Assembly (NCBI GenBank): GCA_964016885.1
Contig: OZ024754.1
Span: 34,472,001-34,536,000 of the forward strand
Direction of reading: 5' to 3'
DNA: 64,000 nt
Origin: Eledone cirrhosa
Lineage: Eukaryota
Shown here: piece by piece, positions 1-64,000 of the stretch
Position numbering within the stretch: the first letter of the stretch is position 1
Layout: every line of letters begins with the position of its first letter
Notes under the pieces: generated by a model
The model's database searches: none
Seen by the model: only the letters and a program-made list of their open reading frames with translations
Told to the model about the DNA's origin: nothing
Program-made: the position numbers and the translations under genes

Positions 1-745
1 GCCCTAGAAACGATCGTTAAATAGTGAACTTTTTTTGTTTAATATAAGGAATTGTTCGTTCATTATTTGTTTAATATTTTATCTTGACTCTGTATACCGT
101 TTATCTTTCACCGAAATTGGATTTTCATTACATCTCTTCTTTCCATGATATCCGGAATACATTGAGTTCTTCATACGGATTGGACACTACCGTAAACTCT
201 TGGTAGATTTATCTACATATATATATATATATATATATCTTGGTGTTAGGAAGGGCATCCAACTGTAGAAACCAAGTTAAAATCAATTCTGTATGAGCAA
301 AATACAGTCCTCTGTGTAGGTATATGTGCATGTGTTTACATGGGTAAATGTCTGTTTGTGCTTATGTTGATGTATGTGTGTACACACACACACACACATA
401 TAAACCTATGTACATAAAAATAATACGCAATTACTAAATGTAACAAATTGATGAATAGATCTGTGAATATGTATGTATGCGTATATTTAGATAAATACAG
501 ACATACACATACACACACACACTCATCTCTCCTGCTCACTCTTTCTTGCTCCCCCCCCTCTCTTTCTCCTCCCTCCCACTCTGTCTTACATGGTGCATGC
601 GAGTATGCAACTTACAGATGCATAAATGCAGCTCATTGCACACTCAATAAGGAAATGTAAATATAAAGCACATTAACAACAACAACAAAATACTAATGAT
701 TCTTAAAAATCCAGATGCAGTAGAATTTCAGCTGATCCAGAACAT

Positions 746-809
<64 letters not shown>

Positions 810-1068
810 ACAGTAAGGAGAGAAATACACATAAATATATGTATTCGATTATAGAGAATATATCCCCTATAATCAAATACATATATTTATGTGTATTTGC
901 CTCTTTACTGTTTTATAAAGAGCTTGGAATTTGTTCCTTGAGCTTATTTGATTGTAGAGGATTATTGAGTTTCTAACTCAACATTTTAATTTTATATATA
1001 ATATGTATATATATGTGTGTGTGTATATAAGCAAAAGGCATATTTAATTTGTTGGGAATTCAACAAAT

Positions 1069-1405
1069 CATCATCATCATCACTTTACGTCCGCTTTTCC
1101 CTGCTTGCAAGGGTGGGACGAGAACTGATTCTGGCTTGATTTCTACAGCTGGATGCCCTTCCTAACACAAACCACATTTACAGTGAGTGCTGGGTGCTTT
1201 TTTGCCGTGGCACCTCCACAACCACTTTGCAGTGGAATGATATGGACCTCTGTCTCTATCATCTCATTTCTACAGCTGAGTAAACTGGAGCAATGTGAAA
1301 TAAAGTGTCTTGCTCAAGGAAACAACACATCACCCGGTCTGAGAATTGATCTCACAACCTTTTGATTGCAAGGCCAATGCTCTAACCACTAAGCCATGTG
1401 CCTCT
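1069..1405 (-). mobile_element. tRNA-derived SINE with RTE-type 3' tail
   Basis: On minus: A-box-like TGGCTTAGTGG, degenerate B box, TTGAGCAAGACACTT domain, a tail shared with RTE 3' ends, and a (TGA)n terminus. Confidence 0.75.
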
Positions 1406-1506
1406 ATATAAATGTTTATAACTGATTCAAAGCACTCGACATGTTTTCTGGAGTATAATATTCAATGATATTAAGTAAATGGAAACTATATTTATAAAAC
1501 CATACT

Positions 1507-1567
1507 TATTCTATTATATATATTTCAAGGGTACCAAAACTTTGGTACGCTCTCATCAGATAAAATA
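1507..1567 (-). ncRNA. Minimal type I hammerhead ribozyme motif (inverted copy)
   Basis: Reverse complement of the 1638-1698 motif. Confidence 0.75.
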
Positions 1568-1637
1568 CTATCCAGGAAAAACTTGAACTGTTAAGATCTT
1601 CTTCCTGGATATGTCAATATTTATAAAACAAACTTTG

Positions 1638-1698
1638 TATTTTATCTGATGAGAGCGTACCAAAGTTTTGGTACCCTTGAAATATATATAATAGAATA
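1638..1698 (+). ncRNA. Minimal type I hammerhead ribozyme motif
   Basis: TATTTTAT-CTGATGA-[GAGCGTACCAAA/TTTGGTACCCTT]-GAAA-TATATA-TA^ATAGAATA: stem I, stem II, 1-bp stem III with palindromic loop. Confidence 0.75.
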
Positions 1699-1778
1699 AA
1701 TATGGTTTTATAAATATAGTTTCTATTTCATCATCATCATCATCATCATCATTTTACGTCCGCTTTTCCCTGCTTGCA

Positions 1779-1827
<49 letters not shown>

Positions 1828-1900
1828 CTACATCTATGAGTAGGTATGTGTATATATGCATGTGTGTATGTGTATGTATATTGTATATATATATATATTG

Positions 1901-2325
1901 TATATGTATGTATATGTTTGTATATTTTATATGTATATCTGGATATATCTACGTATGTGTATATCTACGTATGTGCATATATATATATATATATATGTCT
2001 GTATGTATGTGTATTATATTTGTATATTTGTAGGTATATATATGTTTGTAGGGATGCATGGATGGATGTATATATCTGTATACATCTTATTAGAGAAAAA
2101 AATCCATTATCTCTAATAAGATGTATACAGATATAGAGATATATACACCCATCCATCCTTGCATCCATACAAACATATATATACCTACAAATATACAAAT
2201 ATAATGTACGTATACATACATACAGACATGTATATATGCACATGACTACACACACTCATAGATATACACATACGTAGATATATCCAGATATACATATAAA
2301 ATATACAAACATATACATACATATA
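1901..2325. repeat. Fold-back inverted duplication of low-complexity sequence
   Basis: Arms ~1901-2096 and 2110-2325 are reverse complements (e.g. ATCTGTATACATCTTATTAGAGA / TCTCTAATAAGATGTATACAGAT) around a 13-bp loop. Confidence 0.85.
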
Positions 2326-2620
2326 TGAACACATATATGTATGTGTATATATGTATATGTGTGTGTATATATGTATGTGTGTATATATAGGTGTATATAT
2401 GTGTGTGTATGCCTCAATACAAACATGCTTTTTATGTTCCTTCCTCTTCTCACTTTCTATTTTTCTATTTCATCTTTTATTCCTCATTCTATCTTCTGAT
2501 AAAGGAATAGTGTCTGAAACATAAATACCCTTTTTCTACTATATCAAATGTTAAACTAATATATTTCTTCATTGTAATTGTACTGTGTTGTTCGCTTTGT
2601 TTTTTCCTTTTACATTTTGC

Positions 2621-2651
<31 letters not shown>

Positions 2652-2652
2652 A

Positions 2653-2860
2653 GAAAAAGTATGACCCCGACGGCAGAGCTCAAGCCGTTTCGACGGCTAT
2701 TTCTGGACTAAATTAGAATTTTAGTCCAGAAATAGCTGTCGAAAGGCTTGAGCTCTGCTGTCGGGGTCATACTTTTTCCTATTTCCCACTCTACTACCAT
2801 AAGTATTGAGTACTCTGGTGTGTTATGGTCCATCTGGTTCCTTACAACAATTCCTTTGTT
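2653..2860. mobile_element. Palindromic element family B, short copy with only the GAAA/stem III/GUC half of the hammerhead
   Basis: ~60-bp inverted arms at 2653-2712 and 2720-2778. The tail 2780-2860 is homologous to the reverse complement of 34765-34845. Flanked by (TA)n. Confidence 0.7.
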
Positions 2861-2928
2861 ATATATATATATATATATATGTATGTATATGAATTATAAG
2901 AATCAAAGAACTGTTCAAAACATTTTTA

Positions 2929-2975
2929 TGCTTACAACTGTTTCCTCCAAACCGAGGTTTGGATTCTTCGGAGCA
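2929..2975 (-). ncRNA. Minimal hammerhead-like motif, CCGAAGA core variant
   Basis: Minus strand reads TGCT-CCGAAGA-A-[TCCAAACC/GGTTTGGA]-G-GAAA-CAGTTG-TA^AGCA. Confidence 0.55.
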
Positions 2976-3557
2976 ATTTATTATTGAATGAACACTTATA
3001 TGACCTCCTTTTCACCCAAGAGACATACAGATACATATGCAAATATTGTGGGTCAACATTCATTACAGCATTTAGTGATGTTATTACATTGAGCTATTTA
3101 ACTTACTGGTAATAAGGTAGTAGTATATTACTGCCTACCACTATTTAGGGTTTATAAAAATATATATAACTACAAAAGGTTTTTGTATTTGCATAACCAT
3201 AAATAGTATAATCAATACTATGTATGTATATATATATAATTATGTGTATGTATAAGCAGGACCCTTCAGTTTGTGTCAAAAGACCCTACAACTTCTCCTC
3301 TGCATGCAATATGACCGTATGTAAGTAGAATAGTGACCCCTCATCCTGTCTAGGTGGTCTGTAGCCCTGCTTCAATACTGACTTAGTCTATATAGATCTG
3401 TCCAACCCTTGCTAGCAACAAAAGCAGATGTTAGATGATGATGATGTATATCTGTAATGCTGGAAACATGATAAAATGGAGTGGTTGACAATGTACCTGT
3501 AATGTTATTTCAGATACGATGTTATGTTATTACAGATATAATATTATGTTATTACAG

Positions 3558-3709
3558 ATACAATGTACATTTGCACAGAAGATGCTTTCCCAACCAAACG
3601 GTTCACCCAGTTGATTGAAACATGGCGACAAAAAGGAATTTGGAAGAATCTTGCAGGGGGCCATCTTTATCCGGGTGACCATGTTTACATAGAACACGTC
3701 ACAGATGTA
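3558..3709 (+). CDS. XRCC3: XRCC3 (RAD51 paralog) internal coding exon
   Basis: ttacAG acceptor (3556-3557) and GTGAGT donor (3710). Translates TMYICTEDAFPTKRFTQL...HVYIEHVTDV, matching the XRCC3 motifs YICTEDAFP-KR--QL and IFIEHVADV as I recall them. Confidence 0.93.
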
Positions 3710-4911
3710 GTGAGTAAACAGTTATACACTGTTAACCATTTCGATGATGATGATATATATACATACCTGAACACACACACAAGGCTCAAAAACTTTATAA
3801 ATACATTAACACAGATGTAACAATTAAAATATCTTTGTGTGTGAGAGTATGAATAGACATTTGTATGTGCTTAGCTTTCAACATTTGATGTGTTTGAGTG
3901 TGTGTGTGTGTGTGTATTTGTTTCTCTGACCCTTTCCATTCTCATTTGAACAACCTCCTTGCTAATTCTCAATTACTACAGACTTTGTTAAAAAAAATAA
4001 AGAAACTGATCATCAATTCGGTTTGAAGCTATTTTTAACTAAAGTTAAAGGCAAAAAAAAAGCTAGGGATTGTATTATATACAAGCACATATATTTTAAA
4101 TATAAAATCACTACCTATGATTGTTAAATATTTTTGAAAAAATATCAAGATTTTGGAAGGATTAAATAATATAACTCATTTTCTAATTATTAAGGTGGTT
4201 TGGGGGACATAACTTACTGAAGAATCTTACATAAAAAAATTTTTTTAAGGTTTTTAGATAAATATAAATACTTTAAAACCAACCATATATAGTATCATAG
4301 AACCAAGAATGGTTTCGGGTGATTTAGTATAAAACAGATTTTAACTTCTGTAAGAGCTAGCTATGGTTCTCATTGCTCAGAAGATAATACAATGTTCTTG
4401 ACTTAGTCTAATTATTTCTCCATTCCTTAAGAACAAAAGAGTATTATGCCAAGTCAAATGAAATCATTAATAGTTATTCATTTGAAATTCCAAGACTGAT
4501 TACTTTTATTAATCAACTAAGAAAAAACAAAATCACTTAACACAGACATCACTGAGGAGTTAAGAAGTTCACTTCACAACCACATGGCTTCAAGTTCAGT
4601 CCCACTGTTTCTTCTACTATAGCCTCAGGTTGACTAATGCTTTGTGAGTGGAATTTGGTTGACAGTGACTGTGCCTATCATATATATATACAGAGTGAAA
4701 CCTTGCTTCGTGAATTTAATTCGTTCCTATGGCCCTTACTGTTTATATATTTCCTCTAACAGTTCAACAAAAAGAAATCAATAGAATAGGTGCCAGACAT
4801 GAAAAAAGTAAATAACTTTGGTGGATATGACCAACTAATTTCCTTCAAGGCTGTGCCCCAGCATGGTCACAATCTAATGACTGAAACCACAACTCTATGT
4901 GTTCTCACAGT

Positions 4912-5522
4912 ATCCTTCTACTACACACATGAAACTGTTAACCCTATTCTTTCTTCTACTACACACATGAAACTGTTAACCCTATTCTTTCTTCTACTGC
5001 ATACATAAGACTATTAACCCTATTCTTTCTTCTACTACACACATGAAACTGTTAACCCTATTCTATCTTCTACTACACACATGCAACTGTTAACCGTATT
5101 CTTTCTTCTACTGCATACATAAGACTATTAACCCTATTCTTTCTTCTACTACGCACATTAAACTGTTAACCCTATTCTTTCTTCTACTACACACATGAAA
5201 CTGTTGACCCTATTCTTTCTTCTACTACACACATGAAACTGTTAACCCTATTCTTTCTTCTACTACACACATGAAACTGTTGACCCTATTCTATCTTTTT
5301 TACTACACACATGAAACTGTTAACCCTATTCTATCTTCTACTACACACATGAAACTGTTGACCCTATTCTTTCTTCTACTACACACATGAAACTGTTAAC
5401 CCTATTCTTTCTTCTACTGTATACATAAGACTATTAACCCTATTCTATCTTCTACTACTGTTAACCCTATTCTATCTTCTACTGTATACATGAAATTGTT
5501 AACCCTATTCTATTTCTACTAC
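4912..5522 (+). repeat. 38-bp intronic minisatellite (~16 units)
   Basis: Unit CTACACACATGAAACTGTTAACCCTATTCTTTCTTCTA with variants; ends ~35 nt upstream of the XRCC3 acceptor. Confidence 0.9.
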
Positions 5523-5558
5523 TTACTTGAAAGTCTTAATTTTTATGTTTTTCTGCAG

Positions 5559-5771
5559 GAAAACCTTATTGTGTGTCTTGAAAGAAAATTGCCCGTTCTA
5601 ATAAAAAGAAGAAAGATCAAACTTATAGTTTTGGATTCTGTGGCTGCTTTGTTTCGTTCAGAATATGCCCTTGAAGATACACTGCTGCGTTCAAAACATT
5701 TGCATTCCATTGCTAAAGAACTACACCATATAAGCATGTTTTACAATATACCTGTAGTATGTGTCAATCAG
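5559..5771 (+). CDS. XRCC3: XRCC3 internal coding exon with Walker B motif
   Basis: tttttctgcAG acceptor and GTGAGC donor, phase 0 at both ends. Translates ENLIVCLERKLPVLIKRRKIKLIVLDSVAALFRSEY...PVVCVNQ (RecA/RAD51-family LIVLDS Walker B and NQ motif). Confidence 0.95.
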
Positions 5772-5989
5772 GTGAGCAGGGATTATTGATTTTTTTTTTT
5801 TTTCCAGGTTCAGTTTTGTGTTATATCATCATCATCATAATCATCATCATCATCACCATCATTATCATCGCCATCATTATCATCTCCATCATTTTACATT
5901 TGTTTTCTGTGCTGACCTGGGATGTGAACTATGTCCTGTTCAAATATTCTATCTTGTTATGGTTTCTACAACTGGATGTTCTTCCTATC

Positions 5990-6335
5990 ACCAACTACTT
6001 TACAGAGTGTACTGGATTTATTTTATGATATCAACACCACCACTTTACAGAATGCATTGAATGCATTTTACCATGGCACCATAACTATCTCTTTACAGAA
6101 TGTATTGGGTGCATTTTATCATGGTACTATCACTTCACAGAATGTCCTCGGTGTATTTTATAGCATCAGCACTACCACTTCACAGAGTGTATTGGGTGTG
6201 TTTTATCATGGCACTATCACTAACACTTTACAGAATGCACTGGGTGTATATTATCATGGCATCAGCACTACAACTTCACAGAGTGTACTGGGTGTATTTT
6301 ATCATGGCACCATCGCTAACACTTTACAGAATGCA
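5990..6335 (+). repeat. Degenerate ~45-bp tandem repeat resembling the RTE/SINE tail subrepeat
   Basis: Repeated ACAGA(G/A)TG(T/C)A(C/T)TGGGTG(T/C)ATTTTATCATGGCAC; follows the TTTCTACAACTGGATG tail motif. Confidence 0.7.
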
Positions 6336-6589
6336 CAGAAATAGGCAAAAATCTAAACCCCATTTATAAGCCAAGGCACATTATGTTTAGATGGTGCGGT
6401 TTTGAAATTCTCATGAGTGGACAATGTATTTATGAAGTTTTGATATTTAAAATGTTTTAAGTGTCATTTAGAGTATAGTTTTTGTTTCACAATTCCATTA
6501 TGTAATGATTTTTTACCAATTTCCGACCATTTTGTTGGCTATATTTATTCAAAACACATAAAAAACAATAAGAAATCTGGATTTCATAT

Positions 6590-6745
6590 TGAAAGTAAAA
6601 CCGGTATGATATTCACCTCCAAAGTGAAACTGGTGTAATATTCACTTCCAAAGTGAAACAGGTGTAATATTCACCTCCAAAGTGAAACCGGTGTAATATT
6701 TACCTTCAAAGTGAAACTGGTATAATATTTACCTCCAAAGCAAAA
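6590..6745 (+). repeat. 29-bp tandem repeat (~5 units)
   Basis: AAAGTGAAACCGGTGTAATATTCACCTCC repeated with substitutions. Confidence 0.85.
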
Positions 6746-7968
6746 ATCTTTTAGTACCTCATGTATGTAGAATTTTGAAATTGGTGAAAATTGGCAAAAT
6801 ATTGACCTTGAATATGTCACATTTTTACCATTGAATTTTTAAAAAAAATTTGTTATCACATATTTTGCAGCTTATATATGAGTGTATATGGTATATTTTG
6901 TAGAATAACTGAGGTTTTGTGAGACAATATTTTTCAAAATGTGGACTCATTGAATGTCAGGTGATTTCTATGCGACCTTCCAGGATAAAAGCCATCCCCA
7001 AACCCTAATACCTTATCCACTTAGCCAGCTTCTACTATATAATACATATAAGCATTTGTTTGATTGTTTCCTTCTTTCTTTTCTCATTAAACTAAATGCA
7101 CTCCAATTGAAAACAGTTTCAGAACTGTCATTTAACACAATTCCTATGTTATCACTATCAGCAAACTACTTCAACCTTATTTTATACTCCAGAAACAATC
7201 AACTTTACAAATAGATTTTTTTTTTTACATGCAATAACACTTAGATTAGCCAAACAGCTGCCTACACACATTAACATATAAACTCACATGAGTGAGTTAC
7301 CAACACAATTTACCAAATTCTCAAGCAGACAACAAAGTTACCCCGCACCAAAAAAAAAAAAAAAAAAAAAAATTCTCAGAGTAACCTATATTGGTATATA
7401 ACTTCAACATATCTCTTAACAGACACCTTTCTTACATATAGTTGTGAGAAGATTCAACTTACATACACTTCATTGCTTTACATAACAGCAAATTAAGCTG
7501 ATGGAATTTCCTTTGAATCCCGACCCCACCCTTCAACTCCCAGTCCCCCATCCCCCATACTTCCCCACTTACATGTTTTATTAACTCTTAACTTCTTATG
7601 ATTTAGCAGAAAATGTCTAAAACCAGGTTTGTTAATTCAACTGTTTATAGTATCTTTACTTGGAGACAGATCATTGTGAAAATTTCCTGTAAACTAAAGT
7701 AAAAACATACTGCTGTTTTGTACTTGTCAAGAGTGTCATGCTAATGTAATTTCCTGTGAAACAGGTGTGGCTGTGTGGTTAAGAAGTTTGTTTAACAACC
7801 ATTTGCTTTCAAGTACTCTCCCACCATACAGTACCTTGTGTAAATCTCTTCTACTATAGGCTTGGGCCAAATAATACTTTGTGAGTGAAATTTAGTAAAT
7901 GGAGATTGTAAGTTAGCCCATCAAGTGTATCCCGCTCGTCCCCTCAATCCATTTTATTTCTCATTATT

Positions 7969-8004
7969 TCTTCTAATGAAGGACTAGCGTCCGAAACGTT
8001 AAGA
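7969..8004 (+). ncRNA. Hammerhead motif family C, core mutated (CTAATGA)
   Basis: TCTT-CTAATGA-A-GGAC-TAGC-GTCC-GAAA-CG-TT^AAGA. Confidence 0.5.
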
Positions 8005-8079
8005 CCCTAATATATACCTTCCATATACTGTACCGATTGTGTTGTTATTTCTGTTTACCTTTTACATACATATATATAT

Positions 8080-8484
8080 TACCCAATTACACCTCTCAAA
8101 GGCAATGACACACGACCGTGACCTCTGACGTCACGCAGTAATACAGAGTACCCGACCTCCCATGGGTACAAGCTGAAGCATATAGACAATATGCCCCCCC
8201 CCCCCCACCCCCCCACCGCAAGGTGGTCGTGGAGGTGCCACAGCAAAAAAGCACCCAGCCCACACTGTAAAGTGGACGTGTAGGCACCACGAAAAAAGCA
8301 CCCAGCACTCACTGTAAATGAGGTTGGTGTTAGGAAGGGCATCCAGCTGTAGAAATCAAGCAAACCAGTTCCTGTATGAGCAAGGCATGGTCAGCCGACC
8401 AGACACTACCCACAACAGGACAACCCGTCTAACCCATGCTAGCGTGGAAGAACGGACGTAAAACGGTGATGATGATGATGATGA

Positions 8485-8487
<3 letters not shown>
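8080..8487 (+). mobile_element. 5'-truncated RTE 3' end
   Basis: Remnant HLSKAMTHDRDL..AVIQSTR matches the C-terminus of the RTE ORFs at 32761 and 62299. Shared tail with (TGA)n; near-identical copy at ~21880-22222. Confidence 0.75.
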
Positions 8488-8526
<39 letters not shown>

Positions 8527-8911
8527 TGTATATATTTGAGGAAGACGGCCTATTGAACAGGGATTTTGAGACTAGATATAGTTAGTTACTTAACCACTAC
8601 CATGCTAGTCGATACATCGATCTCCATCAATCAATTGACCCTCTGAAACGATTGTAAAACGATGAACTAACTATCTACCTACACCTGACTTCTGTTTTTT
8701 TTTTTATTGTTCAATGCACAAACACGTATATGTATGTATATATATGTATATATGACAGGGAATAATGAGAGTCTGGCTCCGTTAATCTATCGTGATATAT
8801 GTATATATATGTATGTATATATATGTATATATGACGGGGAATAATGAGAGTCTATGGATCCGTAAATCTATCGTGATATATGTATATATATGTATGTATA
8901 TATGTATATAT

Positions 8912-9552
8912 GCGCGCCGAATAACCCGCGCGTTGCTGTGTTTCACACATTTTGGGGGTAAGAAAATGATGATTGATTTTAAATCAGTGATATAATTTAT
9001 GGAGAAAAAACTCTGCATTTCAATATTACTCGATGTAAAATGTAATGCATGAAAAATTGGAAAACATTATTTTTTGTAATAAATCAAATCAAAATTATAT
9101 TTTTAAATCTTATTCTTATTTTGTTTCTTGTAAATAATTTTTTTTTAAATATCAATTCAAAACTTGATCATTTCATTTTTGTGTAAAGCATTATTTTCAA
9201 ATTAGAAATTCAAACTTCCAATACTCAAGTTATGGGCTTACAAAATTTTCACTATAGGGGGGTTTAACCCCCATTAGGGTGTCTTAATATTATTGAAATT
9301 TGCTGAAATTTTGTGAATAGGCATCATATGTCATTTACCTATGGTTTAAATTTCATATAAATCGAATGGAAAAGATTTTCAGCGGGAGTTTGTGCCCCTG
9401 GGGAACCCTTTGATTAAAATGAAATATACTTATCCAAGTACCCTGGGCAATGTAGTTTCAGAATATATATAGTTATGGGGGTCTATCTCCAAAACCATAG
9501 CAGGAGTTCGTGAACAAACAAACAGACAGGAACTACAACTTTATATATAGAT
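8912..9552 (-). mobile_element. Putative non-autonomous Helitron-like element
   Basis: One end is ACCCGCGCGTTGCTGTG (GC-rich subterminal) and the other ACAAACAAACAGACAG...CTTTATATATAGAT, recalling Lep1-type Helitron termini. No CTAG terminus is seen. Confidence 0.4.
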
Positions 9553-9561
9553 ATATATATA

Positions 9562-9596
<35 letters not shown>

Positions 9597-10274
9597 TTGC
9601 TATTATTTGTAAATAGTCGTTAAGACTATTGTCTTGTCCTTTGCCCATTTGTTACTGTCCCTTGTGCATTTGAGCCAGTTGTATTGACCTTAAAGCATCG
9701 AAACAACCTATCTCTAGTGGTCAACTAACGAGATGGGACTAATGTCTGGATTGGTTCATTTTCATGTCTTTGCCTATATATATATATCATCATCATCATA
9801 CGTCCGCTCTTCCCTGCTTGCAAGGGTGGGACGGGAACTGATTCTGGCTCGATTTCTACAGCTGGATGCCCTTCCTAACACCAACCTCATTTACAGTGAG
9901 CGCTGGGTGCTTTTTTTTTTTTCTGTGGCGCCTACACGTCCACTTTACAGTGTGGACTGGGTGCTTTTTTGCCGTGACACCTCCATGACCACTTTGCAGT
10001 AGAATGATAGGGACCCCAGTCCTATCATACCATTTCTACAGCTGAGTAAACTGGAGCAATGTGAAATAATATATATATGTGTGTGTGTGTGTGTATAAAC
10101 AAGGCCCGCATATATATATATATAGGTGTGTTAGTTTACTGCATGCATCTTCATATTAACATTTAAAGCAGCCAGTCACATTTATTTATGCCCTTCATGA
10201 AGCAATATGTCCCACAGCATAGCAGTTGATGTCGATGAGGATTATATACCAACCATATTATAAATGAAATATTG

Positions 10275-10490
10275 TTTCTTATATAGGCACAAGGCCAGCA
10301 ATTTTTTGGGGGTGGAGTTGATTAAATCGACCCTGTGCGAGACTGGTACTTTGTTTTGTGACCCTGTAAGGATGAAAGGCAAAGTTTTACCTCAGCGGGA
10401 TTTGAACTCAGATCATAAAGGGCCGTAACTCTATGCTGCAAAGCATGACGTCTGGCCCTCTACTGATACTGCCAATCCACTGCCCTCATA
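10275..10490 (-). mobile_element. tRNA-derived SINE, family 2
   Basis: On minus: B box GAGTTCAAATCCC followed by CTTTGCCTTTCATCCTTAC. Further copies at ~11077-11250(+), 11330-11487(-), 14180-14380(-), 14390-14500(+), 14510-14710(-), 18250-18548(-), 38050-38208(-), 43815-44105(-), 44935-45095(+). Confidence 0.75.
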
Positions 10491-11599
10491 CCATATTATA
10501 AATGAAATATGAAGGACTGGTATCAGGAAGGGCATACAAGTAAACATAAAAAGGCTGATGATGATGATGGCAACAATAAAAACATGATGTAAAATTGCAG
10601 AAACCATTAATATAATAAACATCTTTCTTCAAAAGAAAAATGATTTGCAATAGATAATATAATAAACCAGCATTATATGCAAATGTGCATCATCATGAAT
10701 GTAATTTTTGTAAAAATCTATATATCCTACCAGTACTGACTGAATAAAAATCCTGAAATACTAGTGTCAGGCATTTTCACTCAACTTGTTTATTATACAT
10801 TAACATATTGTATATGCTTTCATATGGGCTTTCTCTGCCAGGTGTTGCGGCCGGTAGATAGTATCAGCGATGGAAAGACCAATGGAAACATTGTTTCCTT
10901 GGTCCGATTTGACGAGGTCTACCCTACTCAGTAAGCGAATGAGGTCTGAGATCTTGTCGATCGATCAGAACGATATGCTTTCATATATGCCTCTTTTATG
11001 AATCACACTGTGTTAATACTGCTGCTGACACACACACACGCACACACATGAATGTATTATATGTCTGAACAAAGGGCTGTGGATTTGCTGTATTAGTAGA
11101 GCATTGGACAATGTTTTGCAGCATATAATTACGTCCTTTTAAGTTCTGATTTCGAATACCACTGAGGTTAGCTTTGCCTTTCATCCTTACGGTGTCAATA
11201 AAATAAAGTACCAGTAACACACTGGGATCAATTGACTTTCCCCTACCCTGGAACTGTACCTAAATCAGAAACCATTATATGCCTCTGCATACATACATAC
11301 ATAACTTATAAATAATTGTTTCTACATTAGGCACAAGGCAAGCAAATACCCAGTGCATTACTGGTACTTTATTTTATCGACCCCGTAAGGATGAAAGCAA
11401 AGTCAACCTCGGCGGGATTTGAACTCAGATCGTAAAGGGACGTAACTATGCTGGAAAGCATGGCGTCCGACCCTCTACCGATACTGATATAATTTATAAA
11501 TAATGGTTTATTTATTTAAATAATAGAATTTGTGTACCTGTGTATAGATAGAAAATTTCAATTGTTCTAGAAGTTTCTATAAAATTAAACCTATGTCTC

Positions 11600-12345
11600 C
11601 AGTGCATGTGTCTGTGAGCCTGCTACAAATGTGTATGTGTGTGTGTGAACCTGATACAAATGTGTATGTGTTTGAGTGAGCCTGGTACAAATATGTATGT
11701 ATGTGTGTGTGTGTGTGAGAGCCTAGTACAAATATGTATGTGTATGTGTGAACCTGATACAAATGTGTATGTGTGTGTGTGAGCCTGGCATAAATGTGTA
11801 TGTGTGTGTGTGAACCTGATACAAATGTGTGTGTGTTTGAGTGAGCCTGGTACAAATATGTATGTGTGTGTGTGTGATAGAGCCTAGTACAAATATGTAT
11901 GTGTGTGTGTGTGTGTGTGTGAGAGAGCCTAGTACAAATATGTATGTGTATGTGTGAACCTGATACAAATGTGTGTGTGTGTGTGAGCCTGGCATAAATG
12001 TGTATGTGTATGTGTGAACCTGATACAAATGTGTATGTATATGTGTGTGTGTGAGCCTGGCATAAATGTGTATGTGTATGTGTGAACCTGATACAAATGT
12101 GTATGTATATGTGTGTGTGTGAGCCTGGCATAAATGTGTATGTGTGTGTGTGAACCTGATACAAATGTGTATGTGTGTGTGAGAGCCTGGTACAAATATG
12201 TATGTGTATGTGTGAACCTGATACAAATGTGTATGTATATGTGTGTGTGTGAGCCTGGCATAAATGTGTATGTGTGTGTAGGTGAGCCTGGTACAAATGT
12301 GTATGTGTGTGATTGTATGTGTGTGTCTCTGCTACAAATGTATGT
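11600..12345 (+). repeat. Compound minisatellite built on (TG)n with alternating subunits
   Basis: Alternating GAACCTGATACAAAT / GAGCCTGG(T/C)A(C/T)AAAT cores separated by TG/TATG runs. Confidence 0.85.
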
Positions 12346-12584
12346 GGATAAAATAAATCAACCCAGTAATGTACTGGGTTGATTTAATCAACTTTCCCCT
12401 TCAAATTGCTGGCCTTGTGCCTAAAGTAAAAACAATTATTATTAGCTGGAGAAATTTCAATAAAGTCTCTCCCTCAGAAACAAAGCATTGTTAGTATGTC
12501 AAGGTTGTTACCTGTAGCTATGACAGAATTTACTAATTGTCTCAGCAACACTTTTGACAAAGTAATTAGTAATGTCCTTCTACT

Positions 12585-12738
12585 AGTTGTTGTTGATGGT
12601 GGTAGTGGTGGTGGTGTCATTGGTGGTGGTGGTGTCATTGTTGCTGATGGTGGTAGGGTGGGTGGGGATTAGTGATTTGTTGTTGTTGGTGGTAGGGTGG
12701 GTGGGGATTAGTGGTTTGTTGGTGGTGGTGGTGGCGGT

Positions 12739-12769
<31 letters not shown>

Positions 12770-13160
12770 CGGTTTGTTGATGGTGTTGTTGTTGTTGTTG
12801 GTGGTGTCATTGTTGCTGATGGTGGTAGGGTGGGTGGGGATTAGTGGTTTGTTGGTGGTGGTGGTGGTGGTGGCGGTTTGTTGATGGTTGTTGTTGTTGA
12901 TGGTGTCATTGGTGGTGGTAGTGGGGTGGGTGGGGATTTGTAGTTTGTTGGTGGTGGTGGTGGCGGTTTGTTGATGGTGTTGTTGTTGGTGGTGGTGGAG
13001 GTGGTGGTGGTGGTTGTGGGGTATCGTTGTTGGTGGTGGGGTGGGTGAGGATTTGTGGTTTCTTGTTGTTGGTGGTGGTTGTGTTGTTGTGGAGGTAGTT
13101 TTTTAGTGGTGGTAGGGAGTGTTTGTTGTTGTTGTTCATGGTGGTAGTGGTGGGGGTTTT
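12585..13160 (+). repeat. (GGT/GTT)n-rich low-complexity repeat with recurring GGGTGGGTGGGGATTAG
   Basis: Direct reading. Confidence 0.9.
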
Positions 13161-13322
13161 GTTGTCAGAAGAGAGGGGATTGTGTTCAGTTGTTGACATG
13201 GCCAGTCACCTTCATAATTGTATGTAAGAACCTTTATGTTCCAAACACTGGCTCAATAAGAAGAAAGTTATATTACTAAATCTCTCCAAATTCTTTGTAT
13301 TTTCAAAATTATGTTTCATTAA

Positions 13323-13527
13323 CCCTTTAACATTTAAACTGGCCATATTCGGCCAGAATTCTCTCACCTCTTTCTGTTCAAACCGGCTGTAACTGGCCAC
13401 TCATACTAATGTTAAGGTGTTGTTCTCAAAATAAATATCAAAATCTCGTAGATTTGATATTATATGAGATAAAGTCTTTACCCTGAAAATACAATAGTAA
13501 ATATAGAGTAATGTAAAGGCTAAAGGG
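13323..13527. mobile_element. ~205-bp MITE, piggyBac-like ends
   Basis: TTAA|CCCTTTAACATTTA ... TAAAGGCTAAAGGG terminal inverted repeats. Inverted copies at ~28232-28450 (ending GGA|TTAA) and ~37301-37522. Confidence 0.65.
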
Positions 13528-13902
13528 TATGATAATGAAAATATTAAATTGACTCTTAACATCCTGTACCACATGAAACTGCATTAGTAAGACATTCTTC
13601 AAAATTATGAAACAACACTGTGTCTGCATTATCATCATCATCGTTTAACATCTATCTCTGAGTTATGTTAACAATTAAAGTCCTTAAGCCAATGTTGCAA
13701 ATTTTCACAACAATCTGTCCACTAACAAAGACACTATAAACATTTGAATTAACAAACCCATTTTTAGATATTTTCTTCTAAATCCTTACAGAATATTAAT
13801 AATTAACATTTTAGAGGGTAATTTTATGGATAAAAAGAAACAATAATCTAATATTGATCCAAACATCTGTCAAATTAATTGTTTTATTTAATTTTCTTTC
13901 AG

Positions 13903-14172
13903 GTGACAGCATCAATAAAATCCAACTGCAACATTCCTTCATTGGGTTTGTGTTGGGCAAACCATTTAACAACACGTATTCAGTTATCTAAGCTTGAACA
14001 AACTGCTTTACCTTCAGATATTAACAGACTGTTTGGTCAGCATGTCAGCCTCCGTAATCTTGAAGTCGTATTTGCTCCACATATTCAACAGACAGTCACT
14101 CCTTATATTATTGACAGTAGTGGTGTGAGAGGAGTCAACATGCCATCACCATCATCAAACACTGCTTTGTGA
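13903..14172 (+). CDS. XRCC3: XRCC3 terminal coding exon
   Basis: ttttctttcAG acceptor. Translates VTASIKSNCNIPSLGLCWANHLTTRIQL...RNLEVVFAPHI...YIIDSSGVRG..stop, resembling the XRCC3 C-terminus (PALG-TWAN, APHL, GVRG). Joins the previous exon in frame (NQ|VT). Confidence 0.93.
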   Translation: MTASIKSNCNIPSLGLCWANHLTTRIQLSKLEQTALPSDINRLFGQHVSLRNLEVVFAPHIQQTVTPYIIDSSGVRGVNMPSPSSNTAL

Positions 14173-15037
14173 GTATAAAGGGTTTCTAACTTAGGCACAA
14201 ACTCTAGCAATTTTGAGTGAGGAAGGAGGTGAGTATATGTCAAATTGACCCTAGTACTTAACTGGTACATTATTGACCTCAGAAGGATGAAAGGCAGTGG
14301 GTTTTTAAATCAGAACCTAAAGAGCCATAACTAAATACTGCAAAGTATTTTGTCTAATGTTCTAATGAGTCTACCAATACATTACCAAATGTGGAATCAG
14401 TAGAGCGTTGAATCTGTTGAATGTGGAATCTGGCTCTCTGCACATTGAGTTCAAATCTTGTCAAGGTTCACTTTGTTTTTTATACTTTCAAGATCAATAA
14501 TAATTTCTAGTATAGGCACAGGGCCAGTAATTTTTTATTTTTTTTTTGGGGGGGGGGGGGGGCCCATTAAGTCGGTCCCAGTACGTTACTGGTGCTTTAT
14601 TTTATCGACCCCGTAAGGATGAAAGGCAAAGTTAACCTCGGTGGGATTTGTACTCAGACTGTAAAGGACCATAACTCTATGCTGCAAAGATTGGTGTCCG
14701 ACTCTCTGGTCATCTAAAAACCCACAGTGAAAGTTTGGTACATACTACTAAGTCATACTCAATCACAAGTGATGGCTTTAGTTTTTTTGTTTTACTGAAT
14801 GCCACAAAATGAAATGTTGCAGCCAATGATCTTGAGATTCTAAGAAGCAGCTCTCGTGAAATATTAATAATATATTTGTAATAGATATTGTTTTCAAATC
14901 AAATATTAATTATTGCTTTTCATCTATTTATGGATATTATTCTAAAACCAGCTATTGTTGACAATGTATAAAACTCATGCTCTTACAACTAACTCTCTGG
15001 CTGTTGGCAGCAGTATGCTGTGGTTACTATAATCATA

Positions 15038-15076
<39 letters not shown>

Positions 15077-15478
15077 ATCAATATATTAGGGAAAACAGAC
15101 AAGGCGTGATTTAATTATACATTCTAACACGTGTTTCATCAACGAGTTACGTCACAGGATATACAAGAGCTGTTTAAAGATATTAGCTGCACCAATCACT
15201 CCCTCACAATACATAGTTACTCAACAAATTTTCAGAGAATAAATACAATATTTAGAATTTCAAGTAATACTAGTATCGAAAACTACCTTATCTTCTTTTA
15301 TATATATATATCATCATCATCATCATCATCAGGTTTAGCGTCCGTGTTCCACGCTTGCATGGGTTTGGACGGGGGTTTTCCCACTTGAGGCAAGAGTGGT
15401 TGTCTTGCTCGCATAGGACTGTCTGGCGGGTTTTCTACAGTTGGATGCCCTTCCTAACACCAACCACATTTACAGTGT

Positions 15479-15515
<37 letters not shown>

Positions 15516-15654
15516 GATAAGTAGCATTACAAGTATAATAAATATTAGTAATGTTGAATGTTAAAAATAGATAGGTGGAGCAAACTAAAGTATTTATTTT
15601 CCTCAACTGCCACATAGTGGAAAATACAATTTTGTGCAATATATATATATATAT

Positions 15655-16140
15655 ATCATCATTTAATGTCCATCTTCCATGCTAGCATGGGTTAGACAGG
15701 AATAGTCCCACTTGAGGCAAGATTGATCGGGTGACTGTGTCTCGCTTGTGTAGAACTGTATCTGTATCTGGCAGGTTTTCTACGGCTAGATGCCCTTCCT
15801 AACACCAACCACATTTACAGTACGGACTTGGAGCCTTTTTACTGTGTTTCCTACACGGCCACATTACAGCGTGGATTGTGTGTTTTTTGTTGTTACACCT
15901 ACACAACCTCTTTAGTTTGGACTGGATGTTGTGGTAACCACATAACTTTACAGAGAAAGGGTGGTGTTGGTGGGAGTGGAAGGATGGAGTAGGGGTAGTG
16001 GGTTGGAATGTATATTTGGTTAGGAGGGGCCTACTGAGTGTAGGTTAACTTTGCATGTAGGGAAGGCGGATCTTCTGTATTACTGTGTGACGCCAAAGAT
16101 CTTGATCCAGTGACATTGTCTTAGAGAGATGTAAGAGTGC
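15655..16140 (-). mobile_element. RTE 3' end fragment
   Basis: Colinear with 32261-32840 (tail plus last ORF codons). Confidence 0.7.
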
Positions 16141-16429
16141 AATATATATATATATAATCCCAGTGCTAGAACATTATCTATGCCACTGTACTTATAAGAA
16201 ATATATAAAAAGATGTTTACCAATGACAAATTATTTAGAAAATTACCTTACTAGAAAAAACAAAATAAGCAGTTTTATCTCTCAAAGTAAAAATATTGCT
16301 TTCCCCTAAATATTGAACTAAGTGACTGAAACCAGACACATATATATATATATAGTTGAAGGAGACAACAAACAGAGGTACAAAAAGTCTTATTAGTTTC
16401 ACGCTTTATATTAGAAAGAGGAAAGAAAG

Positions 16430-16465
16430 TTTGACGTTTCGGATTTAAGCCCTTCTTCGGGAGCA
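16430..16465 (-). ncRNA. Hammerhead-like motif (CCGAAGA...GAAACGTC)
   Basis: Minus: CCGAAGA-A-GGGCTTAAATCC-GAAA-CG-TC. Stem I pairing is poor. The downstream tail resembles family C. Confidence 0.4.
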
Positions 16466-16789
16466 CAAACAGAGATAGGATCACAATGGAGAAACAGAAA
16501 GAATGTCCTGTAAAGACAAAAAAAAAACGAAAACGAAAAGGGAAAACAAAAAAGCTGTTAGGAAGTCTTGGTAACGAGTAGGAACGCATATAGTATATGA
16601 AAGTCACCGAATTTGTTTCATTGACCTCCAGCCATGACCCATTCACTTGATGAGATAACGAGCATGCAGTTTAGAAGCTGCCTCTTGCAAAACAGAGTAC
16701 ACAGGAATAGTTAGATAGTGAATATTATGGCAGTGTTTTGATATAAATACCTCTATATCAATCATATATATATGTGTGTGTGTGTGTAT

Positions 16790-17120
16790 CAAAGACCCCC
16801 TTCGGTCACAAATGTCAATGAGATTTGCACCTAGAAAATTTCCCTCCAAGGCACACAAGTCTGGGCAAGATGTGTTTGTGGAAGACCAAGAGTTGCCCAT
16901 ACATACCAGCCTCTCCTCTCCACGTCACCGATGATGTCCAAGGGAAAGGCTATGGCCGATACAGCTTGACACTAGTGACGTCACAACTCATTTCTACTGC
17001 TAAGTAAATTGGAGCAACTTGAAATAAAGTGTCTTGCTCAAGAACACAACGTATCCCCCGTTTCGAGACTCGAACTCACCTCTCAATTGCAAGCCCAATG
17101 CTCTAACCACTAAGCCATGT
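16790..17120 (-). mobile_element. tRNA-derived SINE (family 1 head, distinct tail)
   Basis: Minus: TGGCTTAGTGGTTAGAGC...GAGTTCGAGTC...TTCTTGAGCAAGACACTT, then a tail unlike that of the 1069 copy. Confidence 0.75.
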
Positions 17121-17408
17121 GTGTGTATGTATGTAAAGTTTGCAATTTTCAAAGTTGAAAATTGCAAACTTGACTGGCACCACTGAATATGAACCTGAAG
17201 ATTGCGAAAGCATGAAAGTTCTTGTTCAATTAACATGTAATATTCTACCATACTATTTCATTATAATATCATTATAATTTTAAAGGATTGTAAATAAAAC
17301 GAGTAAATCAGACAAAGTTGGAATTATAATATAATCTTCTATACACAATCATACACACCTGTGTATATTTATATATATATATATATATGTTTATATATAT
17401 ATATATTA

Positions 17409-17610
17409 GTGAAGGCGTGTGGCTGAGTGGTTAGAGAATTGGATTCGCAATCGTAAGGTTGTGAGTTCGATTCCTGGACCAGGCGATGCGTTATGTCCTT
17501 GAGCAAGACACTTTATTTCACGTTGCTCCTTCTACCTGGAGTTGCGACCGATAGATAGTATTAGCAATTGGAAAGACCAACGGAAACATTGTTCCCTCGG
17601 TCCGATCGTT
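17409..17610 (+). mobile_element. tRNA-derived SINE (family 1 head)
   Basis: A box TGGCTGAGTGG, B box GTTCGATTC, TCCTTGAGCAAGACACTT. Near-identical copy at 34239-34460; both follow (TA)n. Confidence 0.85.
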
Positions 17611-18548
17611 AAAAAAAAAAAAAAATATGTATATATATATTTATATATATATATATATTCATATATACACACACACACACATATAAATAATACCCATATT
17701 GCTCCATTCAGTCTACTAACTCTCAGAAAACATCCTAAACTGAATGCCAACTTGTACCCATGACGACTCCTGCCAAACCAAACCGTACTCACCCTCTAAA
17801 TTCGGCAAATCAAACATGGACCACCCATTCTCCCAAACTCAGCTTATGCAACCAAACTGCAATAGCCACCTAAAAAACTGGATAAGCAGCATTACAAATA
17901 TGAAAGATATTAGCAATGTTTATTATACTTGTAATGTTTGGCATGCACGCACGCGCACACACACACACACACACAGAGAGGTTATCATCATCATCATCAC
18001 GTGATTGCAAATCAAACTCCTTAACCACACAGCCATGCCTGTGCCTGATACACAGATAATATAATAAAATGTCTACTATTTCTTCATACTTTTTTTTTTT
18101 TTTAATTACATCTACAGCAGTTGGTTAATTGATGTAGCTGTTTATTTATCTAGGACAAAACTTAGCAAAAAAAAAAACAACAAAGCAACAACACTGACAA
18201 CAAATTGAAAAACTTGCCACCATTTGTTTGTTTTACATATTTGGGATAGGATAAAAAGATAAAAATGCCATAACTCGGAGTTGTAGAGGCACCTTCATAT
18301 GGTGTGTCTAAGGCACTTTTAAACCCAGCGGAGCCCAACCCTCTCCAGGTCTGAACACAGCCGATTTTTTTTTTCTATAGAGGAAGAATCGACTCCAGTA
18401 TTGGACTGGACTGGTAATAGTTTTTCAACCTCGAAAGGTTGAATGGCAAAGTTGACCATGATGGGATTAGAACTGAGGACACGTAATGAGGGTGATGAAT
18501 ACCGTAATGCATTCTATCCGACGTCTTAACGACTCTGCCATTTCGCCG

Positions 18549-20299
18549 GCTAGGGATACAATAGTAGGTGTTTTCATGACATGTGAAATGGAGGTTATAG
18601 CTAGGGATACAATAGTAGGTGTTTTCATGACATGTGAAATGGAGGTTATAGCTAGGGATACAATAGTAGGTGTTTTCATGACATGTGAAATGGAGGTTAT
18701 AAACTAGGGATACAATAGTAGGTGTTTTCATGACATGTGAAATGGAGGTTATAGCTAGGGATACAATAGTAGGTGTTTTCATGACATGTGAAATGGAGGT
18801 TATAGCTAGGGATACAATAGTAGGTGTTTTCATGACATGTGAAATGGAGGTTATAAACTAGGGATACAATAGTAGGTGTTTTCATGACATGTGAAATGGA
18901 GGTTATAGCTAGGGATATAATAGTAGGTGTTTTCATGACATGTGAAATGGAGGTTATAGCTAGGGATACAATAGTAGGTGTTTTCATGACATGTGAAATG
19001 GAGGTTATAAACTAGGGATACAATAGTAGGTGTTTTCATGACATGTGAAATGGAGGTTATAGCTAGGGATACAATAGTAGGTGTTTTCATGACATGTGAA
19101 ATGGAGGTTATAAACTAGGGATACAATAGTAGGTGTTTTCATGACATGTGAAATGGAGGTTATAGCTAGGGATATAATAGTAGGTGTTTTCATGACATGT
19201 GAAATGGAGGTTATAAACTAGGGATACAATAGTAGGTGTTTTCATGACATGTGAAATGGAGGTTATAAACTAGGGATACAATAGTAGGTGTTTTCATGAC
19301 ATGTGAAATGGAGGTTATAGCTAGGGATACAATAGTAGGTGTTTTCATGACATGTGAAATGGAGGTTATAGCTAGGGATACAATAGTAGGTGTTTTCATG
19401 ACATGTGAAATGGAGGTTATAAACTAGGGATACAATAGTAGGTGTTTTCATGACATGTGAAATGGAGGTTATAGCTAGGGATATAATAGTAGGTGTTTTC
19501 ATGACATGTGAAATGGAGGTTATAAACTAGGGATACAATAGTAGGTGTTTTCATGACATGTGAAATGGAGGTTATAAACTAGGGATACAATAGTAGGTGT
19601 TTTCATGACATGTGAAATGGAGGTTATAAACTAGGGATACAATAGTAGGTGTTTTCATGACATGCGAAATGGAGGTTATAGCTAGGGATACAATAGTAGG
19701 TGTTTTCATGACATGTGAAATGGAGGTTATAGCTAGGGATATAATAGTAGGTGTTTTCATGACATGCGAAATGGAGGTTATAGCTAGGGATACAATAGTA
19801 GGTGTTTTCATGACATGTGAAATGGAGGTTATAGCTAGGGATATAATAGTAGGTGTTTTCATGACATGTGAAATGGAGGTTATAAACTAGGGATACAATA
19901 GTAGGTGTTTTCATGACATGTGAAATGGAGGTTATAGCTAGGGATATAATAGTAGGTGTTTTCATGACATGTGAAATGGAGGTTATAGCTAGGGATATAA
20001 TAGGTGTTTTCATGACATGTGAAATGGAGGTTATAGCTAGGGATACAATAGTAGGTGTTTTCATGACATGTGAAATGGAGGTTATAGCTAGGGATATAAT
20101 AGTAGGTGTTTTCATGACATGTGAAATGGAGGTTATAGCTAGGGATACAATAGTAGGTGTTTTCATGACATGTGAAATGGAGGTTATAAACTAGGGATAC
20201 AATAGTAGGTGTTTTCATGACATGTGAAATGGAGGTTATAGCTAGGGATATAATAGTAGGTGTTTTCATGACATGTGAAATGGAGGTTATAAACTAGGG
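18549..20299 (+). repeat. 51/52-bp minisatellite (~34 units)
   Basis: Unit GCTAGGGATACAATAGTAGGTGTTTTCATGACATGTGAAATGGAGGTTATA with G/AA and C/T variants; no spacers. Confidence 0.97.
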
Positions 20300-20684
20300 G
20301 TGAATGTACTCCAGTATTTTAATCCCCATTTTTCATTAGAAACTTCCGATGACGCGTGAGGTGTGTGATCGATTGATGCACTTACTGTTTAATTGATGGG
20401 TTGTTGTTTTTTTTCCGCTTTGTTTGTATATTTTTGTGTACAGCTGGAACCTTGGTTCACAATCAGATCGGTTCGCAAACTATTTTTCCAAACATAAAAT
20501 GTCTCGGTTTATAAATGGTGCCTCGAGTAACAAACATGAAAGCCAGCAACAACTGTGGCCAACAAGCTGGAAGTGGGAGCAGGAAAGTGTCACTTGTGGT
20601 GTGTAGTTAGTTACTATGATGATATCTAACTGTCTTTCACACACAATCTCTCTCTCACTGTATTTCTCCCTCAACATTTCTTTC

Positions 20685-20717
<33 letters not shown>

Positions 20718-21599
20718 GTGTGTTTGTTTGTATATGTGTGTGTGTGTGTGTGCATATATGTGTGTGTGTGTTTGTATGTGTGTTTGTATATGTGTGTGTG
20801 TATAATTTAAGCTATAGCTACTTAAACTTGTCTTTTCACGAACACCTGTTATAGTAAATATAATATTTTTCTCTCTTTTATTCTCTCTCTCTCTCTCTCT
20901 CTCACCCTCACTCATTCTCAACAACCAACAGTAACACAAAAAGTTGTTACCAACTGATGCAGAGAATGCACAAGCTGCAACATCTTGTTACTTATTCCTG
21001 TGTTGTATGTGATGCTGTTTTGATCAGTGTGCAATTTATATAGCATTCCTTTGAAATTGCTGACATGCAACATAGAAAATGTTTAATAACAAAAATCTAA
21101 ATTTATAAATATAAACCAAGAGCAGTGTTGTCTTGTGTTCTATAATGAAATCAATATAAAATCAATAGGTGATTGCTTTAAACTTGTTAAAACTGATTTC
21201 CAATCGACACATCTAGATATACATAGAAATGCACTTAGGTTTCCTTAACTTTTCTGACACAAAACCATTTGAAACCAGTTTTGGTTTGTTTTCCTTTTCC
21301 TTTTTCTTTTGTACAAAATTATTTGCTTTAAAGTCTCTGTATTTAGTGTTTATCTAAAAACTTTTCATCATAAATTTATCACTAAATTGTGATCCAAAGT
21401 TATATTAGTAAATATCAACAAATTTGTGATCAGTTTCAAAATTACTTGAAAATCATAAGCTGTACTTTTCATTTAAAATATGATGACAAAACTATTTGAA
21501 GTATATTCTTTTAATTTCTCAAACTTTGTTTTTACATAAAACTTTATATGGTCAGAAAGTCAATGCATAATTTGGTTGAATTAAATAAATGCCAGCATC

Positions 21600-21844
21600 A
21601 ACAGTTTTCCAAGAGATGGCAACCAAAATAAACCTGTTTTTTTTTCTCTAAAAAAAATGTTTTCGTTTCTGCCACTGCCCAGTCCCCTCTCTCTTTTTAT
21701 TTCTTCTTTAATTTCTCATCTATTTTCTGATGAAGGACTAGCATCCAAAACATAAAGATATTTTTCCTACTATATCAAGGGTAAAACTAATAATATATAT
21801 TTCTTCATTGTACTGTGTCATTTGCTTTGTTATTTCTGTTTGCC

Positions 21845-21845
<1 letters not shown>
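21600..21845 (+). mobile_element. Family C hammerhead-bearing element (GAAA mutated to AAAA)
   Basis: CTGATGA at 21727-21733, then AGGACTAGCATCC-AAAA. Colinear with the reverse complement of 47010-47240; ends in (AT)n. Confidence 0.6.
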
Positions 21846-21877
<32 letters not shown>

Positions 21878-22529
21878 GAGTACCCGACCTAATACAGAGT
21901 ACCCGACCTCCCATGGGTACAAGCTGAAGCATATAGACAATATGCGCCCACACTCCCCACCGCAAGGTGGTCGTGGAGGTGCCACGGCAAAAAAGCACCC
22001 AGCCCACACTGTAAAGTGGACGTGTAGGCGCCACGAAAAAGCACCCAGCACTCACTGTAAATGAGGTTGGTGTTAGGAAGGGCATCCAGCTGTAGAAATC
22101 AAGCCAAATCAGTTCCTGTATGAGCAAGGCATGGTCAGCCGACCAGACACTGCCCACAACAGGACAACCGGTCTAACCCATGCTAGCGTGGAAGAACGGA
22201 CGTAAAACGGTGATGATGATGATATTATATATATTTAGGAATCGGCATAATTGAACATCATTTGTCTCAAATATCAAACCGAAAAAAGCATCTTGGCTTG
22301 TTTAACACTTTAAAAATTACTAAAAATGCATTACAATGTCAAGTTAGCATATTTCCTCAAAATTTGAAAACTTGTTTTGAAACTGAGAAGGCTAAGCTCA
22401 CTTCTACACAAATTAACAACAATCCTGTTATTTTGAAGTTCTTTAATGTCATGAGATACTGAATATTGTAGTGAGATGTGGGAAATCAAGATTTTTATTG
22501 ATAACATAGTATAAGTTTACCAAAAGATT

Positions 22530-23506
22530 TAACATAGATATAGCTGTACTGCATACACAAGGATGACATAGATATAGCTGTACTGCAGAGTTATATTATA
22601 CACAAGGGTGACAGATATAGCTGTACTGCAGAGTTATATTATATACAAGGATGACATTGATATAGCTGTACTGTAGAGTTGTATTATATACAAGGATGAC
22701 ATCGATATAGCTGTACTGCAGAGTTATATAATCCACAAGTATGACATCGATATAGCTGTACAGCAGAGTTGTATTATACACAATCTAATCTAATCTAATC
22801 TGGCCGAGTTTATACTCACAAATAAGAAGAACCAGGGCCACGCCTAGGAGCATTGGATTTGGTGTACTTCATATTTGTTTTCGTTGCTGAATACAATCTG
22901 GGGTCGCTGCTGCTCCTGAAGGTCAATAGTTCTCTTCTAACTCAAGTGGGAGCGCCTTTCCATTGTCAATTTACATTGATCATCTGCAAAACCGCATTGT
23001 TCTCAGAACCACTACACCAGTCTTTCGATGTGTGCAGCTGGAACTACTGCCACCCATTGATTTAGCAGGATCGCAACTGATTTCTACAGCTGAGTAAACT
23101 GGAGCAACATGAAAATAAAGTGTCTTGCTCAAGGACACAACATATCACCCAGTCCGAAAATCGAACTCACAACCTTTCGATTGCAAGCCCAATGCTCTAA
23201 CCACTAAGCCATGCGCCTTCACTTATACACAAGGAAGACAGAGATATAGCTGTACTGCAGAGTTGTATTATATACAAGGATGACATCGATATAGTTGTAC
23301 TGCAGAGTTGTATTATACACAAGGATGACATTGATATAGCTGTACTGCAGAGTTGTATTATACACAAGGATGACATCGATATAGCTGTACTGCAGAGTTG
23401 TATTATATACAAGGATGACATCGATATAGCTGTACTGCAGAGTTGTATTATATACAAGGATGACATCGATATAGCTGTACTGCAGAGTTGTATTATACAC
23501 AAGGAT
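22530..23506 (+). repeat. 45-bp minisatellite interrupted by a SINE
   Basis: Unit TATACAAGGATGACATCGATATAGCTGTACTGCAGAGTTGTATTA on both sides of 22784-23222. Confidence 0.9.
22784..23222 (-). mobile_element. Full-length tRNA SINE with (GATTA)n tail and 10-bp target-site duplication
   Basis: TSD TTATACACAA at 22774-22783 and 23223-23232; A/B boxes at the right end; (TAATC)n at the left end. Confidence 0.9.
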
Positions 23507-23756
23507 TTTAGCTCCAGAAACAGGAGTCATATTATACTATTATACACAAAGAAATACTGTATATGCATATAGGTCCTAGAAAGCAGCAAGGAAGACATCA
23601 TTATAGATGAATCACTGATCATTTGAAGTAAATATTCCAGAACACAAAAGAACCAAACTCCCACTGTCTCTCCCGCTCACCCCATATCTCACTATTGTGA
23701 GCAAATGGGGGGCCCAAGGCTGGCCACCCAGCGGAACTTAAACAGTGATTTGAAAT

Positions 23757-23825
23757 TTCTTTTTTTTTCTTTTTCTTTTTCTTTTTCTTTTTCTTTTTCT
23801 TTTTCTTTTTCTTTTTCTTTTTCTC
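23757..23825 (+). repeat. (TTTTTC)n microsatellite
   Basis: Direct reading. Confidence 0.95.
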
Positions 23826-24214
23826 TGAACTTAATTTTCTGTTGAACTTAATCATAGAAATTATCATTGGTGTCAAAATATATATGTGAGTGAAAAAAAT
23901 CTGATCTATAAATAATACCATTAATCAGATAAGAAATAATAATATTATTCTAGTGTCATAGTTTTGGGTTTAATTTCACAGAATCCAAGCAGTAAAATTT
24001 CATATGAGCATAAATCACAGATATAACATTCTTCTTCACAATCCATTTTTTTAAAGTCAATTTTTCTCAATTTTTTTAGTTATTTTTTTGTCTCCATTTA
24101 TTTATTTCATTTATCTTCCAGGTAATCTATGAAAAGGTAACGCTACAGACCCATTTAACCCCTTTGATACCAAACTGCCTGAAACTGCCTCTGGTTCTAC
24201 CCATTTGATACCAT

Positions 24215-24545
24215 ACCACTGAGAAATGAAGCAAGCATGCTCTGATGGATGTGTAATGTCAATGTGCATGAAAGACCAAGAGCATGGATAAGTTGAGAGT
24301 GAAACTGTATAAGAGGAATAAACTGTAGTGTGCAGGAGAGAATACTGCGCTGGTTTGGCCATGTGATGCATATGGAAGATGATCACAGGGTGAAGACGTG
24401 CCAAGAAATCCCGGTAGAAGGAAGACCATGAAAAACATGGGCGGAGGTGGTGAGAGCTGACCTCAGATCGCTGAAGTTCACAGAGGAGAGGACCCACTCC
24501 ACCCTTGCACGCAAGGAAAAGCAGACATAAAATGATGATGATGAT
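24215..24545 (+). mobile_element. Decayed RTE 3' fragment
   Basis: Remnant RNEASML..WMCN...LRWFGHVMHME and a (TGA)n tail; related copies at 50295-50640 and 53405-53885. Confidence 0.7.
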
Positions 24546-24584
24546 ATATATGTGTATATATATATATGCTTGTGTTTGTGTGCA

Positions 24585-24615
<31 letters not shown>

Positions 24616-24673
24616 GTAGAAGTTATATTTAATTTGTTGGGATACAACAAGCAAATATTTTTATAACTGATAT

Positions 24674-24899
24674 AATAATAATAATAATGAAATTATTGTG
24701 TAAAGTGCTCAGGTGCACTACAACTCGTCAATATAGTACATAGAATAATACACAAATGTCAGGGAAGTACATGTGTGTATGTGTTAGCTGTTCTGTTGGC
24801 GGATCTCGGGAAACATGGAGGTCTTAAAGGATGCAGTGTCTCGACAGCTAACAACTGATGCAGGTAGTTTGTTCCATGCTTCAGCAACTCTGAGCGTGA
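24674..24899 (-). mobile_element. CR1-group LINE 3' end fragment nested in a family A element tail
   Basis: Near-identical to 28881-29115, with an (AAT)n terminus. Confidence 0.85.
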
Positions 24900-24934
24900 A
24901 ATATAAAGCACTCAACAAATTTTTGGAGTAAAAA

Positions 24935-25290
24935 TACAATATAGTAACAAATGGAAACTATATTTATTTCATTATACATATTTCAAGGACACCAAAGCAA
25001 ATTATGGTGTGCTTTCATCAGATAAAATATAATATAGATCAGTTTTATAAACAATTACTGACATACCCTTAAAGAATACGACCATGTTGGTTGGAAGCTG
25101 CCGGATAGTCTCCCGGGAGCTTCCAACTGACATGGTCGTATTCTTTAAGGGTATGTCAGTAATTGTTTATAAAACTGATCTATATTATATTTTATCTGAT
25201 GAAAGCACACCATAATTTGCTTTGGTATCCTTGAAATATGTATAATGAAATAAATATGGTTTTATAAATATAGTTTCCATTTGTTAATAT

Positions 25291-25296
<6 letters not shown>
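24935..25296. mobile_element. Palindromic double-hammerhead element, family A copy 2
   Basis: ~165-180-bp inverted arms around ~25108. HHR on + at 25188-25252 (CTGATGA..GAAA-TATGTA-TA^ATGAAATA) and on - at 24965-25029. Confidence 0.75.
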
Positions 25297-25335
<39 letters not shown>

Positions 25336-26424
25336 CCACACTGTAAATGTGGTTGGTGTTAGGAAGGGCATCCAACTGTAGAAAACCTGCCAGACAGTCC
25401 TATGCGAGCAAGACAATCACTCTTGCCTCAAGTGGGACTACCCCCGTCCAAACCCATGCAAGCATGGAACACGGACGTTAAACGTTGATGATGATGATGA
25501 TGATGATGATGATATATATATATATATATTTTTATGTATATATTCATGCATGTGTCTATATAGATGTGAGTTGCTATTTCTTATGATATGTATGTATGTA
25601 TGTGTGTGTGTGTGTATATATTCATGTATGGTATGTCTTTATATATATATATGTATGCGTGGCAGCGATAATGAGGGACAGAGACCGCTGGAGAGAACTC
25701 GTCCATGGATCTCGGGAATTTTACCCGCCTTAGAGATATAGATGTATGTATGTATGTGTGTATGTGTGTATGTGTGTGTGTGTTGCTCCAATCTGTTTAA
25801 TCTATAAATAAAACTGAAATAATGGTCCTTATTCACGTATCTAGACTGACATACTGCCATTCACCTTTCGTGACTATATATATATATTTATAAACATACA
25901 CATACACGTGTGTGTGTGTATATATATAAATATATGTGTGTGAGTGTTTGCATGTGTGCAAATGTATGTGTGTGTGTGTGTGTGTGTGTCATCATGAATT
26001 GTAGTCTATTTAATGTCAAAACTTTGAAAGAATGAACTTTTTTATGTTAGAGAAAGAAAGGAGTGCAAGAGATGTTGGCTATATATATATACCATCATCA
26101 TCATCATCATTATTTTACATCCATTTTTTCCACACTAGTAGTGTGTGTTTTTGCACACGTGTATATATATGTGTGTATATATATGTGTGTGTGTGTGTGT
26201 ATATATGTGTATATGTATGTATGTACATACACACACATATATATACACACATATATATACACATATATATATACACACATATATATATACACACATATAT
26301 ATATACACATATATGTGTATATATATATGTATGTATATATATATGTATGTGTATATATATGTATGTATATATATATATGTATGTATGTATGTATGTATAT
26401 ATACATACATACATACATACATAT

Positions 26425-27214
26425 ATGGTGGCTGCCAACTCGTTTTCGAGTACGGCCACTACTTTATATCCATGTAGGAGAACCCCTACCGATGCGCTGA
26501 ACGAGTGTGACTTTTTAGTCCAGCCAGCGACTTGAAAACTCTGGTACAAACACTACACTTGTGACAACTATTGACACATAGTGCTGGGCCCATGGTACCA
26601 TGTGACGACAAGTGCAGAGAGATCTCCAGATATAAAGCAATGCCTGTGCCGTGAAGCTTTTATAGTGAGCAAAGGCACTGCACAGAGCCAGTCCCACTCT
26701 CTTAACCAAGATGATATTTACCAAAAAGAAGAACAAGTCAACATCATTGGATACCATCAGGGTTGCAGGTGTTATATCAGAGTTTTCCTTCTCCTAGAAT
26801 TCTGCCTTGACAAAGGCTAAGGGGTCATCTCTCCCGGTGATTTTGGATGGCCATTGACTCTTATACATGTATATATATACATACATACAGAGGAGACTGA
26901 AGTTGGCTGGACATGCTCACCGACATCCAGAGTTGACATTGCACTCAGTGCTCCTGTGGGAGCCCTACATGGACACACTGGAAGCGGAAGACCAAGGTTA
27001 GCATATGTTGATGCCCTAAGGAAGACACTGGTCTGTTGGAGACGCAGGACATGGAAGTGATAATGAGGGACAGAGACCGTTGGAGAGAACTCGTCCATGG
27101 ATCTCGGGAATTTTACCCACCCTAGATGTATATATGTATGTAAGTATATATATATATATGTATGTATATATATATATGTATATGTATATATATATATGTA
27201 CATGTATATATATG

Positions 27215-27269
<55 letters not shown>

Positions 27270-27871
27270 GTATATATATATGTATATATATATGTATGTA
27301 TATATGTATGTATATATGTATGTATGTACGTATGTATGTATATATGTATGTATATATGTATGTATATATATATGTATGTATATATGTATGTATATGTATA
27401 TATATGTATATATCAAAGGGCAAAGGAGCTCTTTAGAGTCAATGGCCATCCAAAATCACTGGGAGAGATGACCCCTTAGCCTTTGTCAAGGCAGAATTCT
27501 AGGAGAAGGAAAACTCTGATATAACACCTGCAACCCTGATGGTATCCAATGATGTTGACTTGTTCTTCTTTTTGGTAAATATTATCTTGGTTAAGAGAGT
27601 GGGACTGGCTTTGTGCAGTGCCTTTGCTCACTATAAAAGCTTCATGGCACAGGCATTGCTTTATATCTGGAGATCTCTCTGCACTTGTCGTCACATGGTA
27701 CCATGGGCCCAGCACTATGTGTCAATAATTGTCACAGGTGTAGTGTTTGTACCAGAGTTTTCAAGTCGCTGGCTGGACTAAAAAGTCACACTCGTTCAGC
27801 GCATTGGTAGGGGTTCTCCTACATGGATATAAAGTAGTGGCCGTACTCGAAAACGAGTTGGCAGCCACCAT
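26425..27871. repeat. 437-bp inverted repeat of a LINE-like 3' end encoding a C2H2 finger
   Basis: Arms 26425-26861 and 27435-27871 differ by only a handful of substitutions. 27730-27810 reads CHRCSVCTRVFKSLAGLKSHTRSAHW*. Confidence 0.85.
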
Positions 27872-28879
27872 GTATACATATATGTATGTATATATATATA
27901 GAGGGGGAGATTTGCTATCTAGTTAACCTGTTTAGTTTTTCCTTACCTGCCTGACTTATCTTTGGAGTGGTGATGTTGGTAAGTGTGTGTGTATATATAT
28001 ATATATGTGTGTGTGTGGTTCTTATCAAGTAGATCCCCCACCACACTCCCAAAAATACAAACTCACCATTAGAACCAGTGGCAGATCCACTAAATATTTT
28101 TGTCTGTAGTTATTGTCATTGTTGCTGTTGTAGTAGCTGTCCTGTTGGTGGTGGGGTGCTAAAAGAGGTCTGTGCCATAATACAATAGGTTCAATTCACA
28201 GTTGAACAATTTCATTTTATTTCACTCCCTAATTCTTTATCATTTACATTACTCTATATATACTATTGTATTTTTGTGGTAAAAGCTTTATCTCACATTA
28301 TCTCACATAATATCAAATCTATGAGACTTTGATATTATTTATTTTGAGAACAATACCTTAACATCAGTATGAGTGGCCAATTACAGCCGGTTTGAACAGA
28401 AGGAGGTGAGAGAATTCTGGCCGGATATGGCTGGTTTAAATGCTAAAGGATTAAGTCTTTAAGTAGTTAAGGGCCGACACATTTGCATGAAGGGGGGGGG
28501 GGTTCTTCTCTGAAGACCTTTGGCTGTCCAGCTCTCCTGAGAGTTTCTTACCACTTTCCCTGCAATTTACTTTTATTTAAAACCCTTTCATTGCCCATGT
28601 TTCTAATGAAAGATGCTACCTGTTATTCAAACAATTTTGAAAATAATAAAAAATTTGGCGGGATTTAGTAATATAACTAACCCTCTCATTCTTCAGCTGG
28701 GGTTTAGAACATAAATGTTCTTACAGGAAATTGTGATGGAAGATATTTTTTCATAAAAATAAACACTATACTTTGTGCTTTTCATCTTTGATTCATTTTA
28801 TTTCTTTTGGTGTCTGTCCCTGTGTTTGTTTCAACACAAGTACCAAGCTTGAAAAAAATAAATACTGGAGTTGATATAG

Positions 28880-30681
28880 TAATAATAATAATAATGAAAT
28901 TATTGTGTAAAGTGCTCAGGTGCACTACAACTCGTCAAAGGTGTATGTATAGTACATAGAATAATACACAAATATCAGGGAAGTACATGTGTGTATGTGT
29001 TAGCTGTAGTGTTGGCGGATCTCGGGAAGCATGGAGGCCTTAAAGGATGCAGTGTCTCGACAGCTAACAACTGATGCAGGTAGTTTGTTCCATGCTTCAG
29101 CAACTCTGAGCGTGACAAAATGTTTCCGAAAGTCATGGGAACTGTGCTGTTTTCTTACTTTGTGGGCGTGTCCACGTGTGTTAGACACATGGAAATCAAA
29201 AAGGTACTCAGGGTTGTTGTTGGCAACATGGTTAACAATTTTGTGGGTGTTTACCAAGTCAGTTGCCAGGCGTCGGAGCTTCAATGAATCCATGCCCAGG
29301 GAAGCAAGTCGCCCAGGGTATGGTAGATGCCTGATGGAGGGTATTCGCTTGGTTGCACGTCTCTGAACAGTTTCCAGGCGGTCAATGTCCTGAGCAAGAT
29401 AGGGGTTCCAGACTGGTGATGCAAATTCTAAGTGTGGTCGCACCATAGCCATGTACAGCCTTAAATAGATATCTGGAGAGCGGCTGACAAAGGTCTTGCT
29501 GAGTGATGCTAAGACACCCTCGGCCCTCTTGACACCCTTTAGAGACGTGCTTCGTCCAACGCAAATCGCTGCTGACCATAATGCCCAGGTCACGTTCACA
29601 AGAAGACTTCTTGATATTAGTGCTGTGGAGGGAGTATGTGGATGCTGGGTTTTTACTCCCAAAATGCATGGTGGTGCACTTGTCCACAGCTAGCTTGAGT
29701 TGCCAGTCTGAGATCCATTGTTGCATTGTGTCCAGGTCAGACTGCAAGCAAGATCTATAGTGTTCAGGATCTGTCCTTTTTATCTCAAGGTACAGCTTGA
29801 TGTCGTCTGCGTACTTTAGTACTGTGGCATTCTTTAAGTTGGCATCTATGTCATTAATATATGCCACAAACAAAAGGGGGCCAAGAACAGATCCCTGTGG
29901 TACACCAGATGACATCTCATATGGTGAGGAATGCTGTCCCAGAACCGTGACTACCTCTCTTCGACTGAGAATAAAGGACTTCAACCAGTTAAAAAGATCA
30001 TCCTTCACACGCATTGCAGAGAGTTTTACCATAAGCCTTTTGTGTGGCACAGAATTGAAGGCTTTCGCAAAGTCAAGGTAAACAACATCCACCCATGAGC
30101 CGCCATCAGTGATCCGGGTGATGTCCTCAAGAAACTCAATAAGTTGATCACAGCAGCTGGAGTTGGGGATAAATCCAAATTGCGAGGGCCGGATAAGACT
30201 GTGAGAGCTCCAGAAGTTCCAAAGTGTTTCTCTGACACAGGATTCCATCAGTTTGGCGATGCAACTAGTAAGACTGACTGGACGATAGTTCACAGGTGAT
30301 GTGCGGTCACCCTTTTTGAACAGAGGAATGACACTGGCAGTTTTCCACTGTTCTGGAGTAGCACTGTTGTTCAGACAGAATTGGAAGAAGCGTGATAACT
30401 GGTGCAGAAGGAAGTACCCACCACGTTTTAGAAGCAGGTACGTAACACCATTAAGACCAGGAGAGGCATGGTTGCGTTTATTTTTTAGGTGACGTTGCAG
30501 CATTGCAGGTGTAAATTCCATGGTTGTAATAGAGTCCGGTGTCATAGGTGGTGGAGATGGTACACTTTGGTCTTCAATAGTGAAAATGCCTGCATAGCAT
30601 TCAGCAATGAGCCCTGCGCATTCCTTGGGGTCGTCAGTATGATTGACTAAATGAAGATGGTGGCCCATCATGGCTGCAGTC
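28880..30681 (-). mobile_element. 5'-truncated CR1-group LINE, RT domain with one frameshift
   Basis: ORFs 29382-30671 and 29000-29662: NYRPVSLTS, QFGF, YLDFAKAF, SGVPQGSVLGPLLF, KYADD, VRPHLEFASPVWNPY, WNKLP; (ATT)n tail. Confidence 0.93.
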
Positions 30682-31029
30682 TAATAACTGAACCCAGTAA
30701 AACATTAAATACACTAACCTAGATACTTAACTCACACCCACCAGGTAAACTATCATACTTTACATTTAACCAACACTTATTTTGAATGTGCTATTGTCTT
30801 GTCAGAAAATTAGCTCGTAGAAATTAGAAGCTTTAAACCTGACATGACCAAATGTTAAGACATTTTACTTCATAACCCTAACATACTGGTTTCTCTCTTA
30901 TGATATGGAATCATGAGCAAGTGTCATTTTTTCGTAGCCTTGGCTTGACCCAAGCCTTGTGAGTGAAATTGGAATTTGGGTAGACAGAAATTGTCTGGAA
31001 GTTCATTGGTTAAACCATACCTGAAATTC

Positions 31030-31645
31030 AAAAGGCCAGTCTTGTCACACACTATGACATAAAAGGCCAGTCTTGTCACGCACTATGACATAAATGGCCA
31101 GTCTTGTCACACACTAGGACATAAATGGCCAGTTTTGTCACACACTATGACATAAATGGCCAGTCTTGTCACACACTATGACATAAATGGCCAGTCTTGT
31201 CACACACTATGACATAAATGGCCAGTCTTGTCACACACTATGACATAAATGGCCAGTCTTGTCACACACTATGACATAAATGGCCAGTCTTGTCACACAC
31301 TAGGACATAAATGGCCAGTCTTGTCACACACTAGGACATAAATGGCCAGTTTTGTCACACACTATGACATAAATGGCCAGTCTTGTCACACACTATGACA
31401 TAAATGGCCAGTCTTGTCACACACTAGGACATAAATGGCCAGTCTTGTCACACACTAGGACATAAATGGCCAGTTTTGTCACACACTATGACATAAATGG
31501 CCAGTCTTGTCACACACTATGACATAAATGGCCAGTCTTGTCACACACTAGGACATAAATGGCCAGTCTTGTCACACACTATGACATAAATGGCCAGTCT
31601 TGTCACACACACTATGTCATAAAAGGCCAGTCTTCTCACACACTG
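31030..31645 (+). repeat. 31-bp minisatellite (~19 units), imperfectly palindromic unit
   Basis: Unit GACATAAATGGCCAGTCTTGTCACACACTA(T/G). Confidence 0.95.
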
Positions 31646-31718
31646 TTATATTAAATTCAAAAGGCTACAACTTCAATTTATACCTATTATTATTAATATA
31701 TATTCATGCTGTGTTGTA

Positions 31719-34190
31719 ATGAAAAGGAGAAATGTAGTAAAAGTGGATGGTGTAGTGCAGTTGCATGTAGTTGAGTGGATGTAGCGATGGAAGGAATTGG
31801 CTTGTGTTTGTTGTCGTTCATTTGAGCGTGCCAGAGGTTGTAGTACTAAAGTTGTTGACTTGCTGGGTGATTATGCATCAGGTAAAGATTATCCCATTTA
31901 TAAGTTCTGTGAAGAAAATGCTGAGGAATGAACAAATAAAACATGGTTGCTACATAAAGAAGTTTTATTAAGAAAATAGCTTACTTCGAAGCTATTGTCT
32001 ATAAGACAGGTAAACAACAAAGAACTGAGTGAATTGTGTGAATGTAGTAATAATCTGCCCAGATGCATGAACTAATCTTTTATCGAAGTAGTCTAACCCT
32101 GTCAACTGGGTTGGAGTGTTTGGTTAAACTCTACATCTCTCTACTGCTTCAGCAACTCAAAATATATCCTCATTTTCTGAGAAACCAGAGTGGAATGACT
32201 TAGAGAAAAACTTATTTCATTTAATCTCAAGTTTGCCAGTCTCTTCAGACCACTGGCGCCATCATCATCATCAACATCGTTTAACGTCCATCTTCCACGC
32301 TTGCATGGGTTTGGACGGGAGTTTTCCCACTTGAGGCAAGAGTGGTTGTCTTGCTCGCATAGGACTGTCTGGCGCGTTTTCTACGGCTGGATGCCCTTCC
32401 TAACACCAACCACGTTTACAGTGTGGACTGGGAGGTTTTTACCATGTTACCTACACGGCCACATTACAGCGTGGACTGTCTGGCGGGTTTTCTACAGCTG
32501 GATGCCCTTCCTAACACCAACCACATTTACAGTGTGGGACTGGGAGGTTTTTACCGTGTTGCCTACACGGCCACATTACAGTGTGGACTGTGTGTTTTTT
32601 TGTCGTGACACCTACACGACCTCATTTGTTTCGGACTGGATGTTGTGGTACTAACATAACTTTACATTGAAAGAGGTGGTGTGGATGGAGTGGAGGTAGT
32701 GGGACGGGGGTGTATTTTTGTTAGAGGTGCCTACTGACTGTAGTAGGTTTCACTTTGTACTTAGGTAAGGCGGGTCTTCTGTATTACTGTGTAGCGCCAA
32801 AGATCTCGGTCCAGTGACATTGTCTTGGAGAGGTGTAAGTGTGTGAGGTCGAAATTTATCAAGTCGTCCCAGGTTTTTCTGGGTCTGCCTACTCCGTGGC
32901 TGCCGTCTATTTTTATTGCCCTGCACTTTTTTATACAGCTGTCGTCTTTCATGCGCATCACGTGACCATACCAACGTAGTCTTCTCTCGAGTAAACAACA
33001 TCTGATCCCTCTTATTTCTAATTTTTCCCTTAGTTCGTTTATGCTTTGCCGTTCACGTATATTACTATTACACATCCAGCGGAGCATGTAAGCTTCGTTC
33101 CTCTCCAGTCTGCGTGTATCCTCTACACACAATACCCAGGTCTCACTGCCATGTAACATTGCTGTTCGTATGCAGGCATCATACAGCCTGCCTTTCATTT
33201 TTAGAGAGAACCCTTTAGCGGCTAATAGTGGTATAAGCTCTCTGAACTTTTTCCATCCAGTTCTGACTCTAGCTACTGTACTTTCAGAGCACCCTCTACC
33301 ACTGCTGATTTTGTCACCCAAGTAACGGAAGGTGTCCACTATTTCTATAGAACCATCTGTGCAATGGAATGAGCTAGTATTCTGTGGGCACTTGCTGCTA
33401 CTTATTGCACCAGAGCACCGGCCACATATACAATCTATGTTCTTAGTTAGCTTACCTGTGATCCCACTACATCTTTTATGCACCCATACTTTGCATTTGG
33501 GACATAAAATGGAATTTCTACCTACTCCTTTCCTACACACTGAATATGGCCATTTCCCGGATGGGACCGGTGCCCTATTTTCCTTCCTACAAACTAGCAC
33601 TTTAGTCTTAGACAGGTTAATTTTAAGGCCTTTTGATTCTAGGCCAATCCGAAATAAAGAGAAACAGCTCTGCCGTGTCATTTGGAGGTCAAGTTTTTGG
33701 TGGCCACTTAATAGACTGAATGAAACCCTATTGCATAGAGTATCAAATTACTGCTGCAGTGTTGCCATATATTATACACTCAGTATATATATATATACTT
33801 ATATAACTATTAATCAGTGCTGTCCGCAGATGTCAATATGAAAGTGTTAAAGTGTAAACTTGATATCAACACAATTTACATATAGAGGAGATATCTGGAG
33901 AAAGCTATTACATAATGCACGTTATCAGCTATCAACTGAAGAATAGATTAACTTACTTGCAATCTGGATTTACAAAGAATATTTATATTTAATAGGTTTT
34001 TGCAATATACCGCTAGCAGCTATAGACTTGAAAGGGTTAACTTATGAATATTATGGACAATATGACTCCACTAGCAGCTGTAAAGAGGAAAATGTTGAGT
34101 TTTTGCAGTATGAAAGCTTCATTAATTCCAACATTTTGCTGGAAATATTGTCATACGAAACAGGAGGAATTATTATTATTTCACCCAACA
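31719..34190 (+). pseudogene. Unidentified decayed coding sequence split by an RTE insertion
   Basis: Protein-like frames with scattered stops on both sides of the RTE. Joining at GCCA restores ...SSDHWR|QSEIKRNSSAVSFGG. Confidence 0.35.
32261..33642 (-). mobile_element. 5'-truncated RTE-clade LINE
   Basis: ORF 32761-33681 C-terminal region (GLKINLSKTK, FRYLG, MLHGSETW, RRLRWYGHVMR, GRPRKTW); (TGA)n tail. Confidence 0.92.
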
Positions 34191-34764
34191 AATCAATCAA
34201 TCTCTCTCTGTCTCTCTTTATATATGTATATATATATTAGTGAAGGCATGTGGCTGAGTGGTTAGGGAATTGGATTCGCAATCGTAAGGTTGTGAGTTTG
34301 ATTCCTGGACCAGGTGATGCGTTATGTCCTTGAGCAAGACACTTTATTTCACGTTGCTCCTTCTACCTGGAGTTGCGACCGATAGGTAGTATTAGCAATT
34401 GGAAAGACCAACGGAAACATTGTTCCCTCGGTCCGATTTGACGAAAGTCGATCGTTCCTATATATATATATATTGCTGGGTTTCGACATCCGGAGGCTGG
34501 TCTATCGTGTAGGTGTCATGACAAAAAGTTCCCAGCACACACTGTAAATGTGGTTGGCATTTAGGAAGAGCATCCAGCCATAGAAAACCAACCAGATACT
34601 CTCCTATATTAGCGAGATCCAGTCACCTGACCCAACTTGCCTCGAATTAGCACAAACCCTTCGAACCCATGCTAACTTGGAAGATAGACGTTAATTGACA
34701 ATGATGATGATTGTTCAAGGAAACAACAAACAGAGGTACAAAGTCTTATATATATATATATATA

Positions 34765-35213
34765 ACGAAGGAAATGTGGTAAGGCACCAGGTGGACCATA
34801 ACGCACCAAAGTACTCAATACTTAGGGTAGTAGAGTGGGTAATAGGAACGAGTAGGACCCCGACGGCTGAGCTCAAGCCATTTCGACGGCTAATTTTGGA
34901 CTAAATGAAAATTTTTATCCTGGTATATGAATAGCCGAGCTTCTCAGGGGGTAATTCCATATATGGTAAAAGTGATTGTCACCTCTTTCTTCTACTGGCA
35001 GGTTCAGCTACCCCTTCCTTCCACAAATTGCCATGATAGAATTATGTGTCTCAACAACAGACTTTTGACCAATCCTTGTGACAATCACTTTTACCATATA
35101 TGGAATTACCCTCTGAGAAGCTCGGCTATTCATATACCAGGATAAAAATTTTCATTTAGTCCAGAATTAGCCGTCGAAACGGCTTGAGCTCAGCTGTCGG
35201 GGTCCTACTCATT

Positions 35214-35218
<5 letters not shown>
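34765..35218. mobile_element. Palindromic double-hammerhead element, family B
   Basis: 141-bp inverted arms at 34842-34982 and 35078-35218; flanked by (TA)n on both sides. Confidence 0.75.
35108..35203 (+). ncRNA. Type I hammerhead-like motif with full stem III, GUC site and variant core CUGAGAA
   Basis: ACCCT-CTGAGAA-G..CGGCTATTC[long loop]GAATTAGCCG.C-GAAA-CGGCT-TGAGCTC-AGCTG-TC^GGGGT. Inverted copy on - at 34857-34952. Confidence 0.65.
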
Positions 35219-35280
<62 letters not shown>

Positions 35281-35469
35281 AAAAAGTAAATGGAAACAAC
35301 AAAGCAATGTAACACTTGACATAGTTAGAAAAGTGTGTTAACATTTCACACACTAATCCTTCATCAGAACATAGAATGAGAAATAAAAGTTGTACTATTG
35401 ATACAGCTGAATAAGCTAAGGCTAGATGATCTGCTGTGACTTGGAGCATGTCAATATTTTTCTGTTGTA

Positions 35470-35700
35470 GAGGGATGAAAGAAAGGCTCTGAAATCCTAA
35501 GAGCCCAGCCATAGATTAATGTAGTGGGATCAAAGAAAGGGCTGTGAACGCCTAAGATCCCAGCATGGATTAACATAGTGGGATGAAAGAAAAGGCTCTG
35601 AAAGCCTGGGGGCCAAAGAGCCCAACCCTGTGTTTATGTAGTGGGATGAAAGAGAAGGCTCTGAAATATCTGAAAGCCTAAGGGTCAGCCATGGGTTAAT
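35470..35700 (+). repeat. Degenerate ~55-65-bp tandem repeat (4 units)
   Basis: TAGTGGGATGAAAGAAAGGCTCTGAAA...CCCAGCCAT repeated. Confidence 0.75.
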
Positions 35701-36309
35701 ACAACCCTTATTAAGGATGTATCATAGAAATATTAAGTCAATCACAGTCCTTTTTTGTGTTTTTTAATTGCTTAGTCATACTGAATTTCCTTAAGGATTA
35801 TGTTAAAGGTACACATTCCTGTGGACATTAACTCCGTGAGTTGGCTGCTCAGTTGATCAAACAACTGGAACATTCATTGTTGAAACCAATAGAGGTCTAT
35901 TAAAGTTTAGTACTCTAGGAGCCATGACATACCTGTTTTTTTCTTTTTTCTTTTTTGTTTGGTAAATCCTAATGTCCAGTTAAAATGGATTAGTTGGTGA
36001 CTCATGTCAACTTTTGCCATAATTCTTCCATACAACTGTCAGTGAGTCAATCATCACCATAGCTCTGACTTTCTCCGTGCTTTCTTGAATAGTTGCCAAA
36101 ACAGAACTTCCTATTTATGGTCCATCTTCAACTCTTCCTTGTCTTTTTGCCAATAAAAACTTCAGTCTGCCATAAAACTCACCCCAATGCCCTCTCTCAC
36201 TTTAACATTTTTTTCCATGTTCTACAGATTCATTTTGTATTTTATGTAATTTTACACAAAATTTCATTGTGAAAAATTGTTTGTTATTTTGTTTATGATT
36301 TCAAAGGAG

Positions 36310-37150
36310 GGTGAGAGCGAGCGAGAGAGATAGATCTGGTATGACAAGGGCAAACTGTTTGAATGAGGAAGTGGGAGAAATTATTGTAGAGTTGGGCGGA
36401 ATTAAGGAAAAGGGAAACAGATATATACAGAGATTGTTGAATATGGAGAATGAATGGGATGGCAACATAAAGAGCAATCCAATTCTCAGATCAACTATGG
36501 AGATAACTGAAGAACCATTGAGAAAGATGATAGTGGAAGAGCAGGAGAGCTAATAGTGGGATGTTTGGATGTGAAAAGGATGACAGATTTGTAGGTTGAA
36601 GCTGAAAGAAAACTGCATTCCAGTGAATTGGAAGTTGAGTACTTTCATCCCTCTGTACTGTGATTCTTGAGAATATGGTTTATATAAAGCAATTAAGTTA
36701 TTAGACCATTGAATGAAGGTATTGGAAAGAGTGTTAGAGAATAGGAAAAAGTGAAGATTGATGAAATGCAGTTTGGATTTGTGCCGGGAAGATGCCATTT
36801 TTATTGTGAATGAATATTTTTATGGTGAGGATAATATATGTGAAAGTTTGTACAGTTGTAAGGCCAAAGGATGAAAATAGCAATAGGCAGGTTTGAAGTG
36901 AAGGTTAGAGTACAATCAGAGATGAGGATTAAGCCCACTATTATTTGTAGTTGTGATAGAAGTACTAACCTAAAGTATAAAGATGGTTTACAATGGAAAT
37001 TGTTATTCACAGATGACCTGGTGTTAACAGCAATGAGTATGGAGCAACTAAAGAAGATGAATAGGTGGAAGGAATATATGGAGGCAAAAGGTATTAAGGT
37101 GAATATTGGAAAGATCAACTTTGTCCTTAATGTAAATGGAAGACAAAGAA
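36310..37150 (+). mobile_element. Highly decayed RTE RT remnant
   Basis: Remnants IKLLDH.MKVLERVLE, IDEMQFGFVPG, WKLLFTDDLVL, MEAKGIKVN. Confidence 0.7.
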
Positions 37151-38769
37151 TAGACAACAAATTATCAAATTATTAGTATATTTTATCCTTTGATTAATGG
37201 CAGTGTGTTGTGTTCAGGACCAAGACACAGAAGTTATGAAAAGTTCAATTCCTTGTTAAAAAGAAGAATCAGCTTTTGTAAACAAAGGCAGTACAATTAC
37301 CTCTTTAGCATTTACATTACTCTATATTTACTATTGTATTTTCACAGTAAAGGCTTTATCTTACATAATTATCTCACATAATATCGAATCTACGAGATTT
37401 TGATGTTATTTATATTGAGAAGAATACCTTAATGTAGGTATGAGCAGCCAGTTACAGCCAGTTTGAACAGAAGGAGGTGAGAGCGTTCTGGCCGGATACA
37501 GCCGGTTTAAACTGCTGAGTGTTTAATTGGTTTGCAGTGTTCAGTTCTTATTTTCTCTTTCCATTGTCATTTCCTTTGTGAGGTTCAGCATCCTCAGATC
37601 TGCTTTTACCACTTTGTCTATGTTTTCCTCTACAACATCTTCCTTCGTCTTAAAATCCTGACACTTCATTACCTAATTGTCATTATCCATATGTATCACA
37701 AGTCCATACCATCACAATCCTCTCTCTTGCTCTCTACATCAGTTCTTTTTAACTGTAGTTTTTCTACTAATTTATTTGTTTCGTTGATTATGCACACTAA
37801 CATTACACATCTAACTGAGCATGCATGCTTAATTTGTTTTCATTCAATGTCCATATCTCATTTTGTACACATCTATCATACAATCTACCCTTCATTAGAG
37901 ATATACCAACACAAGCATCATACAATCTACCCTTCATTCAGAGATATACTGACAAATAAAAATAAAATGAAAGTCTTGAGTCATGTCCAAATGATCCAAT
38001 GCATTAGAGAATTTAGAATATATTTTATATTTTCAATAATTGCTTCTACTTTTGGCACAAGGCCAGCAATTACCCAGTACATTACTGGTACTTTATTTTA
38101 TCGACCTCTGTATGGATGAAAGGCAAAGTTAACCTCGGCGGGATTTGAACTCAGATCGTAAAGGGACGTAACTATGCTGGAAAGCATATCCGACCCTCTA
38201 CCGATACTATTTTATATTTTCAATAATGTTAGTCTGAAAATAACATCAAAATAATCAAGTGCTTGTGCCATAATAAAATGCACTCATTACGTTTTATCAT
38301 TCTTTAAAGTGTTAGTGATGTTGTCATGACAAAATGTACCTAGTACACTCTGTAAATAATTAGTGTAAGGTGGTGAATGTTAGGAAGGGTATTCAGCCAT
38401 AGAAACCATGCCAGATATGAAACATATGAGCACAATGAGGTGTTCCTGAGCCATCTAATCTCAGACTGTGACAACACAGCCAACCCAAGCCAGCATGGAA
38501 AGTAGATGTAAAATGATGACAATGATGATGATGAAACCAAATAGAATGTACTAATACCATGATTGCACTGAAAGTGATCTAACAAGAATTCCTTCGGAGA
38601 AATGAAATAGAGGATGTGACTTTAGTTCTTGAGTACAATCCAGAAATAAAATAACAATGCCAAGAATAACAGACAGCTTTTGGTTCCACCATATTCCTTA
38701 AACATTAAACATTAAAGAATTCTCTGAAAAGACACCAATGGCATCATATATATGTATAAATGTGTGTGT

Positions 38770-39165
38770 GTGTGTGTGAATATGTCTGTGTATGTATTAC
38801 ATGTGTATGTGTGAATATAAATGTCTGTGTATTACATGTGTGATTGTGTGAATATAAATGTCTGTGTGTGTATTACATGTGTGTGTGTGTGAATATAAAT
38901 GGCTGTATATGTATTACGTGTATGTGTGAATATAAATGTCTGTGTATGTATTACGCGTGTGTGTGTGAATATAAATGGCTGTGTATGTATTTTGTGTGTG
39001 TGTGTGTGAATATAAATGGCTGTGTATGTATTACGTGTATGTGTGAATATAAATGTCTGTGTATGTATTACGCGTGTGTGTGAATATAAATGGCTGTGTA
39101 TGTTTTGTGTGTGTGTATGTGTGAATATAAATGTCTGTATGTATTACGTGTGTGTGTGTGAATGC
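38770..39165 (+). repeat. ~35-40-bp TG-based minisatellite
   Basis: GTGAATATAAATG(T/G)CTGTGTATGTATTAC repeated. Confidence 0.85.
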
Positions 39166-39346
39166 ATAAATGTGTGTAGATAAGTGAAGATTCATGGCTT
39201 CATGGTTAGGATGTTTGGCTCATGATTGCAAGGTCATTAGTTCGATTCTTAGTAGTGTATTGAATCCTATGTATGTTTATATATAAATATATATATATAA
39301 TATCAATGATATTAATAAATGGAAACTATATTTATAAAACCATATT

Positions 39347-39409
39347 TATTTTATTATATATATTTCAAGGGTACCAAAAAACTTTGGTACGCTCTCATCA
39401 GATAAAATA
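39347..39409 (-). ncRNA. Minimal hammerhead motif, family A copy 3 (single arm)
   Basis: Minus: TATTTTAT-CTGATGA-GAGCGTACCAAA..TTTGGTACCCTT-GAAA-TATATA-TA^ATAAAATA, perfect 8-bp stem I. Confidence 0.75.
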
Positions 39410-39515
39410 CAAAATTAGTTTTATAAATAGTGACATATCCGAAAAAAACAGACCTTATCGGTTTAGGTTCCGTTTGGATATTTATATACATACATGTATG
39501 TACGTGTGTGCACAC

Positions 39516-39569
<54 letters not shown>

Positions 39570-40297
39570 AGTAAATATTGAAAATCAATTGAAGCTAACA
39601 GGATATTTTGTCTAGAAACTAGAACTGGGGTGGGGGGTGGGGACACATTTCATTGGATGTTTGGAGAAAAAAAAGAGAGAAAGAAAGATAAAAGAAAAGA
39701 TGATAGTTTGTGACTTTAAGAATGGCAGGGATAGAAGCAAATGAGGAAAAGGAAGAGACACATTATTGACCTCGAATATGAGACAGAAATAACTAATGTA
39801 AAACTGATCCAACACAACTGTTTACAGTCTTCATTGTCTCTTTTTACACACTTATACACAAACTTACACACACACATATATATATATATATATACAAAAT
39901 CAACAAACAAGAGGATGCATTAGCATATCATCATCATCATCATTTAACATCTATCTTCTACGCTAGCATTGGTTAGACGGGAATTGTCCTACTTGAGGCA
40001 AGATTGATCAGGTGACCGTGTCTCGCTCATATAGGACTGTATCTAGCAGGTTTTCTATGGCTGGATGCCCTTCCTAACACCAACCACATTTACAGTGTGG
40101 ACTGGGAGCCTTTTTACCGTGTCTCCTACACGACCACTTTACAGCGTGGACTGGGTGCTTATTTGTTGTGACACCTACACAACCTCTTTAGTTTGGACTG
40201 GATGTTGTGGTACCAACATAACTTTACGGAGAAAGGGTGGTGTTGGTGGGGGTGGGAGGATGGAGTAGGGGTAGTGGGTTGGGGTGTATATTTGGTT

Positions 40298-41200
40298 ATC
40301 ATCATCATCACCATTTAATGTCTATTTTTTCATGCTAGTATAGGTTAGATGAGTTGTCTCGTTTGCGGCAAGCCAGATCAGATGATCGTGTCCTGCTCAC
40401 TCAGAACCAACCACATTTACTGTGTCGACTGGGTGCTTTTTGTTGTGTTACCTCCCTGACCATTTTACAATATTAACTGGGCGCTGGAGTTGATAGTGGG
40501 GGAGGTACATGGGGAGTGGAGAAGTAGATCTAGGGTGGGGGTGTAAAGACATGAATGAAGGGTGGGGGCGTTAGGATGTGGGAGGTGAATGGAAAGAGGT
40601 TGGGGAAAGTAGTGCATAGAAGATATATGTTTCAATCTGTGCACATGGGGAGGTGGGTATTCTGTATTACTGCATAACACCAAAGATCTCGATCTTTTGT
40701 CATCGCCTTCAAGAGATGCAATTGTGCAAGTTCAGCTTTTATCACCTCATCCAAAGTCTTCCTACACCATAACTTACATCAACTTTGAGCTCCTTGCACC
40801 TTTTTATACAGTTGTCATCTTTCATATGCATCACATGTCCATACCAACACAATCTCCTCTCTTGTAAACTGCATCTGATCCCTCTAATGCCCAATTTCAC
40901 TCTCAGTTCAATTATGCTTTGTTGTTCTTGTATATTACTGTTATACATCCATTGAAGCTTGCCACTTCATTTCTTTCCAATTTTTTTGCAGGTTCTCTGC
41001 ATACAGCACCCAGGTCTCACTAATATGCAGCATTGCTGTTTGTATACACGTATCATACAATCTGCCCTTCATTTTGAGGGAAAAACCTTTTGTATTTAAC
41101 AGTGGTAGTTGCTCTGGCAACAGTACCTTCAGAACACCCTAATTTGGTTGCCCAGGTAACAGAAACTATCAACTACTTCTACTACACTCTCTGGGCATTT
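40298..41200 (-). mobile_element. Decayed RTE 3' portion
   Basis: ORF 40742-40948 ELRVKLGIRGIRCSLQERRLCWYGHVMHM; RTE tail. An adjacent tail copy lies at ~39927-40297. Confidence 0.8.
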
Positions 41201-41223
41201 AAAGGTGCTAGTATTGTTTCTTT

Positions 41224-41321
<98 letters not shown>

Positions 41322-41916
41322 CCTTTGGAATAACATCAAATTTAGGTCTCTCTCCAAATCAATTCACTATGGTGCCTTGCATATGGATTACATATAGATT
41401 GTCTAATGTGTCATCTGAAGACACCATATTAAGGATTACATCAGGTTATCATGATGAAAGCACTTCACCACAGAAATATGTATTAAGGCTATTATGTCGT
41501 CTTTATGTTGTATTAAAATCCGTCTTGTGCTACGCATATGATACCATATGGTAGAATACACATGACATTGAGTGCTCTTTTCTTATTACACCATCATTTT
41601 CTAAAACGCAGCCCCTGCTACCAATTAGGAAACACCCTGTAACACAAACATATATATGTGTATGTATGTATGTGTGTGTGTATGTAATCTTCAGTTGTGT
41701 CAAAGATAAAATGCACTCAGTAGAGTCAGGACCATATGTAAACAAGATCAAGCCCCCAGCCCCTCTAAGGTCTGTAGCTCTGCTTAAGTACTGACTTACC
41801 AGCAAGGAAAATGAATGTTAAGTGTTGGTGATGATGATGATACATGCATACATAAATACATACATATTTATAAATATTGCGCTGACTACCAATATATATA
41901 TATATATATATATATA

Positions 41917-43185
41917 CAGCGTGCAGACGATATTTGTTCGCAAGATTACTGTCTAGGAAAAAATAACACAATAGTTTTATTTTTTAAGATATATTTATCA
42001 ACCTTGGGTCAGTTTGTCTTCATGACTTGTTCTTTCGATCTCACTCGATAAACTCGCCATTGGCTTTGATGACGGCCTCAGAACCGGCTACAGGCCTTCG
42101 TCACTGTACCCAGACTTAGGCCCCTAAAGACACTTGTGATCCTGGCCTTCAGATCGTCTTTCGTATTGCAGCTAGATCTGTTGGTGTCTCGTTCCATTGC
42201 GTCCAACACAAAGAAGTCAAGGAGGTTGCAGTCAGGCAAGCTGGGAGGCCAGATGTCAGGTGAAGTGTGGTCGACGAAGTTCTTTGACAGCCAGGCTTGG
42301 GTCTTTCGGCTGGTATGGCAGGGTGATGAGTTTTGCTGCCACATGTATGGCCTACCTGCAGCTACCTGGTCAGAATGCAGATGTAGTCATTGGTGTTCAG
42401 CTTGAGGCCCTTAGGGAAGAAGTGAGGTGGCAAGATGTCACCTTGACTGCTGACGACACCTAAGACCAATGTTGTCGCTGGAAACTTTGTCTGCATGACT
42501 GGGAATGTCTTTGGATGAGACAGTGAGCCACCTGTTGTTCTGGGAGTTGATCTTCTGGTCTTGGTAGAAGTTTTTCTCGTCGGAGAAAAACCACAGCATG
42601 TCTGGCTCCAGTGGGTGTTTCAACTTGTTGATCAGCTTCTTTGCGTGCTTCAGTCGCTTTTCTTGCATCGCCTTTAACAGAAATTGTCCTTTCCTCATCT
42701 TGTATGAAACGTAGCGAATGTCTTTATGTACCACCAGCCTAATAAGCTGTCCATCCACGCCTTTCTCCCTTGCAATGGCACGTATTGACTTGCTAGGTTC
42801 ATTGTTGATGATATCTTGAACTTCAGCGACAAACTCAGGCGTTCTGAAGGCGTCAGATCGTCGATCATGTGTTTTCCTCTCTGATGTTGCTTCATAGTCG
42901 AATCCTGAATCTTCCAATTCCTTTCTGACCTTTTCCACCATTCTCCTGCTGACGCTGAGAAAGTCTGAAATTTCCTTATTTGTCCTCCCGGCACGGATTC
43001 CAAGAAGAACTCTGTGTCTCTTCCACAAATTTGGAGGTTCAAAATTATTCATAATCAATTATTCTGAAAATAAATAATGGAAATATAGTCACTGTTTTTA
43101 TGAAGACAAGAGTGACAACAGAAGTAAAAAAAATTGGCAAAAAATTAGCAGTTGAAAATTGTGAACAAATATCGTCCACACCCTG
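41917..43185 (-). mobile_element. Tc1/mariner element, DD37D (maT-like), frameshifted transposase
   Basis: TIRs CAGCGTGCAGACGATATTTGTTCGCAA / CAGGGTGTGGACGATATTTGTTCACAA with TA on both sides. ORFs 42438-43058 (FSDEK) and 42078-42344 (QQN..SPCH...PDCNLLD; 37 residues between the second and third catalytic positions). Confidence 0.9.
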
Positions 43186-43202
43186 TATATCATCATCATA
43201 TC

Positions 43203-43529
43203 TTTATAACAACATATTTGTTTTATTATACATGTTTCAAGGATACTAGATTATAGTATGCTTTCTTCAGATAAAATACAATATTTGGTGTCTGGGTATG
43301 TCAACATCTTGACACCAAATATTGTATTTTATCTGAAGAAAGCATACTATGATCTAGTATCCTTGAAATATGTATAATAAAATAAATATGTCGTTATAAA
43401 ATTATTTTCCATTTATTAATATTATTAATATTATAATACTCCAGATAAAATTTAGCTGTAGAGTGCTTCATAACTGTTATAAACTTAATTCTATTGAATA
43501 TTCATCAACAAAGCATATAACTCATTGTT

Positions 43530-43535
<6 letters not shown>
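43203..43535. mobile_element. Palindromic double-hammerhead element, family A copy 4
   Basis: 90-bp arms at 43203-43292 and 43311-43400. HHR + at 43325-43384 (CTGAAGA..GAAA-TATGTA-TA^ATAAAATA) and - at 43219-43278; tail runs into (TA)n. Confidence 0.75.
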
Positions 43536-43562
<27 letters not shown>

Positions 43563-44347
43563 ACATTCATACATACATGTGTTATCATCATAATCATTTT
43601 TACGCCCGCTTCTCCGTGTGTGCATAGGTTGGACCTATATATATATATATATGAGAGTGGGGGTTATACTATCAACAACGACTGCTGTAACAGTTTTCCT
43701 TTAGTTATTTCTTTTCTTCTTAGCTTTCGATAGAAGTTAGCGCCTCTCATGCTATATTGTCTTCTTTATTCTGTTTTTTTTTTATTATTGTCGGTTCCTT
43801 TCCGTTCGGCTCTTAATCACCTGATGGAGTCGTATTGACGTTGTCGTGATATGCTGCGTATATTAAGTGTTTTAAACCTGGAGGAAGGCCATCCCCCACC
43901 CAAGAAATAAATAGAGAGAGCGAGAGGGAAAAAGATACCGAAGAAGAATCGATTCCAGTATAAATCCAGTGTAAATAAACTTTATTTATTGACCTCGAAA
44001 GGATGAAAGGCAAAGTTGATCTCTACGGGATTTGAACTCAGAGAGTCGAAAAGAATGTCACAAAGTATTCTATCAGACGTTCTAACGACATTACCGATTT
44101 GCCGTCTTTTTCACTGGAAAAGGTGAGAAAAAACAACACCAAGCAATCTGTGTGTGAATGAAAATAACATTTACAAGTTTGTAAATCAAACAATGCGTGT
44201 GTGTGTATTTACACACACATTACCACAAGAATTATCAGAAATGTGCTCCTCATACAAATATACTTGGAGTGATCTCCCTTTATCTTTTATTTATATTCTT
44301 TTTAGCAGCAGATGTTTTTAGAACTTTTTGTTGTCCAAAAGTGAGTG

Positions 44348-44413
<66 letters not shown>

Positions 44414-46081
44414 AATAATAATAATAAAGAATTCAACAGCTAGTTCTAGGCAATATATATATATATATATATATAAAATAAAGAATATTTCAACAGGCTA
44501 GTTCCAGGCGATATATATATATATAATAAAGAATTTCAACAGCTAGTTCCTGGCGATATATATATATATATATATAAAGTATGTGTGTATATGAAAACAC
44601 AGTAGCATCTGTTTATTGTCTTCGATATCAACCCCCATCGTAATTACTCGGCAAACTGAGGCTGTTTCCATTGTTACTTAAAATCTTTTCTCTTAACGTG
44701 TCCAAATGCCCTTGGGAGCAAGGCATACATTTTAGAAATTCTCCATTCACTCCCACAAAATTGCAAGAATTTGTGCCCCTGCGACACACGCATATTCATA
44801 CACGCCCAAACAAACATGCACACGCAGCCATATAAACTTATGTATACAGTTTATATGCTGCACAGTTGGTTCTTTTGAGCTACGGTCGACGGATGTCGGT
44901 AATTTTAGTACTTTCTTACAATATAGTGTCTAGTTTGCTTTAATGGTAGAATCTTTAAAGTGCCGGACAAAATGCCTTACGGTATTTAGTTACAGTTCTA
45001 CGTTCCAAGTTCAGAGGTTAACTTTGTATTTCATCCTTCCGGGACGATAAATAAAGTACCAGTCAAGTACTAGGGTCGATATGATCGACTTTTCCCAAAT
45101 AGCTGATCTATCTGGAAATATTCTAGTGTTTAGTCTAAACCAGAACATCGTAAACCTTTTACTTGATAGGCTCCTTGTAATATAATTGAATGTTTCTTCA
45201 CTCCTAAACATATTAATCGAATATATAATTTGAAAACAACTAATTTATCAGTATAGTTAATGCGAAGCATTCAGGGATATATTTCTACCGCATTGTGCCG
45301 GCTTTTTAAAACTTATCAGTGTTAAATACAACTTCTACGAGAAAAGAATTAATAAATTATAAATGTAAACACACCTTTAATGCGTGAATATTTTATTAAT
45401 GGGAAGCGTAGGTTTGGAAGGCAGGGTAGTTTTTTTCGTTATAAATGCAAAGTATGAACCGCTAAACATTTATTCGGTACGGTCAAAATTTTATTCACCT
45501 CTATAGTTTAATATGCACAACTTTACGAAGGCCTAACCTAAACAAATCAGTCAGCAGAAACTTCCTGCGTTTAATAGAGATAACGAGTGACTCAATCAGT
45601 TTTTCTTTCCGTAAGATAACTGTCAGCTAAAATAATAGATGTGAAAGTGGGCAATTTTAGGAAGTCAATAATATGACGAAATGAAGATCAATTTAAGGAG
45701 TGCCAACACATCGAAGTTCATCATCGACCGCCTGCACATATTACCCAAAGATTTAAACTGACCTGCATGTGTTATATATATATAAGGATAAGGTAAAGAT
45801 CCAATAACTCGTTTTGGAGTCGTAGGGGTACCGTCGCACGGCGTGTCTAGGGCACTTTTAAACCTGGCGGAGCCCAACCATCTCCAGGTCATGTATATAT
45901 ATATATATATATATATATTCATTTTATTAAGGCTAAATAGTGAGTCTTGTTACTCCGGAGTTTCGCCTGTTTATCACAGGGTCAACAGACAAGGAATATT
46001 TAAACTCTACTTCGGTTTTGAGTACGCTTTTCTCTCAACCGTCATCTACACACGGGTACCCACATATTCAAAGTAGGAGCG

Positions 46082-46115
<34 letters not shown>

Positions 46116-46266
46116 ATAAATACTCATAAGAGGGGTGTGTAATATACACAAAGACAGGACGAGAAGAGAAAGAGATTTCACTCTGCGCTGTAATGTGGTC
46201 TCGATGATTAATTAGAGTATCAGCTGATATTACTAGCACATGGAGTTATGACGAAATAACGATTTA

Positions 46267-46302
<36 letters not shown>

Positions 46303-47092
46303 GTACAACTTCATTTGGCCTTCGCTAATATTTAATGTTCTTCCCTGTGTGTGTGTGTATATATATATATATAGTCTTTGCGTGTGCGTTGCCTACCGTA
46401 TCGGTATTCTTGTGTATGTGTGAGTTGATTGAATAAAAGATGTCATGGGTAGTTAGAAAATATTTGCAATAGTCAGTCAACTGTTGGCTATTTCTGTCTT
46501 TTAAAAGTGCAACTGCATTTCCCTCACCCAATATATTGACATAATTGATGTTAAAAGAAATAAGAATATTCCTGCCAACGTCCACAGATCTACCTCCAGC
46601 ACTCTTTTACATATTTCTAAACAATTTTTATATTTATTAAATAAGGAACAGGAAGAAGTGCCTATCTCCTTTTTAGGCTCTTAAAAACTATATTTTTTTT
46701 CAGACATCAAGTATCTCACCCTCCCCCCTTTTTAAAAAGAGAGCAGTGTGTGTGTGTGTGTGTTTAAGGGAGATTTAACTGGTGTTTCTACCACGTTGAA
46801 CAACCACGTAGTGTTCTTCGTTGGTTATGTACATGCCTACATGTATAAAAGTATTTCACAACTCAGGTCTTTATTGCACCGATGCCCTTGAGAAAAAACC
46901 GAGCCCCACCAACTCCCATTTTATCTCCCTCTAACTGAAAGGTCATACGTCGAATAACACACACACACACACATATATATATATATGCATATATGTATGT
47001 ATGTATGTATGCAAAAAGCAAACAGAAATAACAGAGCAGATGACACAGTACAATGAAGAAATATCTTATTAATTTTACGCTTGATAAAAGAG

Positions 47093-47130
47093 CCTTAATG
47101 TTTCGGACGTTAGTCCTTCATCAGAAAATA
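47093..47130 (-). ncRNA. Hammerhead motif family C, intact core
   Basis: Minus: TATTTT-CTGATGA-A-GGAC-TAAC-GTCC-GAAA-CA-TT-AAGG. Degenerate copies at ~2490-2525(+) and ~35338-35370(-). Confidence 0.6.
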
Positions 47131-47237
47131 GAATGAGAAATTTATGAAGAAATAGTAAGATTGGAGACGGGCAGGGCGGAAAACATTTTTTTAGAGAAAA
47201 ATAAAAAAATAACAGGTCCATTCATGTTGCCATCTCT

Positions 47238-47293
<56 letters not shown>

Positions 47294-48831
47294 AGTGATC
47301 TGTTTGCGAACGAAAATTATAACCTCACAAAATTTAACATTTTTCTGTTCTGCAAAGCAGTCATTATTGTATTTTTATTTTTATTTTTGAAAACAAAATA
47401 TTTCCCAGTTCGAGGAATTTCATTTTAAATGTAAACTCATATCGATATTAATTTTTAATTCACCATATCAAATTTTTTGCAACTTATGTATTTCCGATAT
47501 TTTGCAGGAGCAGTTTTAAATAAAAAAAAAAATAATCGTAGTTATTATTATTATTTTATTTTTGGGGAGTTATTTATTGTAATATATTCTCTGTCTCTCC
47601 CTCTCTCTCTCTCTCTGTTGTATTTATTGAGTAAATAAATTACACATCATAAAATCATTTGAGGCGCGCCTGTTCGCACTGACGAACACATAAGTGGAGC
47701 ACTGTATAAATTCTATTACCTCCACAGCGTGAGGAAGAAACAGACTACCTTTGTAGTCGGCTTTCGTGCAGTTCATTTAGTTAATTTACGCTGATTATAT
47801 ATCCTTCTCAAATATTCTTGCTGGTTATATATTTTTGTCAATTATTCTCTCATTTAAAGGTGTGTATTATTAATTTTTAAGAATCATTTTAACCTTATGA
47901 AATCATATATAATATATCGGCGGCATCTTAACTATCAGATTTTTATATTTACAATCCCGCCAACTGAAGTAGTTATTCGTTCTGTGTATAATATATCGAC
48001 CACAAATAACTATTCCCCAACAGGTGACAAAAAATATCAATCACATAGGTCACTCATTTGTTCTATGTGAAAGAATTCCATTTTGATTATTCGAAACCAT
48101 TACACTCCACCTTCCTCATGAATCTCATTTCTACTTTATTTTGTTTTGTTGTTGTTTTTATTAAGCATTCTTTCTCATGGGGTCAGGAGGATATATTCTG
48201 TGATTTGGCCAGTATATTGACTACGAATCCATGTCTCTTCTACCCAGGAGAAGCAGATACGTTTTTTTTACACGGCCATTGCCACTGTTCACCATTGATA
48301 AGTAATCACACATTTCCTAGAAGATTTCATGTGAAAAAAAAAAGAAACCATCTTCAATGCTGCAAATCAAAGCAAAAAAAAAAAAAAAAAAAATTAATTA
48401 ATAAAAAGAAATTTAATAAAATTATTTTATGTCTACATTTCCCCGTACATATGTACGTACACGATTTAAAGGTTTTCCTTTTATATAGCAACGATGCCTG
48501 GGAAGGTATGACGTTAATTATTTTCTGAGCTGTTATTAAAACGATTCAATAAACTTACAATACAGCAGGCCTTCTACTACTAAATGCAGACGAACGGGAA
48601 TCGATTTATGATTTGAATTGTCGAACAAATTCATGAATAAAGTTGAATATTGGGTGGACACCCTTCTGATCTGCTCATTACACAAGATATATCAAATATG
48701 GAATCATAAACGTTTACACACACGCACTATATATATAAGATGTTTATATAACGTTTCCAATTATATATACATACCAGACACACTCATTTAAAGTTGTAGA
48801 GTCACTTCTCACGGAATGGTCTGATCAATTT

Positions 48832-48884
<53 letters not shown>

Positions 48885-50997
48885 GTACTGTATTCATTAA
48901 ACGTTCAAAACGAGTTTTTATTTAATAAGGTTATTATTATTTTTTTGTTTATTACTAACCTTATCTCGAGAGACGAAAATATTTGTTAATAGTTACGTCT
49001 ACGTTACGTTTTCATTGATTTAATCTTCGGTTGTCATTCCAAACTGGAATCGAACTCCGAATCTTTATGTTTAAACTAATTGCAATAACGTTCTTATCCT
49101 ATAGGCACTGATTTAAATGAAGGTGTCTTGTTCGAATCCAGCCTGGGACTATGCATACTTCAAAGAATAAGACACCTGGTGATGATTGGCGATCAAACCG
49201 ACCAAAACGTAACGTAGATGTAAGTAAATATGTTTTAAAATGTTTATCCCTGAAGATGACGAGGCTAAATAAAATCTGCCATTAGTCATTCTTTGTATAC
49301 AGAAGCGTTACGAGCCCCGTACTCACTACAATTGTATAAAAAAAAAAATACACAGATGAATTCCAGGAAATATTAGGAATGGAAATTGGACGATTTCCCT
49401 AAAAATATTGGTGGCAAAAGTAGTGTAAATATGTGTATATATTTCACACATACCCCATTTTTGGGGTGTGATTAAATGGTTCCCACGAAACGTTGCAGTG
49501 TATTATCTATCTATCTATCTTACTATCTATCTACCTATCTCTCTCTCTATATATATATATATATATACACATATACATACATAGTAGTAATAGGTTGGTA
49601 AAAATATCCAAGGTATAGAGCAACTCAAGACCGTAGGGCGAGTTTGAATATAATTATTAATGCCAGTTGCTACAACGTCGCCGTTGTAGTAACTGGCCTT
49701 AATGGTTATATATAATATATGCACAAACACACACTCAGTATTGTGGTTAGTGTTATGAAAGACATTTAGCCGTAGAAAACCTGACACACATAGGGTTGAG
49801 AGGACTCTTCAATGGTTTCAAGGGCATGGTAACCTCCCTACTTCTTAGTTTATGATCAAATGCAACCAGTATACTTGGTAGAGTTAGCAAGATAGCAAGA
49901 TCTGGCTCCTGAAACGTTTGTGAAGACAGTGGCCCTAATTGAGTGTTGCGAGGTCTGACAACCCATCCAATATATGCTAGCATGGAAAAATTAGACATTA
50001 ATTAATGATATATATATATATATCTATCTCTCTATATATATATATATATATATACATACATACACACATACACACACACTCACACATACACACACACACA
50101 CTCACACACACACATATACACACACTCACACACACAGCAATAGAAACAAAGCCCAAATCAGTTCTGTAGTAGCAAGACATGGTCATCTGACCTGGCTTGT
50201 CTCACAACGGGACTTGTCTAACCCATGCTAGCATGGAAAATGGACGTTAAACAGTGGTGATGATGAGGATATATATATATATATATATATATATCCCATG
50301 TTAATGTGCATGAACAACAAAGCATTGATGAATTGAGTGAAAAACTGTGTATAAGAGGAAACAGAATTAGTGTGCAAGAGTGAAGACTGCTGGTATAGAC
50401 ATGTGATGGGCACGGATGGTGATCACTGGGTGAAGAAATGCCAGGAAATCCTAGTGGAAGGAAACTGCAGTAGATAAAGACCAAGGAAGACCTGGGCGGA
50501 GGTGGTGAGAGCTGATTTCAAATCGTTGAAACAAAGAAGAAATTACGAGGGAACGCGACAAGTGGAGAGAGGCTGTGCTGAAAAAGACTCATCCAACCCA
50601 TGCAAGCATGGAAAAGCTGACATAAAATGTTGATGATGACATATTTTATATTTGCTTTCTATGCTGACCAGTTGGACTGAGGTCAATTCTTGTTCAGAGT
50701 TACTGCCTTCCTAGACAGGTCAAAAGATCACATTTTGATGATGTGTCAATTTTTGCCATGGCTTCTTTTGGCTGGATGCCTTTCCTAACACCATCCACTT
50801 AACAGTGTGTACTGGGTGCATCATATTTTGGTACCAGTATTACAGAAATTGTCACGTCCTCAACAAGACTGAAAAGTCCTTTCTACTTTGTCTCCATTTG
50901 ATCATCAATCATTTTACTAAGTGTATTTTTATGATGCTAACACTGTATATATGTATGTATATATATATGTATATATGTATGTGTATATATATATAAA

Positions 50998-53282
50998 CCT
51001 GGAGGAGAAAGATTTGGAAGTTGAAAGAGTCCTCAGCCAGAAACAGATTTAGAGATATTTTGCTTGACACCTATGTCAGTAAAGAAGAACAGATAGGGAC
51101 ATTCAATATAGAAGAGCACTGGAAGTTCCTGAAAGATAAAGTACAGAAGGCGACAGATGAGATCTGTGGATGGAGCAGGACTACAGAGAGAAGGAGATTG
51201 ACTTGGTGGTGGAACAATACGGTAGATGAGATGAGAAAGGCAAAAAGACAGGCATGGAAACAATGGAAGAAGAAGGGAAGCAGGGAACACTACATAAAGG
51301 CCAGGAGGGAAGTTAGATGACAAGTATATTTAGAAAGCAGGGAAGCAGGGGATAAAAAAATCAAGCATGTTTTGCAGCATGACCAGAGACAGGAAGTGTT
51401 CAGGATTGCGTGGTTGTGCATTAGAGAAAATTACAATGTCATTGGTGAGAAGTGTATCCGGGATGATAAAGATGCACTTGCCCTTACAGGCACTGAAAAG
51501 AAAGTTGCATGGAAGAATCATTATGAAAGAATGAGGAGAATACATGGGAGAAAGAGACCCTACTGCAAGTGGACCCAACAAGGGGCCCAGCTGTACAAGT
51601 CAACAGCAGTGTCGTAAAGCAATTAAGAATATGAAGACCGAGAAAGCAGCCGGTCCATTGAGAATAGTTGCCGAGATGCGGAAACCATCTGGGTCAGTAG
51701 GTCACACCTTAATCACAAGTATTGTAAACCAACTGATACTAAATGGTGTCATACCAAATGATTGGCTCAGCAGCATCATTGTCAACTGCTACAAGTGTAA
51801 AGGAGATGCATTAGAAAGAGGAAACTATACAAGCATAAAGTTGATGGACCAGATCATTAAACTAAGGGAAACAGTTATAGCTGATTAGGGACTGGGTAAA
51901 TCTGGATGAGATGCAGTTCGGATTTGTACCAGGCAAAATCACCACAGATGCTCTCTTCCTGGTGAAGCAGCTACAGGAAAAGTACTTAGCTAAAAGTAAA
52001 CCATTCTACCTGGCATTTGTTGATCTGGAGAAAGCTTTTGACTGAGTACCCCGTGCCATAATCTGATGGCCTCTTAGAAAACTAGGAGTAGATGAGTGAC
52101 TTGTGAAGGCTGTACAAGCTATGTATAGGGGAGCTGTCAGCAAAGTTAGTATTACCAATGACTATAGCGTACAGGTTGGTGTCCATCAAGGCTGTGTTCT
52201 TAGCCCTCTCCTGTTTATTATCATACTGCAGGCTATAACAGAGGAGTTTAAGACCGGCTGCCCATGGGAACTCCTGTATGCGGATGATCTTACACTCATA
52301 GCGGAATCTATGGTGGAACTAGAGAAGTTCCAAACCTGGAAGCATAGCCTAGAAAGTAGAAGAGAAAATAGAACCCAAATCCTCGCCAGGGAAAGAGTCT
52401 TGCTCAGTATGTAAGAAAGGTGTAGGTAGAAATTCCATCCTCTGCCCTAAATGCAAACTATGGGTACACAAGAGATGCAGTGGGATCTCAGGACTGTATG
52501 ATGCATGCATACAAACAACAATGTTGCAAGGTAGTGAAACCTGGGTGCTGTGTGCAGAAGAATTGCGTAGATTGGAAAGAAATGAAGCTTGCATGCTCCA
52601 ATGGATACATAAGAGTGATATACGTGAAAAGTAAAGCATAAACAAACTAAGAGAGAAACTAGGCATAAGAGGAATCAGATGTAGTGTGCAGGAGACGAGA
52701 TTGCATTGATATGGACAGGTAATGCGTACGAAGAATGACAGCTGTATAAAAAGGTGCAGAATGTTCAAAGTTGATGGAAGCGTTGGAATGGGGAGACCCA
52801 GTAAGACTTGGGACGAGGTGACAACATCTGACCATGCCCAATTACACCTCTCAAAAATGATGACCAGATCTCTGGTGTTATGCAGTAATACAGAAAACCC
52901 GCCTTCCCACTGGCACAGGCTGAAACTGAAGCATATATATATATAGTATGCACCACTCCCCTACATCTCCCATGAGGAAAGGCTAAAACATAACATCCAG
53001 TGAAGCCTCCAGCCCACACTGTAAAGTGTTGGTGATGGGGACACGGGGGGAAAAGTACCTAGTCCACAAAATGTAAAGTGGTCATGTATGTGTCACAACA
53101 AAAAGCACCCAGTCCACACTGTAAAGTAGTCATGTAGGTGTCATGACAAAAAGCACCTGGTACTCACTGTAAATGAAGAAAGGGCATCCAGCTGTAGAAA
53201 CTATTTCAGAATCAGTTCTATATGAACAAGACACAGTCACCTGACCTGGCATTGCTCACAACGGGACAACTTATCTATATCC
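50998..53282 (+). mobile_element. Decayed RTE LINE with stops and internal deletions
   Basis: TWWWN, IPNDWLSSIIV, KGDALERGNY, EMQFGF, VGVHQGCVLSPLLF, ELLYADDL spread over several frames; RTE tail. Confidence 0.88.
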
Positions 53283-53367
53283 ATATATATATATATATAT
53301 ATATATATACTATTATATTAATTTATAATTTATATTAATTTATAATTTATATTAATTTATATTAACT

Positions 53368-53407
<40 letters not shown>

Positions 53408-53889
53408 TCCTCTGTTGACAAAGAAGGGTTTCTCCCTGCTTATGAAAGGGCGGTTATATGATGCCTGTGTGTGATGCTGCATGGTAGTGAGACATGGGCA
53501 GCAACTGCAGAGGATATGCGACAGCTGGAGAGAAATGAAGCAAGCATGCTCTGTTGGATGTGAACGACCAAGTATAGATGAGTTGAGAGAGAAACTTGTG
53601 TAAGAGGGATAAGTTGTGGTGTGATGGAGAGAAGACTGCGATGGTATGGACATGTGATGCGCATGGAGGATGACCGCTGGGTTAAGAAGTGTCAAGAAAT
53701 CCCAGTAGATGGAAGACGACGAAAAACATGGGTGGAGGTGGTGAGAGCAGACCTCAGATCGCTGGAGGTCACAAAGATGATGAAGGGCCGTGAGTGGAGA
53801 GATGCTGTGCTGAATAGGACTTGTTCCATCCTTGCAAGCAGGGAGAAGTGGACCTAAAATGATGATGATGATGATGATGATGATGATAT

Positions 53890-60460
<6,571 letters not shown>

Positions 60461-60461
60461 A

Positions 60462-60930
60462 AATAAGATGATGTGGTTGAGAGGAAGATCAAAGCCTGGG
60501 CTGCGTGCTAGTGGAGTCTGTGCTGCATTACGGGTCTGAGACTTGGACACTGACCAAGAAACTCACTCAGATGGTGGATGGGTGCTACACGAGAATGCTG
60601 AGAATGTCTCTGAACATTAATCAGTATACACTGAGGATGAAGAACTCAGAGCTGTATGGGAGCATCCCAAAAGTCAGCTCGAAAGTGACACAGAGGAGAC
60701 TGAGGTTAGCTGGACATGCTCACCGACATCCAGAATTGACACTGCACTCAGTGCTGCTGTGGGAGCCCCTGCATGGACACACTGGAAGAGGAAGGCCGGG
60801 GTTAACATATGTTGATGCCCTAAGGACAGATGCTGGTCTGTTGGAGATGCAGGATATGGCAGCGATAGTGAGGGACAGAGACCGCTGGAGAGAACTCATT
60901 CATGGATGTCGGGTATTTTACCTGCCCTAG
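60462..60930 (+). mobile_element. RTE-like LINE 3' fragment (second family)
   Basis: VESVLHYGSETWTL...[12 protein letters not shown]...GRGRP...DRDRWR. Shorter copies at ~25656-25735 and ~26885-27125. Confidence 0.85.
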
Positions 60931-61517
60931 ATAGATAGATATACATAGATATGTATATATATGTATGTGTATATATATGTATATATATGTATGTGTATAT
61001 ATATGTATATACATGTATATATATTTATGTATATACATGTGTATATATATGTATATACATGTATATATATTTATGTATATACATGTATATATATTTATGT
61101 ATATACATGTATATATATGTATGTATATACATGTATATATATGTATGTATATACATGTATATATATGTATGTATATACATGTATATATATGTATGTATAT
61201 ACATGTATATATATGTATGTATATACATGTATATATATGTATGTATATACATGTATATATATGTATGTATATACATGTATATATATGTATGTATATACAT
61301 GTATATATATGTATGTATATACATGTATATATATGTATGTATATACATGTATATATATGTATGTATATACATGTATATATATGTATGTATATACATGTAT
61401 ATATATGTATGTATATACATGTATATATATGTATGTATATACATGTATATATATGTATGTATATACATGTATATATATGTATGTTTATACATGTATATAT
61501 ATGTATGTTTATACATG

Positions 61518-61568
<51 letters not shown>

Positions 61569-61898
61569 GTATATATATATATGTATATATATATGTGTAT
61601 ATATATATATGTATATATATATATGTGTATATGTATATATATGTATGTATATACATGTATATATGTGTATATGTATATATATATATGTATATGTATATAC
61701 ATGTGTATATATATATGTATATGTATATACATGTGTATATATATATGTATATGTATATACATGTGTATGTATATATATATGTATATGTATGTATATGTTT
61801 ATATATGTATATGTATATACATGTGTATGTATATATATATGTATATGTATGTATATGTTTATATATGTACATGTATATACATGTATATATGTATATGT
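60931..61898 (+). repeat. TA-rich repeat with homogeneous 24-bp unit
   Basis: TATATACATGTATATATATGTATG repeated. Confidence 0.9.
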
Positions 61899-63666
61899 AT
61901 CATCATCATCATCATCATCATCATCATCGTTTAACGTCCTTGTTCCACTCTTGCATGGGTTTGGATGGGGGTTTTCCCAGTTGAGGCAAGAGTTATTGTC
62001 TTGCTCGCATAGGACTGTCTGGCAGGTTTTCTACAGTTGGATGCCCTTCCTAACACCAACCACATTTACAGTGTGGGTCTGGGAGGTTTTTACCGTGTTG
62101 CCTACACGGCCACATTACAGCGTGGACTGTGTGTTTTTTTGTCGTGACACCTACACGATCTCATTTGTTTCGGCCTGGATGGTGTGGCACCAACATAACT
62201 TTACATAGAAGGGGGCGGTGTGGATGGGGTGGGGGTGGTGGGACGGGGGTGTATTTTGTTAGAGATGCCTACTGACTGTCGTAGGTTTTACTTTGTATTT
62301 ATGTAAGGCGGGTCTTCTCTATTACTGAGTACCGCCAAAGGTCTCGGTTCAGTGACATTGTCTTGGTGAGGTGTAAGTGTGTGAGGTCGGAGTTTATCAG
62401 CTCGTCCCAGGTTTTTCTGGGTCTGCCTATTCCGTGGCTACCGTCTATCTTTATTGCCCTGCACTTTGTTATACAGCTATCGTCCTTCATGCGCATCACG
62501 TGACCATACCAACGTAGCCTTCTCTCTAGTAAACAACATCTGATCCTTCTTATTTCTAATTTTTTCCTTAGTTCGTTTATGCTTTGTCGTTCACGTATAT
62601 TACTATTACACATCCAGCGGAGCATGCAAGCTTCGTTTCTCTCTAGTCTGCGTATATCCTCTGCACACAATGCCCAGGTCTCACTGCCATGCAACATTGC
62701 TGTTCGTATGCAGGCATCGTACAACCTGCCTTTCATTTTTAGGGAGAACCCTTTAGCGGCTAATAGTGGTATAAGCTCTCTGAACTTTTTCGACCCAGTT
62801 CTGACTCTAGCTACTGTATTTTCAGAGCACCCTCCCCCACTGCTGATTTTGTCACCCAGGTAACGGAAGCTGTCCACTATTTCTATAGAACCCTCTGCGC
62901 AGTTGAAAGAGCTAGTATTTTGTGGGCACTTGCTGCTACTTATTGCCCCAGAACACCGGCCACATGTAAAATCTATGTTCTTAGTTAGCTTACCTGTGAT
63001 CCCACTACATCTTTTATGAACCCAAACTTTGCATTTGGGACACAAAATGGAATTTCTACCTACGCCTTTCCTACACTCTGCGCATGGCCACTTCCCGGAG
63101 GGGACCGCCGCCTTATTTTCTTTCTTACAAACTAGAACTTTAGTCTTAGCCAGGTTAATTTTAAGGCCTTTTGATTCTAGCCCGTGCTTCCATGTTTGGA
63201 ATTTCTTCTCTAGCTCGGCCATTGATTCAGCTATGAGCGTTAGATCATCTGCGTATAGGAGTTCCCATGGGCAGCCGGTCTTGAACTCCACTGTTATAGC
63301 CTGGAGGGCAATAATAAATAGTAGGGGGCTAAGAACAGAGCCCTGATGAACACCAACTTTTACACTAAACTCTTCACTATATTCGTTGTTAATTCTAACC
63401 TTGCTGACTGTTTCTTTATACATGGCTTGTATAGCTCTCACAAGCCATTCATCGACACCTAGTTTTCTAAGAGCCCACCAGATAATGGAACGGGGGACTC
63501 TGTCGAAGGCCTTCTCCAAGTCGACGAAAGCTAAGTATAGGGGTTTACTTTTAGCTAGGTACTTCTCCTGTAGTTGTCGTACAATGAAAAGAGCGTCTGT
63601 GGTACTTTTTCCTGACACAAACCCGAACTGCATTTCATCTAGATCAATTCGCTCTCTGATTAGTTG
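61899..63666 (-). mobile_element. 5'-truncated RTE-clade LINE with uninterrupted RT ORF
   Basis: ORF 62299-63633 (444 aa): QFGF, FVDLEKAFD, GVHQGSVLSPLLF, YADD, Cys-rich insert, RRLRWYGHV; (TGA)n tail. Confidence 0.95.
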
Positions 63667-63796
63667 TATATATGTATATATATATATGTGTGTATATATA
63701 TGTGTATATGTATATATGTATATGTATATATGTATATATATATGTATGTATATTTATATGTGTATACATATATGTGTATATATATATGTATATATA

Positions 63797-64000
63797 TCAT
63801 CATCATCATTTCATTTTACGCCCGCTTTTCCCTGCTTGCAAGGGTGGGACGGGAACTGACTCTGGCTTGATTTCTACAGCTGGATGCCCTTCCTAACACC
63901 AACCTCATTTACAGTGAGTGCTGGGTGCTTTTTTTCCATGGCACCTCCACGATGACTTTGCAGTGGAATGATAGGGACCCCAGTCTGCAATCTCATTTCT
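63797..64000 (-). mobile_element. SINE 3' part as at 1069-1270, cut by window end
   Basis: Colinear with 1069-1270 and 9787-10040. Confidence 0.8.

Follow-up and report, generated by a model that had tools for sequence, protein, structure and literature searches.

Four short elements with hammerhead-like motifs in a 64,000-nucleotide stretch of the Eledone cirrhosa genome (GCA_964016885.1 OZ024754.1:34472001-34536000; hereafter the window) raise the question of what kind of element they belong to and how their inverted arms arise. The hammerhead motifs at these four sites are real: scanning both strands of the window returned exactly seven motifs resembling a type I hammerhead, whereas 50 Markov controls averaged 0.02 and never exceeded 1. 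Type I features are present: the core CUGANGA, GAAA, UH, stems I and II and a palindromic loop III. On the plus strand the scan predicts cuts after 1690 (element 1), 25244 (element 2) and 43376 (element 4), the positions named in the initial annotation, and on the minus strand after 1515, 24973, 39355 and 43227. A palindromic loop III was described earlier for each motif, but the minus-strand motif of element 4 carries the non-palindromic CATGTA. The best 150 of the 345 Rfam matches for the window include no hammerhead family, and neither do the 56 matches for L239, a locus where the element-1 motif occurs twice in exact form.

Three long inverted repeats had been described, and they do form three divergent hammerhead pairs, with a single arm at 39.3-39.5 kb; the repeats are asymmetric, because the true arm boundaries lie further out than first given. 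With pLTR coordinates counted from the first base of stem I as 0, the long-end arm of element 1 spans 1406..1568 on the minus strand (-1 to about +159; hammerhead 1507-1567, first hairpin motif 1434-1454). The remainder of its tail (1026..1068, minus strand), which stops in a TA tract at the fixed long end, is separated from it by a later insertion (1069..1405, unstranded), an apparently SINE-like common repeat with a (CAT)n end that lies outside the family and has 93-95% matches at several other loci. The second arm of element 1 (1567..1729, plus strand; hammerhead 1638-1698) begins at the fixed 5' start (ACTATCC, about -80); a (CAT)n repeat truncates it at about +95, leaving its own 3' end out of view. 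The long-end arm of element 2 (24901..25110, minus strand; hammerhead 24965-25029, first hairpin motif 24910-24929) runs from the 5' start, with a G preceding ACTATCC, to about +144, and its tail, split by a later insertion of ~230 bp (24670-24900), resumes at 24611..24669 on the same strand and stops in (TA)n, at the fixed long end. Elements 1 and 2 thus both have a left arm that continues beyond later insertions, to ~1026 and ~24611 respectively. The short-end arm of element 2 (25111..25298, plus strand; about -75 to +112, hammerhead 25188-25252) also ends at (TA)n, and this is the only element with both arm ends visible in the window.

Element 3 is a single short-end arm (39301..39480, minus strand; about -78 to +112, hammerhead 39347-39409) flanked by TA-rich microsatellites. 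In element 4 a Tc1/mariner-like element and a (CAT)n run interrupt the left arm (43199..43292, minus strand; about -33 to +85, hammerhead 43219-43278); the 3' end of this arm lies out of view, and its remainder was not found within 36,000-43,300. The right, long-end arm of this element (43293..43533, plus strand; hammerhead 43325-43384, first hairpin motif 43438-43464) reaches the fixed long end at (TA)n at ~43533, beyond the boundary drawn earlier. The sequences previously taken for spacers between arms belong to the arm itself, forming its 5' portion, and vary by subfamily.

No PLE ORF was found in the window by tblastn, in agreement with the initial annotation, and the genome has plenty of such ORFs. 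The autonomous Penelope-like element (PLE) sharing the arm, for which a search had been proposed, was found: the arm is the pLTR of a Hydra-clade element located elsewhere in the genome. The arm adjoins the ORF in L131, L168, L169, L177 and L242, with the ATG ~60 nt past the long end, and the exact element-1 motif stands at both ends of a 3.4-kb insertion containing the 3' half of the ORF (L239). The short-end arm of element 2 shares 94.6% identity over 186 nt with the 3' pLTR of the ORF-bearing copy L179. Direct pLTR pairs surround the ORF at L164, L166, L169 and L177, and the unit measures ~4 kb (3.5-4.3 kb between pLTR starts). L169, which also has an inverted pLTR pair at its 5' end, combines an open ORF with 99.5% identical pLTRs, suggesting that this copy was recently active. 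No normally positioned ORF turned up for the element-4 subfamily.

The single open ORF (742 aa) encodes a telomerase-like RT and a GIY-YIG endonuclease. Telomerase RTs were the best structural matches of the RT (3du5_A, E 9e-10; 9swo_A, Z 14.4), and residues 618-720 align with the catalytic domain of I-TevI (Z 9.7, rmsd 2.2, 88/92 residues). Residues Y622, Y635, G637, R646, H650 and E705 of the GIY-YIG domain are invariant across 80 sequences, and the Atlas lead for this endonuclease came with very high confidence. Sequence searches returned little: Pfam gave no significant family for the protein (one of 20 homologues matched RVT_1 weakly, under the cut-off), PHROGs one weak endonuclease match (E 0.0097) and the PDB sequence search 0 matches. 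The protein carries RWR at residue 37 (RWK in 56 and RWR in 18 of 80 homologues), SDKT at residue 117, with DKT replacing DKG (ADKT in 63, SDKT in 5), a CxCx5C linker (C601-C603-C609), and, flanking the conserved E and N, a CxxC (C699-C702-E705) and a CxH, here CRH at 726, that is present in 63/80 homologues. Its motifs, the (TA)n target and the pLTR hammerhead assign the element to the Hydra clade, the published alignment being compared by eye. An identification of the protein as Neptune was dropped; the published motif list indicates Hydra.

Since the same arm flanks an RT-endonuclease ORF, the elements are not the separate non-autonomous or retrozyme-like family suggested at first, whereas the proposed link to PLEs, inverted pLTRs and dimer-type hammerheads is supported. 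A non-autonomous retrozyme-like unit of ~290 nt, transcribed and copied alone, possibly as a ribozyme-made circle, could account for the large excess of stubs over ORFs, as seen in a pLTR depth tens of times that of the ORF in two runs of unknown kind, whose contigs carry no information on ends, strand or level, and for the few direct repeats that exist 287-360 bp apart. We consider it very unlikely, however, as the same subfamilies flank ORFs, no tandem arrays occurred in 90 sampled loci, the single 287-bp pair examined combines two different subfamilies, and the second hairpin motif lies outside the stub. Moreover, arms start at -80 and not at the cut site near +58, where no pile-up of breakpoints was seen with a pattern blind to junctions with A before the site; by hand count roughly 12-18 of 100 listed matches at the cut site had foreign flanks, and the others showed point or 2-base changes. 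Mosaic copies between subfamilies, a possible trace of ligation at the cut site, gave no signal (2/106 discordant).

The 19-base core has 20,686 exact matches in the genome. Copies were located by sequence patterns; after 14 overlapping or duplicate loci, one locus without profile match and the last of 100 listed sites had been dropped, 134 insertions consisted of 58 adjacent pairs and 76 arms without adjacent partner. Among the 58 pairs, 45 joined a short to a long arm, none was short-plus-short, one was long-plus-long (by eye it reads as short-plus-long) and 12 had an interrupted arm, so that the short-plus-long rule describes 45/46 classifiable pairs (p 7e-13 against 50%). Paired arms end at two fixed points, about +112 and +205, ~90-100 nt apart, and (TA)3+ is abutted by 93/96 short ends and 76/85 long ends (169/181 in total; background 11%). 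Two-ribozyme palindromes made up 19/87 insertions sampled in the first 34 Mb of one contig; adjacent two-ribozyme pairs were all divergent (34 of 134 insertions), with 1 convergent neighbour. Loci L206 and L207 share their build and may be one duplicated event. At 16 of the 49 junctions mapped, the stop of the long arm lies at +21 or later and the start of the short arm further upstream. Arms that seem not to overlap could also be produced by asymmetric deletions in a palindrome's centre.

A MITE moved by a DNA transposase would likewise have inverted arms and a TA target, a reading to which we assign a negligible chance. In a MITE the terminal inverted repeats are equal and the interior is fixed, whereas here the ends are unequal, centres and junctions vary, most insertions are single arms (76/134) and the arms are continuous with an RT ORF, a link that already refutes it; the rejection of a plain MITE in the initial annotation is thereby upheld. 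The palindromes are the debris of a known and abundant kind of retroelement, the Penelope type.

Just past each of the two end points the element has one copy of a small hairpin motif, ACTC/GCTC...GAGT/GAGC. Both copies were detected in 13/17 pLTR-ORF junctions, and in L170 the two motif blocks stand 90 nt apart, with 0/5000 shuffles matching as well. The stem of the first hairpin is nearly invariant at its own position (90 ACTC/GAGT, 1 GCTC/GAGC), and this hairpin is absent from some predicted folds.

At the opposite end many arms begin at one base (-80, the A of ACTATCC), and an additional G is frequent there. In 298 genomic matches the base immediately preceding ACTATCC is not that of the template, versus 13 at an internal control site, the two patterns being unmatched for copy number. 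By hand count this base was G in 42 of 100 listed matches (expected 21.6%, p 4e-6; p 0.012 once ~14 cases explained by the partner arm are removed), with an internal control for G that is small and not low (5/13). The template C at -81 was retained in 684 matches, and ~90 of the first 100 continue into the UTR, so that long copies need a template past -80, an objection to the dual-priming model set out below. Read from DNA junctions, position -80 is likely a capped transcription start.

We hold it highly probable that the elements are short pLTR insertions of the autonomous Hydra-clade PLE, and that their palindromes likely arise by dual priming at two sites of the sense RNA and back-to-back joining of the cDNAs. 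Both ends of a cut TA repeat would prime reverse transcription at two fixed sense-RNA sites, where the paired motifs may position two RT molecules, and the two resulting cDNAs, likely running to the capped front end of the element RNA (-80), would be joined back to back into a palindrome. Reverse transcription primed within the mRNA's first pLTR would yield stubs of 190-290 nt, and when primed further downstream it would yield long copies reaching the ORF; a two-ribozyme palindrome would form only if both cDNAs pass the hammerhead. A more specific version, whose chances we regard as evenly balanced, has tandem RNA hairpins setting two RT starts ~90 nt apart for a dimeric RT-endonuclease, with (TA)n break ends priming on capped sense RNA and run-off at the cap leaving thousands of strong-stop-like stubs.

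The same element could also acquire its inverted arm by fold-back, in which synthesis on an antisense template is self-primed; this route has been put forward for rotifer PLEs (PMC3846280). Junctions are indeed often located in or near a self-complementary 5' hairpin, the arms of 10/27 two-ribozyme pairs are identical over ~100 nt, and the long arm holds the entire short arm plus more in 5/49 pairs. Fold-back nevertheless seems unlikely to us: in the 16/49 junctions mentioned above neither arm can be the other's copy, because the short arm begins upstream of the point where the long arm stops; the second fixed end with its own motif is left without reason, and the excess of G speaks for a sense template with a cap. 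Over 27 pairs, the arms differ from each other by 2.7 changes on average, compared with 2.3 to the best other copy, which fits one RNA molecule as well as two.

Motif statistics were obtained from 243 distinct copies with a complete core. The stem II covariation described earlier holds between subfamilies (double changes at positions 2, 3, 5, 6 and 9), and the C.C mismatch is retained, position 4 being C.C in 218/243 copies and paired in 2. Across 18 representative copies, pairing held in 98.0% of cells, with changes on both sides at 5 pairs. Stem I has 8 bp, position 10.1-11.1 is A-U or G-U in 236/243 copies, and loop III is most frequently TATGTA (118), TATATA (92) or TGCGCA (8). The helix III 8-mer has weak predicted self-pairing (-2.2 to -3.2 kcal/mol), and unconstrained folding of the minimal motif did not produce the full hammerhead. 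In inserted copies the core mutates as fast as the flank (12/938 vs 32/2571); inserted ribozyme cores decay neutrally.

The initial annotation read these features as a possible selected palindromic RNA, a rod-like molecule or switch in which the antisense arm controls ribozyme cleavage. Uniformly divergent two-ribozyme pairs and a covarying stem II fit such a switch, which we nonetheless judge extremely improbable. The antisense half is always transcribed first, on either strand; the ribozyme fold inside the palindrome has a predicted cost of 74-86 kcal/mol, and stems I and II had probability 0.000 in 6/6 folded palindrome transcripts, so the hammerhead is predicted to be inactive there. Junctions vary from copy to copy, only 19/87 insertions have two ribozymes, and the cores decay neutrally. 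The covariation is therefore attributed to selection in active lineages and not on palindromes; the hammerhead is probably a dimer-type ribozyme maintained by selection in active elements. Fossils of A>G editing were not seen (A>G 10/3586, T>C 32/4838 sites). Extrapolated roughly from 19/87, the genome would contain a few thousand templates for long hairpins, which could be a source of dsRNA if transcribed.

If the more specific version of dual priming is true, the PLE tail and head-to-head inversion would represent programmed twin priming and not antisense self-priming, and the only role of the hammerhead may be to provide a longer or circular template for full-length copies. Among the papers listed by searches of the freely accessible literature, none was listed as proposing twin priming, a cap G or paired motifs for PLEs, and PMC8557442 was the only one on octopus pLTR hammerheads. 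The palindromes amount to many natural insertion products from a class of elements whose mechanism is described as still open (PMC8557442), with concrete testable features: the paired motif behind two starts, the fixed 5' start with its G, and the short-plus-long end rule.

As described in PMC8557442, the Hydra clade shares with the Eledone element the single ORF with RT and C-terminal GIY-YIG, the RWK/RWR, DKT, CxCx5C, CxxC and CxH motifs, the pLTR hammerhead, the (TA)n target and an inverted 5' copy with a one-sided tail, whereas the tail is ~90-100 nt here versus 30-40 and the unit ~4 kb versus <3 kb. The supplement of that paper includes Hydra-1_Obim, from an octopus, which has the SDKTNNLY motif in common with our element but another hammerhead and a protein clearly different by eye; two pLTR strings of the Eledone family were not found in this supplement, where line breaks may hide a match. 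The pLTR hammerheads of PLEs reported in PMC4209133 and PMC6765202 are likewise of type I with a very short palindromic helix III and a long stem II, and occur in many covarying subfamilies, mostly as single truncated copies. The published motifs have G-C at position 10.1-11.1 instead of A-U/G-U, and the fixed C.C mismatch and 8-bp stem I set the Eledone motifs apart, which are putative ribozymes; activity was low in PMC4209133. Inverted pLTRs and opposite-strand hammerhead pairs have already been published (PMC3846280, PMC4209133), the latter pairs ~100-700 bp apart (PMC4209133).

Animal non-LTR retrozymes (bioRxiv 10.64898/2026.07.22.740005) resemble our elements in their type I hammerhead, short non-coding copies and PLE origin, but are defined there as tandem repeats with one hammerhead per unit and have no ORF, whereas the Eledone arms are dispersed stubs, single or inverted, of an ORF-bearing element with which they are continuous. 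Rotifer Penelope elements (PMC3846280) show the same inverted pLTR, tail on one arm, junction palindrome and solo pLTRs; antisense self-priming is favoured there, while the junctions described here favour two primers on capped sense RNA. In Anolis Poseidon the PLE protein cuts and extends both strands in vitro (PMC11167929), and, as in the model for our element, two internal RT starts bracket the tail, the target is AT-rich and a dimer is predicted. Poseidon belongs to a different clade, and its RT starts lie inside the ORF, in one AC-rich stem-loop, whereas the proposed starts of the Eledone element precede the ATG, each with its own copy of the motif.

Our scan of both strands revealed seven type I hammerhead motifs in the window, all within the four sites of family A, the window's hammerhead-bearing arms (element 1, ~1026-1729; element 2, 24611-25298; the single arm of element 3, 39301-39480; element 4, 43199-43533), against a background of 0.02 motifs per Markov control, which confirms the four elements reported in the initial annotation. 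The stem, loop and cut-site details described there were also found, except that one loop reads CATGTA. The proposed covariation of stem II around a conserved C.C mismatch was borne out as well: the mismatch was retained in 218 of 243 distinct complete-core copies drawn from all fetched loci, and two-sided changes occurred at several stem II positions in this set. On 18 representatives 98.0% of cells were paired, versus 39-59% in slid controls, with double changes in five pairs; because these sequences are related, the shuffle counts of this test are not probabilities. Another family of hammerheads, in which loop III is TGCGCA and stem II is longer (genomic loci L163:1340-1610, L105:1999-2832 and L167:1651-1721), likewise makes back-to-back pairs, often beside family A copies.

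The 19-base core pattern had 20,686 exact matches in the 3.0 Gb genome (reversed control 0), the 45-base motif of element 1 had 689 and the 25-base pattern of element 4 had 29. A motif in the upstream continuation of some copies gave 862 matches, several as divergent pairs 2-7 kb apart which enclose an AT-rich UTR of ~1.4 kb and an ORF. Protein search of the genome, with 83 of 80,954 candidates scored, found at least 86 matches to this partner protein, many of them stop-free, and several of 20 ORF loci inspected read arm-ORF-UTR-arm in a single direction, the ATG lying ~60 nt past the long arm end. At locus L169, whose pseudo-LTRs (pLTRs) are 99.5% identical, an open ORF lies between an inverted arm pair on the 5' side and a short-end arm on the 3' side. 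The arm of element 2 is 94.6% identical to the pLTR of an ORF-bearing copy. The exact element 1 motif stands at both ends of locus L239, enclosing the 3' half of an ORF with 53% identity to the 742-aa product of L170. In the element 4 subfamily the only candidate for a partner ORF is one piece with 39-45% identity, located 3' of an interrupted arm.

The L170 protein was modelled confidently (pLDDT 89), with telomerase reverse transcriptases as top structural matches and an I-TevI-like domain predicted at residues 618-720; its only named close homologue is an Argonauta protein. Its motifs fit the published Hydra clade definition (PMC8557442); the supplement of that paper contains another, different octopus Hydra family. 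The window elements are thus almost certainly pLTR stubs of a Hydra-clade Penelope-like element (PLE). The PLE link of the earlier interpretation stands; a separate non-autonomous family is not supported, because the arm flanks an RT/endonuclease ORF. Within one family A insertion we also found an unrelated second Penelope-like ORF (L126:1933-5782), consisting of an 834-aa open frame and a partial copy in inverted orientation.

Numbered from the first base of stem I as 0, arms end at either ~+112 (short) or ~+205 (long), and TA repeats abut 169 of 181 arm ends of both kinds. We counted 134 insertions (87 through the first 99 core matches listed, 25 and 22 through two subfamily searches), of which 58 lie directly beside a divergent partner: 45 pairs were short plus long, none short plus short, one long plus long (short plus long when judged by eye) and 12 had an interrupted arm. 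Two hammerheads were present in 34 of the 58, including 19 within the 87 position-sampled insertions. Elements 1, 2 and 4 have one long-end arm each, only element 2 retains an intact short end among the paired elements, and the tails of elements 1 and 2 are interrupted by later insertions. The left arm of element 4 contains a presumably Tc1/mariner-like element (41912-43190) with terminal repeats that are 89% similar across 28 bases and a 206-aa transposase-like frame on the minus strand (43058-42441). Elsewhere the window holds a 51-bp minisatellite (18549-20299) repeated 34 times at 96% identity, a TA-rich microsatellite field of 6.5 kb (53903-60465) and minus-strand reverse transcriptase frame fragments (29003-30680, 32764-33747 and 62302-63753), which we take to be LINE-type by their translated motifs.

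In 16 of 49 mapped pair junctions the long arm ends at +21 or later and the short arm starts further upstream; such junctions cannot come from fold-back of one cDNA, though later central deletions could mimic some. Between the two arms at L044:690-760 (the L246 site) the 5'-terminal bases recur as several short repeats, each preceded by G, as if the cDNA end had repeatedly re-primed. The direct tandem at L245:1826-2301, two arms 287 bp apart from different subfamilies, is consistent with insertion into a TA tract left behind by an earlier copy.

Many arms begin with ACTATCC (-80). In one subfamily a non-template base immediately precedes this start at 298 places, versus 13 at an internal control site. 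The template C precedes it at 684 places; by hand count, ~90 of the first 100 listed extend into UTR sequence, and breaks in the bases immediately beyond are few. Among 49 distinct listed sites at which an arm borders (TA)n, 10 extend to the A of the start (hand count); G precedes the A in three of these and the template C in none. G stands in front of the start at 42 of 100 sites listed; a partner arm can account for ~14, and the excess without these has p 0.012. Because G already occurs in 5 of 13 cases at the internal control (three sharing one context), the extra-G argument for the 5' start is only suggestive. The octamer ATTTGCAT, ~70 nt upstream of the start in L003, L033, L034 and L239, recurs at a similar distance from -80 in several subfamilies, is absent from the L169/L170 type and may be part of a promoter.

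One copy of a motif follows just 3' of each fixed end, ACTC-loop-GAGT after the short and GCTC-loop-GAGC after the long. Both copies were detected in 13 of 17 pLTR-ORF junctions, and in L170 the similarity of the two blocks, spaced 90 nt, exceeds that in each of 5000 shuffles. We infer that the paired motifs would position the RT, and the stubs probably arise by twin priming on capped sense RNA, both ends of the cut TA repeat priming at two fixed sites. At pLTR-ORF junctions (e.g. L034, L131, L153) the pair CAGTTATAA / TTATAACTG is predicted, in most of six folds shown, to close a domain that contains the second motif together with the long start site.

The initial annotation had further proposed a possible self-cleavage switch. 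In whole palindromes the long hairpin is predicted to win by 74-86 kcal/mol on both strands, against a predicted cost of the ribozyme fold of 0.5-3.3 kcal/mol in single arms. The outward orientation of the arms means that, whichever strand is read, the antisense half comes first in the transcript. In 86 arms not selected by their core, 70 cores are intact and rare substitutions are as frequent in the core (12/938) as in the flank (32/2571; Fisher p 1.0), which argues that selection acts in active lineages rather than on inserted copies. A selected switch of this kind is therefore very improbable. Junction mapping and the matches listed at the predicted ribozyme cut site showed no pile-up of breakpoints there. 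Three of four measurable direct pairs exceed one unit, with 5' pLTR extensions of 164 nt, 179 nt and at least 600 nt; the template for these copies would have to be multimeric or circular, as proposed in PMC4209133.

Among the papers listed by our literature searches, we found none on the paired motif, on cap-ended stubs or on twin priming favoured over antisense self-priming. A similar GCTC...GAGC string is seen by eye towards the 3' terminus of an apparent Hydra consensus in the supplement of PMC8557442. The two marked RT start sites suggested here agree with the two internal starts demonstrated in vitro for another PLE (PMC11167929). Inverted pLTRs with a one-sided tail, shared by family A, are the standard PLE build (PMC8557442; PMC3846280; PMC8969392), and hammerhead pairs on opposite strands, also found here, have been reported 100-700 bp apart (PMC4209133). 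Family A is therefore not a new kind but another PLE of already known build.

Follow-up and report, generated by a model that had tools for sequence, protein, structure and literature searches.

A C3·A8 period in the hammerhead homologue of a Hydra-clade Penelope-like retrotransposon family of Eledone cirrhosa

Along the source lineage of a Penelope-like retrotransposon family in the genome of Eledone cirrhosa, positions 3 and 8 of the hammerhead motif went from a U3:A8 pair through a long stretch of C3·A8 mismatch and back to U3:A8, the remaining bases of the core staying the same all along. The copy from which the family is described here lies at 34765-35218 of the window, by which we mean the whole stretch of 64,000 nucleotides that was analysed, and its sequence features identify it as the 3' end of a Penelope-like retrotransposon of the Hydra clade, truncated on the 5' side, folded back and inserted in (TA)n. 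Its motif is classed, from the arrangement of stems and core bases, as a homologue of the type I hammerhead.

The copy sits between two (TA)n runs, which occupy 34747-34764 on its left flank and 35216-35250 on its right. From the left it comprises, on the minus strand, the 77-nt tail of the element's long 3' end (34765-34841), which ends 97 nt past the GUC site and recurs in many genomic copies, and an inverted arm bearing the hammerhead motif (34842-34982; stem I 34952-34948/34861-34857, core 34947-34941, C17 at 34862). These are followed on the plus strand by the last 237 nt of the element's 3' UTR (34982-35218), which stop 20 nt beyond the GUC site, at the short 3' end, and are 97-99% identical to long genomic copies (e.g. 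L003, L013 and L015). The copy accordingly has its long end on the left and its short end on the right, and the arm within the plus-strand part (35078-35218) matches the minus-strand arm over 141 bp with 5 mismatches. A transcript across 34765-35218 is predicted to form a single long hairpin of -286 kcal/mol, and since a read-through transcript would thus pair both arms with one another, the window copy itself is likely to be inert. A second, older insertion at 2653-2842 belongs to subfamily S2, the full copies of which carry U3:A8; the preliminary description had drawn on it when comparing stem III, but it folds back inside loop II and lacks a 5' core. The remainder of the window includes a 6.5-kb TA-rich microsatellite array with a very strong G-over-C skew (53909-60465) and two well-kept minisatellites, one of 34 copies of 51 bp with 96% matches (18549-20299) and the other of 20 copies of 31 bp with 95% matches (31030-31644).

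The inverted arms had been recognized at the outset, each with a CUGAGAA core, a complete stem III and a GUC triplet, and the stems and core could be mapped on both of them. On the plus-strand arm three helices surround the core in the layout open at stem I that is characteristic of type I. Stem I is formed by 35108-35112 and 35199-35203, and one private C-to-U change in its 5' strand produces a U·G beside the core, position 35112 being C in nearly all raw reads. The core, C3 U4 G5 A6 G7 A8 A9, spans 35113-35119 and contains the C3·A8 mismatch. It is not joined directly to stem II as first proposed: the pair of G10.1 (35120) with C11.1 (35175) and a 2x1 internal loop intervene before the 6-bp stem II (35123-35128 with 35168-35173). 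Stem II encloses a loop of 39 nt, rather than the 30-35 nt given earlier, and it is in this loop II (within 35123-35175) that copies of the family are mainly truncated or folded back. G12 A13 A14 (35176-35178) lead into the 6-bp stem III (35179-35184 with 35192-35197), which carries a palindromic loop III (35185-35191) and runs into the GUC (35196-35198), with cleavage predicted after C17 (35198). The differences in stem III between the arms do preserve pairing, as G·U, but as one-sided C-to-T changes at CpG they give no evidence of covariation. The bases U4 G5 A6, a free N7, A9, G12 A13 A14, A15.1-U16.1 and H17 of a type I hammerhead are present. In the window copy C3·A8 stands where the Watson-Crick 3-8 pair is expected, and for this reason we do not call it a working hammerhead.

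When the window was scanned with descriptors for C3:G8, U3:A8 and C3·A8 cores, the only matches were the two arms, and in the genome the control patterns, which were reversed, matched 0 times; the motif is therefore not a chance occurrence. Across 29 distinct copies 94.6% of 551 cells are paired, as against 19-51% in slid controls; pair counts in the same copies do not exceed those of shuffles (302/500 for pairing and 87/500 for the covariation score), and stem II has just one change on both sides of a pair, which concerns the S0 locus described below. Standard models miss the motif, as the preliminary description had anticipated: no hammerhead family is among the 5 Rfam matches to 34760-35220 at E<=10, and for the whole window no hammerhead is among the 150 matches listed of 345, which are microsatellite-driven microRNA families. 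The hammerhead is not the predicted minimum-energy fold of either window arm. Since stems II and III consist of identical five-base strands, a strand-swapped fold competes with it and is more stable by 7.7 and 5.5 kcal/mol in the two arms, the corresponding difference being 0.0 in an S7 copy and 1.1 in an S2 copy. Folding z-scores are unremarkable for the window arm (-0.75), an S4 copy and an S7 copy, and reach -2.99 for an S2 copy. As a separate observation, the partner swap between stems II and III (35123-35197) could serve as a switch by which the template escapes cutting.

A first look found 2,935 candidates for the arm in the 3.0-Gb genome. Long copies carry, 1.2 kb upstream of the hammerhead motif, a reverse transcriptase-endonuclease ORF with Hydra motifs, including a CxCx5C linker and, at the C terminus, a domain of GIY-YIG type with CxxC and CxH; in the ORF of L031, RWR and SDKT answer to the RWK-like and DKT motifs of the Hydra clade. 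Pfam returned no family for three pieces of this ORF, and the element protein, compared by eye, resembles published Hydra proteins. The assignment to the Hydra clade is accordingly drawn from motifs, and the insertions display what is expected of the clade, namely (TA)n sites, inverted truncated copies and an optional tail. We also considered a non-LTR retrozyme, i.e. non-coding tandem units of 170-400 nt, and rejected it, as long copies carry the reverse transcriptase-endonuclease ORF and there is no tandem array at the locus. Directly upstream of the Hydra copy in L031, and opposite to it, lies the ORF of a different element with a Pfam GIY-YIG match (L031:4528-5490, minus strand).

Two fixed end points occur among the genomic copies of the family, one lying 20 nt and the other 97 nt beyond the GUC site. 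Sixty distinct inverted pairs were found in the fetched loci, and 51 of them combine a long with a short end (4 are long-long, 3 short-short and 2 unscored). Exact pattern matches genome-wide number 45,079 for the 3' half of the motif versus 7,270 for the 5' core, and among 30 copies found by their 3' half 8 reach the 5' core, with 20 stopping within 17 nt of stem II. The two fixed ends, the long-short pairs, the stops near stem II and published descriptions of inverted truncated copies with tails together identify the "double hammerhead" of the preliminary description as an insertion footprint: its motifs lie on opposite strands and so make up no functional double ribozyme, and the arms represent the inverted truncation typical of Penelope-like elements rather than a unit. 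The sharp zone of cDNA termination in loop II produces MITE-like hairpins, most copies stopping or folding back a few bases from stem II. In a Penelope-like element of the anole, reverse transcription is reported to have two internal start sites, by which the tail is defined (PMC11167929). By a comparable route, the Eledone enzyme would nick (TA)n, cDNA would begin at the two fixed sites, one on each side of the break, most cDNAs would stop in loop II, and the two products would be joined head to head to give the inverted arms.

The core bases of the family were surveyed in three ways. Among 37 hits in 30 loci chosen by their endonuclease region, and hence blind to the core, 26 read CUGAGAAG and 8 read UUGAGAAG, the remaining 3 being unmatched by the expression; G8 occurs in none. 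A genome-wide pattern allowing Y3, N7 and R8 gave 7,270 cores, of which 5,410 are U3:A8, 1,796 C3·A8, 52 U3·G8 and only 12 canonical C3:G8 (64 with G8). A core-blind pattern gave 5,806 matches, and in the first 100 of these, with inverted pairs counted twice, U4, A6, A8 and A9 are present in all, G5 in 99 and G10.1 in 96, and position 3 is U in 75, C in 24 and G in 1, while N7 is G in 73, U in 13, A in 9 and C in 5. This is the base pattern expected of a hammerhead core. As N7 takes all four bases and the other core bases are fixed, the register is that of a C3·A8 core with N7 retained. Of the two registers first offered for CUGAGAA, the C3·A8 mismatch therefore holds. The other would read the core as CUGA-GA, with N7 lost, a canonical C3:G8 and an extra base before stem II; such a base between positions 9 and 10.1 is frequent in hammerheads of Penelope-like elements (PMC4209133), but here the base following UGA is G, U, A or C according to subfamily and the usual first base is U, which suits N7 with U3:A8 and not G8, making the loss of N7 barely credible.

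CUGAGAA was correctly taken to be a natural variant rather than a private mutation, as shown by 957 exact 23-mers and by the presence of canonical C3:G8 in only 12 of the 7,270 cores, and a canonical CUGANGA consensus, which would have made this copy a simple mutant, is absent. Nor is CUGAGAA the consensus of the whole family, given that 74% of the collected cores have U3:A8, a published variant. Both states also occur at 35113 among raw DNA reads of a run under the same species label, 75 of 362 having U, and C3 can therefore not be an artefact of the assembly. Contigs of other organisms (X4 and X8) bear both C3 and U3 forms at low depth; as these organisms may be relatives and the DNA may equally have been carried over, the contigs were left out of the analysis. 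An old side subfamily, S1 (L185, L188 and L196-L198), carries U3·G8, the other mismatched state of positions 3 and 8. The oldest subfamily, S0, has 983 matches and is truncated before the core in 30 fetched loci; one further locus, of four fetched, has U3 and A8 with a damaged U4.

The history of the mismatch was reconstructed from trees. A first tree, for which positions 3 and 8 were masked and loci L002-L034 excluded, covers 105 copies and about 300 nt and takes the form of a ladder of subfamilies with shrinking end branches. The second, of 52 chosen copies and likewise masked at positions 3 and 8, was rooted on S1 and omits sporadic single C3 copies. It gives the order S2 (U3:A8), then S3 and S4 (C3·A8), and finally S5, S6 and S7 (U3:A8), with S7 the youngest; the root of the ladder is set by 5 S1 copies and one S0 locus. 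The window copy belongs to S4. The C3 copies were defined as a group once the first tree was at hand, and forcing them together lowers the log-likelihood by 86 units (p-AU 2.7e-79), so that their monophyly is rejected. A tree of the endonuclease region (56 copies, about 1.1 kb upstream) repeats the order with weaker support, which indicates that the state of positions 3 and 8 was carried on coding source elements. Summed from the 52-copy tree, the C3 interval covers at least 0.19 of the about 0.51 changes per site along the backbone. The single reversion by a C-to-T change is no proof of selection.

Changes between subfamily majorities number 1 in 153 site-steps in the 5' half of the motif, 7 in 324 in the 3' half and 130 in 1,350 in the flanks and loop II. 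Inside the C3 interval the figures are 0/34, 3/72 and 34/300 (p 0.02 and 0.046 for the two halves), the conservation of the 5' half being in part a product of the sampling, in which a 5'-half pattern served to select many of the copies. One rival reading is that C3·A8 is a fully working core, in which a C·A pair resembling a wobble would match U3:A8 approximately in cutting, aided perhaps by the long stem III, by dimers formed through the palindromic loop III or by contacts of loop II with stem I. The unchanged 5' half in the C3 interval, the long persistence of the state, its about 1,800 copies, the near-constant pyrimidine at position 3 and purine at position 8 (with U3·G8 in the side subfamily) and the variation among hammerheads in tolerance of core changes (PMC3884650) are all in keeping with this reading. 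Single changes at positions 3 and 8 are, however, strongly harmful in the hammerheads tested (PMC11167929, PMC9901934), and the lineage went back to the U3:A8 that predominates among its cores, so that we regard a fully working C3·A8 core as rather doubtful.

Weak cutting by C3·A8 is what the published mutants, together with predicted misfolding, suggest. In the CUGA/G8 region of a model hammerhead, every single or double mutant other than the G:C swap is low in activity (PMC9901934); in the anole element C3G or G8C abolished cutting and left insertion in vitro unaffected (PMC11167929); and in nature the C3-G8 Watson-Crick pair covaries to U3-A8 (PMC3088659). These mutagenesis data come from other hammerheads, in which U3:A8 was also weak, and this counts against reading them as evidence of weak cutting in C3·A8. 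As to folding, the predicted probabilities of stems II and III are 0.17 and 0.10 in S4, 0.98 and 0.91 in S2b and 0.76 and 0.75 in S7, and the hammerhead is predicted to fold well in S1, S2, S3a and S7 and poorly in S4, S5 and S6. Misfolding does not track the mismatch, for the early C3 subfamily S3a folds properly (0.92 and 0.89) and the U3 subfamilies S5a, S5b and S6 do so poorly (0.24-0.40). The youngest subfamily (S7; L204 and others, with end branches of about 0.004) has gained an A pairing next to G10.1-C11.1, with the hammerhead as the predicted minimum-energy fold, and may still be active.

On balance we favour the view that C3·A8 gave weak but non-zero cutting and was a tolerated state of the source lineage between two U3:A8 periods. 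Weak cutting was probably tolerated because the element is likely to be copied from uncut RNA. A genomic copy that spans the GUC does attest an intact bond in its template, uncut and re-ligated RNA being indistinguishable in this respect. Residual cutting would still have mattered, given that the other core bases stayed fixed, but no more of it than a C·A mismatch was able to provide. The same about 1,800 detectable C3·A8 cores, with U4, G5, A6 and A9 kept, also fit a ribozyme that works well.

It is also conceivable that the motif lacks catalytic activity, either throughout the family or during the C3 period, and is kept only as a protein-bound structure near the sites of cDNA start. The GUC site is spanned by all copies, no part of the motif is better conserved or more often copied than the 3' half, G10.1-C11.1 is predicted at low probability in most subfamilies, and cutting is dispensable for insertion in vitro in another Penelope-like element (PMC11167929). 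Protein binding alone, on the other hand, would not be expected to keep the exact catalytic pattern of the 5' strand, with N7 free and U4, G5, A6 and A9 fixed, and the hammerhead is the minimum-energy fold in the youngest subfamily; a dead motif thus appears quite improbable. One may also go further and propose that the unpaired C3·A8 core cleaves well enough for selection to have kept it through a third of the lineage's recorded history, the 3-8 pair being unneeded in nature, a proposition that we put forward only tentatively and ourselves consider unlikely. If true, the genome would hold a dated allelic series of one ribozyme (U3·G8, U3:A8, C3·A8 and U3:A8 again), and descriptors demanding a 3-8 pair would miss thousands of working motifs.

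The purpose of hammerheads in Penelope-like elements has been stated to be unclear (PMC8557442). In this regard the family offers a natural experiment, in which one source lineage gave rise to ordered subfamilies that differ at the 3-8 pair and have many copies each. If C3·A8 is crippled, amplification went on regardless and cutting would be nearly dispensable in vivo; if the C·A pair supports catalysis, the hammerhead core is wider than descriptors allow. Either outcome would be useful, and neither makes this a new kind of system.

The amplified C3·A8 subfamily is without a literature report that we could find, as is the loss and regain of the pair. Neither an uncompensated C3·A8 subfamily nor loss and regain along a lineage was found in the text available to us of PMC4209133 and PMC3088659, nor was C3·A8 found in the searched passages of PMC11014351, PMC7229834, PMC6765202 and bioRxiv 10.64898/2026.07.22.740005; Lunse et al. 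2017 (RNA Biol 14:1499) and Przybilski and Hammann 2007 (RNA 13:1625), which lie outside this search, may hold C3·A8 variants or rates. The U3:A8 form, by contrast, is already published. In the Cercyon elements of Schistosoma mansoni (Cervera and de la Pena 2014, PMC4209133) and in Perreault et al. 2011 (PMC3088659), U3-A8 replaces C3-G8 as it does in the Eledone family, in hammerheads that are likewise of type I, have a palindromic helix III region and escape the canonical descriptor; searches of Schistosoma elements are reported to have given about 1,300 of them (PMC4209133), and truncated Penelope-like elements are said to include pairs of motifs that lie 100-700 bp from each other on opposite strands (PMC4209133, PMC3088659). 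Those U3-A8 motifs are compensated pairs, and the Schistosoma motifs are minimal, whereas the Eledone family includes an uncompensated C3·A8 subfamily.

With PAc, a Poseidon element of the green anole (Frangieh et al. 2024, PMC11167929), the family shares two fixed 3' ends downstream of the hammerhead site and copies that span the cleavage site. PAc differs in belonging to another clade and in having a canonical core, a motif that overlaps the ORF start and tests in vitro, the Eledone family being known from sequence. Further close counterparts are the C-terminal EN+ elements of the Hydra clade, such as Hydra-1_Obim (Craig et al. 2021, PMC8557442), with which the family has in common the RWK-like and DKT motifs, the CxCx5C linker, the C-terminal GIY-YIG-type domain with CxxC and CxH, (TA)n targets, inverted truncated copies, a tail and a hammerhead near the 3' end. 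All Hydra hammerheads in File S2 of that paper have CUGANGA cores and loops II of 3-10 nt, in contrast to the Y3/A8 cores, 39-nt loop II and 6-bp stem III of the Eledone family, which also has a tail of 77 nt as against the 30-40 bp described for the clade and a length of about 3.5 kb as against generally <3 kb. The element works like other Penelope-like elements with hammerheads, and we class it among Hydra-type elements, its motif being a homologue of the type I hammerhead.
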